Below are positions 1 through 64,000 of a DNA stretch of 64,000 bases, piece by piece (the stretch's first letter is position 1; the number at the start of each line of letters is the position of its first letter). The position numbers were made by a program, and so were the translations under genes. Source of the stretch: an uncultured Planctomycetota bacterium (GTDB lineage: Bacteria; Planctomycetota; Planctomycetia; Gemmatales; Gemmataceae); NCBI GenBank assembly GCA_963849325.1, contig CAWKHF010000012.1:160001-224000 (forward strand), given 5' to 3'. The notes under the pieces are model-generated. The model was not told where the DNA came from and did not search any database. It saw only the letters and a program-made list of their open reading frames with translations.

Positions 1-741
1 TCGAGCCAGTGTCGGCCCCAGCGTTCGCCGTAGGCGGGCGAGGCCAGCAAGCGGTCCACCACGCGGGCGAACGCATCCGGCGCGTCGTCGCGCAGGAACG
101 CATGTACCTCCTCCGGCGTCGGCGGCAGTCCCGTCAGGTCGAAGGTGGCGCGCCGCAGCAGCGTCCGCTTGTCCGCCGGTTTCGCCGGCCGCAGTCCTTT
201 CGCCTCCAGGGCGGCGAGGATGAAGCGATCGAGGTCCGACCGCGCCCATGTCGTGTCCCGCACAGATCGGGGGCACAACCGCCTTCATCGGCTGGAAGGA
301 CCAGAAGCGGCGTTGTTCCTCGGAGATGTGGAACTCGCTTTGCGCGGCGGTCGTTGGGACGGCGGCTCGGGGCCAGGGCAGACCCTGTTGCACCCAGCGA
401 GTCAGCACGGCGATTTGTCGATCGCTCAGTTTCCGCTTGGGCGGCATTTGTGGCGTAGTGTCGTAGCGGACGGCCTGGATGAGCAAGCTGTCGTCCGGCT
501 TGCCGGCGACGACGGCCGGGCCGGTGTCGCCGCCCTGCAGCAACGCGGCCCGCGACGTCAGGCGCAGCCCGCCCTTGGGCTTCTTGTCGCCGTGACATTT
601 CAGGCAGTGTTCGACGAGCAGAGGGCGGACTTCCTTTTCAAAAAACTCCTCGTCCCCGGGAGCATCCGCCCACGCGATTGGTCCCGTCCCCAAGAGGTCG
701 GCGAGTACGAATACCAGCAAGAAACGTCCGAAACGCGGCAT
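1..741 (-). CDS. PSD1 and planctomycete cytochrome c domain protein (PSCyt1/DUF1549/DUF1553 type), runs off the window edge
   Basis: Manual translation from ATG at 741: signal-like N-terminus, [19 protein letters not shown] (CxxCH), MPPKRKL, FWSFQP. After an indel near 265: [41 protein letters not shown] and [11 protein letters not shown]. Confidence 0.9.
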
Positions 742-921
742 GAACGACGGTCTCCATTTCACGACCGATGGGCCTGGCCCCGCGCCGGCAGCGCGAAACG
801 ACGGGCTGGGCCTCGGCCTTCCGCGGAGGGAGGCAGGAGGGCGTGCGGTTGGATCTACTTCTTATCGTATGAGCAAGCGAGCGGATGAAGCAATGAAAAA
901 GCACGCAAGACAGGGGATCGA

Positions 922-1287
922 TCAGAGCAGTGCGCGCACGTCGTCGTCGGTCAGGGGGCTGAGAAGAGTACAGCCGATCAACCAACCGCCCTCCGGCCAC
1001 GCCGTGGCGTGAGCGACTCGTCCCAGCAGCAGGCGTTTGCGGCCGCCGGTATTCTCGGTTATCTCGATCGTCAACAGAGCGCCCGGCTCGAAGCGGCGGG
1101 CGAGCAGTAGGCCGATGCCGTCCGGGCAGATGTCGCGGACGGTCGCTTGCCACGAGGTCTCGCGCCGCACCGAGAGGGTCTGACAGCAACCTTGGACACC
1201 GGAGAGATGGCGAAACGAAGACCGTCTGTCCGCGCCGGGGTCCGCCGGCGCACACTGCCCCACGATCGCCGTAGTTCGTTGCGACAC
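922..1287 (-). CDS. Stand-alone PilZ domain protein (putative c-di-GMP receptor)
   Basis: RRSSFR (RxxxR) and DICPDGIGL (DxSxxG-like) motifs, GWLIGC C-terminal strand; GTG start preceded by GAGG. Confidence 0.8.
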   Translation of the reverse strand: MSQRTTAIVGQCAPADPGADRRSSFRHLSGVQGCCQTLSVRRETSWQATVRDICPDGIGLLLARRFEPGALLTIEITENTGGRKRLLLGRVAHATAWPEGGWLIGCTLLSPLTDDDVRALL

Positions 1288-1609
1288 GATCGCCTCACTC
1301 TCGGTATGGAGGGGGGAAGTTACCCAAGCATAGGGTATCGATCCGTTCGTGTCAAAAAGCCGTTTGCCGTTCTCGTCCCGCGGAACTTCGGCCGGACCTA
1401 CTTTGTTGTTGCAGTGACGGCTCGGCGGTCGTACACTCGCCGATAGAAGCACGTCGATCCCGGTCGTCCGCCGACTCGCGGAGGCTAGAGGGTCTATCCG
1501 GTAACGTTGTCCCGAGATCCCACGCTGTCGTGGCGCCTGCTCGATCTATCGAGCCGGTCCGCACAGAAAGGGTCTCTGGGTGTCCGCTTTCTCTTCAATG
1601 GAGGCTCGC

Positions 1610-2215
1610 ATGTACACCGCGTTGTTTCGCTCGCACGGCACCGTTCATCATCGCATTGACATCGTCGCGCTGGCTCTGCGACTGAGCTTGGCCGTGATTT
1701 TCCTGTATCATGGCCTGGACAAGATTACCAGCGACGTGGGCGGCGGCGCCTGGGCGTCGCGCATGTATGACAGTGCAGGAACCATTCAAGTCCCCGGAAC
1801 CCTGACCTACTCCGCCATTCAGTTCGCCGTGGCCTGGGGAGAAATCCTGTGCGGCCTCGCCATGCTGGCGGGCCTGCTCACGCGGGTGGCGGCCCTGGGG
1901 TTGATCGTCATCCAGATCGGGGCCATTTGCCTCGTCACCTACCCGCGCGGTTTTCGCTTCGCCCAGGGCGGAGGCTACGAGTACAACCTGGCGCTGCTGG
2001 CCATGTGCCTGTCGCTACTGATCCTGGGCGCCGGCGTCTGGTCGGTGGACTGGCTGTTAGTCTACGAACACATGAAGGCGGCGGGCCATCCCGCCGCGGC
2101 CTCTCCGACCCTGGTCGGCCCGCACACGATGCCCGCCCAGTCGGCGGAAGCTATCGTCAGTGCTCAGGGGGCTAACGCCCCCCGCTCGGAGATCGCGCCG
2201 CCGCGGACTATGTGA
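1610..2215 (+). CDS. DoxX family membrane protein
   Basis: LRLSLAVIFLYHGLDK, GLLTRVAAL, GGYEYNLALL; GGAGG RBS upstream of the ATG. Confidence 0.9.
   Translation: MYTALFRSHGTVHHRIDIVALALRLSLAVIFLYHGLDKITSDVGGGAWASRMYDSAGTIQVPGTLTYSAIQFAVAWGEILCGLAMLAGLLTRVAALGLIVIQIGAICLVTYPRGFRFAQGGGYEYNLALLAMCLSLLILGAGVWSVDWLLVYEHMKAAGHPAAASPTLVGPHTMPAQSAEAIVSAQGANAPRSEIAPPRTM
2165..2188. repeat. Family A palindrome half-unit inside DoxX
   Basis: CAGGGGGCTAACGCCCCCCGCTCG, translated QGANAPRS. Confidence 0.8.
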
Positions 2216-3705
2216 GGGCGGCGCCGCGCCTCGACCGCAACGCGCGAAAGCGCTCGTAGGGCGCCTGCCAGTCGCCGGGTCGCAGCGGCGCGAAGGTGCG
2301 CACCTCGAAGGAACGCCGCACGATCTCGCGGGCGTCGGCCAACGAGCCGAGGACGCCCAGCCCCAGCGACTGCACCAGCACGTTGCCGATCGCCGTCGCC
2401 TCGACCGGCCCGGCCAGCACCGGCCGGTCGCAGGCGTCGGCGGTGAACTGGTTCAACAGGGCGTTTTGACTGCCGCCGCCAACGACATGGATGACCTCGG
2501 CCCGCCGGCCCGTCAACGCCTCCAACCGTTCCAGTACCCAGCGATAGCACAGCGCCAAACTTTCCAGGGCGCAGCGCACCGCGCCGCCGACGCCGTCCGG
2601 CGCCGGTTGCCCGCTGCGCCGGCAGAAGTCGGCCAGCGCCGCCGGCATGTTCGCCGGCAGGATGAAAGACGGATCGTCCGGGTCAACTAGGCTGACGAAC
2701 GGCGTCGCCGCCTCGGCCCGACGGGTCAACTCGTCGTAGTCGTAGGACGTGCCGGCGCGCACCCAGGCGCGCCGGCACTCCTGCACCAGCCACAGGCCCA
2801 TGATGTTCTTGAGCAAGCGCGTGGTGCCGCCGACGCCACCCTCGTTGGTGAAGTTGGCCTCCAGGGCCGCGTCGCTGACAAGCGGTTGACTCAGCTCAAC
2901 GCCCATCAGCGACCAGGTACCGGAACTGATGTAGGCCCACGAGGCGGCCGACGCCGGCACGGCGGCGATGGCCGCGGCGGTGTCGTGCGACGCCGGCGCG
3001 ATCACCGGCGCCGGGTTGATGCCCGTCTCACTGGCAATCGACGCCCGCAGCGGGCCGAGCACGGTGCCTGGCGGAACCAGGGTGCCGAGCACCTGCGACG
3101 GCAGGCCGAACGCCCGGACCAACTCGTAGGCCCAGCCGCGCGTTTGCGGATCGAGCATCTGGCTGGTGCTGGCGTCCGTGTATTCGTTGACCTTGATGCC
3201 GGTGAAGAAATAGTGGAACAGGTCCGGCATGAACAGCAGCGTCTCGGCCATTTCCAGCAGGGGCGAGCGATCGCGCTGCAGCGCCAGCAGTTGAAACAGC
3301 GTATTGAAGCGCATGAACTGAATGCCGGTCTGCCGAAAGATGTCCCGGCGCGGCACACGGGCGAACGCCGATTCCATGACGTCCTCGGTGTGCGGATCGC
3401 GGTAGTGGCGCGGATTGCCCAGCAGCGTGCCGCCGCGGCCGAGCAGGGCGAAATCGACGCCCCAGGTGTCCACCCCCAGGCCGTCGAGCGGGCCATGCCG
3501 CGGCCGCGCACAGCCGCAGCGTTTGCAGCATCTCGCCGTACAGCCGCAGTACGTCCCAGTGCAAGGTGTCGAGCGTGCGCACCGCTCCGTTGGCAAAGCG
3601 ATGGATCACTTCCAGGCTCAGACGCGAACCGTCGAACGAACCGAGGATGCCCCGGCCGCTCTCGGCGCCGAGATCGAAGGCGAGAAATTGCTTGGCGGAG
3701 GACAT
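2208..3705 (-). CDS. rhaB: Rhamnulokinase / FGGY sugar kinase (frameshift near 3500)
   Basis: FLAFDLGAESGR, GVDTWGVDF, SHDTAAA, YISSGTWSL, NFTNEGG, GPVEATAIGN. Confidence 0.88.
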
Positions 3706-3832
3706 GACGGCGACCCCTGAATCCGCAACGACGCTGACGAATCCCTGTCGCCCTTATTAGGGAGGAACCTGGCAGATCGCAAGGGGTGGCGAGAGGCCGC
3801 CCTGTCGCCGTGGACGGTCTCGCCCCAATGGA

Positions 3833-5998
3833 TCACCCGGCCATCGCCTGAAGTCCGCGACTGTAGCCCAGCCAAAAGGCGACCTCACCCACGGGCGTCC
3901 CGTTCAACGGATTGAGGTTGATGAGCTCCAGAACCCCGTCCAATCCCGAGGATGCAGCCAGATAATTCACTCCCAGGAGATTGTTGATCGCGGTCACTTG
4001 CTGGTCCATGAAAGGGGCAAGACTCGGGTTACGACCGTACATCAACAGCACGGAGTCTACTCCCAGCACGAACGAATCCTCGAACAGGAAGAGGAACTGC
4101 ACATTCGTCGGCAGCAAGAGGTACGGCGACGGTACGGGTGTCGGCGTGGGTGTCGGCGTGGGCGTTGGTGTAGGCGTCGGCGTCGGCGTGGGGTTACTCC
4201 ATGGTATCAGGGTAATCGTCGCCGTCGCCGGAGTGGACATCTGGACGTTGGTGGAATCGCCGCCCTGGTCGTCGTAAGGAAACCCATACGCGAAACCGCC
4301 AACCGTGATGCCGGAGTTGGGATTGATGGTGCTGTTTTGGTGGAGAAAGGCCGCGTAGTAGTTGGACGTGCTGCCGGTTGCGTAGTAAACGGGGGGCGTT
4401 GCGGTCGGGGTTACCGCGGCCAAGCCGGTGTCGGTGAAAGTGATGAGCGGGTTGTTGTTGGGGCTGCCGTCGGTGTTGGTAACATTGCTGGCGATGAGCA
4501 CTTCCTGGCCCGAACTGGTGCCTCGGTAGACATTGTAAGAGATCACGCCTAATGGACCATTATTACCTTGCAAGGGACCGTTGGCCGCCGTCCAGTTCAA
4601 GGTGACGCTCGGGGTGGGGCCGGTGGGCGTGGCGGTCGCCTCAGAACTGGCCACGGTCTCGCCGGCGCCGTTCACGGCCGTAATGACGTAGTAGTAAGGA
4701 GTGCCGCTGACGAGATTGTCGCTGCTCGGGGAACCGGAATTGCCGGGCAACGCCGTCAGGTTCAACGGAGCATTGGCCCAATCGTTAGGCGCCAGGCTCG
4801 TCGCGATGCCGCGATTGAAAGCGGAACTGATCGCGTTTTCAACGTCCGACAGGTAGCCGGCGTTCGGCGCGGACGGATCCTGTCCGCCGCTATTGAACAC
4901 TCCGTCCTGGCTGAAGACCATTTCTCCCGGAGATTCCGTAGTATTTACCAACCACTTCGGAGGGAGCGTCGTTCCAATGGAAGAATTGGTGGAAAAGAAC
5001 GGCTCGTAGATGTCGAAATATTGCCCGGGATAGGTGGAGTTGCTCAAACGGAGCACCGTGTAGGAGGTATTTACGTTGTTGGTATTGAGATCGGTAATGA
5101 CCGTGGTGTTGCCGGTGAACACGCCGTCGGTGCCGTAATCCAGGGTGAACGAGTTGGCCGTGGTGTACTTAGCGAAGAAGGCTGTAAGCTGCGAATTGAA
5201 GTAACTATTCAAGGGGTCGGCACTCGGCGCTGAAATGAGATAATCCTTCGGAGACAAGATACGTAAATCGCCGGACTGATAGAGATTTTGAAAATCAGCG
5301 GCATTAGAGGTGTTGGCCGCATACTGGGTGAACAGGGTTTGCAAGGTTGTGAGGTTCGGTGTGATCCCCCTTTGGTCCGTAACGATGGAATTGGAAGTGG
5401 TAACCGTATACGGCAAGCCGACCTGATCGACCTCCGAAAGATCGGTGTCCAGTCCGGCGGAGTTGTAGGAAAATTCGGCGAAATCGTAAACATTGTTGGG
5501 GGAAGTCCCCGGCGTCGGCACGGCAATGGTTACCGGCGTGCCCGAGCTGGCAACTATGTTAAAGGGCTGCGCCGAGGAGCCGACGCCCATTACGATGTCG
5601 CCGGTAACAACAGACGTGTTCGGGAGAGGGACACTGAAGGTGTCCGCGGTGTCGCCACTAACCGTTTGGAAGGAAGGCACATTCAACGACGCGGTGGGCA
5701 CCGCCCAATCGTAAACGCCGCCCGTGTCCTTTAGATAGACAACCGTGCCAGCGGGGATGAACGTACCCTTGTCAGGTCCGCTTGAGGGGGTATAGCCCGA
5801 TCCAGAGGGGTCCAACGCCCCAAACATGTAAAAATTGATGGTTTGCCACGTATTTCCCACGCCCGAGGGAATCGCAAAGTCAAAGGTGGCCGTACCACTC
5901 AACAGGTTGCGGTCCTCAAGACACTCCAACATCGGGCGAATCGAACAACGCGCCAGGCTGCCCACACGACGGACACGCTCGCGGAAGAATGAAGTCAT
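3833..5998 (-). CDS. Secreted GH64-like beta-1,3-glucanase with LEDR N-terminal motif, inserted FN3-like module, PT linker and C-terminal helical tail
   Basis: LECLEDRNLL; YDFAEFSYNSAGLDTDLSEVDQVGLP; SAFNRG; NYYAAFLH...AYGFPYDD; FN3-like YYYVITAVNGAGE and SYNVYRGTSSG; (PT)n linker. Confidence 0.75.
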   Translation of the reverse strand: MTSFFRERVRRVGSLARCSIRPMLECLEDRNLLSGTATFDFAIPSGVGNTWQTINFYMFGALDPSGSGYTPSSGPDKGTFIPAGTVVYLKDTGGVYDWAVPTASLNVPSFQTVSGDTADTFSVPLPNTSVVTGDIVMGVGSSAQPFNIVASSGTPVTIAVPTPGTSPNNVYDFAEFSYNSAGLDTDLSEVDQVGLPYTVTTSNSIVTDQRGITPNLTTLQTLFTQYAANTSNAADFQNLYQSGDLRILSPKDYLISAPSADPLNSYFNSQLTAFFAKYTTANSFTLDYGTDGVFTGNTTVITDLNTNNVNTSYTVLRLSNSTYPGQYFDIYEPFFSTNSSIGTTLPPKWLVNTTESPGEMVFSQDGVFNSGGQDPSAPNAGYLSDVENAISSAFNRGIATSLAPNDWANAPLNLTALPGNSGSPSSDNLVSGTPYYYVITAVNGAGETVASSEATATPTGPTPSVTLNWTAANGPLQGNNGPLGVISYNVYRGTSSGQEVLIASNVTNTDGSPNNNPLITFTDTGLAAVTPTATPPVYYATGSTSNYYAAFLHQNSTINPNSGITVGGFAYGFPYDDQGGDSTNVQMSTPATATITLIPWSNPTPTPTPTPTPTPTPTPTPVPSPYLLLPTNVQFLFLFEDSFVLGVDSVLLMYGRNPSLAPFMDQQVTAINNLLGVNYLAASSGLDGVLELINLNPLNGTPVGEVAFWLGYSRGLQAMAG
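4134..4193 (-). repeat. Pro-Thr coding tandem repeat (linker)
   Basis: Encodes about ten PT units with degenerate codons. Confidence 0.9.
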
Positions 5999-6603
5999 AC
6001 CAGGCTTCCTCAAAGGATCCAGAGAGGCGACATGAGGACGGCCACGTTTCCGACTCTCTGTCAACTTCGGAAAACAACGACGTTTCAATTTTGCTTAATA
6101 TCCAACCGGCACGGCTGGACAATGTCGGTAAAATGGACAAAATATCCGACCCAGGGGCGGTATTGTTTGCCTCTCCGCTGTACGCGATGTGTTCCGCGCT
6201 GTCGCTGCCCTCGCTACAACTGCATCCGTCCGGCTCAATAACCGCCTGGAATCGCCAGGGAGAAAAGGGGTTGTCTCTCTCCCGGAGTTACGGCGTGGTG
6301 GATCTCGTTCTTCGACCCAACCTACCACCTCCGACCAACCGCAAGCACACTTTCCCTTTGGCGGGGAGCTATTGGAGCGCATGTGGGCTCCCCTTGTCGG
6401 AGGGAAAGACGGAGGCATGAAGACAGCCTCCCTCCCGTTGAGGCAAGTCAATTCTCGTGGATCTTGCCTCTTCTATCTCCACTATCTACTACGCAGGCTG
6501 TGACAGTGGTTCCCCTCGGGGCCGGCGTCCGTTACAATCTCGGTTTGCGGAGCCGGCATTCACGCTCGTGGGGGTTCGACCTGGAGCGAAAGGTGGTAGG
6601 CCG

Positions 6604-7003
6604 ATGGGACAGGGTAATGCCGACGGACACCTGAGCCAGATCAGCACGAACTGGTCGGACATCTTGCAGGCACACACGGGGCCGGAGGAGATGTCACGGG
6701 AGGCCCGCAAGGCCTTGCTGGACCGTTACTGGAGGGCCGTGCCTCGCTACCTGCTTGGCGCCGTGCGCGATGCCGACGTGGCCGAGAACCTGGCGCAGGA
6801 GTTCGCCCTGCGTTTCCTGCGCGGCGACTTCCGCAACGCTCGTCCCGAGCGCGGCAGCTTCCGGCACTACCTCAAGACGGCCCTCCTCCATCTGGTCCAC
6901 GACCACTTCCATGCTCAGGCGCGTCAGCCGCGATTGTTGGGCGCCGGTGCCGACCAACTGCCGGCACCGGATTTGTGCGCGGAGGACGAACAGGTGTTCC
7001 TCC
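6604..7003 (+). pseudogene. ECF sigma-70 factor, 3'-truncated (region 2 only, no region 4)
   Basis: LSQISTNWS, LLDRYWRAVPRYLLGAVRDADVAENLAQEF, RGSFRHYLKTAL. Sigma-like sequence stops at EDEQVFL, where the ORF runs into the antisense of the next gene. Confidence 0.75.
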
Positions 7004-7391
7004 CGGCGTACGGCAAGTTGGCGGTGATGTCGGCCTGCAACGCAGCCGGCGTATCCAAATGTCGGAATTCATCGAGTTCGATATCGAGAGTCTCCAGCCC
7101 TTGCGCCACGGGATCGGTGGCGCCGGGGAGAACATCGGGATTGTGGGCTTGGGCCTGGAATTGGAAAATCGCCACATTCACCGCGACATTCGTCGCCGCC
7201 AGTGCCCCATCGAGGTACAGCGACGTTACCGCCTGGAACAGGCTAGGCGGCGGCGGGGAAGGAGACGGGTCGCCTCCCGTGGTGGAGGGTGTAATACGGT
7301 CCTCCAGCGCTTCCAGCCGCGGCCGCGCCGTGGCGGAGCGAGGACCAGGTGAGCGATGACGGACCTGAGGCAGCAAGGAGGAGAAGTCCAT
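7003..7391 (-). CDS. Small LEDR-motif secreted protein, probably 3'-truncated
   Basis: RPRLEALEDRITPS, Pro linker, then SLFQAVTSLYLDG...ITANLPYAG. The frame continues in the antisense of the sigma fragment to a stop at 6924. Confidence 0.6.
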
Positions 7392-7626
7392 GGGAGAAGC
7401 CTCCGGGCGAGAGTAAGGGCGATGGAGTGACAAGAGTCGTCGATTACGGATCGTGTTCCTCCGCTCGTTTGTTTCCGCGTACCGGGAGAGGTTGAATGAA
7501 TTGTTAAGGCTCCCGCCAGGGCTGTCAAACAGAAAAACAAGGGCTGTCATCGGCGAGCGGTCGGCGGAATCCGACAATGGTGTATGATGAATCCAGAGAC
7601 CATGAGCACGACAAGGGGAGACAGGC

Positions 7627-8609
7627 ATGTCCCGTCAATTCGTACAGCAGATGACCGACGGCGACGCCATCGAGGAAGTGTACCTGGTCGTGGACAAGCA
7701 GGTCCGGGCCAATCGCAACGGCAACCTCTATCTCCAGCTGGAACTGCGCGACCGTACCGGCTCGATCAGCGCCCGCCTGTGGAACGCCGCCGAGCCGGTC
7801 GTTGGCTCGTTCGAGGCCGGCGATTTCCTGGTGGTCAAGGGCAAGGTGCAGCTATTCCAGGGCGCCTTGCAGATGATCCTCAGCCACCTCGACCGCGTCG
7901 AAACCGAGAAGGTCGAGTTGGCCGACTTCCTGCCGCACACCGAGCAGGACGTCGGCAAGCTCTACGAGCGCTTGTGCGTGCTGCTGCGTCAGATGGACAA
8001 TCCGCACTTGCGCGCCTGGCCGAATGTTTCCTCATGGACCACGAGTTCGTCCAGGGCTTTTGCAAGGCGCCGGCCGGCGTGCGCAACCATCACGCTTACC
8101 TCGGCGGTCTGCTGGAGCACGTCGTCGCCCTGATGGAATCCGCCGACCGCATTGCCCCCCTGTACGCCGAGCTGAACCCCGACCTGCTGCTGATGGGCGT
8201 TTTCCTGCACGACATCGGCAAGGTCCGCGAACTCAGCTACGACCGCGCCTTCAGCTACAGCGACGAAGGTCAACTGGTCGGCCACATCGTCATCGGCGTC
8301 GGCATGCTCGACGAGCAGGTGCGGCGCGTACCGGACCTGACGGGTGAGCCGTTCCCGGCCGAGTTGCTGCTGCGGCTGAAGCACCTGATCGTCAGCCATC
8401 ACGGCGCGCTGGAGTTCGGCAGTCCAACGCTGCCGATGACGCCGGAAGCCATTGCCCTGCATTACCTGGACAACCTCGACGCCAAGGTCCACAGCTTCAC
8501 GCGCGACATCCGCGACGATCGCGGCCCGTCGTCGTGGACGCCGTACAGCCAAGCCACGCAGCGCCGGCTGTTCAAGGGCAGCCTGAAAGATGACAAGGTG
8601 ACAGGGTGA
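7627..8609 (+). CDS. yhaM: 3'-5' exoribonuclease YhaM family (OB-fold + HD domain), frameshift near 8015
   Basis: YLQLELRDRTGSISARLW OB-fold; NHHAYLGGLLEH, FLHDIGK, LVGHI, SHHG, LHYLDNLDAK. Confidence 0.88.
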
Positions 8610-8668
8610 CAAGGTGACAAGGTGACAAGGTGAACCGAATTGTCTTTGTCACCTTGTCACCTTGTCAC
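8591..8668. repeat. Inverted array of the 8-mer TGACAAGG (5 forward, about 3 reverse copies)
   Basis: Seen directly; forms a hairpin and overlaps the yhaM stop codon. Confidence 0.9.
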
Positions 8669-8694
8669 GGTAGGCAGGCAGGCAGGAGCGTGTG

Positions 8695-10878
8695 ATGCCC
8701 AGTTTGGAAGATCAGATCCTGGCGGCGGTCTCGCGCCGCAACTATCAGCCGCTCAAACCCAAAGCCCTGGCCCGTAAGATCGGCGTGACCACGCCGCAGT
8801 ACGCCGACTTTCGCCGTGCCCTGCGCGGTCTGCACCGCGATGGCCGCATCGAAATGGGCAAGAACCACACCGTCAAGCCGGCGCCGCCGCACGGCACCGT
8901 TACCGGCACCTATCGCCGCACCAGCAGCGGCGTCGGCTACGTTCGGCCGCACCCGATCGAGGGCCAGTCCGGCGCCGAGGTTCGCATCTCCGAGGGCCAC
9001 GCCCTCGACGCCGCCACCGGCGACAGTGTACTCGTTCGCCTGACGCGCAAACCGAATCGCCCGGACGTCCTCGCCTCCGGTCAGGTGCTCCGCGTCCTCG
9101 AACGGGCCACGCGCCAGTTCGTCGGCACCTATTTCGAGCGCGACGGCCAGGGGTTGGTGCGCGTCGATGGCACGGTTTTCAGCCACAGCATCTACGTCGG
9201 CGATCCGGGGGCCAAGGGAGCGCGGCCCGATGACAAGGTCGTCTTCGAGATGCTGCGTTTTCCGACGCCAGAGGACCGCGGCGAGGGCGTACTCACGGAG
9301 GTTCTCGGTCCACGTGGCCAACCTGGCGTCGATACGCTGTCGATCATCCGCGCCTTCGGTCTGCCCGACGTGTTCCCCGAGGACGCCGTGCAGGAGGCCC
9401 GCGACGCGGCCGCCGCCTTCGACGAGGATGAGTTGGACGGCCGTGAGGACTTCACCGGCGACCTCGTCGTCACCATCGACCCCGTCGACGCCCGCGACTT
9501 CGACGACGCGGTGTCGCTGGTGCGCGACGCGGAGGGCGGCCACTGGCGCTTGACCGTCCACATCGCCGACGTCAACCACTTCGCCCCGCCCGGCGGCGCC
9601 CTCGACCGCGAGGCCCGCCGCCGCGCCACCAGCGTCTATCTGCCGCAGCGCGTGCTGCCGATGTTCCCGGAGATCATCTCCAACAGCCTCGCCAGCTTGC
9701 AGCAGGACCGGCTGCGCTACGTCAAGAGCGTCGTCCTCGACTTCACGCCGGAAGGGCAGAAGACCGGCGTGCGCTTCGCCAACGGCGCGATCCGCGTCCG
9801 TCGCCGCTTCACCTACGAGCAGGTATTCGATCTGCTCGAACCGGCGAGCGGGGGGCGTCAGCCCCCTGTTACGCGACAACAGGGGGCTGACGCCCCCCGC
9901 TCGCCAGGTGAAGAAATCGCGCCGGAGCTTTACGACCTGCTGCTGCGCATGCGCGATCTGGCCCTGGTCCTGCGCAAGCGCCGCCTTCGCCGCGGAGCGC
10001 TGGAATTGAACATGCCGGAGGCGGAGCTGGAATACGACGAGCAGGGCCGCGTAATGGGCGCCCACTTCCGCAAGCACGACATCAGCCACCAGATCATTGA
10101 GGAATTCATGCTGGCGGCCAACGAGGCTGTCGCCGAGCACTTCGCCGAACTCGACGTGCCCTTCTTGCGCCGCGTCCACCCCGACCCCGATCCGAACAAG
10201 CTGTCCGCCTTCGCCGACTTCGCTCGCAGTCTCGGCTACAAGATGCCGACCGACTTCGACCGCTTCGCCTTGCAGCGCATCCTGGAAAAGTCGGCGAAGC
10301 GCCCGAGGTCTACGCCGTCCATTACGCCCTCTTACGATCTCTCAAGCAGGCCGTGTACAGCCCGGAAGAGGACGGTCATTACGCCCTGGCCAGCGACAAC
10401 TACTGCCATTTCACTTCACCCATCCGCCGTTATCCCGATCTGACCGTCCATCGTCTGCTGGACCAGTGGCTGCGCCGCCGGCCGCTGCGGCAGCAACGCG
10501 ACCGAACTGATCGCGCTGGGCGATCATTGCAGCAAGATGGAACGCCGGGCCGAGATGGCCGAGCGCGAACTGGTCAAGCTGAAACTGCTGACGTACCTGA
10601 GCGAACGGCTGGGTCTGGAGCTGGAGGCGATCATCACGGGCGTGGCGGATTACGGCTTCTTCGCCCAGGCCGAGCAGTGGCCCGTCGAGGGGTTGGTCCA
10701 CGTCAGCACACTGACCGACGATTATTACTACTTCGAGGAGTCGGCCCACAGCCTGATCGGCCGCCGCACCAAGCGACGCTTCCGCCTGGGCGACAAGGTC
10801 CACGTCAGCGTGGTGCGTGTCGATGTGCCGCGGCGGCAGATGGATTTCCGCGTCGTCCAGCCGAGGGAAAAAGGCTGA
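8695..10878 (+). CDS. rnr: Ribonuclease R (frameshifts near 10300 and 10490)
   Basis: N-terminal HTH/CSD region, [57 protein letters not shown]-terminal S1 domain. Confidence 0.93.
9843..9905. repeat. Family A palindrome in-frame inside rnr
   Basis: GGCGAGCGGGGGGCGTCAGCCCCCTGTT...AACAGGGGGCTGACGCCCCCCGCTCGCC. Confidence 0.92.
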
Positions 10879-10964
10879 TAAATGCGCCAAATGCTCCTTG
10901 CACGGGAGAAGACACCACCGTAATATGAAGTTTCCGTTAAGATTCCGTGTGCGATGGAGTATCG

Positions 10965-13900
10965 ATGAACCCGCTGGTATTCGCGCTCAAGCGTCCGATC
11001 ACCGTCATGGCCGCGATCGGCGCCATCCTCGTCGCCAGCGGCCTGGCGCTGACGCGGATGAAGATCGACATCTTCCCTAACCTCAACCTGCCGGTCATTT
11101 ACGTCGTGCAGCCCTACGGCGGCATGTCGCCCGAGCAAATGGAGGGACTGCTCACCTTCCCCTTCGAGAACCACTTTCTGTACATCAGCGGCATCCATCA
11201 CATCGAATCGCGCAACATCCAGGGCTTTGCGCAGACTGCGGCTGTACTTCCATCCCGGCACCGACATGATGCAGGCGATCGCCGAGACGGTGGCGCAGGT
11301 GAACCGCTCGCGCGCCTTCCAGCCGCCGGGCACGGTGCCACCCTTCGTGATCCGCTACGACGCCGGCAGCGCTCCGGTCGGCTATCTCGTGTTGGAGAGC
11401 AAGACGCGCAGCATCGGCGAGATCCAGGATGCCGCCTACATTCGCGTTCGGCCGATGGCGGTCAGTCTGCCGGGCGTGTCGGCGCCGCCGCCGTTCGGCG
11501 GCAATCAACGCACCATCGTCATCCACCTGGATCCCGCCCGGCTGCGCTCGTATCACCTGTCGCCCGACGAGGTCATCGCGGCCCTCAACACCGGCAATAC
11601 CGTCACACCGGCCGGCAACGCCCGCATCCTGGACCAGATGCCCATCGTGCCGTCCAACGCCATGGTCCGCGATCCGCAGGAACTGAACGACATCCCCATT
11701 CGTCCGGGCGTGACGCTGCACCTGCGCGATGTCGGCTGGGTCGAGGACAGCACCGACATCCCGACCAGCTTCGCCCTGGTCAACGGCCGCCGAGCCGTGT
11801 ACATGCTGATAACCAAACGCGCCGAAGCCTCCACGTTGTCGGTGGTCAACGCCGTCAAGGCCAAGTTGCCGGAGATGCAAGCGGCGCTGCCGGAGGACAT
11901 CGCCCTGCGTTGGGAGTTCGATCAATCGCCCTACGTGACGCGCGCCATGCTCGGCGTGCTCAGCGAGGGCTTGCTCGGCGCCGTGCTGACCGGCCTGATG
12001 GTGCTGGTTTTTTTGCGCGATTGGCGCTCGGTCGTGGTCGTGGTGCTCAACATCCCCTTCGCGCTGTTGGGCGCGGTGGTGGCCCTGTGGGCGACCGGAC
12101 AGACCATCAACATCATGACGCTCGGCGGCCTGGCGTTGGCGGTCGGCATCCTCGTCGATGAGTCCACCGTCGAAGTCGAGAACATCCATGCCCAGATGGA
12201 GCGGACGCCGTCGGTGGCCCTGGCGGTCTGTCGCGGCAACGCCGAGACGGCGGTGCCGCGCTTGCTGGCCATGCTGTGCATCCTGGCCGTGTTCATTCCG
12301 GCGTTCTTCATGCAGGGAGCGGCCGGCGCTCTGTTCGTGCCGTTGTCGTTGGCCGTCGGCTTCTCCATGATTACCAGCTATCTGTTGTCGAGCACGTTCG
12401 TCCCCGTGCTGTCGGTGTGGCTGCTGCGCCGTCACGGACATGCCGATGCTTCGTTGCACCGCCACGAGCCGCCGAGCGCGGAACAGGCTTCGATGCTCGT
12501 CGCGGCGAAACGAGCAACGGTTTTCTCCAGAACCTACTCCCGCCTGCTGCAAATGATCCTGCGCAGGCGGCTTCTGGGATTGTCCGCCTATGCGTTGCTC
12601 TCGCTGCTGGTGATCGGCCTCGTCGGTGCCGGTCTGGGACAGGAGATCTTTCCCAACGTCGATTCTGGTCAGTTTCAGCTGCGCGTCCGCGCTCCGACCG
12701 GCACGCGCATCGAGCAAACGGAGGAAGTCGCTCTGCAAACCCTGGAGATCATCAAGAGCGTGGCCGGGCCGGACAACGTCGATATCTCCGTCGGCTTCGG
12801 CGGCGTCTCGCCCTCCAGCTACACCATCAACACGGTGTACCTGTGGACGGGCGGGCCGGAGGAAGTCTTGATGCGCGTGGCCCTCAAGCACGGCAGCGGC
12901 CTGCGCATCGAGGACCTCAAACATCAATTGCGCGAGACGCTGCCGCAGCGCCTGGGTGTCTGGTTGAGGCAGCGGCTGCGCGCGCTCGGCGTCGAGGAGG
13001 ACCGCATCGCGGCGCGCCTCGAGGATTTGCGTTTCTCCTTCGAGCCGGCCGACATCGTCAACGAGGTCATGAGTTTCGGCTCGCCGACGCCGGTGGCGGT
13101 GAGCATCGATGGTCCGGACATCAGCGTCAGCCGTCCCTACGCCGAGAAGGTCCGCGAGCAGTTGGCGAAAATCGAATCCTTACGCGATTTGCAATACATG
13201 CAGTCGCTCAATTATCCTTCCGTGGAGGTAGCCGTCGATCGCCAGCGCCGGCCAGAGCAAGGTGACGACCGACGACGTGGCGCGGGCCATGCTGGCGTAC
13301 ACGTCGTCGAGTCGCTTCGTCATGCCCAATTTCTGGGTCGATCCCAAGAGCGGCACCGGCTATCAAGTGCAGGTGGAGGTGCCGCCGGTGCGGTTGGATT
13401 CGGCCAAGGAGGTGGAGCTGATCGCGGTCAAGCAGACCAAGGGCGGACACATCTCGCTGCGTGACGTGGCCCGCGTGCGCGAGGGCGTGGCGCCGGGGCA
13501 GATCGATCGCTACAACATGCGGCGAACGGTGACGCTGACGGCCAACATCGAAGGCGAAGACCTGGGCCGCGTGTCGCGTCGGATTGAGGCGGCGCTGAAG
13601 GCGGCGGGCGAGCCGCCGCGCGGCGTGCGTGTCAGCGTGCGCGGCCAGATCGTGCCCATGCAGCAGATGTTCGCCGGCTTGACGCAAGGGCTGGTCCTGG
13701 CGGTGGTGGCGATCCTCCTGTTGCTGACCGCCTATTTCCAGTCGTTTCGCCTGGCCCTGGTCGTTATCAGCACGGTGCCGGCGGTCCTGGCCGGCGTGGT
13801 TCTGATGTTGTTCGTCACGCGGACGACGGTGAACATTCAATCGTTCATGGGCGCGATCATGAGCATCGGCGTGGCGGTGGCCAACGCCATCCTGTTGTTG

Positions 13901-14263
13901 ACGTTCGCGGAGCGCAGCCGTCGCGGCGGAGCGTCGCCGACCGAGGCGGCGTTGGCCGGGGCGCGCGGTCGTTTGCGGCCGATCCTGATGACCAGCCTGG
14001 CCATGATCTCCGGCATGGTGCCGATGGCCCTGGCCCTGGGCGAAGGCGGCGAACAGACGGCGCCGCTGGGCCGCGCCGTCATCGGCGGACTGCTGGCGGC
14101 GACGCCGGCGACGCTGCTGATTCTGCCGGCCGTCTTCGCCGCCTCGGACTGGCTACGCCTCGGCAAACGCTCGGTCTCGCTCCATCCCCGCGACCCCGAA
14201 AGTCCGCACTTCGTCGCCGAAGAACGTCCCACCCTCGAATCCGTCTCCGGAGGTACGGCATGA
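10965..14263 (+). CDS. RND efflux permease subunit (AcrB/CzcA family), frameshifts near 11235 and 13250
   Basis: [46 protein letters not shown]. Confidence 0.92.
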
Positions 14264-15633
14264 ACCGCGTTCGTGGCAAGACCTTCCTTCCCCGCATCGT
14301 GGCGGCCCTATCCGCTGCCCTCCTGTTGGCGACGGCTTTGGGCTGCGGCCAACGTTCGTCAGCGACACCACAGCCGCCGACGAGGTCGAACGTCTCGGAG
14401 GCGTTGCGCGTCACCCGGCCCGAGCGGCAGATGGTGCGGCGGACCATCGAGGAACCCGGTCAGGTTGAGGCTTTCGAGCACACGCCGGTTTACTCCAAAA
14501 TCGCCGGCTATGTGTCGGAGGTGTGCGTGGACATGGATGCGCGCGTACACAAGGGCGACGTGCTGGCCCGGCTGTGGGTGCCGGAGTTGGTCGATGCGGT
14601 CAGCGAGAAAGAAGCGTTGGTAGCCAAGGCGAAAGCCGGACTGGAGCAGGCGCGGACGGCCGAGAAGGTGGCCAAGGCGCACTCTCACACCGCCGAGTCG
14701 CTGGTGGCCAAGGCCATCTCCGAACGCAAAAAGGCCCTGGCCGACCACGAGCGCTGGCTGTCGGAGTACGAGCGCATCAAGGAATTGGTGAGCCAGCAAT
14801 CGGTCGATCGGCGCCTGCACGACGAGGCGCGCAACCAGTTCAAGGCGGCGGAGGCGGCCTGCGAGGAGATCGAGGCCAAGATCGAGGCGGCACGGGCGGC
14901 GAGCGAGGAGAGCGTGGCCCAGCACCACAAGGCCGAGGCCGACGTCGAAGCGGCGCAGGCGCATCTGCGCCTGGCCGAGACCGAGACGCGGCAGGCCAAG
15001 ACGATGCTGGGTTACGCCGACATCAAGGCGCCCTACACCGGCGTCATCACGCGGCGCAACGTCCACACCGGCCATCTCCGGCGCTCGGTCTCGGCCGGAT
15101 CGGGCGAGCCGCTCTTCTTGATGGTGCGCCGCGAGGTGGTGCGCATCTTCGTGGACGTGCCCGAGCCGGAAGCGCCGTTCGTGCGCCAGGGCACGCCGGT
15201 GCGTCTGCGCATTCAGGCGCTCAACGACCGTGAGTTCGAGGCGACCGTGACGCGCACCTCGTGGGCGCTGGACCCGGCCAGCCGGACACTGCGAACCGAG
15301 ATCGAGGTTCGCAATCCCAAGGACGAGTTGCGTCCCGGCATGTACGCTTACGCCATCATGACCGCCGAGCACGCCGACGCGTACACGCTGCCGGCCGAGG
15401 CGCTGCTGCGCCAGGATGACACGCGCTATTGCTGGCAGTTCCTCGACGGCAAGGCGGTGCGGACGCTGGTGCGGCCCGGTCCGCGCCTGGGGACGCGGAT
15501 CGAAGTGCTGAAAAAACGGTTGCCCGGCCCAGACGGTCGCTGGCAGGACTTCACCGGCGACGAGACGATCCTGCTCGGCGACGTCGCTGCGCTGGCCGAC
15601 GGACAAGAGGTGAGCCTGGCGGCGGCGAACTAA
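14260..15633 (+). CDS. RND periplasmic adaptor (HlyD/MFP), probable lipoprotein
   Basis: LGC lipobox-like motif, [10 protein letters not shown], coiled hairpin, [24 protein letters not shown] overlap with the permease. Confidence 0.92.
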
Positions 15634-16403
15634 ACATCGCGGCGCGAGAAGTACGCCAATCCGACCAGCGCCGTCACGCAGCAGGCGATGAGCGACCAGC
15701 CGACGAACTGTGCCAGGCTGTTGAGGTCGTAGTGTCCTTGCAGGATGTGCGGCAGGCGCTGCAAGGCGCGATCCGGCGACGGATAGCGCGGCGGCAGAAG
15801 TGACAGCAGAAAGCCGCCGCCGCAGAGGATGACCCACAGCACGGCGATGCCGAGCACGGTGCTGTTGGCGATGGCGCTGACCGTCACGCCGCAGGTGATG
15901 ACCGCCGCCAGCAGCGCTGCCACCGTTATCAGCGCCACCAGGCTGCCGTCCCACGACAGATCTTCGTGCAGCAAGAACAGCGCGCTAACCAGCGTCACGA
16001 TGCCCAGCCCCAGGAAGGTGCCGAGCACGGTGACGAGGCGAGCGTGCCATTTCCCCATGAAGTACTGATAACGGCTGATGCCGCGACTGAGTACGGAGTC
16101 GGCCATGGTGCCGCGCTCCGACGAGATGCTGCCGGCCGTCATCACGCAGATGATGGCGGCGCTGCCCAGCACAATCCAGCGCAACAGGTGGCTGATGTGC
16201 AGCGACGCCGACTGCATGATGCCGACTTCGTGATAGATGCCGAAGCGGTACAGCAGATAGCCGACCGTAGCCAGGACCGACAGCAGCACCCAGAAGCGAT
16301 AGACCCAGCTGCGCAGCGTCTGCCGCACGTCGGCCTGGAAGACGGCCCAGTAGGGCAGCCAGCGGTTGAAGGTAATCGGCTTTTTCTCGGCGACAGCATC
16401 CAT
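15630..16403 (-). CDS. ABC-2 type transporter permease
   Basis: About six hydrophobic segments, ISSERGT...LSRGISR...GK motif, C-terminal FSRRDV. Confidence 0.85.
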   Translation of the reverse strand: MDAVAEKKPITFNRWLPYWAVFQADVRQTLRSWVYRFWVLLSVLATVGYLLYRFGIYHEVGIMQSASLHISHLLRWIVLGSAAIICVMTAGSISSERGTMADSVLSRGISRYQYFMGKWHARLVTVLGTFLGLGIVTLVSALFLLHEDLSWDGSLVALITVAALLAAVITCGVTVSAIANSTVLGIAVLWVILCGGGFLLSLLPPRYPSPDRALQRLPHILQGHYDLNSLAQFVGWSLIACCVTALVGLAYFSRRDV

Positions 16404-16418
16404 GATCGGTCCCCAAAG

Positions 16419-16527
16419 TTCACCACGAATCACACGAATAAAGAAGAAAAAAGAGAATTAAAGAAGCGCGGCTGGGCCATTCTTGTCTTTGGTTTTTATT
16501 CGTGTTATTCGTGTGATTCGTGGTGAA
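16419..16527. repeat. Long intergenic inverted repeat (TTCACCACGAATCACACGAATA arms)
   Basis: 22-bp perfect outer arms built from CACGAAT units. Confidence 0.85.
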
Positions 16528-16538
16528 ATATTTATTTG

Positions 16539-17540
16539 TTATGCCGCTTCGTTCTGATAAATGCGGGCGAAGCCGCGCGATTCTTCCTTCTCGACGAGAT
16601 CGAGAAAGGCTTGCTCGGTCTGCTGGCCAACGCTGCGGATCGACACCAGCGTGACCTTGTTATCGTTGAGCGTCATGAACACGTTGGCCAGCGCCGCGGT
16701 GTTGACGGCCTCGTCTTGCAGATACAGTTCCAGGCGGCGCTGACGGATGTTGACCAGCTTGAACTCCGGCAGAGCGCGGATGGCCTGCGTCGCCTTGGCG
16801 ATCGCCTTCTGATCGCCTTCGAGGTCCATCTCGAAGTGATTGCGGCGCATGCGGCCCTTGAGGTCTTGCAGCGAGCCGCAGTAGATGAGCTGACCGTGAC
16901 TGAGCACGGCCGCGTGATTGCACACCTCGTCGATGTCGCCGAGATTGTGGCTGGAGACGATCAGCGTTTTCTCGCGGCTGAGGGTCTTGATGAGTTCCAA
17001 CATGCTTCGCCGCGCCTCGGGATCCAGTCCGTGCGTCGGCTCGTCCCAGATGAGCAGTTCCGGCTCGTTGATGAGGCTGGTGGCGACGGCCAACCGCGCC
17101 GTCATGCCGTTGGAGAAGCCGGCAATGGGATCGCCGGAGACGCGCAGCAGATCGACGGCGCGAATGAGCGAGGCCAGGCGCGGTTTGCGTACGTCTTTGG
17201 GCAGGCCGAACAAGCGAGCCATGTAGTCGAGATAGGTAATCGGCGTCATGCCGCGCGGAAACTGCGGATTGGTGGGAATGTAGCCGATACGGCGGCGCAG
17301 CTCGGCGGCGTTGGGCGACATGAATTTGCCGAAGACCTTGGCCCAGCCGGCGGTCGGCCGATGCAGGCCGATGATGAGACGCAGCAGGGTCGTCTTGCCG
17401 GCGCCGTTGGAGCCGAGTAGCCCCAGCACACAGCCCGGCTCCAACCGCAGCGTCACGTCATTGAGGGCGATCTGGCGGTTCTGGTAAATCTTGGTGAGCT
17501 TGAAGGTTTCGACCACCACATCGCTGGAGTTCTCGGCCAC
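16539..17540 (-). CDS. ABC transporter ATP-binding protein
   Basis: Walker A GSNGAGKT, signature FSNGM, Walker B IWDEPT, H-loop SSHN; GTG start with GGAGG. Confidence 0.93.
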   Translation of the reverse strand: MAENSSDVVVETFKLTKIYQNRQIALNDVTLRLEPGCVLGLLGSNGAGKTTLLRLIIGLHRPTAGWAKVFGKFMSPNAAELRRRIGYIPTNPQFPRGMTPITYLDYMARLFGLPKDVRKPRLASLIRAVDLLRVSGDPIAGFSNGMTARLAVATSLINEPELLIWDEPTHGLDPEARRSMLELIKTLSREKTLIVSSHNLGDIDEVCNHAAVLSHGQLIYCGSLQDLKGRMRRNHFEMDLEGDQKAIAKATQAIRALPEFKLVNIRQRRLELYLQDEAVNTAALANVFMTLNDNKVTLVSIRSVGQQTEQAFLDLVEKEESRGFARIYQNEAA

Positions 17541-17613
17541 GCCATTCCCTCCGTCGATCCGCACGACACGCGGCCCAAGTATACGCGCAGGCCGCAGCGT
17601 GTGAATAGATCAA

Positions 17614-17679
17614 CTGGCGAGCGGGGGGCGTAAGCCCCCTGTTGGTTCCTACAGGGGGCTTACGCCCCCCGCTCGCCAG
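17614..17679. repeat. Family A palindrome overlapping the aminotransferase stop codon
   Basis: CTGGCGAGCGGGGGGCGTAAGCCCCCTGT...ACAGGGGGCTTACGCCCCCCGCTCGCCAG. Confidence 0.92.
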
Positions 17680-18838
17680 GGTTTCCACCGCGCAACCGTT
17701 CGGCGTGTACCTGAATCTTCGCGGCGGCAAGGGCGACCTGCTCCACGTCGGCGTCGCTGCCGAGCAAGACGGGATGGTGCAGCACGACGGACCCTTGATG
17801 GGCCTGTTCCGCATTCGGTAGCGAGCCGGCCCCGCGCCAGCGGCTGGGGGAACGTCCCACGTGCAGGGCGCGAAATCCTTCATCGAGGGCGATCCCCTCG
17901 GCCCGCATCGCCGCCACGAAGCGGCGCGGTCCAGGCCAAAACCGTCCGCATCGAACTGGAACCCCAGCTTGTAATACGACGCTTCACTGTCTTCGAGGTC
18001 GGGATTGTGCAACGGCCGAAAACCGCGAACGGATCGCAAGCGCGGGCACAGGGAGCGCACACGGCGCAGGCGGTGGGCGTTGCGCTCGGCGAGGCGGTCG
18101 AGTTGGGGCAGCAGCACGGCGGCCTGGAGTTCGGACAGGGGACAGACGTGATTGCCGCGCTGGAGCCACAGACGAGCGCGCTGGGCCAAGTCCGCCCGAT
18201 GGGTCAAGAGGACGCCGCCGCGACCGGCGGTCAGCAGCTTGGAGCCGCCGAAGCTGAGTACGCCCACGTCGCCCCAGGTGCCGGCCGGACGTCCCTGCAC
18301 CCGCGCGCCAGGCGCCTGGGCCACGTCCTCAATAATGGAGACGTCGTGCTCCCTGGCCAACTCCACGACTCGGCGCATCGGGACCAGGCCGCCGTGCAGG
18401 TGCGAGACGATGGCGGCGCGGGTGGCGGAACCAAAGGCGGCGCTCAACCGTTCGGGATCGAGGTTCCAGTTGTCGGCATCGACATCAACCAGCACCGGAC
18501 GGGCGCCGACAGCGTGGACGCTGAGGAAATTGCCGCCGTAGTCGTAGGCGGCCATCACCACCTCATCGCCGGCGCCGACCTTCAACTGCGCGCAGCGCCA
18601 GCTCGACCGCGAACGTGCCGCTGCCGCAGGTCAGGGCGTGAGCGACGCCGTACTCGGCCGATAGACGCGCCTCCAGCCGCTCGACGTGTCCGCCATGATA
18701 GCGGCCCCAGGAACCGTCCCGATACGCCGACAGCATCGCCTCCCGAACGGCGTCGTCGGCAATCGGCCAGTCCGGCGGACCTTGTGGCCGGATCGGTTCG
18801 CCGCCCAAGAGCGCTGGCAAGTCGGTGTCTGTGGTCAT
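17660..18838 (-). CDS. DegT/DnrJ/EryC1/StrS PLP-dependent aminotransferase (frameshifts near 18585 and 17928)
   Basis: LPALLGGEP, GSGTFA, IIEDVAQAPGA, SFGGSKLLTAGRGG, LSELQAAVL. Confidence 0.88.
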
Positions 18839-19623
18839 GACGCCGTTCCCGGCGGAGGGATCGAAGGGAGAAATTGCCGCGACCAGTCGGCGTCGTCGGG
18901 AGGGAGCGGCGGTTGGGGCGAGCCGGTGTAGATGTAATCCTCATAACCGGCGGCATCGTAGAGACGGTTCAGCGCCTGTTGCAAATCGATTTGGGCGTCC
19001 GCGTCCGGCGCACGCAGGGGGATGGGGATGACGGGCAGACGCTCGCGGAGACGCAACGGCCAGATGCCGACTCCCGGCCGTTCCTCGGCGCGGCTGACGA
19101 GAACGCAATAATCGCAGTCGGGCAGTTCTTCCAGAGGCAAGCGCGGGCCGCCGCGCAGCAAATCGATTTCCACGATATGTACGGAGCTGGCGGACAATTG
19201 CCGGCGCTTGGCGAGGTATTGGGCCCGATCGGGTCCGAGTCGTTTGTTCGAGGGGCTGAGCACTTCAAGGACCGTGACCAGATGGCGATTATGGCGATCT
19301 CGAATTTCGAGATAAGAATGGCGCTCGACGTCCACGGGGGGAGACCATCGGCCATACATCGGGGCTTCGAGTGTTGCTCCCGCGGTTGGGAGCCTTGCGC
19401 CCGACGGCGAACGAGTCAAGGAGACGTTGGCCCGTCCGAGAGGACGCCGCTCGTCTTCGGGAAGTTCGTGAATGACGAGATATTCTTCCACATGAGCCAG
19501 GTAAGCGGGCCGTACCTGTGTCGCCAGCATGTCGCGCAGGAGCGGAAGGAGGCTCTGGTGAAAGTCTACCCAAACGTCTTCCTGTTCCAGGTAGGGATTC
19601 ATTCCTGGAAATGGCGAAGGCAT
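18835..19623 (-). CDS. DUF4058 family protein (restriction-endonuclease-like fold)
   Basis: MPSPFPGMNPYLE, LEVLSPSNK, VEIDLLRGG, LPVIPIPLRAPD. Confidence 0.92.
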   Translation of the reverse strand: MPSPFPGMNPYLEQEDVWVDFHQSLLPLLRDMLATQVRPAYLAHVEEYLVIHELPEDERRPLGRANVSLTRSPSGARLPTAGATLEAPMYGRWSPPVDVERHSYLEIRDRHNRHLVTVLEVLSPSNKRLGPDRAQYLAKRRQLSASSVHIVEIDLLRGGPRLPLEELPDCDYCVLVSRAEERPGVGIWPLRLRERLPVIPIPLRAPDADAQIDLQQALNRLYDAAGYEDYIYTGSPQPPLPPDDADWSRQFLPSIPPPGTAS

Positions 19624-19696
19624 ATTTTTCTCCCCGAAGGGACAACCGCGCTCCGTTTATTCTATCGCCCCATCCCGCCGGCAACAGGACGGATGC

Positions 19697-20863
19697 TTAC
19701 AACAAGCGTTCGATGACGGCGTCCGCCACATACTTGCCCGGCCGCGTCAAGCGAACGCCGCCGCCATCCTCGGCGAGAAACCCCTGTTCGACGAGGTGCC
19801 TCAACGCCGGCCCGGCGAGGGCGTCGAGATCGAACCCCGTCTGGGCACGAAAGGCGATTCGGTCGATGCCCTCGGCGCGGCGCAGCTGCACGGCCATCGT
19901 CTCGCGGGCGCGTTCCTCCGGTCCCAGTTCCTCGGACTGCCAGGTGACCGATTCGCCGGACAGGGCGCGGCGAAGATAGCGGTGCAGGTCGCGGGTGTTC
20001 AGTTCGCGGCGACCGTGGACGTAGCGCGCGGCGCCCATGCCGAAGCCGAAGTACGCTTCGTTGGCCCAGTAAACCTCGTTGTGTCGGCAGCGCCGGCCGG
20101 GCCGAGCGAAACTGGAGATTTCATAGTGCTCTAGTCCCGCTGCCTCCAGCGTATCGATGGCCAACACGTACAGCGCCAACTCTGTGTCCTCGTCCAGCGC
20201 GCGCACCAGCCCGCGCCGGCGTCGCTTCCACAGCGGCGTTCCCTTCTCGTAGGTCAGCCCGTAGGTCGAAAGATGGTCCGGTCCCAGGGACAGGGCGCGT
20301 TCCAGATCGGCGCGCCACCCACACTCCGTCTGTCCCGGCACGCCGAAGATGAGGTCGAGTGAGACGTTGTCAATCCGCCGCCGCACCCGCGCGACGGCGC
20401 GGGCGATCTCGCCGGGGTCGTGCGCCCGTTCCAGCGTACGCAACATCTCGGCATCGAACGATTGGGCCCCGAGACTGACGCGCGTGACGCCGTGGTCGGC
20501 CAGCACGTCGATCTTGTCGGCGGTGAGCGTGTCGGGGTTGCACTCGACGGAGAACTCCGTCTCGGCGCCCGCATCGAGGAGCAGCCAGCGCCGGAGGATC
20601 GAGAGCAGGCGTTGGAGTTGGGCGGCGCTGAGGTGCGTGGGCGTGCCGCCGCCGAGGAACAGCGTTCGCACCGGCTGTGGCGTGCCGAGCGCGGCCATCT
20701 CCGCGGCGAGGGCGTCGAGGTACAGCTCGATCTGGTCGTCCTGGCCAGTGGCGATGGCGAAGTCGCAGTAGCCGCAGTGGTGGGCACAGAAGGGAACGTG
20801 GACGTAGGCGGCCCTCGGCCCCAACCAGGCGGGAAGCGCGGCCGCGTTGTCGAGGGGTTGCAC
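19697..20863 (-). CDS. hemW: Radical SAM heme chaperone HemW (HemN-like)
   Basis: YVHVPFCAHHCGYCDF (CX3CX2C), GGGTPT, RVSLGAQSF, HYEISSF, HNEVYW, GFGMGA. Confidence 0.9.
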   Translation of the reverse strand: MQPLDNAAALPAWLGPRAAYVHVPFCAHHCGYCDFAIATGQDDQIELYLDALAAEMAALGTPQPVRTLFLGGGTPTHLSAAQLQRLLSILRRWLLLDAGAETEFSVECNPDTLTADKIDVLADHGVTRVSLGAQSFDAEMLRTLERAHDPGEIARAVARVRRRIDNVSLDLIFGVPGQTECGWRADLERALSLGPDHLSTYGLTYEKGTPLWKRRRRGLVRALDEDTELALYVLAIDTLEAAGLEHYEISSFARPGRRCRHNEVYWANEAYFGFGMGAARYVHGRRELNTRDLHRYLRRALSGESVTWQSEELGPEERARETMAVQLRRAEGIDRIAFRAQTGFDLDALAGPALRHLVEQGFLAEDGGGVRLTRPGKYVADAVIERLL

Positions 20864-20888
20864 GCACTTGTCCTTCGGCGACGGCTGA

Positions 20889-21033
20889 GAGTCTGTCCCG
20901 GAAGCCCCTCTCCCCCTGTACTCCGGGGGAGAGGGGTTGGGGTGAGGGGGTGTGCTTTCCGCCGGTTTCTCCCCCTCACCCCCAACCCCTCTCCTCCGAG
21001 TACGGGGGAGAGGGGGGCTTGTGGGACAGACTC
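20889..21033. mobile_element. MITE with GAGTCTGTCC terminal inverted repeats and internal CCCCTCTCCCC/GGGGAGAGGGG palindromes
   Basis: GAGTCTGTCC...GGACAGACTC ends, flanked by TGA and TTA; second copy at 60733-60794. Confidence 0.75.
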
Positions 21034-22301
21034 TTACTTCTCGGTCGCCTCCATCGGTTTGGCCGGCTTGACCGCGCTGTCGGCGGCGCCCTTGAACAGC
21101 TCCTTGCTGGGCGGATCGTTGTCGGGAGTGGTGAACCAGGTCAGGTCGCCCGGTTCGGCCAGGTCGCCCTTAATGATGGCCTGCAACGTCTTCGTGCCGC
21201 GATCGACGACCTGGGAGACGTAGGCGTTCTTGCCGCTGTCCGCCTTGAGGGCGGCCAGCGCTTCGCTCAGGCGCGCCGCCTCGATCTTCCACGGCTTCCG
21301 CCGAGCGATGACCTCCTTGCCGCGATCCTCGTTGGCGGCGACGCCCAGCGCGGCGATGGCCTTGCCGATCAGGTTGGCCGCGTAATCGGGCTGATAACTC
21401 TTGTCCTGCGCCGACAGCACGCGGGCCAGTCCCAGGGCCGCCTCCACGCGCTCATCGACTCGCGGCGACGGCTGGATGCGCTCGTCGTCGCCGGCGAACC
21501 GCGCCAGCGTCAGCGCCGGCCGAAGCTTGTCGTTGAACGCCGACGTGCGGACCTGCGCCAGCGCCCGCACCGCCTCGCGGCGCAGCATCCGATAACCGTC
21601 CAGCTCCTCCAACGAGGGCTCGGCCGGCAGGTCCGGCTTGCGTTCGAGGAACGCGATGAGCGCCCCGCTGCACTTGGCCTCCTCGTCCTTGCTCATCACG
21701 GGCGGCATGGGCTGCAGCGCCGCTCGGGCCAGCAGCGCGCGCAGGCCGCGCAGGGCGTAGAAGCGGATGTCGTCCCTCTGGTTGGCGTCCTGGAGCAGGG
21801 CCAGAAGCGTTTCGGCCAGCTTGCCCTCACCCAGCTCGGCCACCTTCGCCAGGACGCGAGCGTTGTAGAGCTTGTGGATCGGCTTGGCCTTGTCGTACTG
21901 GATGACCTCCAGGGCGCGGAGACGCACCTTCTCGCGGTAGATGTCGGCCAGACCCTGCGTATTGGGCTTGTTGCGATTGATGTCGTTCAGATCGCCCTCG
22001 AATTCCTTGAAGGCGCGATCAACCTGACCGGGGCGTTCGTCGAGGTGGTTGAGGTAGACGCGATAGGTGGCATACTTGGCAATTACGTCGATGGCCTCGA
22101 CGTGCGACTTGTCGTTGGGGTCGGCCTGTACCTGTCCCTTGAACAGCGCGGGGATGAGCTGGCGGTGCGCGCGGTACTTGTTCTCCAGGACGGCCATGCC
22201 GTCGTTGAGGGTTTGCGCCGCAGCGCGCCGAGCGGCGACAGCGCCAATGCGCCCAATGCCAGGGTCCATATCCGATTCGACCGACGAGTATGCGGAGTCA
22301 T
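21034..22301 (-). CDS. Hypothetical exported alpha-helical (HEAT-like) protein, probable frameshift in the N-terminus
   Basis: GC3-biased ORF; the likely start MTPHTRRSNRIWTLALGALALSPLGA looks like a signal peptide and joins the main frame near 22225. Confidence 0.65.
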
Positions 22302-22413
22302 CAGCAGCCACCTCAAGATATGCGTTCTCACGAAGTCCCGGCCCGGAGGAGAGCGAAGGTTTTCCAAGAAGACGGGCCGATGTTGTGAGGCTAACAGCCG
22401 AGTATAACCCCTG

Positions 22414-23265
22414 TCAACAGGGGCCGATGGCGCGTTTCGCCCCAGAGAGAAAACCCCGTGGGGGAGGCGGACGTTGGCGCGACTCGTGCCAACCGTCGGC
22501 GGCATGGCGGCGGCAGGCGAGATAGAGAGAACGGTGCTCGGCGGGCGTGAGATAGCTGAACGGCGCGGCGGACTCGGCGGCACGGAGCCAACGCCGCGCC
22601 GGCTGGTCCTGACCCAGACACGCCCAGACCTCGTGTAGATACCAGCACGGCCGGGCCTCGTCGGGCCGTCGCCGCCGGGCCAGCGTCAACTCGCTGGCGG
22701 CCTGGCACAGCAGACCCTCGCTCGACGGCTCGGCGTCGGCGTCGGACAACTCGCCGCGCCGCCGCGCCAGCCAGTACAGGCCGATGCCGCGGTGCAGGTG
22801 CATCGCGTACTCGTCTTCCTCGGCCTGGGCGATGTCGAGCAATCGACTGTGACAATGGACCAGGTGCTGCCGAGCCAGCGCGTCGTGGTCCTGCAAGTCC
22901 GCATCGAAGCGCTCGAACTGTGCGCGGGCGGCCTCGGTTCGATCCAGGCGCAGCAGCAACTCCGCGTACTGGCCGCGAACGACACAGTGGTCCGGCTGCG
23001 TCCGCAGGTAGCGCTCCAGCTGCTCGGCCGCCAACTCGTCCTGCCCCAGCGCGAGGTAAGCGGCCGCCAGACTCAGATAATTGCGGACCAACTCGGGGTC
23101 TTGCGCCAGGCTCAGCCGGAAGGAGGCGATGGCCTGTTCCGTCTGTCCTTCGAGCAGGGCTTGCTGCCCCTTTTGCCAGGCCGGCAGACCCGTCGATGGT
23201 GCGGCCGGTTGGGTCGCCTGCGCCGGCAGTAGAAGGGCGAGAACGATCCAGGCGTGACAGGTCAT
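22414..23265 (-). CDS. Tetratricopeptide repeat protein with signal peptide
   Basis: TPR-like helices (NYLSLAAAYLALGQDELA, YAELLLRLDRTEAA) and a hydrophobic N-terminus. Confidence 0.75.
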   Translation of the reverse strand: MTCHAWIVLALLLPAQATQPAAPSTGLPAWQKGQQALLEGQTEQAIASFRLSLAQDPELVRNYLSLAAAYLALGQDELAAEQLERYLRTQPDHCVVRGQYAELLLRLDRTEAARAQFERFDADLQDHDALARQHLVHCHSRLLDIAQAEEDEYAMHLHRGIGLYWLARRRGELSDADAEPSSEGLLCQAASELTLARRRRPDEARPCWYLHEVWACLGQDQPARRWLRAAESAAPFSYLTPAEHRSLYLACRRHAADGWHESRQRPPPPRGFLSGAKRAIGPC

Positions 23266-23411
23266 CGGCGGGACCTCAACGTGTGACCCCGGGCGGAGGG
23301 AAGCATCCACACACGTTATCGCCCGGCCTGAAGTGCGGGATTGACCGAAAAGAGGGAATGTGCGGGAAGAAGGGGTGAAAACAGAGAAGAGATAACAGCG
23401 CAGTTCCGAAC

Positions 23412-23450
23412 GCCGCTTGCGGCTTAGCGAAGCGCTAAGCCGCAAGCGGC
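23412..23450. repeat. REP-like palindrome, family E (GCCGCTTGCGGCTTAGCG)
   Basis: Perfect inverted repeat; related copy at 60711-60809. Confidence 0.85.
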
Positions 23451-23466
23451 ACGTACAACGACACGC

Positions 23467-24303
23467 TTAATCCGCGTGCATGCTCTCGCTGAGTTTGCCC
23501 AGCGCTTCGCTCTCGATCTGGCGGACGCGCTCGCGGGTCAGGCCGAGGCGTTCGCCGATCTCCTTGAGCGTCTTCGGCTCCTCGTCGTCCAGGCCGAAAC
23601 GCATGCGCAGCACGGTCGCCTCGCGCTTGTCCATCTTGCCGAGCAGATCGAGGACGTGATGCAGGTCGTCGGCCTCGACCATCTCGGTGTCGGGCGTCTT
23701 GGTGTGGCCGTCCATGAGCATCTCGTCGAGCGACCAGCCGGACTCGGCCTGGTCGGTCTGCGGCGCCGAGTTGTAGACGCGGATGGCCTTCTTGATGATG
23801 TTGAGCTTCTTTTTCGGCAGGTTGAGGCTGCGGGCGATCTCTTCCTGAGTCGGCGGACGGCCCAGCTCTTCCTGCAGCTTGGCGCTGGCGCGGCGCCACT
23901 TGGCCAGCAGTTCGACCATGTAGGCGGGGATGCGGATGGTCTTGGCCGTGTTGACCAGGGCGCGCTTGATCGACTGCTTGATCCAGTAACTGGCGTAGGT
24001 GCTGAAGCGCGTGTTCATCGACGGGTCGAAGCCCTCGACGGCGCGCAGCAGGCCGAGGTTGCCTTCCTCGATCAGGTCTTGCAGGCCCAGCCCCTTGCCG
24101 GTGTAGCTGCGGGCGATGTTGACCACCAGGCGCAGGTTGGCGCGGACCATGCGGTCGCGGGCCTCGCTGTCGCCGTCCTCGATGCGGTAGGCCAGCTGCT
24201 TCTCTTCCTCGGCGTTGAGCAGGGGGGTTTCGTTGATCTCGCGGAGATACGTTTCCAGTGGCGACTGGACCGAATCATTCCGTAGACGGCGCGGTCGTGT
24301 CAT
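23467..24303 (-). CDS. RNA polymerase sigma factor, RpoD/RpoS-like without region 1.1
   Basis: YLREINETPLL, ANLRLVVNIA, DLIEEGNLGL, RFSTYASYWIKQSI, TLKEIGERLGLTRERVRQIE. Confidence 0.93.
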   Translation of the reverse strand: MTRPRRLRNDSVQSPLETYLREINETPLLNAEEEKQLAYRIEDGDSEARDRMVRANLRLVVNIARSYTGKGLGLQDLIEEGNLGLLRAVEGFDPSMNTRFSTYASYWIKQSIKRALVNTAKTIRIPAYMVELLAKWRRASAKLQEELGRPPTQEEIARSLNLPKKKLNIIKKAIRVYNSAPQTDQAESGWSLDEMLMDGHTKTPDTEMVEADDLHHVLDLLGKMDKREATVLRMRFGLDDEEPKTLKEIGERLGLTRERVRQIESEALGKLSESMHAD

Positions 24304-24693
24304 GGGGAGTTTTCCAGCGCGGTGAGGGTGACCCAGTCTACAGTTCCAACTTTAGGTCAAACTTGGAGCGATGCCAAAAACCGGCCGGCGTTTTGACGCC
24401 GGCACGATTTTTCGCCGGGAGCACAATCCATTGCTCCCTCGCCCAAGTTATCGTCCTTGACAGCCGCGTCGCGCTGGATGAGTCGGTTCGCGCGGCGGAC
24501 AAGGTGCCGACGCCGACCCCGGCAGGAGACGAGCAATCGCTCAGACCGGTCCACCCTCCTCTCCCCCTACGCAGCGGACAGGCCGCGCAACCGCTGCGAC
24601 CGTCAACGCAAACGCCTCCCCCATCGCTCCCGGCCCCGCGGACACTCATGTGTCCAGAGGACGGGAGGAAGGAGGAGGCGTCCATGTTTTTTA

Positions 24694-24765
24694 TCCGAGC
24701 CTGAAGCGTAAGCGAAGAGATGGCAACCGAGGGGACCATCTCTTCGCTTACGCTTCAGGCTCGGA
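24694..24765. repeat. REP-like palindrome, family B (TCCGAGCCTGAAGCGTAAGCGAAG)
   Basis: Inverted arms; copies at 50346-50414 and 58365-58430. Confidence 0.9.
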
Positions 24766-24785
24766 GGCGTTGCTTCGGATAGTTG

Positions 24786-26596
24786 TTACTCCTTCTCGGG
24801 GGCCGGCGGCTCGGGCATGCTGAACAGCTGCCCGCCGCCGGCGCCGGTGCCGCCGCGCAGCTCGCGCTTGGGTCCGGCGCCCTTGCCCTCGGCCGCCTCC
24901 TCGGCGGCCTCGGCCTCCTCGCTCTCCTCCTTGGTCCACGTCAGCCGCTTGCGGCTCAGACCGATCTTGCGATCGGCCGCGTCCACGCGCAGGACCTTGA
25001 CCTCGATCTCGTCGCCGACTGCTTGACCACGTCCTCGGGGCTTTCGACCTTGTGGTCGGCCAACTCCGAGATGTGCAGCAGGCCCTCCAGGCCCGGCTCC
25101 AGCTCAACGAACACGCCGAAGTTCGTCAGCTTCGTCACCTTGCCCTTCTTGATCTCGCCGGGCTTGTAACGGCCGGGGATGTCGCCCTCCCACGGATCGT
25201 TGTTCATCTGCTTGAGGCCCAAGGCGATGCGCTTGCGCTCCTGATCGACGTTGAGCACCACGCACGTCACCTTGTCGCCCTTGGCGACGACCTCGCTGGG
25301 ATGGGCCACCTTGCGCACCCAGCTCATGTCGCTGACGTGCAAGAGGCCGTCGATGCCCTCCTCGATCTCGATGAAGGCGCCGTAGTTGGTCAGGTTGCGG
25401 ACGACGCCGCTGATGACGGTGCCCGGCGGATAGCGCTCGGCCACCTTGTCCCACGGATTGGGCTGCACCTGCTTCATGCCCAGGGAGATTTCCTGCTTCT
25501 CCTTGTTGATGTTGAGGACCTGCACCTCGATCTGGTCGCCGATGGAGACCAGCTCGCTGGGGTGGTTGATGCGCTTGGTCCAGCTCATTTCGCTGATGTG
25601 GACCAACCCCTCGATGCCCGGCTCCAGCTTGACGAAGGCGCCGTAGCTCATGACGTTGACGACTTCGCCGGTGTGACGGCTGCCGACCGGGTACTTGTCG
25701 GCCACGTTCTGCCACGGGCTGGGCGACTTGTGCTTGAGCGACAGGGCGATCTTTTCCTTGTCCTTGTCCACCTGCAGGATGTACACCTCGAGCTGCTGAT
25801 CGATGTGGACAACTTCGTGCGGATTGTTGACGCGGCCCCAGCTCATGTCGGTGATGTGCAAGAGGCCGTCGATGCCGCCCAGGTCCACGAAGGCGCCGAA
25901 CTCGGCGATGTTCTTGACGACGCCCTTGCGGAGCTGGCCGATCTCGATCTCGCTGAGGAGCTTCTTCTTCATCTCCTCGCGCTGATCTTCGAGCAGCTTG
26001 CGACGGCTGACGACGATGTTGCGGCGCGCCTCGTCGATCTTGAGGATCTTGCACTCGATGGTCTTGTTGATGTAGTCGGCGATGTCCGGCGGCCGGCGGA
26101 TGTCCACCTGGCTGGCCGGCAGAAAGACGTTGACGCCGATGTTGACGAGCAGACCGCCCTTGATCTTGCGTGTGACCAGGCCGGAGACGACGTCGCCCTC
26201 CTTGTGCTTGGCGATGACGTCTTCCCATTCCTTCTGCCGCTTGGCCTTGCGATAGCTCAGGACGATGGCGCCGCCCTCGTCCTCGACGGCGTCGAGCAGG
26301 ACCTGGATCTCTTCGCCGACCTGCGGCGGATGGACCTTGTCGTCGCCCTCGTCGTACCACTCCTGCAAGGGGATGATGCCCTCGCTCTTGTAGCCGACGT
26401 CCACGACCACGTCGTCGCCGACGATGTTGACGACGCGGCCCTTGATGATCTTGTTGACCTCGAAGTCCTGTTCCTCCGGCGGCAGCCAGGTCTCGACGTC
26501 GGCGCCGGTGTCCAGGCGCGTGAAGGCGTCGTGGAGTTCCTGTTGCAGCTCGGTTTCGGAAAGATCGAACTGACGAAGCAAATTACGATTGACCAT
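24786..26596 (-). CDS. rpsA: 30S ribosomal protein S1 (frameshift near 25020)
   Basis: Six S1 repeats (VDVGYKSEG, FGAFVDLGGIDGLLHITDMSW, YGAFVKLEPGIEGLVHISEMSW, and others). Confidence 0.97.
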
Positions 26597-26831
26597 ACAA
26601 CCAGGCATCCTCTCCGCCGGTCCCCTCCTGGCCCGTGCTTGCGCGGCGGGCTGGTGAGATCGGCGACGTGCGAAACGAAAAAAGGCGGTTCGTTTCCAGC
26701 CGTCCACCCTGGCCGGCTTCCGAGGAGACGATCAATCCGCCATTATAGGAGATGCTCAAGCCCGACACCAGGGAGGGAAAGGGAAGATGGGCCGACAAGC
26801 CCCGAGCGCGAGCGAGGGGGAAGGGATCGAT

Positions 26832-27005
26832 TCAGGCGCAGAGATCGAGCCAGTGTTGCAGGTCGGTGATTTCAAAGGCGTTGGCCAGGGCAGGCGCGTC
26901 GTCGCTGTCGAAGTCGGCGGCATCCCAGGCTTCCTCGACCGCCCGGTTTCTCCAGGCGACGAAGTCTTCCAGCGGCGACAGCGGGCCAGACAGTTGGATG
27001 GTCAT
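26832..27005 (-). CDS. Small acidic hypothetical protein (57 aa)
   Basis: Purine-rich RBS before the ATG; GC3-biased codons; ends LQHWLDLCA. Confidence 0.5.
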   Translation of the reverse strand: MTIQLSGPLSPLEDFVAWRNRAVEEAWDAADFDSDDAPALANAFEITDLQHWLDLCA

Positions 27006-27263
27006 GTCTCTCCCCCTTCCAGGGGAGGGACGCACGGCGCGGCCAAACTTGCGCGATTGGATAGGAAAGTCTGGTTTCTTGCTCTCAACCGTCGCTTCGT
27101 CTGCCATCCTGACGCCTGGATCATCCTTCTTACCACCATCCTGATCTTGTGCCCTTTCCATGATCCCCTTGGAGCGTTCACAGTCTCCTCTCACCCCTTC
27201 CCGTTTGTCGCGACGGCTCCGACAATGCCCCTGTTGTCTTCTCCTTGCGAAAGGAAGCATGCC

Positions 27264-29096
27264 ATGTCTGCCTCCACCAGCGCCGTCTCCAACGGCCGTC
27301 CCACCAGCAGCGCCGACCGCGTCGCCTGGGATCTGTCCGACCTCTACGCCGGCGTGGACGATCCCAACATCGGCCGCGATCTCGACGCCTCCCTGCGCGC
27401 GGCGCAGGCGTTCGAGTCCACCTACCGCGGCCGGATCGACGTATCCGGTGGACCTCCGGCGGACTTCCTGCTCGCCGCCGTGCGCGAGTTGGAAGAGTTG
27501 TGCGAGCAGATGGACCGACCGATCATCTACGCCGGTCTGGTACACGCTGCTAAGACCGACGATCCCAGGCACGGCGCCCTGCTGGCCCGCACTCGCGAGC
27601 AGCGCACCGTCATCAATAAACATTTGATCTTTTTCGATCTCGAATGGGTCAAGGTCGCCGACGATGCCGTCGCCCGTCTGCTCGACGAGCCGTCGCTGGC
27701 CCGCTATCGCCATTACCTGGAACAGAAACGCGCCTGGCGACCGCACTACCTGAGCGAGCCGGAAGAGAAAATCCTCGAAGAGAAGGGCGTCACCGGCCGG
27801 GCCGCCTTCGTCCGCCTGTTCGATGAGACCGTGGCGTCACTGCGCTTCCCCTTTGAATACGGCGGCGAGACGGACTCGCTGTCGTTGCAGCAGATCAACG
27901 CCCGCCTCTACGATGCTGACCGTGGCGCTCGCCGCGCCGCCGCCGACGGCCTGACCCACGGTCTGCGCGACAACGCTCGTCTCTTGACGTACCTCATGAA
28001 CACGCTGGTCCTCGACCATCGCTCCGACTGCAACCTGCGCCACTTCGATGATCCGATGGGACCGCGCCACCTCGCCAACGAGATCCGCCCTTCCGTCGTC
28101 GCCGCCCTGCTGACGGCAACCGAGCGCTACCACGGCACGGTGCAGCGTTACTACCGCCTCAAGGGCCGGCTGCTGGGCCTGGAGCAACTGGACGATTACG
28201 ATCGCTATGCTCCGCTGTTCGCCGACATGCCGGCCTGCGATTGGCCGACGGCGCAGAGCATCGTGCAGGAGAGCTACCAGGCGTTCAGCCCGCGGGCCGG
28301 CGCGGTCATCGGCGAGTTCTTCGACAAGAGCTGGATCGACGCCGAGCTGCGCGACGGCAAGCGCGGCGGCGCCTTCAGCAGCAGCACCGTGCCCAGCGCC
28401 CACCCCTACATCCTGATGAACTTCACCGACAAGCTGCGCGACGTGATGACCCTGGCCCACGAGCTGGGCCACGGTTTGCATCAATACCTGTCGCGCGGCG
28501 TCGGTTACTTGCAGTGCGATACGCCGCTGACGACGGCGGAGATGGCCAGCGTCTTCGGCGAGATGTTGACCTTCCAGCGCCTGCAACAACGCTATCCCGA
28601 GCCGCGCATTCGCCTGGCTATGCTGTGCAGCAAGATCGAGGACAGCTTCGCCACCGTGTTTCGACAAGTGGTGTTGACGCGCTTCGAGCAAGCGCTGCAC
28701 CAGGCCCGCCACGAGCGCGGCGAGCTGACGACGGAGCAGATCAACGAGCTGTGGCTGGCGGCCAACCGGCCGATGCACGGCGACGTGGTGCGGCTGACGG
28801 ACGGCTACGGCTGGTGGTGGATGTACATTGGTCATTTCGTCCACGTGCCGTTCTACTGCTACGCCTATGCCTTCGGCGAACTGCTGGTGCTGGCCCTGGT
28901 GCAGAAGTATAAACAGGAAGGCTCGGCGTTTGTGCCGCGCTACCTGGAGTTGCTGTCGGCCGGCGGCTCCGACGCGCCGCATCTGCTACTCGGCAAGCTC
29001 GGCGTCGATGTGAACGATCCGGCGTTCTGGGAGCTGGGGCTGCGCTTGCTCGACGGCATGGTCGCCGAGGCCGAGGAGTTGGCGCGGAATGTTTAG
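27264..29096 (+). CDS. pepF: M3B oligoendopeptidase F
   Basis: WDLSDLY, GKRGGAFS, TLAHELGHGLH (HExxH), AEMASVFGE, HFVHVPFYCYAYAFG. Confidence 0.92.
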   Translation: MSASTSAVSNGRPTSSADRVAWDLSDLYAGVDDPNIGRDLDASLRAAQAFESTYRGRIDVSGGPPADFLLAAVRELEELCEQMDRPIIYAGLVHAAKTDDPRHGALLARTREQRTVINKHLIFFDLEWVKVADDAVARLLDEPSLARYRHYLEQKRAWRPHYLSEPEEKILEEKGVTGRAAFVRLFDETVASLRFPFEYGGETDSLSLQQINARLYDADRGARRAAADGLTHGLRDNARLLTYLMNTLVLDHRSDCNLRHFDDPMGPRHLANEIRPSVVAALLTATERYHGTVQRYYRLKGRLLGLEQLDDYDRYAPLFADMPACDWPTAQSIVQESYQAFSPRAGAVIGEFFDKSWIDAELRDGKRGGAFSSSTVPSAHPYILMNFTDKLRDVMTLAHELGHGLHQYLSRGVGYLQCDTPLTTAEMASVFGEMLTFQRLQQRYPEPRIRLAMLCSKIEDSFATVFRQVVLTRFEQALHQARHERGELTTEQINELWLAANRPMHGDVVRLTDGYGWWWMYIGHFVHVPFYCYAYAFGELLVLALVQKYKQEGSAFVPRYLELLSAGGSDAPHLLLGKLGVDVNDPAFWELGLRLLDGMVAEAEELARNV

Positions 29097-29156
29097 CCGC
29101 GACGCGCAGCGGAGCGCGGGAATGCTCCCGCGCCCCGCTGCGCGTCGCGGCTAAAC
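29091..29156. repeat. REP-like palindrome, family D (GTTTAGCCGCGACGCGCAGCGG)
   Basis: Inverted arms between convergent genes; copy at 54844-54902. Confidence 0.85.
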
Positions 29157-30411
29157 TTATTTCATCGCTTTCAACTCAAATCGATGTGCGATCGGCCGCG
29201 CTTTCTTGTAGATTTCCTTTTCCATCGATTGAATATCCTCCATGAGTTTCCGCAATTCCTTCGGCTTGCGTTCGTCGTACACATCGCCCAGCCAGTAGGG
29301 CCGCGGTGCCATCACTACCTGGCGGAAGCGCTTGTGGACGATGCCGTTCTTGGCGTTGATCTTCTGCAACACATCCTTGCCCTGCTCGAACAGCGGTCCC
29401 GTGTCGAGGTTGCCGAGGTTGACGCCTTCGCCCAGCTCCTCCGCGGTGAACTCGCCAACCTTCTTGTCATCGATGCTCAGAGCGTATTTGCCGCCCGTCA
29501 ACCCCTTCACCTTCAGACCATAGTAATTGAGGTCGCGGAGTTGGTTGACGTAGGGCAAGAGAGGCCGCCAATCCGGCAGGATCGGCATGGGCAGGGCCGC
29601 GTCGGTGCGCCGGAACGAGATGCCGTCGGAGGCGACGTTCAGTTCCTCGACGGTGCAGTCGAGAGGAGTCACCTTGCGCTGGGCGGCGTCGATCTCGACG
29701 TTGCTGACGCGGGCCGGCGCCTTGAGTCCGGTAAGGATGGTGTGGGCCATGAGCAGGCCGCCGGCGCCGTTGGTATGCACGGCGTCGGGGAAGGGACTGA
29801 CCTTGGCGTCGTCCGCCGCGATCTTCGCCAGCACCTTGCGCGTCACGGCGTACTGATCGACGAACGGGACGTTGTACTTCAGGGCCAGCTCGCTGCAGGG
29901 GAGCGTAGAACTTTTTCTGCGTCTCCAGGTACGTCTCCCACTTGAGCTTTTCTTTCGGCCGGGCGCGGACCTCGACGGCGTTGGGCGAGATGAGGACGAC
30001 GCGCACGCCGGCCTTCTGGGCGGCCTTGAGCATGGCCTCGGTGTTCTGGAGGAACTGCTGGGCGGACTGGGGGTTGAACGTGCCGTAGCCGCCGTCGTTC
30101 ATGCCGAAGTCGATGGTGACGACCGTGGGCTTCTCGGCCAGGACGTGCTCGGCGAAGCGGCCGGCGCCGCCGGTGGCCGTATCGCCGCTGATGCCGGCGT
30201 TGAGGAAAGTCATGCCGACCTGGGGAAAGCGCGTCGTCAGGTACAGCTCGATGTCGGTCGAATACTGATACTGCTCGGTGATGCTGTCGCCGAGGAAGAC
30301 GACGCGGTCGCCCTTGCCGAAGAAGAAGTTGTCCATCGGCGTCGCCGCCCGTAGCGGCGTCGAAACGAGGACAAGGGCCAGCAGGGACAGGTACGAGGTG
30401 CGGCGGTTCAT
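29157..30411 (-). CDS. Secreted SGNH/GDSL hydrolase (frameshift near 29897)
   Basis: Signal peptide, VFLGDSITEQ, NAGISGD, DFGMNDG, PDAVH. Confidence 0.9.
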
Positions 30412-30794
30412 GCGGGTATCTCCGTGGGATGATCCAGTCCCGTTGTAACGAAGCCCTGCCAGCGCGGCAAACCTTTTCCGTTCCTTTGTCCGGCGACAAG
30501 AGAAATGTCCGCCGCGAGGGGTCCGGGGGCGTCCGAGCTAGCACGACAAAATGGCGAACGGTCAGCCTCAGCAGCCAGGTTGGCCCACCAGCCGACTGAC
30601 GCCGGCCGTTCGCCCCTAACCAAACCCATTCCCATTTCGGATTCAGCTTGACAGGGACGGTCAAACCTGCGACGGATGGATAGATGAGACGTTTTCTACT
30701 CGCGAGGTAATCCCGCACGGATTTCTGAGGCACGAGGGACGCCCCGTCGCTTGGTCTGCGGACGGATGGGGTTGGTTAGGGAGGTCTTCTTTTC

Positions 30795-31112
30795 ATGTTG
30801 CACATTACGTGTGATCTTTGCGGTAAGGAAATCCGGGCCGGACAGGACCATTACGTCGTGAAGATCGAGGTCTTCGCCAAGCACGATCCGGCCCAGTTGA
30901 CCGAGGCGGACCTGGAAGAAGATCACATGGAGGCCGTCGGCCAGTTGTTGCGCGAGATGGAAGATCAGGAAGCCGCCGACGCCATCGAACCGGCACGGCA
31001 CAACCTCCGCTACGATTTGTGCCCCGACTGCCGCACGCGCTATCTCCGCGATCCCCTCAATAAGGAGCTGAACAAGGAAGCCGCTCAGAAGTTCGATTTC
31101 AGCGAGAATTGA
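30795..31112 (+). CDS. Small putative zinc-binding protein
   Basis: CDLC...CPDC cysteine pairs, GGGAGG RBS, typical codon usage. Confidence 0.75.
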   Translation: MLHITCDLCGKEIRAGQDHYVVKIEVFAKHDPAQLTEADLEEDHMEAVGQLLREMEDQEAADAIEPARHNLRYDLCPDCRTRYLRDPLNKELNKEAAQKFDFSEN

Positions 31113-31127
31113 TCGAACGGTTCGTTT

Positions 31128-31800
31128 TCACCTCGATTCGTCCGTCGGCGTGACGGCGGTGACGCGGCCGGACTCGACGCGCACCACCTGCCGCGCCAGG
31201 CGCTCGGCCTCGTCCGCGTTGTGCGTCACGTACAGCGTCGGAATGTCCCACTCGTGCAATACCTGCTCGATGTATCCCAGCACGCGCTGGCGCAGCGCTT
31301 CATCGACCGACGCCAACGGTTCATCCAGCAGCAGCAATCGTGGCCCACACAGCAAGGCGCGGCCCAGGGCAACGCGCTGACGTTGGCCGCCGGACAGCGT
31401 ATGCGGTAGACGGTCGAGCGTGTCATGCCAGCTGGAGCACCTCGACGACGCGCTCCAGCGACGGCGGGCGGGCATCGGGCGGCCGGCGCCGCCAGCCGTA
31501 CAGCAGATTGCGGCGCACGCTCAGGTGCGGAAACAGCATGTAATCCTGGAACACGTAGCCGATGCGGCGCGACTCCGGCGGCAGATCCACCCCCGCGGCG
31601 CTGTCGAACAGCACGGTCGAATCGAGGCGAATGCGGCCGTGCCGCGGCCGGAGCAGGCCGGCCAGGACGGACAGAATGGTCGTCTTGCCGCTGCCGGATG
31701 GTCCGCTGAGGACGGTGATGGAGGTCCGCGTCGTGAAGGCGGCGTCCAGGGTGAAGCCCGTGGGGTAGTGCAGCCGGCAGGCGAACTCAAGGCGAATCAC
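31128..31800 (-). CDS. modC: Molybdate ABC transporter ATP-binding subunit (frameshift near 31425)
   Basis: [38 protein letters not shown]; lies downstream of modB. Confidence 0.9.
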
Positions 31801-32494
31801 GTCGCGCCCCCCGGCGTTGCAGGTATTCGCTGGCGGCCAGCGCGGCACAGGACAGCACAATCGCCGCGCTCACCAGTCTCCACATGCGCTGCTCGTAGGC
31901 GTCGCCGGGCTGCTCGTTCAGCAGATACAGCTGCACGGCCAGGGTGCGTCGGCCCGGCTGACTGCCGGCGAACAGCAGCGTCGCGCCGAATTCGCCCAGG
32001 CCGCGGGCGAAGGCCAGTACGGCGCCGGCGATGACGCCGTGACGCGCCAGCGGCAGGCTCACCGTCAGGAAGGCGTCCAGCGGCCGCGCTCCGAGCGAAC
32101 GAGCGGCCAGGGCGAAGCGCGGATCGACGCCCTGGAAGGCGACGCGCACGGCCCGCACCAGCAGCGGAAAGCCCATCACCGCGCCGGCCAACGCCGCCGC
32201 CATCCACGTAAAGGCCACCTCGATGCCGAAGGCGTCGTGCAGCAACGCGCCCAGCCAACCGCGACGGCCCAGCAACAAGAGCAACAAATAGCCCGTGACG
32301 ACCGGCGGCAGGACCAGCGGTAAATTCAACAGCGTTTCCAGCAGGGTCTTACCGAGGAAGCTGCGGCGAGCCAGCAGCCAGCCGAGGATCAGGCCGAATG
32401 GCAGACTGCCCACGACGGCCACGGCCGACACACCGGCGCTGAAGGCGACCGCGTGCCAGTCCTCCGCCTCCAGACCCAGAAACGACGTGTCCAT
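31787..32494 (-). CDS. modB: Molybdate ABC transporter permease
   Basis: LPLVLPPVVTGY, FARGLGEFGAT. Confidence 0.93.
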   Translation of the reverse strand: MDTSFLGLEAEDWHAVAFSAGVSAVAVVGSLPFGLILGWLLARRSFLGKTLLETLLNLPLVLPPVVTGYLLLLLLGRRGWLGALLHDAFGIEVAFTWMAAALAGAVMGFPLLVRAVRVAFQGVDPRFALAARSLGARPLDAFLTVSLPLARHGVIAGAVLAFARGLGEFGATLLFAGSQPGRRTLAVQLYLLNEQPGDAYEQRMWRLVSAAIVLSCAALAASEYLQRRGARRDSP

Positions 32495-32500
32495 GAGGTG

Positions 32501-33275
32501 TCACCGAGGGTCCGACACCCCGCGCTCGTCTGGAGGGAGGACGCGGAACCCCGCCTGGCGGAAGTGTGCGCCGGCCGACTCACCGCCCAGGAAGTCATAG
32601 AAGGCGCGGGCCGACGGCGAAGAATCCACGCGGCGGACGAGCATGAGCGGATAGCGGATCGGCGTGTGCAGTTTCTCCGGCACTTCCAGGGCCACGCGCG
32701 ACCTTGTCGCTCGCCGCCGCGTCGGTGGCGTAGACCAACCCCGCCTCCGCCTCGCCGCGCACCACCAGGGTCAGCGTCGCCCGCACGTCGCCGGCCTCGC
32801 GGACTCGCTGCTGGACCTGCTCCCAGATCCCCGCGTTTTTCAGGGCTTCACGAGCGTATCGCCCCGCCGGCACCGGATCGAGGGCCAACGCCAGATGCTT
32901 CACCTTGTCGTCGGCCAGGTCGGCCAGGTTGCGGAGGGGAAGCGGTTGGTCGGCCGGCGTCACGACTACGAGGCGGTTGGCCAGCAGGTCGCGGCGCTCA
33001 AGGACCACACCCTTGTCGGCGAGATAATCCGCCCAGTGTTCGTCCGCGGAGAGGAACAGGTCGGCGCCGGCGCCCTGCTCGATTTGCCGAGCCAGCGTCG
33101 AGGAAGCGCTGAAACTGGATGTCACGTGCGTACCCGTCTGCGCCTCGAAGTCGCGACCAATCGCCTGTATGGTTTCCTGCGTGCTGGCGGCGGCGAAGAC
33201 GATGACCTGCGGTTTCGACGCGCCGCAGCCGGCGAGGTTGGGCAGCAGGCAGAAGGCGAGCAAAAAGCGCTTCAT
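32501..33275 (-). CDS. modA: Molybdate ABC transporter substrate-binding lipoprotein (frameshift near 32697)
   Basis: LAGC lipobox, VFAAAS, SSTLARQIEQGAGADLFLSA, PAGRYA, GLVYATDA. Confidence 0.93.
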
Positions 33276-33407
33276 GCGGCTTGATCTATGAAGGCCGCGA
33301 ACGTCGGTCAAGCGGCAGCGGACTAGATGCAATCGGACGGAATCGCTACTCTGGTTCGGGCCGCCGGCGACCTGGTGCCGGATGGCGAACGAATTGGAGG
33401 GTCGCAG

Positions 33408-34094
33408 ATGGAAACGCTTCGCTCCGGAGCGCCGGCGCAGGCCGGCGCTCGGCCAGCCTTGTACTACGAGCAAGTGCGTCCCGAGGTGGCGGCGCTGGTG
33501 CCGCCGGAGTGCCGCCGCGTCCTCGAAGTTGGCTGCGGCGCCGGCGAGTTGGGTCGCCTGTTACGGACGCGCGGCTATCACGTCACCGGGATCGAGCTGG
33601 TGCCGGAGATGGCCGAGCGAGCGCGGCGCGGACTCGATCGCGTCGAGACGGCGGACGTCGAGAGCGACGGCTTTCCGTTTCCGCCGGCGTCGTTCGACGC
33701 CATCGTCTTCGCCGACGTGCTGGAACACCTGGTCGATCCGTGGCGCGTGCTGCGCGAGGCGGCGGACGTGTTGGCCGACGGCGGCGTGGTCGTGGCCAGC
33801 ATCCCTAACGTGCAAAACCTCGACGTGCTGCGCCGCCTGCTGCGCGGCCGCTGGGACTACCGGGAGCGCGGCATCCTTGATCGCGGCCATCTACGCTTCT
33901 TTACGCTGCACACCATCCGCGATTTGTTCACTCAGGCGGGGCTGACGCTGGAACACGTCGGCCATCGCTACCGCCGAAATTGGTGGCGCGAGATGCTCTG
34001 CCTGCTCACGGTAGGACGAGCGCGAGCGTTCTGGACGCGGCAATATCTGGTCGTCGGCCGCAAGCGCGCTCCGCTTTCTGAGCCGCGACCGTAA
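33408..34094 (+). CDS. Class I SAM-dependent methyltransferase
   Basis: VLEVGCGAG, FDAIVFADVLEHLVDP, GILDRGHLRFFT; GGAGG RBS. Confidence 0.9.
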   Translation: METLRSGAPAQAGARPALYYEQVRPEVAALVPPECRRVLEVGCGAGELGRLLRTRGYHVTGIELVPEMAERARRGLDRVETADVESDGFPFPPASFDAIVFADVLEHLVDPWRVLREAADVLADGGVVVASIPNVQNLDVLRRLLRGRWDYRERGILDRGHLRFFTLHTIRDLFTQAGLTLEHVGHRYRRNWWREMLCLLTVGRARAFWTRQYLVVGRKRAPLSEPRP

Positions 34095-34133
34095 GGGAGC
34101 GGGGATTCTCCCGCTCCCTTACGGTCGCGGCTC
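34080..34133. repeat. REP-like palindrome, family C (GAGCCGCGACCGTAAGGGAGCG)
   Basis: Perfect arms; copy at 39631-39682. Confidence 0.9.
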
Positions 34134-35753
34134 GGTTGGTTCCGCGTCTTCCGGCGCGAAACCGGGACGATGGCGGTTCGCATAGTACGCCACCAGGGCC
34201 AGAGCGTAGGCGGCGATGGTCAGGGCGTTGAGGAGCAGGATCATCGTAACCTGGGCTAGCGTCATGGAGAGATCCTGGAGGTTCACCAAGCCGCCCGTAT
34301 CCAAGATTTGCGATATGACGGCCAGCGTGTAGAGCGGAAAAAGCCAAGGCACGAGTACCCCGGCCCAGAGCACGCGGTGGTTGCGAGCCGGGACATGCCA
34401 GGAAATCCACAGCATGGCGCAACCGGCGGTGATGCCGCTGCAGAGGAATTCCAGTGCGGGGAGCCATCGCTCCACGGAGAAGATGCCAGCCAGGGCAAAG
34501 AGGGTCCCGATCGAGCTACCGAGTGTCGTTATGAATCCGTTGAGGTATCCCATGACCGCCGCATCGCGGAGCCGTTCGGCCGCGCGACACCAACGTCCCA
34601 TTCGCGCCGGCAGTCCCGGACGTCGGCCGTGGATCGGCTCACCGCGGCCGAAGCGGAGCAGGTCTTCCGCCAACGCGCCGGCCGTGGCGTAACGCTGGCG
34701 CGGCTCCTTTTGCAAGCACTTCAAACAGATCGTCTCCAGATCGGGCGGCACCTCGGGCCGCCAGCGGCGCGGCGGGGCGGGTTCCCAGGAACGCACACGC
34801 TCCAGGGTCAGCAGCAAAGACGGACCCTGGCACGGCAGCCGCCGGGTCAGCAGCTCGTACAGGATGACTCCTAGGGCGTACACGTCGGTCGGCGGACCGA
34901 CCGCGTGTACCCAGCCCTCGGCCTGCTCGGGCGCCATGTACAGCGGCGTGCCCAGGATCACGCCGCTGGTGGTTAGCTCATCTTCCGCTTCCAGCAACTT
35001 GGCCAGTCCAAAATCGGTCAACCGGGGGAGGAACGGCAGCTCGTCCGCAGCGAGCGGGGTTGCGTTAGCGCCCCGAGGCCGCGGCTCCAGCAGGATGTTG
35101 CTCGGCTTGAGATCGCGGTGCAGGATGCCGTGCTCGTGAGCGTGCTGGACGGCGTCGGCCAAAACCGCCGTCAGCGCCGCCGCCTCCCGCGGCGTCAACG
35201 GCCCCCGCTGTCGTCCCAGCCAGACGGCCAGGTTCTCTCCCGGACAATAGGCCGACACCATGTAGCAAACCGGGCCGACCTCGCCGGCCTCGTGGATCGG
35301 CACGATGTTCGGGTGGTCCAGGCGAGCGGCGGCGCGGGCCTCGCGCAGGAAGCGCGCCCGCAGGTCAGGGTTGCCCAGGGCGTCCGGGCGCGGCAGCTTG
35401 AGGGCGATCGGACGCTGCAAGTGCGGATCTTCGGCCAAAAAGACGACGCCGAAGCCGCCGCGGCCCAGCTCGCGCTGAATGAAGAAGCGGCCGAAGCGGG
35501 CTGGCAAAGGGGCCATCCCCGGCGAAGGGTCCACGTCCACGGTCGAGGGCAACTCCGCCGGCGCGTCGGCGGGCGGATCCTGGAGGCGGAGAAGCCGCAT
35601 ACACGTCCGCAGACGCTGCCGCTGCTTGTCGTGCGGCCCCGTAACGGCGTCGTCCGCCGTCGATTCATCGCCGTCCCGCGATAGGTCCTCATCACACTGG
35701 ACCATCCAGGCGATCAGATCGTCTTCCAGCTCATCGGCATCATGGGGATTCAT
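34119..35753 (-). CDS. Hanks-type Ser/Thr protein kinase with C-terminal multi-TM domain
   Basis: [38 protein letters not shown]; 4-5 hydrophobic segments at the C-terminus. Confidence 0.95.
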
Positions 35754-36368
35754 GAGGCGGCACCAGTATCTTTTGCAGACTGCTCACCGCCCGCGCCACA
35801 GCTTGCGGACGGACTCGGACGAGCAGTTCAACGTCGCGCCGATCTGGGCGAACGTCTGTTTCTCCTGGTAGCGCAGATGGAGGACGCGCCGATAGTGCTC
35901 CGGCAGACGCGACAGGGCCGCCTCCAACGCCGCCGTTTCCTCGTGGGCAATCGCCCGGGCGCTGGGGCTGGGCGTGTCGCCGGCTACTTCCGGGAGCCGT
36001 CCCGCTTCGTTTTCGCCGCCGGCCAGTGGCCGCTCGCGGTCCAGCGCCCGCTTCTCGGCGCCGCGGTAACGCCGCGCCGCGTTGGCCACGTTGTGAAACA
36101 GGATTTGGCACAGCCAGGCCAGCCATTCCTCCGTCCGCTCGCTCCGAAAGCCCGCGAAGTCACGCTGCGCTTCCAGGAACGTCTCCTGCACCAGGTCCGA
36201 GGCGCTGATTTTCCGTCGCAGCTCCGCATCCAGTTTGCGGTCGGCCGCCAGCAGCAAGTAGTCGCGGCACTCCATCAGGGCGCGGCCCAGGGCGTCGGGC
36301 GATCCCGCGCGGGCCTCCGTCAGCAGCCGCGCGAATTCCGTCTCTTCAAGGAAATGGGGCGCGGACAT
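35740..36368 (-). CDS. Planctomycete-type ECF sigma factor (TIGR02984-like), frameshift near 35790
   Basis: LRRKISASDLVQETFLEAQRDF, WLAWLCQIL, AEKRALDRE, LPEHYRRVLHLRY; overlaps the kinase start. Confidence 0.9.
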
Positions 36369-36596
36369 GGCTTTCCTCTCGTTGCGGGAGGTGAATTTTC
36401 CACCCACTGTAACAGTTCTTCGCGGCGGAGCAAGATTGCGCGTCCGCTTTTGCGGCCCACCGGGCTTAGGAGGGTGAAGACCTTATCCCTGTACGAGAGG
36501 ACCTTGACGCTCGCTCCGGCGTCCGCCGTGCGCGCTCCGCCGTAGCGAAGCTGCCCATCCCCCAGGTGGGTTCGTCCTTCACCAAAGGAGTCTCTC

Positions 36597-38112
36597 ATGA
36601 GCCTGGCACGTCTGTACAAGCGTATGTGGCAGCAGGTCAACGCAAAGGCGCAGCCTCGACGCGGCCCCCAGTCCCGGAGATCCTGCCCTCTGCAACTGGA
36701 GGAGTTGGAGTCGCGCCTCGTGCCGTCCAGCACCGAGGTCTTCACTCCGAGCGCGGCGGCCAGCGCGGCGCCTCAACCCACGTCGCACCCTGTACACACC
36801 ACGGTCTTCACGGTCACTTCCACCGGCGACGACCCCGGCACGCTGGCGCCGCCCACCACCACGTCCGGCCCCAACTTCACTCTGCGCGACGCCATCCTCG
36901 GAGCCAACGCGACCGGCGGCCCGGCTAAGATCGTGTTCGACCTTGGCACGGCGGGACCACAGAATATCGAGCTCCAGGCGGCGCTGCCTACCTTGGTGAA
37001 CGACAACACCACCATCGACGGGACCAGCGAACCGGGATGGTCTGGAGTTCCGCTCGTGCAGATAATCCCGAACTCGCAGTCCTCGGTGGGTCGGCGCGCC
37101 GGGATTGGTCATCAATGCGAACGGCTGCACCATCAAGGGATTGGAGATTGGGGTGGAGGGTGACAACTTCCTAGGCGACGGTGTTGACGTGTACGGCAAC
37201 GCAAACGTACTCTCCGATGATGAATTTGATTACAACGCTGGCTTCGGCATAGCCCTCAAGGCCGGAGCCTCCAACAACACCATTGGAGGGCAGACGGTTA
37301 TCGACTCTGGATACAACGACGTGATCTCTAACAATAGATTAGGTGGTGTCGAAATCACCGGGATTGGCACATCGGGAAACGTCATCCAGGGCACTCTTAT
37401 CGGACTAAATAGTGGCGATGGCGTGCAGATCGACCAGGGAGCGGCGAACAACGTCATCGGCGGCACGGCTCCGGGCGCGGGCAACGTGATCGCGTCCAAC
37501 TTCCAATCTAAGACGGCACCGACCACCAACATCGTGCCCCAGCAGGTGCCAGCGGGGCCGACCGGGGGTAGTTGGGGCGTCCAGTTGACGCCATCGGCCG
37601 GGGTCGGCAACACCATCGAAGGAAACTCCATCTACGGAAATAGCACCGGCGGCATCGACCTGGGCGGCCTGCCGGCGACCGGCAACCTCAACCCGCCCCT
37701 CTCTCCCGAACCCAACAACGCCCAGAACGCCCCTATCATCACCAGCGCGGCGTACAGCGCGAACGACAACACCACCACGATCGCCTTCACGCTCAGCAGC
37801 GCTCTCGGTGGCACGTACCGCATCGAGTTGTTCGGGGCCGACCCGACCTCGAAGGCCCCGCAAGGCGAAACCTTCCTTGGCTACGCGCCGGTGACGACCG
37901 ACTCGAAGGGCGAGGTCCATGGCACGTTCATCTTCCAGGGGGCTCTACCGCAATCCGAAACCTCCGTCACCGCGACCGCCACGGATAGCAAGGGCGATAC
38001 CTCGGAGTTTTCCGTCAGCAGGGGCGTGACCGTGATCTCTATTGTCCCTCTCCCTCCCACTTCCACTCCACATTCCTCCCCAGGAGGGGGCAATGGTCCG
38101 CATCATCCTTGA
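36597..38112 (+). CDS. Secreted LEPR-XLL-type protein with right-handed beta-helix repeats (frameshift near 37095)
   Basis: LQLEELESRLVPS, FTVTSTGD, TLRDAI, repeated GNVIQG/NNVIGG/GNTIEGNSIYGN, GIDLG, TATATDSKGDTSEFS. Confidence 0.82.
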
Positions 38113-38275
38113 GTAGTTCACCGTGGAGCGTGTGAGGAGGCCAGGAAGACATTCGTAAGGCGCACCGGTGCGCTCGAAGAACAAGTTCGCCAAATCGCCC
38201 CATTGTTTAACAGGTTGCGGCAGTGGGGATCGAAGTCAACCGGAGCAGCCTATTCCGAGAATCGGAGGTAGTCAG

Positions 38276-38546
38276 ATGGCCGTACAGGGTGGAGACAGCG
38301 GCTGCATCAGCGGACTCGTTGACGACAATGGCGCGGTCAGCTTCAACATCAACGTCAACGGGGATGCCTTCGGATCAACACACACCGGGACCATTACTTG
38401 TGATCGTCCGGTGCGCATCGTGTCGGAGCAGCACCTGGATGGTGGCGGTGATTACGCTGGCGCTGCGAACGGCAACATTTACACGTGGCGCACTCGAGTG
38501 CGCCAATTTCGCGGGGGTGCATTACAACATCCAGCTGGCGTACTGA
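38276..38546 (+). CDS. Small hypothetical beta-rich protein (3' end uncertain; possible frameshift near 38488)
   Basis: GGAGG RBS 7 nt before the ATG; MAVQGGDSGCISG... An alternative frame gives the plausible end ALECANFAGVHYNIQLAY; the unshifted frame ends at 38605. Confidence 0.45.
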
Positions 38547-38760
38547 CGGATAGTGGGGATCGTGATAGCGAAGACCCACACCGTTGCCGGTTCGCTCTTC
38601 GGTAACCGGATCGGTGGATCGAGCCGCGTCATCGCGGCTCGATCTCGTATTCCTCCCCAGCGCGGCCCTTTTTCACGCGCCAATATCTCGTCGTCGTCCG
38701 CAAGAACGCTCGCTAGAATGAACCGTGTGACGCATCACCGACGAGAAGGGGGTTCGTTTC

Positions 38761-39624
38761 ATGACATCTCGTTGTCACCACTTTGGCCTCGGTCTCGCTC
38801 TGCTGACGGCCGCGTTGGCCTGTTCACTTCTCCGCGCCGATGAACGGCTCAAGGACATCGCCTGCCGCTCCGTCCATCTCCGCTACCCCGCAGCCGAGGG
38901 TGTGGCGTTTTACAACGAGGTCGCGGTCGAGCGCTCTGCTCCCGGCACCTACTTCATGGTGTGCGGCTGGGACAAGGGCTATTTCGGCATGCAAGAGCTG
39001 GGCAACGGCAAGAAGCTGCTGCTCTTCTCCGTGTGGGACTCCGGTCAGAACGATCCCAAGGCCGTCGCCGAGGACAAGCACGTTCGGCTGCTGCACCGAG
39101 ATGCGAAGGTGCGCATTGGCCGCTTCGGCGGCGAGGGCACCGGCGGGCAGTCGTTCTTCGATTACGACTGGAAGGCCGGACAGACGTATCGTTTCCTGGT
39201 GACGGCCCGCATCAATGGCGAACGCACGGAGTACGCCGGCTGGTTCTATCTTCCCGAAGACAAGGCGTGGAAACATCTGGTGACGTTTTCCACCCTCACG
39301 GGCGGAAAACGGCTGCGCGGTTACTACTCGTTTATCGAGGACTTCAAGCGCGACCGCGCCTCGGCCACGAAGGTCCGCTCCGCTCACTTCGGCAACGGCT
39401 GGATCCAAAACAAGGACGGCGAATGGCAAGCGCTAACCAAGGCGCGCTTTACCGCCGATCGCAACCCCGTCGTGAACATCAACGCCGTCCTCGACGGCGA
39501 ACGATTTTCCCTGGCGACCGGCGACGACACAAGCAACAAGGATACGAAGCTGGGTGCGACGATGGAATTGCCGTCTCGATCCAAACGGATGCCGCCGGAA
39601 GGATTGCCGGCAGCCGATCGTTAG
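38761..39624 (+). CDS. DUF3472/DUF5077 domain secreted protein
   Basis: RSVHL, FYNEV, GYFGMQE, LFSVWD, FGGEGTGGQS, YSFIEDF. Confidence 0.85.
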   Translation: MTSRCHHFGLGLALLTAALACSLLRADERLKDIACRSVHLRYPAAEGVAFYNEVAVERSAPGTYFMVCGWDKGYFGMQELGNGKKLLLFSVWDSGQNDPKAVAEDKHVRLLHRDAKVRIGRFGGEGTGGQSFFDYDWKAGQTYRFLVTARINGERTEYAGWFYLPEDKAWKHLVTFSTLTGGKRLRGYYSFIEDFKRDRASATKVRSAHFGNGWIQNKDGEWQALTKARFTADRNPVVNINAVLDGERFSLATGDDTSNKDTKLGATMELPSRSKRMPPEGLPAADR

Positions 39625-39630
39625 AGGACC

Positions 39631-39682
39631 GAGCCGCGACCGTCAGGGAGCGGTTACTCCCGCTCCCTGACGGTCGCGGCTC
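39631..39682. repeat. REP-like palindrome, family C
   Basis: GAGCCGCGACCGTCAGGGAGCG...CGCTCCCTGACGGTCGCGGCTC between convergent genes. Confidence 0.9.
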
Positions 39683-39696
39683 CGAAGGGCGGGAAG

Positions 39697-40122
39697 TCAT
39701 TTCGACTGGTTCAGGAAATCGAACACTTGCAGCTTCTCCATGTCGAAGTGTTCGCCATGCTTCTTGACGAACTCCAGGTGCATGGGGTATTCGAGGTACG
39801 CCTTGAGTCCGCGGGCATCCTCGACGAGCACGAGCAGGGCGAAATCGTACTTCATTTTGGGAACGTCCGGCGTGCCCTCCTTGGCCGGCCGGCCGGCGTG
39901 GACCGAGCGCACGGCGGGAATGTTGGCCAACAGGTTATGGCAATCGGCGATGGCCTTGGTGACCGCGTCCGTGGGCGCGTCCTTCTTCATGCGGAAGACG
40001 ACGACGTGGGCGAAGGGAGGATGGATCTTCTTGTCCGCCGCCTTCGGAAGCTGGGCCGGCGCCAGGCCCGCCACGATTCCGAACAGGGCCAGCGCGGCCC
40101 CCAACAGCAATGTCCGCGTCAT
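39697..40122 (-). CDS. Dabb (stress-responsive A/B barrel) family protein with signal peptide
   Basis: HVVVFRMK, LANIPAV, YDFALLV, YLEYPMHLEFV, VFDF. Confidence 0.85.
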   Translation of the reverse strand: MTRTLLLGAALALFGIVAGLAPAQLPKAADKKIHPPFAHVVVFRMKKDAPTDAVTKAIADCHNLLANIPAVRSVHAGRPAKEGTPDVPKMKYDFALLVLVEDARGLKAYLEYPMHLEFVKKHGEHFDMEKLQVFDFLNQSK

Positions 40123-40239
40123 CCGTTGTCTCCTTCGTGAATGTTCCTCGTGACCTTCGAGAAAGGCTATCAAACGACGGCGCGGCGGGCAACGCGCCGC
40201 TGGCGGGACGGATTCAGCCGACGCTCGTACAATCGCGGT

Positions 40240-41259
40240 ATGCGCGGCAAACTGCGGCGAGCCTGGCCCGTCGTCAAGGCCATCCTGTGGCTTCTCATCC
40301 TGTTCCTGATCGGACGGCAGTTCGCCCGAGACCTGCGACGGCCCGAACTGTGGCAGCGTCCGCTGCATCCGGGCTGGCTCATCCTGTCGGGCCTGCTTTA
40401 TCTGCTGGGCATCGGTCTGTCCGCGCTGTACTGGGAGCGCTTGCTCGGCCATCTGGGGACGCGGCCGCCGCTGCGTGTGATGTTGCGGGCGTACTACCTC
40501 GGACACCTGGGCAAGTATCTACCGGGCAAGGCATGGGCGTTGTTTCTACGGTCGAGCCTGGTGCGCGGACACGGCGTCAGCCTCGGCCTGGCAACGCTCA
40601 CCTCGTTCTATGAGGTGCTGACGACGATGGCGGCGGGCGTGCTCGTGGCGACAGTGCTGTTCGCCGTGCTCGGCGCCGACGCCGGAGCCGGACTGAGTGC
40701 GGACACGCTGCGGCGACTGCTGACGCTGGGGCCGCCGGCCGAGGAAGGCTTGCAGCGCTCGGTCGTCGTGACGCTGTCGGCGCTGTTATTCCTGGCGTTG
40801 ATTGTGCCGCTGCAACCGGCGATCTTCAATCGGCTGGCGCATCGGATGTCGCTGCCGTTCCGCGAGCGCGACGCGGAGCAACTACCGCACATCCGTCTCG
40901 GCTACCTGGTGGAGGGACTGGCCTTCGCCGGCGTGGGCTGGCTGTTGTTGGGGGCGAGCGTCGCCGCCACGCTGCGCGGCATCGTTGGCGACGCCTGGCC
41001 GCTTTGGGACGTGCGGACGGCCCGGCTGCCGGCCGTCATGGGACTGGCTTACGTCATCGGCTTCGTCGTCCTCATCGCTCCGGGCGGACTGGGCGTGCGC
41101 GAGTTTCTGCTGACGTTGCTGCTGGCGCCGGAGTTGGTCGGTGTGGACGGATTGGGGGCGGAGCAGGCTCGCGGCACCGTCGTGCTGGCGGTCCTTGTCC
41201 TGCGTCTAGTGTGGACCGCGGCTGAGTTGGTTATGGCGGCCCTGGTTCGTCAGTTCTGA
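40240..41259 (+). CDS. Lysylphosphatidylglycerol-synthase-TM / flippase-like membrane protein (YbhN/AglD2-like)
   Basis: GHLGKYLPGK, APGGLGVRE, multiple TM segments. Confidence 0.82.
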   Translation: MRGKLRRAWPVVKAILWLLILFLIGRQFARDLRRPELWQRPLHPGWLILSGLLYLLGIGLSALYWERLLGHLGTRPPLRVMLRAYYLGHLGKYLPGKAWALFLRSSLVRGHGVSLGLATLTSFYEVLTTMAAGVLVATVLFAVLGADAGAGLSADTLRRLLTLGPPAEEGLQRSVVVTLSALLFLALIVPLQPAIFNRLAHRMSLPFRERDAEQLPHIRLGYLVEGLAFAGVGWLLLGASVAATLRGIVGDAWPLWDVRTARLPAVMGLAYVIGFVVLIAPGGLGVREFLLTLLLAPELVGVDGLGAEQARGTVVLAVLVLRLVWTAAELVMAALVRQF

Positions 41260-41336
41260 GTTCTGAGTTCTGAGTTCTGAGTGAAAGAAGGGAAGGATGT
41301 TTTTCACTCAGAACTCAGAACTCAGAACTCAGAACT
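41252..41336. repeat. Inverted array of the 7-mer AGTTCTG (4 forward + 4 reverse)
   Basis: Perfect long hairpin; overlaps the upstream stop codon. Confidence 0.9.
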
Positions 41337-41368
41337 ACTAATGGGGCCGGTATGTCAGGAGAACGGCC

Positions 41369-42357
41369 GTGATTTCGGTCGTCATTCCGGTCTTCAACGA
41401 ACGCGACAGCCTGCCGGCGCTGGCTGCGGAGATCGCCGCCGTGGCGAACGCGGCGCGGCTGGACCTGGAGATCCTCTTCGTGGACGACGGCAGCACGGAC
41501 GGTTCCTGGCAGGCGATCGCGGAGTTGGCGCGGCGCATTCGGAGATACACGGCATCCGCTTTCGCCGCAATTTCGGCAAGGCGGCGGCATTGTCGGCCGG
41601 CTTCCGCGCCGCACGCGGCGACATCATCCTGACGCTCGACGCCGACTTGCAGGACGACCCCGCCGAAATTCCGCGCTTCCTCGATAGGCTGGACGACATC
41701 AAGGCGAGCGGGGGGCTGACGACCTCCGCTCGCCTTGACGTCATCAGCGGTTGGAAGCGCGTGCGGCACGATCCCTGGCACAAGGTCTGGCCCAGTCGTG
41801 TCTTCAACTTCCTGGTCAGCTGGCTGACCGGCGTTCGCCTGCACGACCACAACTGCGGCATGAAGTGCTATCGTGCCGAAATCTTCCGCGAGGTGCGGCT
41901 GTATGGGGAACTGCACCGTTTCATCCCGGTGCTGGCGGCGGCGCGCGGCTACCGCGTCGGCGAGATCGAGGTCCAGCATCGGCCGCGCAAGTTCGGCCAT
42001 TCCAAGTATGGCGTGCGCCGCTTCGTCAAGGGCTTCCTCGATCTGCTCACGGTCAAGTTCCTCACCGGCTTCGGACAGCGGCCACAGCACCTGCTCGGTA
42101 GCCTCGGCCTGGTCAGCTTCCTGCTCGGCGGTCTCGTCCTGCTCTATCTCGGCGTCACCTGGATCATCCGCCTGTGGCAACCGGACGCCTACCCGCCGCT
42201 GCACGAACGGCCGCTGCTCATCTACGCCCTGGCCGCCCTGCTGCTTGGCGCCCAGATGATGTCCATTGGCTTCCTGGCCGAGCTGGTCACCGCCTACGTC
42301 GGCCGTGACGAGGACAGTTACAGCATCGCCGAAAAAACCCCTCCGCAAACTCCATGA
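41369..42357 (+). CDS. GT2 polyprenol-phosphate glycosyltransferase (ArnC/GtrB/DPM-like), frameshift near 41535
   Basis: [45 protein letters not shown], two C-terminal TM helices. Confidence 0.9.
41701..41736. repeat. Family A reduced palindrome in-frame inside the GT2 gene
   Basis: AAGGCGAGCGGGGGGCTGACGACCTCCGCTCGCCTT. Confidence 0.8.
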
Positions 42358-43975
42358 ATGTACCCGCCGATCCGACCCCACCGCTGCGCCGCCTGACCTA
42401 CACGCTGCTGATCGCCGTGGCCGCGGCAATGGCCGTCGGACGCATCTTCTCGACGGAGTTGGTCTACGAGCCAACCCTGTCGGAGGATTGGCCGCGCGAT
42501 CCGGGACACCCGCGCCGCGCCTGGCCAGCCGCGGCGCCGCGCGCCATGCCCACGTTCAGTTCCAACGACCGCTCGCGCTGGGCCGCCGTCCGCGCCCTGG
42601 TGGACGAGGGAACGTGGATCGTCGGCCGCCGCGACAAGGAGGTTGTCCTCACCAGCGCCCCCACCGCCCTGGCCGCCGGCGACGCCTTGCAATTGGCCGT
42701 GTTGCTGGAAGTCGGTTACGACCGGCGAATCAAGAGCGATACCGGCATCATCTTCGAGGACGGCTGGCAGAGCGTGGACAAGATGCTCGATCCCTCGACC
42801 CTCGAATACTACTCCACCAAGCCGCCGCTGTTGACGTTCCTCGTCGCCTGCGAGTACGGACTGCTGAAGAAGATGTTCGGCTGGTCGCTCGGCGGGATGA
42901 CGGGGGAGCTCCGAACGACCGCTTTTCCGTGGTGCGTGTCTGTCTGCTCACGTTCAACGTGCTGCCGTTCGTGGTTGCCCTGTGGTTGTTTGGCCGGTTG
43001 GCGGAGCGTTTCGGAACGACGGACTGGGGCCGCCTCTTCGTCGTCGCCGCCGCGTGCTTCGGCACGCTGGTGACACCGTTCCTCATCACGCTCAACAACC
43101 ACACCCTCGCCACGTGCAGCCTCGTCGTCGCCGTGTACGCCGCGGTGCGCATCCTGGAGTCAAGCGAGAGCAATTGGAGATGGTTCGTCATCGCCGGTTT
43201 CTTCGCGGGGTTCACGGCGGTCAACGAGTTGCCGGCCGCCGCCTTCGCCGTCGGTCTGGGACTGCTTCTGCTGCGGCGCTCCGCCGGACGGACGCTGCTG
43301 GCGTTCGCCCCTGCCGCGCTCGTGCCTGTGGTGGCGCTCTTGGCCCTCAACTACGCGGAGTTGGGCGAATTCAACGTCGGCTACAGCAAATTCGGCGGCC
43401 CGTGGTACGAATACGAGGGCAGCCACTGGCGCAACCTGCCCGATCGGTCCAAGCGTGGCATCGATTGGGCGAAGAACCAGGAAGGCAAGGGCGCCTATGC
43501 GTTCCATCTGCTGCTGGGCCATCACGGCTGGTTCTCGCTGACGCCGATTTATCTGCTGGGCCTGGGAGGGATGGCCTGGGGCGTGCGGAGTCTTCTGCGG
43601 AGCGGGGAGCGTAAGCCCCCTGAGACGTACACAACTCAGGGGGCTTACGCCCCCCGCTCCGCAGGAAGAATTCGCGCCGAACTGGCCGTCTCGACTTTGT
43701 TGCTTTCGCTCGTCGTGATGGGATACTACATTTTCAAAAGCGACAACTACGGCGGTTGGACGAACGGGCCGCGCTGGCTGATGTGGTTGTCGCCGCTGTG
43801 GCTGCTGACCCTGCTGCCTGTCGTCGATCGGCTCGGACAACGGCGCTGGGGCCGGGCGTTGTGCGTCTTTCTGCTGGCGGTGTCGGTGCTGTCGGCCCAT
43901 TACTGGGACTGGAACCCCTGGCGGCATCCGTGGATCTATAATTTCATGGATGCACGCGGATGGATACCGTACTGA
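42354..43975 (+). CDS. Polytopic membrane protein, putative GT-C glycosyltransferase (frameshift near 42905)
   Basis: [33 protein letters not shown]; many TM segments; ATGA overlap with the GT2 gene. Confidence 0.6.
43595..43664. repeat. Family A palindrome in-frame inside the GT-C-like gene
   Basis: CTGCGGAGCGGGGAGCGTAAGCCCCCTGAG...CTCAGGGGGCTTACGCCCCCCGCTCCGCAG. Confidence 0.9.
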
Positions 43976-44008
43976 GCGAACGTCCTCCGTCTTCAATCGC
44001 GAGAGACC

Positions 44009-45217
44009 ATGTCCGTAAACGAACCCTTCTCCGAGCCGCCCAACTCGGGACCGCCCCCGGCCGACGAGTCGATCGCGCCCCCGCCGCCGGAGGGCGAACG
44101 TCCCACCGTACCCTCGGAGTGGCAGACGGAACTCGGCCTACCGTCGCGCTCTCTCCGCCAAATGCCGCGCTGGCCGCACCCCAATTACGGTTGGTCGTGG
44201 CTGTGGTGCTTGTTGTTCCTCTTCGTCACGCAGATACCTGGTGCCCTCGTCGCCGCCGCGATCGTGGTCGTGCTGGCCCTGGTCTCACCGGAACAGTTCC
44301 CGCAAGGGGCGCTGAGCGACCAGGCCGTCCTGCTCAAATCCAAGCCGATGGGCATGGCCCTGGCCGTGGCGTTTTTCATCACCGAGGTGTTGGTCATCGG
44401 CTTCTCGCTGCTCGTCATCCGCCTCGTCGTCGGCCGGGACTGGCCGCGACAACTCGCCGTCCGCCGTCCCAGCGCGGCCCACACCCTGTTGGCCCTGGCC
44501 AGCTTTCCAGCCCTGGTGCTGCTGGGCAATGTGGCCTACGACGTACTGCGAAACGTCCTGCACGTGCCGAGCCTTTCAGACTTTGGGGTGAGCGGCATGG
44601 AAGAGATGGTCGAAATCTTCTCGAAGTGGCCGTGGGCGTTCGCCGTCCTGGTGATCGGCCTAGGTCCGGGCATCGGCGAGGAGTTGTGGTGCCGTGGTTT
44701 TCTCGGCCGCGGACTGGTCGGCAACTACGGCGCGGTGCTGGGCGTCCTCGCCAGCTCGTTCTTCTTCGGACTCATCCACGTCGATCCGTGCCAGGGGACG
44801 ATGGCGATGCTCATGGGGCTGTGGTTGCACTTCGTCTATTTGACGACGCGGTCGCTGTGGCTGCCGATGCTGCTGCACTTCCTCAACAACTCGCTCGCCG
44901 TCGTCGCGCGGCGCATCCCGTATCTGGAGTTGGTCGATGCCAAGCCGGACGAAATTCCCATACTCATCTATGTGACGGCGGGTTTGTTGCTGGGCCTGGT
45001 GGCGTACGCCCTCTACCAGAGCCGAGCGCGGCTGGAGGCGGAGGTGCCGCAGCAGTTCCTCTTCTGGCGTCCGCCCTATGAAGGGGTCGAATACCCGCCG
45101 CCCGGCTGTGGGACGCGCGTCGTTCATCCGCTGCCGTCGCTGCCGTCGCTGGCCCTGGTCGGCGGAGGCTTCGGTCTGTTCGTGGCCGCCTGCGTCGCCT
45201 GGGTCCGTGCCGGCTGA
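44009..45217 (+). CDS. CPBP (Abi/Rce1-like) intramembrane glutamic protease
   Basis: GEELWCRG (EExxxR), FFGLIH (FxxxH), LLHFLNN (HxxxN). Confidence 0.9.
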   Translation: MSVNEPFSEPPNSGPPPADESIAPPPPEGERPTVPSEWQTELGLPSRSLRQMPRWPHPNYGWSWLWCLLFLFVTQIPGALVAAAIVVVLALVSPEQFPQGALSDQAVLLKSKPMGMALAVAFFITEVLVIGFSLLVIRLVVGRDWPRQLAVRRPSAAHTLLALASFPALVLLGNVAYDVLRNVLHVPSLSDFGVSGMEEMVEIFSKWPWAFAVLVIGLGPGIGEELWCRGFLGRGLVGNYGAVLGVLASSFFFGLIHVDPCQGTMAMLMGLWLHFVYLTTRSLWLPMLLHFLNNSLAVVARRIPYLELVDAKPDEIPILIYVTAGLLLGLVAYALYQSRARLEAEVPQQFLFWRPPYEGVEYPPPGCGTRVVHPLPSLPSLALVGGGFGLFVAACVAWVRAG

Positions 45218-45257
45218 TGGATTTTGACCTGCCCCGTATTCCCCCGAGGAGAACATC

Positions 45258-46265
45258 ATGCTTCGTTCGACGTTCGCTCTCCTGCTCGCCCTTCTGGCTC
45301 CGCTGTCGGTGCGCGGCGACGACAAGCCGCCGCTCAAGGCCGGCATCATCGGCCTGGACACCTCGCACGTGGTCGCTTTCACGCAGACGCTGAACAATCC
45401 CAAGGCCAAGGGGCCGCTGTCCCGCGTGCGTGTGGTGGCCGCCTACCCCGGCGGCAGTCCCGACATCCCCGAAAGCAAGAATCGCATCGACGGATTCACG
45501 AAAACGCTCCGCGACAAGTACCAGGTGGAGATCGTCGATTCCATCGACGCCTTGCTGAAGAAGGTGGACGTGGTGTTTTTGGAGAGCGTCGATGGCCGGC
45601 CGCACCTCGAACAGGTCCGGCCGGTTTTCCGAGCGAAAAAGCCGGTCTTCATCGACAAGCCGGTGGCCGGCTCGCTGGCCGATGCCGTCGAAATATACCG
45701 GCTGGCGAAGGAGACGGGCACGCCCTGCTTCTCCAGTTCGTCGCTGCGTTTCAGTCCCGGCATCTTCTCGATCCGCGACGATCCCAAGTTCGGCGGCGTC
45801 CTCGGCTGCGACGCCTACGGCCCATGCAGCCTGGAGTCGCACCACCCCGACCTGTTTTGGTACGGCATCCACGGCGTTGAGACGCTGTTCACCATCATGG
45901 GACCGGGCTGCGTGTCGGTGACGCGCGTGCAGAGCAAGGACGCGGAGTTCGTGACGGGCACCTGGAAGGACGGCCGGGTCGGCACGTTCCGCGGCATCCG
46001 CAAGGGTGCGTCCGGTTACGGGGCGATGGTGTTCGGCGCCAAGGCCATTGGGTCGAGCGGCAAGTACGGCGGCTATGAGCCGTTGGTGACGGAGATTTGC
46101 AAGTTCTTCGGCGGCGACAAACCGCCGGTGACGGCCGAGGAAACGCTGGAGATTTACGCCTTCATGGAAGCGGCCGACGAGAGCAAGCGGCAAGGCGGCA
46201 AGCCGGTGACGCTGGCGAGCGTCCTGGCCCGCGCCCGCGACAAAGGCGAGGCCAAATCCCACTAG
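45258..46265 (+). CDS. Gfo/Idh/MocA family oxidoreductase with signal peptide
   Basis: GIIGLDTSH, VFIDKPVA, SSSSLRF, WYGIHGVE. Confidence 0.88.
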   Translation: MLRSTFALLLALLAPLSVRGDDKPPLKAGIIGLDTSHVVAFTQTLNNPKAKGPLSRVRVVAAYPGGSPDIPESKNRIDGFTKTLRDKYQVEIVDSIDALLKKVDVVFLESVDGRPHLEQVRPVFRAKKPVFIDKPVAGSLADAVEIYRLAKETGTPCFSSSSLRFSPGIFSIRDDPKFGGVLGCDAYGPCSLESHHPDLFWYGIHGVETLFTIMGPGCVSVTRVQSKDAEFVTGTWKDGRVGTFRGIRKGASGYGAMVFGAKAIGSSGKYGGYEPLVTEICKFFGGDKPPVTAEETLEIYAFMEAADESKRQGGKPVTLASVLARARDKGEAKSH

Positions 46266-46279
46266 CTGCCGGTCAGATG

Positions 46280-46315
46280 AAAAACGAACCGGGCCGGGGC
46301 AACGGCCCCGGCCCG
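46280..46315 (-). terminator. Probable intrinsic terminator
   Basis: 11-bp GC stem CGGGCCGGGGC/GCCCCGGCCCG followed by a U-rich tract on the minus strand, between convergent genes. Confidence 0.55.
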
Positions 46316-46341
46316 ACTCTCATTCGCTGACAAGAGCGAGT

Positions 46342-47997
46342 TCATTCATCGCTCTTATGCACGTGTACCGCAACGACCTTCTTGTTGTCAAAGATGGATA
46401 GCTGCAAGCTGACGATGCTTCCGGCCGGGATATCGGCCGCCTTGCCGCCGTCGGCCTTGACGCCCTTGGCCAACTCGAAGGTTCGGTCCTCGACCGCCGC
46501 ATTTTCCTTGACGGTGACGGTGAGGGTGTTGGTGCCGGCGTCCACGCCCTTGAGCGTGCCGTGGACGGTCGGGCCGCGAGCGAGAACGCCGACGGCGATC
46601 TTGCGGTCATAGCCGGACAGGTGGACGACGATCGGCGTACCCTCGGCGAGATCGGCGAGCTTGCCCTCCTTGGCTCCACTCTTGACCAGGCCGTCGTCCA
46701 GCAGCACTTTAGCCCCCTTCGCCAGCTCCACCGTTTTCTCGGCCGGGCCATCCTTGGTCTTGGTCACGAGAGTGAGGACGTTCTTCTCCCCGTCCACGGC
46801 CTTGACCGCGCCGTGCAGGCTGCCGCCGTGGACCTCGACGCGGAGGACCGTCTTCTCGTCCGGAGATAGTTGCAAGAAGACGGACGTGCCCTCCGCCAGG
46901 TCCGCCGGCGCACCGTCCTTCGTCTCCTTCACGAGTCCATGCACCAGCACGATCTTGACGTTCCTGGCCAAGCCGAACGTCCTTTCGGCGCGCTCCTTCT
47001 TGCCCTTCTCGATCTGCACCAAGGCGGTGAGGGTTTGCTTGCCGGCGTCCACGGACTGCACGGTGGCCGGGATGGTCGGACCGACTTCCGGCTTCGGCTT
47101 GTCGGCGGTCCCGGCCGTTGTCGCCTTCGCGGCGACGGCCGGCTTTTCGGCCAGCGCGTGCCGGCCGAGCAAGCCCGCGCCCAGTCCCGTGATGGTAAAG
47201 GAGAACAAGACGAACGTGACGATCTTGAGTCTGGCGAGGAACATGGTTTGGAGGACTCCTTGAGTCAGGGCGGCGACCGGGGCCGCAATCATGTCGGCGG
47301 GCCCGAGCGCCGCTTGAACGGTTGAGAGAATCAGCGCGGCCGGTGCCGCCGCCTGGTGCGACAGCGCCGCAGTCAGTGCGCCGGCGGGCGCGACCAGGCA
47401 GCGACCCGTCAGGCGCCGTGCCAACATCTGCCGTGCGCGGGCCAACCGGCTCGAAAGAGTACCTTCGGGCAGATGCAGCTGCCGGGCCGCCTGGCGTCGG
47501 CCCTTGCCTTGCAATTCGCACAGCACCAGCGGCACGCGGTATTTTTCCGGCAGACGCCGGATGGCATCGTCGAGCCGGGCTGCCAACTCGGCCTGCTCGT
47601 CGTCGGGCCGAGGTTGAGTCAGGAGGGGTTCGTTCAGGGGCCTCTCCCGCTGGCGCCGGCGGGCGGCGAACGCTTTCGCCTTGAGGGCCGTGCGGCAAGC
47701 GACGCCGTAGAGCCAGGGGCCAACTCGTTCGCGCGGCGACACCGACGACGCCTTGCGGGCCAGGACCAGGAAGGTTGCCTGGAAAGCGTCCTCGGCGTCC
47801 TGGCTGTGCCGCAGCACGCGCCGGCATACACCCAGTACCATCGGCCCGTGTCGCCGCACCAGTGCCTCGAACGCCGCCTCCTCGCGGCGGGCCAGGAAGC
47901 AGTCGAGCAATTGCCCGTCGCTCAGCCCCTCCACGTCCCGACGGAGGACGGCCCGCCGCAGGTGCCGGACCACGGTGCTCATCGCGCTACTGCCCAT
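46342..47997 (-). CDS. ECF sigma factor with TM helix and C-terminal extracytoplasmic repeat domain
   Basis: SDGQLLDCF, RHGPMVLGVCRR, DAEDAFQATFLVL, LPEKYRVPLVLC, GTLSSRLARAR; TM segment; three VxxVDxxxxxLT repeats. Confidence 0.92.
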   Translation of the reverse strand: MGSSAMSTVVRHLRRAVLRRDVEGLSDGQLLDCFLARREEAAFEALVRRHGPMVLGVCRRVLRHSQDAEDAFQATFLVLARKASSVSPRERVGPWLYGVACRTALKAKAFAARRRQRERPLNEPLLTQPRPDDEQAELAARLDDAIRRLPEKYRVPLVLCELQGKGRRQAARQLHLPEGTLSSRLARARQMLARRLTGRCLVAPAGALTAALSHQAAAPAALILSTVQAALGPADMIAAPVAALTQGVLQTMFLARLKIVTFVLFSFTITGLGAGLLGRHALAEKPAVAAKATTAGTADKPKPEVGPTIPATVQSVDAGKQTLTALVQIEKGKKERAERTFGLARNVKIVLVHGLVKETKDGAPADLAEGTSVFLQLSPDEKTVLRVEVHGGSLHGAVKAVDGEKNVLTLVTKTKDGPAEKTVELAKGAKVLLDDGLVKSGAKEGKLADLAEGTPIVVHLSGYDRKIAVGVLARGPTVHGTLKGVDAGTNTLTVTVKENAAVEDRTFELAKGVKADGGKAADIPAGSIVSLQLSIFDNKKVVAVHVHKSDE

Positions 47998-48091
47998 GAT
48001 GGTTGTCCCCGGATAGCTCGTCGCCCCGCCACTGTATATTGCCGGCGAGGTGGCCGGCGCGTCCCATTTTTTCCAACTTTCCACCGCGGCG

Positions 48092-48957
48092 TTACGGGTC
48101 CTCCAATCGACCGCGCAACTTCAGCACCTCGTCCAGTCCCAGCACCTGCTTGACCTCGGCGAAGGTCATCATCTCACTCGCGGGCAGATCGGCCCGGCCG
48201 CGATTGAGCAGGGATTGGATGAGGCGCTGGATGGCCTTGCCGGCCACGAGCAGCGTCTCGATGGGACAGACGACGATCTTGTAGCCGAGCCGCTCCAATT
48301 CCTCGACGGTCAAAATCGGCGTGACGCCGCCGCTGAGCATGTTGACCAGCAGCGGGCGATGGACCTCGCGCGGAATGCGTTCCAGCTCCGGCCGGCCCTC
48401 GGGCGCCTCGATGAAACAGACGTCGGCGCCGGCCTCGGCGTAGCGGTTGGCCCGCTCGATGGCGCCGCCGACGCCCTCGACGGCCCGTGCGTCGGTGCGG
48501 GCGATGAGCACGAAATCGGCGTCGCGGCGAGCGTCCAGCGCCGCGCGCAGTTTCAGGACCATCTCGGCGGCGGGGATGATCTGTTTGCCTTGGAAGTGGC
48601 CGCAGCGCTTGGGGGTTACCTGGTCTTCGAGCAGGACGCCGGCCGCCCCGCGCGCTCGAACTCGCGCACGGTGCGGACGACGTTGTGCAAATCGCCGTGG
48701 CCAGTGTCGCCGTCGGCCACCACGGGAATGTTCACGGCTTGCGCCATGCGCCGCACGGCGTCGGCCATCTCGCTCAGCGTGATGAATCCCACGTCCGGCA
48801 GGCCGAGCAGACTGGCCGACGTGCCAAATCCGCCCAGAAACACCGTCTCCAGCCCGGCCGCCTCGATCAGCCGGGCAGTGAAGACATCGTGAGCGCCCAG
48901 GCTGCGAATGATGCCGGGCCGGTTCAACAGTTCTCGAAAACGGCGCGTGGCGTGCAT
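48092..48957 (-). CDS. Isocitrate lyase/PEP mutase family protein (PrpB-like), frameshift near 48645
   Basis: GLPDVG, ADGDTGHG, EDQVTPKRCGH, LIARTDA. Confidence 0.9.
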
Positions 48958-49098
48958 CGGCGATTCCTCTCCGCGTGATCGATTCGGGCGGACGGCATGG
49001 CTGCCGCCATCCTGTCGGGGTGGAATCGGTTTGTCAATCGTCTGCCGCGAGCGGATCGCCGCGTTGCGAGGCTCGAACTTATTGCCGACATTTTCCTC

Positions 49099-49127
49099 TT
49101 GCAATACATAGAACTGCAATGTATTAT
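49099..49127 (+). promoter_or_regulatory. Sigma-70 promoter TTGCAA-N17-TATTAT with overlapping inverted repeat TACAT-N9-ATGTA
   Basis: Seen directly, 7 nt upstream of the PadR ATG. Confidence 0.7.
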
Positions 49128-49134
49128 CGCCTAT

Positions 49135-49470
49135 ATGAAGATCGCAAAAGATTTGATTGCGGCTTCGGCCGTTCCGTTGGTCCTCTCCATCCTGGAGGAT
49201 GGAGAAAGCTACGGCTATGCCATCCTCCAACGGGTGCGTGCCCTTTCCGACGGCGACATGGAATGGACGGACGGCATGCTCTATCCCGTCCTGCATCGCC
49301 TGGAGGCTCAGGGCTACATCCGCGGCCGCTGGAGCGAATCCGAAACGGGACGCAAGCGGAAGTATTACGCGCTGCGGGCCGACGGACGGAAAGCGCTCGT
49401 CGAGCAGAAAGAACAATGGCAGGTCGTCCTGGCGACCTTGAACCGACTGTGGGGGGCGCAACATGCCTGA
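49135..49470 (+). CDS. PadR family transcriptional regulator
   Basis: ESYGYAI, GMLYPVLHRLEAQG, RKRKYY. Confidence 0.93.
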   Translation: MKIAKDLIAASAVPLVLSILEDGESYGYAILQRVRALSDGDMEWTDGMLYPVLHRLEAQGYIRGRWSESETGRKRKYYALRADGRKALVEQKEQWQVVLATLNRLWGAQHA

Positions 49471-50307
49471 ACGGGAACAGCTCATCGCACAGTGGCGGCG
49501 CGGCCTGGCGGAAACGACCGGCTGCGGCAGTGAGATCCTCGACGAGCTGGAGGGCCATCTCCGCGACGAGATTCAGCATCTCGTTGCGCGGGGCACACGG
49601 AGGAGCAGGCGATGGCCCTCGCCGCGGCGCGGCTGGGCAGCCCGCCGGCACTGGCGGCGGAGTTCGCCAAGGTCGCCGAGCCGGTCTCCTGGCTGCCGGT
49701 GCGCGTCCTTGGCATCGGCTTCGGCGCTGTCGTTCTCGCCGCGCTGTTTCTCGGCTACTCGTTCGCGCGCGGTCAGGACGGCCGACTGAGACTTCTGCTG
49801 GCCGCGCACGTCTGTACCGTCCTGTTGGGATACAGTGCGTCCTTCTTCGTCGGCGCTCTCGCCGTCTGTTACGTGTTCACGAAGCCGTTCCGCGATCTGA
49901 GCGCCGGCCAGATGCAATCCGTGCGGCGTGCGGCCTTCACGCTGACGGGCATGGCGCTGGGGTTGACTCTCGTGGGTGTCCTGCTGGGCGCCGTCTGGGC
50001 GAAGGATCATCTCGGTCGTTACTGGAGCTGGGCTCCGCAGGAGATAGGAGGGGCGTGTGTGTTGGCCTGGGATGCGGTGATGCTGTCGCTGCTCTGGCTT
50101 CACCCCGCCTCCGAGCGCCTGGCAATCCGGCTCGGCCTGCTGGGCAACATGGTGGTCGGTTTCGCCTGGTTTGCCGGTTCCTGGACACAAAAATCGTACG
50201 GCGTTCCGCCCGTCTTTCGGTTGCTGCTGTTGTTCGCTGTGGTCCAACTCGTTTTGTTCGCCGCGGGCTTTCTCCCGGTCGGGCGGTTGCGCCATCGTGG
50301 GACGTAA
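49463..50307 (+). CDS. Permease-prefix-domain protein fused to a CcsA/ResC-like membrane domain (frameshift near 49595)
   Basis: ILDELEGHLRDEI...ARLGSPPALAAEF; AHVCTVLLGY; GAVWAKDHLGRYWSWAPQE. Confidence 0.7.
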
Positions 50308-50345
50308 GGGACATTCCGGACTTCTTGAACCGTAATCGTTGACTC

Positions 50346-50414
50346 TCCGAGCCTGAAGCGTAAGCGAAGGAGTGGCAACCGAAGGTTGCTCTTCGCTCAC
50401 GCTTCAGGCTCGGA
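50346..50414. repeat. REP-like palindrome, family B
   Basis: Same arms as 24694-24765. Confidence 0.9.
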
Positions 50415-50467
50415 TCACTTTGTTTCGACACGGCAGTTAGGTCAGCGCTTCGTATTCGGGAAGCGGA

Positions 50468-50794
50468 TCACGAATCCTCCGCTTTGCGTCCCTGTTCTCG
50501 CGCTTTCCAGCACGCTTCCTGAAGTCGCTCAATCGCCAACTGGCGTTCCTCATCTTCCTGACGCATGCTGGCAATGTCGGCGTCGATCTCCTCTTTGCTC
50601 CGCGGAACGAAGCCGCGGGCGCGCTGTTCCGCATGGATGCGTTCGAGTACCTGCCAGATGTCCGTCTGCGTGATATCGAGTACCGATTGCACGGTCACAC
50701 GCACTCGCCCTGGCGGCAGATTCGGTTTCTCGTCGAGGACCAACGTCCCATCGGCTTGCAAGGTGCCCTGGACCTCAACAATGGGGATGGTCAT
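50468..50794 (-). CDS. Small hypothetical protein, antitoxin-like
   Basis: VQGTLQADGTLVLDEKPNLPPGRVRV beta-hairpin N-terminus, RSKEEIDA; GGAGG RBS. Confidence 0.65.
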   Translation of the reverse strand: MTIPIVEVQGTLQADGTLVLDEKPNLPPGRVRVTVQSVLDITQTDIWQVLERIHAEQRARGFVPRSKEEIDADIASMRQEDEERQLAIERLQEACWKAREQGRKAEDS

Positions 50795-50888
50795 GTTAAC
50801 CTCCACTCTTCGGCGCCAGATGAAGGATCGATGGTTGTATCGTATCCCGGATGCCGGCTCCAGGAGAAGGGGTTCGTCGGATTGCGTG

Positions 50889-52928
50889 TCATTCCGCCGT
50901 GTTCACCCACGAGCGCAGCGTCTCGGCGACGCTCCACGCCTGGGCGATGCAGCCGCGCGGCCGAAACGGCTCCTCGGCGTCGGCGATCTCGCTGATCGAG
51001 CCGACGCACGCCTCGCCCAGGTGGTCGGCCAATCCCTCCAGGAAACGCCGGCCGCCGGCCTGGTCGTTGGGGTGCACTTTCAGCCAAGCATCGACGAAAG
51101 GTCCGATCAGCCACGGCCACACCGTTCCCTGGTGATAGGCCGCGTCGCGCGAACGCAGGTCGCCGTGATAGGTCGGCTTGTACTCCGGCTCGCCCGGGGC
51201 CAGCGAGCGCAGTCCCAGCGGCGTCAGCAAACGCTGCCGAACCACGCCGAGGACAGATGGCCAGCGTTCCTTGTCCAGCACCGGATGCGACAGCGAGACG
51301 GCGAAAATCTGATTGGGGCGGCAGGAGGGGTCGTCGCCCTTGTCGCCGTCCACCACGTCGTACAGGAAGCCGCCCTTGGCGTACCAGAAACGCTGGTTGA
51401 ACGAGCGTCGGGCGCGGTCGGCGTGTTCGCCGGCCGCTCGTGCCTTGGACTCGTCGCCCGCGTCGCGCTCCCAGCGTTCCAGCCAGCGCAGGGCGTTGTA
51501 CCACAGGGCGTTGATCTCGACCGCCTTGCCGCGCCGCGGCGTCACCACCCAATCGCCGCACTTGGCGTCCATCCACGTCAGTTGATAGCCCTCCTCGCCC
51601 TGCCGCAGCAGGCCGTCGGACGCATAAACGCCGATGCCGAAGTGCGTGCCGCGCAAGTGGTGGGCCACGATGTCGCGCACAATCGGCAGCATAAATTCCA
51701 GCGTTTCGCGGTCGTTGGTGATCTCGACGTAACGGCCGATGGCCTGGACGAACCAGAGGGTGGCGTCGGCGGTGTGATAGAGACCTTCCTTGCTGCCCTC
51801 GGGGAAGAGGTTGGGGATGAGACCGTCGCGGACGTGGGTGGCGAAGGTGCGCAGGATGGAGCGAGCGTCGTTGGGACGGCCGGTCGTCAGGGTTAACCCC
51901 TCCAGGCTAATCATGGTGTCGCGGCCCCAATCGGTGAACCAGTGGTAGCCGGCGATGACCGTGCGAACCTCGTCGCCAGCAGCGCCGGCCCGCGCCGCCT
52001 CCTCGGTGCGGCCGGCCGGCGTGATGAGGAACTGGTCGGCCGCCAACGTCCACTCGGCGCCCACGCCGGTTCGCGCCGACGGGGCCGTCTGCGCCAGCAG
52101 ACGCCGCCGCCGTTCGTGCTCGGCTCGGCGGGCGACGGCCGGCGTCAGGGCGTCGATCGTCTCCCAGCTCTCCGTCGAGGCCACCAGCGTGACGTCGTGG
52201 TCCGTCGTCAGGTCGATACGGAAGTAGCCGGGACTCCACAGTTCGCCCTGGGCGTCGTAGCCGCGTTCCTCCTCCAAGCGGTACAGCAGCGGCTGGGTGC
52301 GCTGGCCCTCCACCGTGAACGCTGGACGCCGGCCATGCACCTTGAAGCGCAACGGCGGCAGGCTGGTGCCGTCCGAGACTTCGTGGCGGTCGAGGATGGC
52401 CGTCAGCGCGTAGGGGCGCTCGAAGGTCGTGCTCACCTTCTCTTCGTGCGGCCGAAAATGGATGGCCAGGCGCAGCTTCAGCCGCACCGGACCCTCGCCG
52501 CCGGCCAGGCGGTAGTTGACGTGGACCGTGTTCTGCTCGTGCAAGAGCAAGACACGCTTTTCCAGCGCCCAGTCGTCGATGTCCCAGCGCCATACCGGCA
52601 GCCCTTCTTCCAGGTGGAACTCGCGGAAGTAGTCGATGCCGTGCAGGTCGAAATGGCCGCCGGCCGTCTGCTCGCCGCCGAGGCGCACCGTCCGGCCGTT
52701 GGGGAGACGGAGTTGTTCCATCAGGTGGTTGAGCATGACCATGCGGCCGAGCGGGGCAGGCAGGGCGGCCACCAGCAGGCCGTGGTAGCGCCGCGTACAC
52801 ACGCCCGCCACCGTGGACGACGCATAGCCGCCCAGGCCGTTGGTCACCAGCCATTCGTGCTCGACCAGCGGCGCCACGTCCGCGCCGCCGGCCCCCGTCC
52901 AGCGCAGGCGACGAATCAGTTCATTCAT
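50889..52928 (-). CDS. Amylo-alpha-1,6-glucosidase (glycogen debranching enzyme)
   Basis: EWLVTNGLGGYAS, IAGYHWFTDWGRDTMISLEG, TWMDAK, YHQGTVWPW, CIAQAWSVAE. Confidence 0.93.
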   Translation of the reverse strand: MNELIRRLRWTGAGGADVAPLVEHEWLVTNGLGGYASSTVAGVCTRRYHGLLVAALPAPLGRMVMLNHLMEQLRLPNGRTVRLGGEQTAGGHFDLHGIDYFREFHLEEGLPVWRWDIDDWALEKRVLLLHEQNTVHVNYRLAGGEGPVRLKLRLAIHFRPHEEKVSTTFERPYALTAILDRHEVSDGTSLPPLRFKVHGRRPAFTVEGQRTQPLLYRLEEERGYDAQGELWSPGYFRIDLTTDHDVTLVASTESWETIDALTPAVARRAEHERRRRLLAQTAPSARTGVGAEWTLAADQFLITPAGRTEEAARAGAAGDEVRTVIAGYHWFTDWGRDTMISLEGLTLTTGRPNDARSILRTFATHVRDGLIPNLFPEGSKEGLYHTADATLWFVQAIGRYVEITNDRETLEFMLPIVRDIVAHHLRGTHFGIGVYASDGLLRQGEEGYQLTWMDAKCGDWVVTPRRGKAVEINALWYNALRWLERWERDAGDESKARAAGEHADRARRSFNQRFWYAKGGFLYDVVDGDKGDDPSCRPNQIFAVSLSHPVLDKERWPSVLGVVRQRLLTPLGLRSLAPGEPEYKPTYHGDLRSRDAAYHQGTVWPWLIGPFVDAWLKVHPNDQAGGRRFLEGLADHLGEACVGSISEIADAEEPFRPRGCIAQAWSVAETLRSWVNTAE

Positions 52929-54808
52929 CGGATCGCCGTCCTTCCTCCTTGGGCTTCATCACCACGGCCGACTCGCCTGGCAGACGCCAACCGTCCTCTC
53001 CCTCCTCGGCGACGGCCGAATCGCCACCATAGCGCAAGTCTTCACTGCTCCACAGAACCTCCCAGCCCATGCCGTCGTCGGGAGCGAGCAGCGGCTCCGG
53101 CGATGGACCCACCAGCAAGTCTTGCCCCAGGTTCACCAGCAGCAGCCGGTCGTCGCCGGACTCGCCGAAGTAACGCAGCACAAAGGCGTGCGGCCCCAAA
53201 ACGGCCCCATCCACGCCGCCGGGCCGCTGCGCTCGGAACACCGGATCCTCGCGACGAAGCCGAATCAGGTCGCGGTGCAGGGCGTACACCTCAGCGTGCT
53301 TCTGCCGCTCCGAAAAATCGAGTTTACAGCACTCAAAAGTCGCCCTATCCGATGGATCGGGTACGCTCTCCTGGACGGCCAGCGTCGCCTGGCTGGGGAA
53401 CTGGGCGAGGAACTCCTTGCGTCCCTTATGTACCAGACGGGCCAGCTCTGGCTTGTGGTCGGCGAAGAAGAGGAACGGACTGGAGGAGGCAAATTCTTGC
53501 CCCTGGAAGAGCATCGGCGTTCCCGGACTCAACAGCATCAGCGCCGTCAGCGCCCGGTAGCGACCGGGACCGGAGCGCCGGTGCGGCCGCAGGCCGCCCG
53601 TGTTGGACACCTGATCGTGGTTTTCCAGGAAGGTGACGAAGACACACGGCGGAGCGCCGACCGTCGCGCGTTCCGCGCCGCTTCTTCTGCCAGAGATAAT
53701 GCTGGCCCTGATAGAGAAAGCCGTGCTTGGCCGCCGAGATGAATTCCTGCGGCGTGCCTCGGTAGTCCGTGAAGTACGCCTCGGTTCGGCCGGTCAGGGC
53801 GACGTGGGCGGTGTGGTGGAAGTCGTCGTTCCACATGCCGTCGAAGCCGTGGCCGCCTTCCTCCATCGGTAGCACCAGGCGGATGTTCTGCGGCTCGTTC
53901 TCGGTGACAACGATCGTCGCCCGTCCCTTCGCCGCCGCACGCACGGCGCGGTTGATCGCGGTCAGGATGTGTTCGGGAGAGCTATCGTAGATGTTCTGCG
54001 TCGCGTCCAGACGCAGGCCGTCGAAGTGGTATTCGTCGATCCAGTAGGCGGCGTTGCCGGTGACGTACTCGCGCACCGGGCCGGAGTCCGGCCCGTCGTA
54101 GTTGATGGCCGGACCCCAGTCGGTCTTGTAGCGGTCGGTGACGTAGTCGTCGGCGAACTGGCCGAGGTAGTTGCCGTCCGGGCCGAGATGGTTGTACACC
54201 ACGTCGAGAAGGACGGCCATGCCCAGGGAGTGGGCACGGTCGATGAATCGGCAGGCGTCGTCGGGCGTGCCATAGAGGTGCGTTGGCGCGAACAGATTGA
54301 CGCCATCGTAGCCCCAGCCGAAACGGCCGACGAAGTCGGCCAGGGGCATGATTTCCAGGACGGTGACGCCCAGCGCCGCCAACTCGGGCAATTCGCGCTC
54401 CGCCGCCGCCCACGTTCCCTCGGGCGTGAAGGTGCCCAGGTGCATTTCATAAATCACCTGGCCCGGCAGGGACAGACCACGCCAGTCCTGATCGGTCCAG
54501 GCAAAGGCGTGCGGATCGACGACCTGCGACGGCCCGTGCGGACCTTCCGGTTGAAAGCGCGAAGCGGGATCGGGGTAGAGCGACGATTCGCCGTCCAACC
54601 GGAAGCGGTAGCGCGTGCCGGTCGGCGCGGCGGCAAGGGCGGCGAAGTAGCCGTCCCCCTCCGGAGTCAGCATGAAGGCACCCTCGGCGGGCCTTTCCAG
54701 GATCACCTCGACCCGGCGCCGCCGCGGCGCCCAGACGCGAAAATGCGTACGGCCGTCCCGCTGGACTTCCGCACCGATTGGCAGCCGGCGCTTGACCTCG
54801 TTGTTCAT
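52921..54808 (-). CDS. treZ: Malto-oligosyltrehalose trehalohydrolase (frameshifts near 53640-53670)
   Basis: FRVWAP, PDPASRFQPEGPHGPS, WGYDGV, DVVYNH, GLRLDAT, WNDDFHH, MLFQGQEF. Confidence 0.92.
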
Positions 54809-54843
54809 GCCGCTGTTGTACGCAAATGGAGTGCCGCCGAATC

Positions 54844-54902
54844 GTTTCGCCGCGACGCGCGGCGGAGCGCGACTCGCGCTCCGCCGCGCGTCGCGGCGAA
54901 AC
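54844..54902. repeat. REP-like palindrome, family D
   Basis: GTTTCGCCGCGACGCG...CGCGTCGCGGCGAAAC between divergent genes. Confidence 0.85.
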
Positions 54903-55002
54903 AAAAATACGCACGCCCCCCTTGGCATAGATGCTGCCCTTCTCCGTAGAATTGCGAGGGTGTGCCCTCGTTGGTTTCGCCCCGATGCCGGCAGGTGTTA
55001 CC

Positions 55003-58340
<3,338 letters not shown>

Positions 58341-58364
58341 GGCGTATTCCCGATCGGACAAAAC

Positions 58365-58430
58365 TTGTCCGAGCCTGAAGCGTAAGCGAAGGAAAACATT
58401 AACCTTCGCTTACGTTTCAGGCTCGGACAA
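58365..58430. repeat. REP-like palindrome, family B
   Basis: Same arms as the other family B copies. Confidence 0.88.
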
Positions 58431-58472
58431 AAACGGTTTGTCCGCCAGCACGAATTGGCGAGGAGTTTTATC

Positions 58473-60700
<2,228 letters not shown>

Positions 60701-60710
60701 GGACACGGTT

Positions 60711-60809
60711 GCCGCTTGCGGTTTAGCGCTAAGTGTCTGTCCGGTAAGCCCCTCTCCCCCGAGTACAGGGGAGAGGGGCTTACCGGACAGACTCTAAGCC
60801 GCAAGCGGC
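60711..60809. repeat. Family E palindrome interrupted by a MITE
   Basis: GCCGCTTGCGGTTTAGCGC-TAA-[insert]-TAA-GCCGCAAGCGGC. Confidence 0.85.
60733..60794. mobile_element. 62-bp MITE (GTGTCTGTCC...GGACAGACTC) with TAA target duplication
   Basis: Terminal inverted repeats shared with 20889-21033; TAA on both sides. Confidence 0.8.
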
Positions 60810-60829
60810 CCTGGATTTGGCGGACCCTC

Positions 60830-63800
60830 ATGACCCACGCCGAAGTGCTCGCCGCCTTGCTGGCCGACGTCGAGCGCGAAGCGGCCGACCGCCGCTGCGC
60901 CCGGAGGCGACCTATCGTCTGCAATTCCACGCCGGCTTCACCTTCCGCGACGCCGCCCACATCGCGCCCTATCTGCACGAACTGGGCATCAGCCACGTCT
61001 ATGCCTCGCCCTATCTCAAGGCCCGGCCCGGCAGCAAGCACGGCTACGACGTCCTCGATCACCAGCACCTCAACCCCGAGATCGGCAGCGAGGCCGACTA
61101 CTCCGCCTTCCTCGACGCCCTGCGCCGCCACGACCTCGGCCAAATTCTCGATGTGGTGCCCAATCACATGGGCATCGTCGGCAACGAGAACGTCTGGTGG
61201 AACGACGTACTGGAAAACGGGCCGTCCTCGCCCTACGCCAACTATTTCGACATCGCCTGGCAGGCATCGCCGCGGCCGAGCCTGCGCGATCGCGTCCTGC
61301 TGCCGCTGCTCGGCGAGCACTACGGTAAGGCGCTCGAATCGCAGCAAATCCGCCTGCACTACGACAATGGCGCCTTCACCGTCCACTATTTCGAGCACCG
61401 TCTGCCCGTCGCCCCCGATACCTGGAACCGCATTCTCACCCACGACCTCGACCGGCTGGAAGCGACGCTGGGCAAGGATTCGCCGCACTTTCAGGAGTAC
61501 CAGAGCATCCTGACGGCCGTGCGCAACCTGCCGGTTCGCACCGAGCCGAGCGCGGAACGCATTGCCGAGCGCCAGCGCGAGAAGGAGGTCATCAAGCGCC
61601 GCCTGGCCGTCCTGACCGATAGCAACGCCGAGGTCCGCGACCACCTCGCCGCCGTGGTGGCGCGCTTCAACGGCGACTCCGCCGACCCGCACAGCTTCGA
61701 CCTGCTCGACGCCCTGCTCGACGAACAGCCCTATCGTCTGTCGTCCTGGCGCGTCGCCTCCGACGAGATCAATTACCGCCGCTTCTTCGACATCAACGAA
61801 TTGGCCGCCCTGCGCATGGAGCGCCCGGAGGTCTTCGCCGCCACGCACGCCCTGGTCCTACGCCTGCTGCGCGAGCGCAAACTGTCCGGCCTGCGCATCG
61901 ACCATCCCGACGGTCTGTTCGACCCGCGCCAGTACCTGCGCCGCCTCCAGCGCCACTACTTGCTGGAGCTGGCCCGGCAGGCGTACCAGTCGCATCACGA
62001 GTACCAGTCCATCGACTGGACCGACCTGGAGGGGCCGCTGCTGGAACGCATCGACGCCGGCGCCCTGCCCGAGCGCGCGCTGTACGTCGTCGTGGAAAAG
62101 ATCCTCGGCAGCGGCGAGTCGCTGCCGGCCGACTGGCCCGTCCACGGCACGACCGGCTACGACTTCCTCAACCTCGTCGGCGGCCTGTTCGTCGATGCGG
62201 TCGGGTCTCGGCCGTTCACGTCGCTGTATCGTCACTGGGTCGAGGACTACACACCGTTTCCGATGGTGGTGTACCAAAAAAAGCTCCTTATTCTCCAATT
62301 ATCGCTGTCGAGCGAATTGCAGATGCTGGCGCTGGCGCTGGATCGCTTGGCCCAGCATCGTCGCTGGTCGCGCGATTTCACCTTCCACAGTCTGCGCCGC
62401 GTCCTCCGCGAAGTCGTGGCGTGCTTTCCCGTGTATCGCTCCTACGTCGCCGGCGGCACCGTCCACGACGAGGACCGCAAGTACATCGACATCGCCATCC
62501 GCACGGCCCGGCTGCGCAATCCGACGCTCAACCGTTCGCACTTCCTCTTCCTGCGCGACATGCTGCTGCTGCGCCACGACGAGCACGTCGGTGACGAGGA
62601 GATCGCGGAGCCGCAGCGATTCGTCGGCCAGTTCCAGCAGGTGACGGCGCCGGTGATGGCCAAGGGGCTGGAGGACACGGCCTTTTACGTCTACAACCGC
62701 CTGCTCGCGCTCAACGAGGTCGGCGGCGACCCGGCCCGCTTCGGCATCGCCCCCTCGGCCGTGCATCAGGCGCTGGCCGTGCGCCAGCAGCACTTTCCCT
62801 ACGCTCTCTCGACGACCGCGACGCATGACACCAAGCGCGGCGAGGACGTCCGCGCTCGCATCAGCGTGCTGTCCGAGATGCCCGACGACTGGCGCGACCG
62901 CCCTGGAACGCTGGAGTTCCCTGAATGAACCGCACCGCGTTCAGGTGGAGGACGACAAGGCGCCGGATCGCAACGTCGAATATTTCCTGTATCAGACGCT
63001 GCTCGGCGCCTGGCCGGTGGGGCCGTGTACCGAGGCGGAGTACGCCGACTTCGTCGGCCGCATCCAGGCGTACATGGAGAAGGCCACGCACGAGGCCAAG
63101 GTCCACACCAGTTGGATCAACCCCAACGCCGACTACGACGACGCCCTGCGCCAGTTTGTCGGCCGCATCCTCGATCCTGCCGTCAGCGCGGAGTTCCTCG
63201 CCGACTTCGTCGCCTTCCAGGGACGCATCCGCCGTTATGGTTTCTTCAATGGGCTGGCGCAGTGCCTGCTCAAGATCGCGGCGCCGGGAACGCCGGACAC
63301 CTACCAGGGAACGGAGCTATGGGACTTCAACCTGGTCGATCCGGATAATCGCCGGCCGGTCGATTACGACCAGCGCCGCCGACGGCTCAACGAGTTGCTC
63401 GAACGGTCGCGCGAGTTGGGATCTCGCGGCGAGCTGGCTGCCGAACTGGTGGAGACGATGGCCGATGGACGCATCAAGCTGTATGTCACCGCCCTGTCCC
63501 TGCGCTGCCGCCAAGCGCATCCGGGTCTGTTCTCGTCCGGCTCGTATACGCCGGTCGAAGCCGTGGGACCGCGGGCCGAGCACGTCTTCAGCTTCATCCG
63601 CCGAGATGACGAGAGAGCGGCCCTCGTCGCCGTGCCTCGACTGGTGGCGAAACTACAGCCGGACGCCGCCGACTTGCCGCACGGCCCGGCCGTATGGGGC
63701 GAGACGATGCTGCCGGTGCCGGAGGAGTTGGCCGATCGTTCCTGGCATTCGCTTTTCACCGGCGAGGTGCTGACAACGAGGGAGCACCAGGGCGGACACA

Positions 63801-63919
63801 CTCTGTCGGCGGCGCAGGTGTTTGGACGTTTCCCCGTCGCGCTACTGCTCGATCAGTCCCAAGGCCCATTGTCGGAGACCCCAAACCGAGTTTGCGAACC
63901 GGGGAGAGAAGATGGATAA
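60830..63919 (+). CDS. treY: Malto-oligosyltrehalose synthase (frameshifts near 60895 and 62900)
   Basis: ATYRLQFH, HGYDVLD, LDVVPNHM, NYRRFFDIN, GLRIDHPDGL, VVEKIL, ATHDTKRGEDVRAR, PDTYQGTE, LVDPDNRRPVDY. Confidence 0.95.
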
Positions 63920-64000
63920 GACGGACGCGGACATCAAGAATCCGTCAGCGAAACCACGAGACGCTTGCCCACAGCCTCCGCGTATCGCATCAACGTCTCG

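What the first reader, a model, noticed from the sequence alone, without database searches (positions are those of the whole stretch)
2165..43664. One palindromic element family is translated in-frame inside four unrelated proteins
Seen: the arm GGGGGCT(A/G/T)ACGCCCCCCGCTC and its complement occur five times, and every copy overlaps a CDS. Locations: DoxX tail (2165-2188, QGANAPRS), RNase R (9843-9905, [20 protein letters not shown]), GT2 (41701-41736, [12 protein letters not shown]), GT-C-like protein (43595-43664, [21 protein letters not shown]), and the aminotransferase end (17614-17679). The arms are conserved while the spacers differ, and three hosts use the same reading phase (QGAxAPRS). 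Known: Rickettsia palindromic elements insert in-frame into proteins, whereas typical REPs are extragenic. Inference: a planctomycete element that spreads into coding sequence and adds loop peptides, possibly also acting as an mRNA hairpin.
Basis: partly seen in the sequence, partly recalled or inferred. Interest (0 to 1): 0.8.

Follow-up and report, generated by a model that had tools for sequence, protein, structure and literature searches.

The report
REP-type palindromes, some inside genes
The repeated palindrome is a planctomycete version of the well-known bacterial REP/REPIN mobile hairpins; most copies lie between genes, but a minority sit in frame inside protein loops, and those loops are re-used by different hairpin families in related species.

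Summary
The arms are real: 8 arms at 5 places in the window (0.03 expected), and 161 arms at 100 places in the 8.16-Mb genome. Each arm is a short tag plus a 6-bp GC hairpin, and 59 of 100 places are inverted doublets. That is REP/REPIN architecture.

In a congener (G002), a divergent HUH-tyrosine transposase gene is flanked on both sides by exact copies of this arm. Its homologues in other genera are flanked by variants with the same tag and loop but co-varying stems. This matches the published "class 3 TnpA-Y1" group of Planctomycetes. The window's own genome has no such gene.

By a codon model, 75 of 100 places are extragenic, against 16% of random positions. About 10-15 are in frame inside genes.

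- **Internal to a gene:** RNase R, a GT2 and a GT-C-like protein.
- **At a gene's 3' end only:** the DoxX and aminotransferase copies.

Intragenic in-frame REPs are already described in other bacteria.

The less expected result is site re-use. The RNase R site carries each species' own variant. The GT-C loop carries three different dispersed palindrome families across the genus.

Verdict: a new member of a known kind, of moderate interest.

The parts
2163..2190 (+). Single arm (REP singlet) at the 3' end of the DoxX-family gene (ORF 1580-2215). It encodes about the last 16 codons and lies where two convergent genes meet.
   Evidence: Exact arm at 2167-2187. Pfam DoxX covers residues 30-119. 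The G006 orthologue ends with an unrelated tail and has no arm. The RNA fold shows only the small hairpin, z -1.9.
9843..9905 (+). 63-nt inverted doublet (REPIN-like) in frame inside the RNB domain of RNase R. It encodes [20 protein letters not shown].
   Evidence: Two exact arms. The Pfam RNB match runs through it in one stretch, residues 251-539. An element sits at the same site in G006, G003 and G009. It is absent there from G001, G002, G004, G005, G007, G008 and the 10 loci of other genera. RNA fold -73.4 kcal/mol, z -12.2. In the model of the G003 orthologue it is a coil with pLDDT below 50 between two helices.
8681..10858 (+). RNase R host gene. In this assembly it is split over three frames (8681-10288, 10289-10486, 10487-10858).
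   Evidence: Pfam CSD2 and RNB on ORF 8692-10443, with the end of RNB on ORF 10353-10928. Translations. Codon-model frames.
17614..17679 (.). 66-nt inverted doublet in the gap between the DegT-family aminotransferase and the ABC ATPase gene (both on the minus strand). The aminotransferase reads 5 codons into it (GERGA) and uses the TAA of the arm as its stop (17660-17662).
   Evidence: Two exact arms. Non-coding state at 17566-17696. Three-frame translation. Pfam DegT ends at residue 206 of the artefactual ORF.
41701..41736 (+). Shortened, single-hairpin derivative (14-bp stem, outer ends of the family kept) in frame in a family-2 glycosyltransferase. It adds 6 residues relative to congeners.
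   Evidence: Arm with 2 mismatches. Same coding frame on both sides. Seven congener loci have a loop 6 residues shorter, and G001 has a different, longer insert there. RNA fold -34.6 kcal/mol, z -7.7.
43595..43664 (+). 70-nt inverted doublet (the 'TGAG' sub-type) in frame in a loop of a GT-C-like membrane protein. It encodes [21 protein letters not shown].
   Evidence: Arms with 1 and 0 mismatches. Same frame on both sides. The same loop carries this family in G007 and G008 and other perfect palindromes in G010, G006, G001, G002 and G009. RNA fold -69.4 kcal/mol, z -11.7.

Best explanation
The element is a REP/REPIN-type family of small, non-autonomous palindromic DNA.

Anatomy:
- The unit (one arm) is a 5' tag (GGCGAGC, or C[C/T]GAGC in a sub-type), then a 6-bp G/C stem, a GTNA loop and the return stem.
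- Two units in inverted orientation around a short variable spacer form a 56-66-nt perfect hairpin.

Mobilisation: such units are most likely cut and copied as single-stranded hairpins by a cognate HUH-tyrosine (Y1) transposase of the 'class 3 TnpA-Y1' / RAYT-like kind. In related genomes this gene is single-copy and flanked by these very units. The window's genome no longer has that gene, so its ~100 copies are probably inherited relics or were last moved before the gene was lost.

Distribution: insertions land anywhere, but selection removes most hits in genes. Three quarters of copies therefore lie between genes, mostly downstream of them. The survivors inside genes keep the frame, carry no stop and sit in variable loops or linkers. 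There the G/C-rich sequence encodes Gly/Pro/Ser/Arg/Ala-rich, probably disordered, peptides.

Shown: the anatomy, copy numbers, distribution, the flanking of the transposase gene, the co-varying stems, and the lineage-specific in-frame insertions.

Inferred: mobilisation by the transposase, the role of selection, and that the peptides are translated and tolerated.
For: Architecture:
- 161 arms (up to 3 mismatches) at 100 places: 59 inverted doublets, 40 singlets and 1 triple. Of the 151 arms with up to 2 mismatches, 116 are exact.
- The variable loop base is complementary between the two arms in 53 of 59 doublets.

Transposase link:
- In G002 (same genus), a 199-aa ORF is flanked on both sides by exact arms, five in all.
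- Its homologues in G028/G025, G022/G010 and G008/G007 are flanked by units with the same tag and GTNA loop but six different, perfectly complementary stems.
- The proteins pass Pfam Y1_Tnp (25.2 and 30.3 bits; cut-off 23). Their best NCBIfam match is 'REP-associated tyrosine transposase', 32-42 bits, below its 80-bit cut-off.
- The alignment shows NH[FVY]H, WW[TA] and YV..Q motifs. [quoted passage not shown]

Distribution:
- 75 of 100 places are extragenic, against 783 of 5000 random positions.
- Of those 75, 50 lie between co-directional genes, 16 between convergent genes and 9 between divergent genes. The matching length shares of non-coding DNA are 0.58, 0.155 and 0.265.
- Copy number is very uneven among 40 relatives, from 0 to ~600 arms. 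All 10 genomes of the genus have some. Lineage variants show compensated stem changes.

In-frame copies:
- Shown by domain matches or orthologue alignment for RNase R, GT2, the GT-C-like protein, a kinase, a PKS-like protein and a 1042-aa protein.

Precedent:
- Intragenic REPs, including dimers encoding 20-30 residues and REP ends that supply stop codons, are described in PMC3733652 (passages read).
Against: - The window's own genome has no homologue of the flanked transposase. tblastn with the G028 and G002 proteins gives only hits to the arm-encoded tails. A profile of 14 homologues finds nothing at E up to 10 in 131,825 six-frame fragments. The locus next to purH that holds the gene in G002 has neither gene nor arms in G000. 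Its only Y1 gene (contig C2, 573.6 kb) is IS200-like and not flanked by this arm.
- G026 has about 597 arms but no Y1 or RAYT-like match, so arm abundance does not track the gene in this sample.
- No target-site duplication or clean empty site could be defined. The 'empty' RNase R sites of G004/G008 still read like the tag.
- There is no direct evidence of movement, transcription or translation. No sequencing run holds the region.
- The tag is not the canonical GTAG of classical REPs.
Confidence: 0.78

Rival explanations
1. One reading: a Rickettsia-type palindromic element whose characteristic behaviour is to spread into coding sequence and add loop peptides.
For: - 15 of 100 places are in frame inside coding sequence by the codon model. 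That is more than in two other repeat families of the genome: 13 of 313 and 2 of 234.
- Several in-frame copies are shared by species.
- Element-peptide matches lie in open frames of 800-2371 aa in G003 and G006.
Against: - 75 of 100 places are extragenic although 84% of the genome is coding.
- At least three apparent in-ORF copies lie upstream of the real start: P-II, a short-chain dehydrogenase and a class-III aminotransferase.
- The reading phase is not fixed.
- The cognate gene in relatives is a REP-type transposase.
Confidence: 0.08
2. The hairpins are kept mainly because the host uses them, as RNA or DNA structures (terminators, mRNA 3'-end protectors, translation pauses, supercoiling sites). 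Their spread is secondary.
For: - In RNase R the arms are better conserved between species than the flanking coding DNA. Arms: 54 of 56, 54 of 56 and 52 of 56 identical. Flanks: 361, 338 and 333 of 414. All arm differences are compensated.
- Very stable folds, z about -12.
- Preference for positions downstream of genes.
Against: - Copy number ranges from 0 to ~600 among relatives.
- The same sites carry unrelated palindromes in different species, so no particular sequence is needed.
- There is no Rfam match in the window.
- The high arm identity is equally explained by recent re-copying, because G009's copy matches G009's own variant family.
Confidence: 0.12
3. A classical MITE moved by a DDE transposase that recognises terminal inverted repeats and makes target-site duplications.
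For: Twelve copies belong to a ~105-nt sub-family. It has extra imperfect terminal inverted repeats and TTA(G)/TAAG at both ends.
Against: The other ~88 places share nothing beyond the palindrome and show no duplication. The associated gene in relatives is a Y1 transposase. The 105-nt form is better read as a MITE that captured one copy.
Confidence: 0.04

Closest known systems
REP / REPIN elements with RAYT transposases (Escherichia coli, Pseudomonas, Stenotrophomonas). Papers: PMC3116915 and PMC3337134 seen as search listing and abstracts only; PMC3686654 passages read.
   Same: - A short hairpin unit with a conserved 5' tag, mostly as inverted doublets.
- Tens to hundreds of dispersed, mainly extragenic copies.
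- A single-copy Y1 transposase gene flanked by the units.
- Different REP classes with compensated stems around related transposase genes.
- Very uneven copy numbers between related genomes.
   Different: - The tag is C-n-G-A-G-C / GGCGAGC, not GTAG.
- The transposase is only distantly related: below the NCBIfam RAYT cut-off, with a Y....Q tyrosine motif.
- The window's genome has the units but not the gene.
Class 3 TnpA-Y1 'REPtron-like' loci of Planctomycetes, Acidobacteria and Proteobacteria (Quentin et al. 2018, PMC6006769; Table 1 passage and section 27 read)
   Same: - Protein motifs (NH.H, W[TA], YV..Q).
- A planctomycete host.
- Genes flanked by unusual hairpins with a 5' foot CnGA.
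- The hairpins can be high-copy.
   Different: That paper gives no account, in the parts read, of this arm sequence, its doublet form, its genome distribution or its in-frame copies. Its supplementary tables were not opened.
Intragenic REPs and Rickettsia palindromic elements (Di Nocera et al. 2013, PMC3733652; passages read)
   Same: - In-frame copies inside known proteins.
- Dimers encoding 20-30 residues.
- Placement in linkers or loops.
- REP ends that supply stop codons.
- Many apparent N-terminal cases that are really extragenic.
   Different: - A different tag and family, and a different phylum.
- Here the same protein loop is occupied by different families in sister species. That was not found in the passages read.
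MITEs with terminal inverted repeats
   Same: Small, non-coding and dispersed. The 12-copy 105-nt sub-family has terminal repeats and short duplications.
   Different: The main family has neither feature, and its associated enzyme is a Y1, not a DDE, transposase.

Membership tests
REP/REPIN-RAYT system | Unit is a short (20-40 nt) imperfect palindrome with a conserved unpaired tag at one end | tested here: met
   Tag GGCGAGC or C[CT]GAGC, then a 6-bp stem, GTNA loop and return stem.
REP/REPIN-RAYT system | Canonical GT[AG]G tag | tested here: not met
   No GTAG at either end of the unit in the 100 places. A GTAG-like relative (TAGCC + AGGGGC..GCCCCT) flanks other Y1 genes in G010, G029, G037 and G033.
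REP/REPIN-RAYT system | Many dispersed, predominantly extragenic copies | tested here: met
   100 places, 75 of them extragenic by the codon model, against 16% of random positions.
REP/REPIN-RAYT system | Inverted doublets that fold into one long hairpin predominate | tested here: met
   59 of 100 places. Folds of -69 to -73 kcal/mol.
REP/REPIN-RAYT system | A Y1 (HUH) transposase gene flanked by the same units | tested here: inconclusive
   Met in the congener G002 with exact arms, and in G028/G025 with the lineage variant. Not met in the window's genome, which has no homologue.
REP/REPIN-RAYT system | The transposase cuts and joins the units | not testable with these tools
   Needs biochemistry.
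Class 3 TnpA-Y1 (Quentin et al. 2018) | Motifs NH.H, W[TA] and a tyrosine motif Y....Q | tested here: met
   NHFH/NHVH/NHYH/NHIH, WW[TA] and YVL.Q in the alignment of 14 homologues, compared with the Table 1 text of PMC6006769.
Class 3 TnpA-Y1 (Quentin et al. 2018) | Gene flanked by hairpins with a 5' foot CnGA | tested here: met
   CCGA and CTGA feet in G002, G028 and G025. The main sub-type of the window's genome reads GCGA instead.
Rickettsia palindromic elements | Copies characteristically inserted in frame in protein genes | tested here: not met
   Only about 10-15 of 100 places. Sequence similarity to RPEs was not tested.
MITE (DDE-type) | Terminal inverted repeats beyond the hairpin, and target-site duplication | tested here: not met
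   Seen only in the 12-copy 105-nt sub-family, not in the other places. The filled/empty comparison at RNase R is ambiguous.

The most novel reading that the evidence does not exclude
Protein loops act as long-lived landing pads for these hairpins. Once a loop or linker holds one element, its tag or hairpin attracts later insertions by whichever family is active, and the resident copy is overwritten or nested.

Sister species would then carry different palindrome families, always in frame, at the same residue of RNase R, a GT-C-like glycosyltransferase and a PKS-like protein. That would make class-3 Y1/REP systems a steady source of new linker peptides in Gemmatales. It would also give a testable rule for where such elements insert: next to the C-n-G-A-G-C tag, by analogy with IS200/IS605 target choice.
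Probability: 0.4. Interest if true: 0.6.

Novelty: new member of a known kind. Interest (0 to 1): 0.4.

Why it matters
- It links a sparsely described transposase group (class 3 TnpA-Y1 of Planctomycetes) to a concrete, well-defined hairpin family with co-varying stems. That gives biochemists a substrate to test.
- REP-type elements can persist in frame inside essential, conserved proteins such as RNase R across several species.
- Particular protein loops are re-used by different hairpin families. This bears on how these elements choose targets and on how disordered linkers arise.
- For annotation: in this genus, long open frames running through such palindromes are often artefacts. The palindromes also break short-read assemblies inside genes.

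Tried and rejected
- **Sequencing runs:** no run holds more than 8% of the sampled words of window 9300-10700, and no RNA holder is listed.
- **Rfam:** no family reaches its gathering score anywhere in the window.
- **Earlier scan notes by sequence:** nothing.
- **Stop-codon explanation:** I tested whether stop-codon content explains why this family is more often in frame than others. It fits family F2 (2.2 open frames of 6) but not family F1 (6.0 of 6, yet only 13 of 313 in frame), so I dropped it.
- **Single ancestral insertion in RNase R:** the RNase R tree does not place the four carriers in one clade. G003 groups with the non-carriers G001/G005 at 100/98, and the rest of the genus is unresolved. 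The element-encoded columns were not removed before the tree was built. Single gain with losses and repeated gain both remain open.
- **Empty-site comparison at the kinase and the 1042-aa protein:** the non-carriers have divergent linkers of similar length, not clean empty sites, so no insertion boundary could be read.
- **Structure model of the G003 RNase R:** only moderate quality (mean pLDDT 63, pTM 0.50). It is used only to say that the insert is a low-confidence coil between two helices. The sequence alignment to a solved RNase R (8cdu_C) shows gaps opposite most of the element-encoded stretch.
- **Literature:** a search for Gemmata + palindromic + REP gave nothing relevant among the 10 of 17 papers listed.


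Full report
**1. The observation**

Shuffles expect 0.03, and none of 100 shuffles reaches 8. The window is G000:C12:160001-224000 of an 8.16-Mb, 65% G+C assembly in 14 contigs. Genome-wide there are 151 arms with up to 2 mismatches, 116 of them exact. With up to 3 mismatches there are 161 arms at 100 places: 59 inverted doublets, 25 + 15 single arms and one triple.

The full doublet is a 56-66-nt perfect palindrome. It reads GGCGAGC-GGGGGGC-GT(N)A-GCCCCC-TGTT, a short variable spacer, and the mirror image. A sub-type has C(C/T)GAGC and TGAG in place of GGCGAGC and TGTT. Each arm contains its own 6-bp hairpin. The variable loop base is complementary between the two arms in 53 of 59 doublets. 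As RNA the doublets fold at -69 to -73 kcal/mol, with z about -12.

**2. Which window copies are really in genes**

The assembly has many frame switches inside genes.
- The RNB domain of RNase R is spread over two ORFs.
- The DegT, GT2 and GT-C genes also change frame.
- A codon-usage Viterbi model finds 3,794 direct same-strand frame switches among 11,796 coding segments.

I therefore judged coding status from that model, from Pfam and from orthologues. The five window copies come out as follows.

| Copy | Status | Evidence |
|---|---|---|
| RNase R (9843-9905) | Internal, in frame | The RNB match crosses it in one stretch |
| GT2 (41701-41736) | Internal, in frame | A shortened single hairpin that makes the loop 6 residues longer than in seven congeners |
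| GT-C-like (43595-43664) | Internal, in frame | |
| DoxX (2163-2190) | Gene end only | A single arm supplies only the last ~16 codons. The G006 orthologue has another tail |
| Aminotransferase (17614-17679) | Mostly intergenic | It lies in a non-coding gap. The true frame ends GERGA-stop, using the TAA of the arm. The long ORF through it is a frameshift artefact |

**3. Genome-wide distribution**

The model% of the genome coding.
- Of the 100 places, 75 are extragenic, 15 are in coding sequence with the same frame on both sides, 7 are in coding sequence with a frame switch, and 3 overlap a gene end.
- Of 5,000 random 63-nt positions, 783 are extragenic and 3,025 are in frame in genes.
- The 75 extragenic places lie between co-directional (50), convergent (16) and divergent (9) genes. 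The matching length shares of non-coding DNA are 0.58, 0.155 and 0.265.

Pfam on 19 open frames that span a copy supports internal positions for:
- a Ser/Thr kinase (inside the kinase domain);
- a PKS-like protein (between the acyltransferase and FabA-like domains);
- a Wzy_C protein (after the domain).

The 1042-aa protein got only a weak TPR hit. Its internal position rests on its long open frame and on the orthologue alignment.

Pfam also shows three copies to be upstream of the real start (P-II, a short-chain dehydrogenase, a class-III aminotransferase). The true in-frame share is therefore about 10-15%. Two other palindromic families of the genome are in frame less often, at 13 of 313 and 2 of 234 places. 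Stop-codon content does not fully explain the difference.

The reading phase is not fixed. Of 14 doublets in open frames, 7 use the ASGGR.PPV/QGA.APRS phase in both arms, 3 use the [17 protein letters not shown] phase in both, and 4 are mixed.

**4. What it is**

A Pfam Y1_Tnp search of the genome finds only one gene. It is IS200-like, lies between argH-like and lysA-like genes, and is not flanked by the arm. Among 40 relatives, however, a weak Y1 match in G028 is flanked by a variant arm. Searching with that protein gave these results:

- In G002, a genome of the same genus, the homologue is flanked on both sides by five exact arms of the window's family. The C-terminal residues of the ORF are themselves arm-encoded.
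- Homologues in G028/G025, G022/G010 and G008/G007 are flanked by units with the same tag and GTNA loop but six different, perfectly complementary stems. In G023, G017, G014, G011, G020, G037 and G029 the flanking units look similar by eye but contain bulges.
- The proteins pass Pfam Y1_Tnp. Their best NCBIfam match is 'REP-associated tyrosine transposase', below its cut-off.
- Their NH.H, WW[TA] and YV..Q motifs match what Quentin et al. give for class 3 TnpA-Y1. That group is rare, is found mainly in Planctomycetes and Acidobacteria, and has genes flanked by atypical hairpins with a 5' CnGA foot that can reach high copy number (PMC6006769).

The family is therefore a REP/REPIN-type population of a class-3 Y1 system. 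I did not test it.

**5. Against a simple picture**

- The window's genome has no homologue of this transposase. The purH-adjacent locus that holds it in G002 has neither gene nor arms.
- G026 has about 597 arms but no Y1 match.
- Many relatives are fragmented draft genomes in which a repeat-flanked gene may be unassembled. G000 and G026, though, have few contigs.

The copies in this genome may thus be relics. They may also have been moved by an enzyme I did not recognise.

**6. Evolution of the in-gene copies**

*RNase R.*
- G006, G003 and G009 carry an element at exactly the same site, always a multiple of three in length (63-66 nt). It is absent there from six other genomes of the genus and from the 10 loci of other genera, where the loop varies in length.
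- Between G000, G006 and G003 the arms are 52-54 of 56 identical, with only compensated differences. The flanking coding DNA is 333-361 of 414 identical.
- G009's copy has a different but again perfect palindrome. It belongs to a variant family with 74 arms in G009 and at most 3 in four congeners.
- The carriers do not form a clade in the RNase R tree, which is poorly resolved.

*GT-C-like loop.*
- G007 and G008 carry this family. G008 has three tandem left arms, all in frame.
- G010, G006, G001, G002 and G009 carry other perfect palindromes at the same position. Contigs of G009 and G003 break there. Other genera have shorter loops.
- The G006 and G010 palindromes belong to other dispersed families: 417 arms in G006, and 146 in G010 with 193 in G003.
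- The G006 insert appears bracketed by remnants of the window's family, which suggests nesting. This is my reading of the sequence printed.

*PKS-like linker.* It shows the same pattern. G007 has the G009-type variant, G006 has a contig break in an element, and G009 and G002 have other inserts.

*Kinase.* The copy is shared with G003 and is lacking in G002 and G006.

**7. Mechanism**

The most likely course is hairpin-directed copying by the Y1 enzyme on single-stranded DNA. Selection then leaves extragenic copies and the rare in-frame, stop-free copies in permissive loops.

The re-use of sites could mean that the tag or hairpin of a resident copy serves as the target for later insertions, as IS200/IS605 elements insert next to a short sequence related to their own end. 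Recombination between copies is the alternative. Both are inference.

In the model of the G003 RNase R, the insert is a low-confidence coil (residues 389-406, pLDDT below 50) between two helices (mean pLDDT only 63). In the sequence alignment, a solved RNase R (8cdu_C) shows gaps opposite most of the element-encoded stretch.

**8. Novelty**

REPs inside genes are in print. Published examples include dimers encoding 20-30 residues in Opitutus terrae and Rickettsia conorii, REP ends that supply stop codons, and many false N-terminal cases (PMC3733652). Also in print are different REP classes around orthologous RAYT genes (PMC3686654) and class-3 Y1 genes with odd hairpins in Planctomycetes (PMC6006769).

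What I did not find in the passages read, or in three literature searches, is:
- this particular arm;
- its link to the class-3 gene;
- the replacement of one family by another at the same in-frame site.

I did not open the supplementary tables of those papers. They may list related elements.

Noticed in passing
window 8681-10858, 17697-19370, 41361-42345, 42346-43975; whole genome: Genes are broken by frequent frame switches. Examples: the RNase R RNB domain lies in two frames, and the DegT gene changes frame three times. Genome-wide there are 3,794 direct same-strand frame switches among 11,796 coding segments, and marker completeness is 84.7% in only 14 contigs. This looks like an unpolished long-read assembly and not like pseudogenes.
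   Followed up: partly
G000 genome-wide, e.g. C1:89525-89576 and C1:63360-63408: Two other, more abundant palindromic doublet families occur at 313 and 234 places. A third family has 160 arms here and 417 in G006. All are mostly extragenic where tested.
   Followed up: partly
G000 genome-wide (16-mer counts): A 37-nt CRISPR-like repeat ending ATTGAAGC is present about 250 times. Long tandem arrays of two heptamers (AGTTCTG and AGGGAAT) are also present.
   Followed up: no
G000: C3:121233, C5:214156, C5:596348, C10:308038 and eight more: Twelve copies of the palindrome sit inside a ~105-nt unit. The unit has imperfect terminal inverted repeats and TTA(G)/TAAG on both sides. It looks like a MITE that captured one copy of the palindrome.
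   Followed up: partly
G000:C2:573628-573927 (L021 1486-1785): A truncated IS200-like Y1 transposase gene (100 aa, HUH motif present) lies between argininosuccinate-lyase-like and diaminopimelate-decarboxylase-like genes. It is flanked by small hairpins with TTCA loops that resemble the stems of other REP variants.
   Followed up: partly
L099 (G008:C78) and L098 (G010:C225), flanks of the RAYT-like genes: Tandem arrays of four to eight identical REP units at fixed 35-46-nt spacing flank the transposase genes. These are REPtron-like clusters.
   Followed up: no
G000 doublets genome-wide: The GAGC-to-GCTC span is a multiple of three in 35 of 59 doublets, 23 of 47 if the roughly 12 MITE-like copies are set aside. 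The cause is unclear and may only reflect sub-family structure.
   Followed up: no
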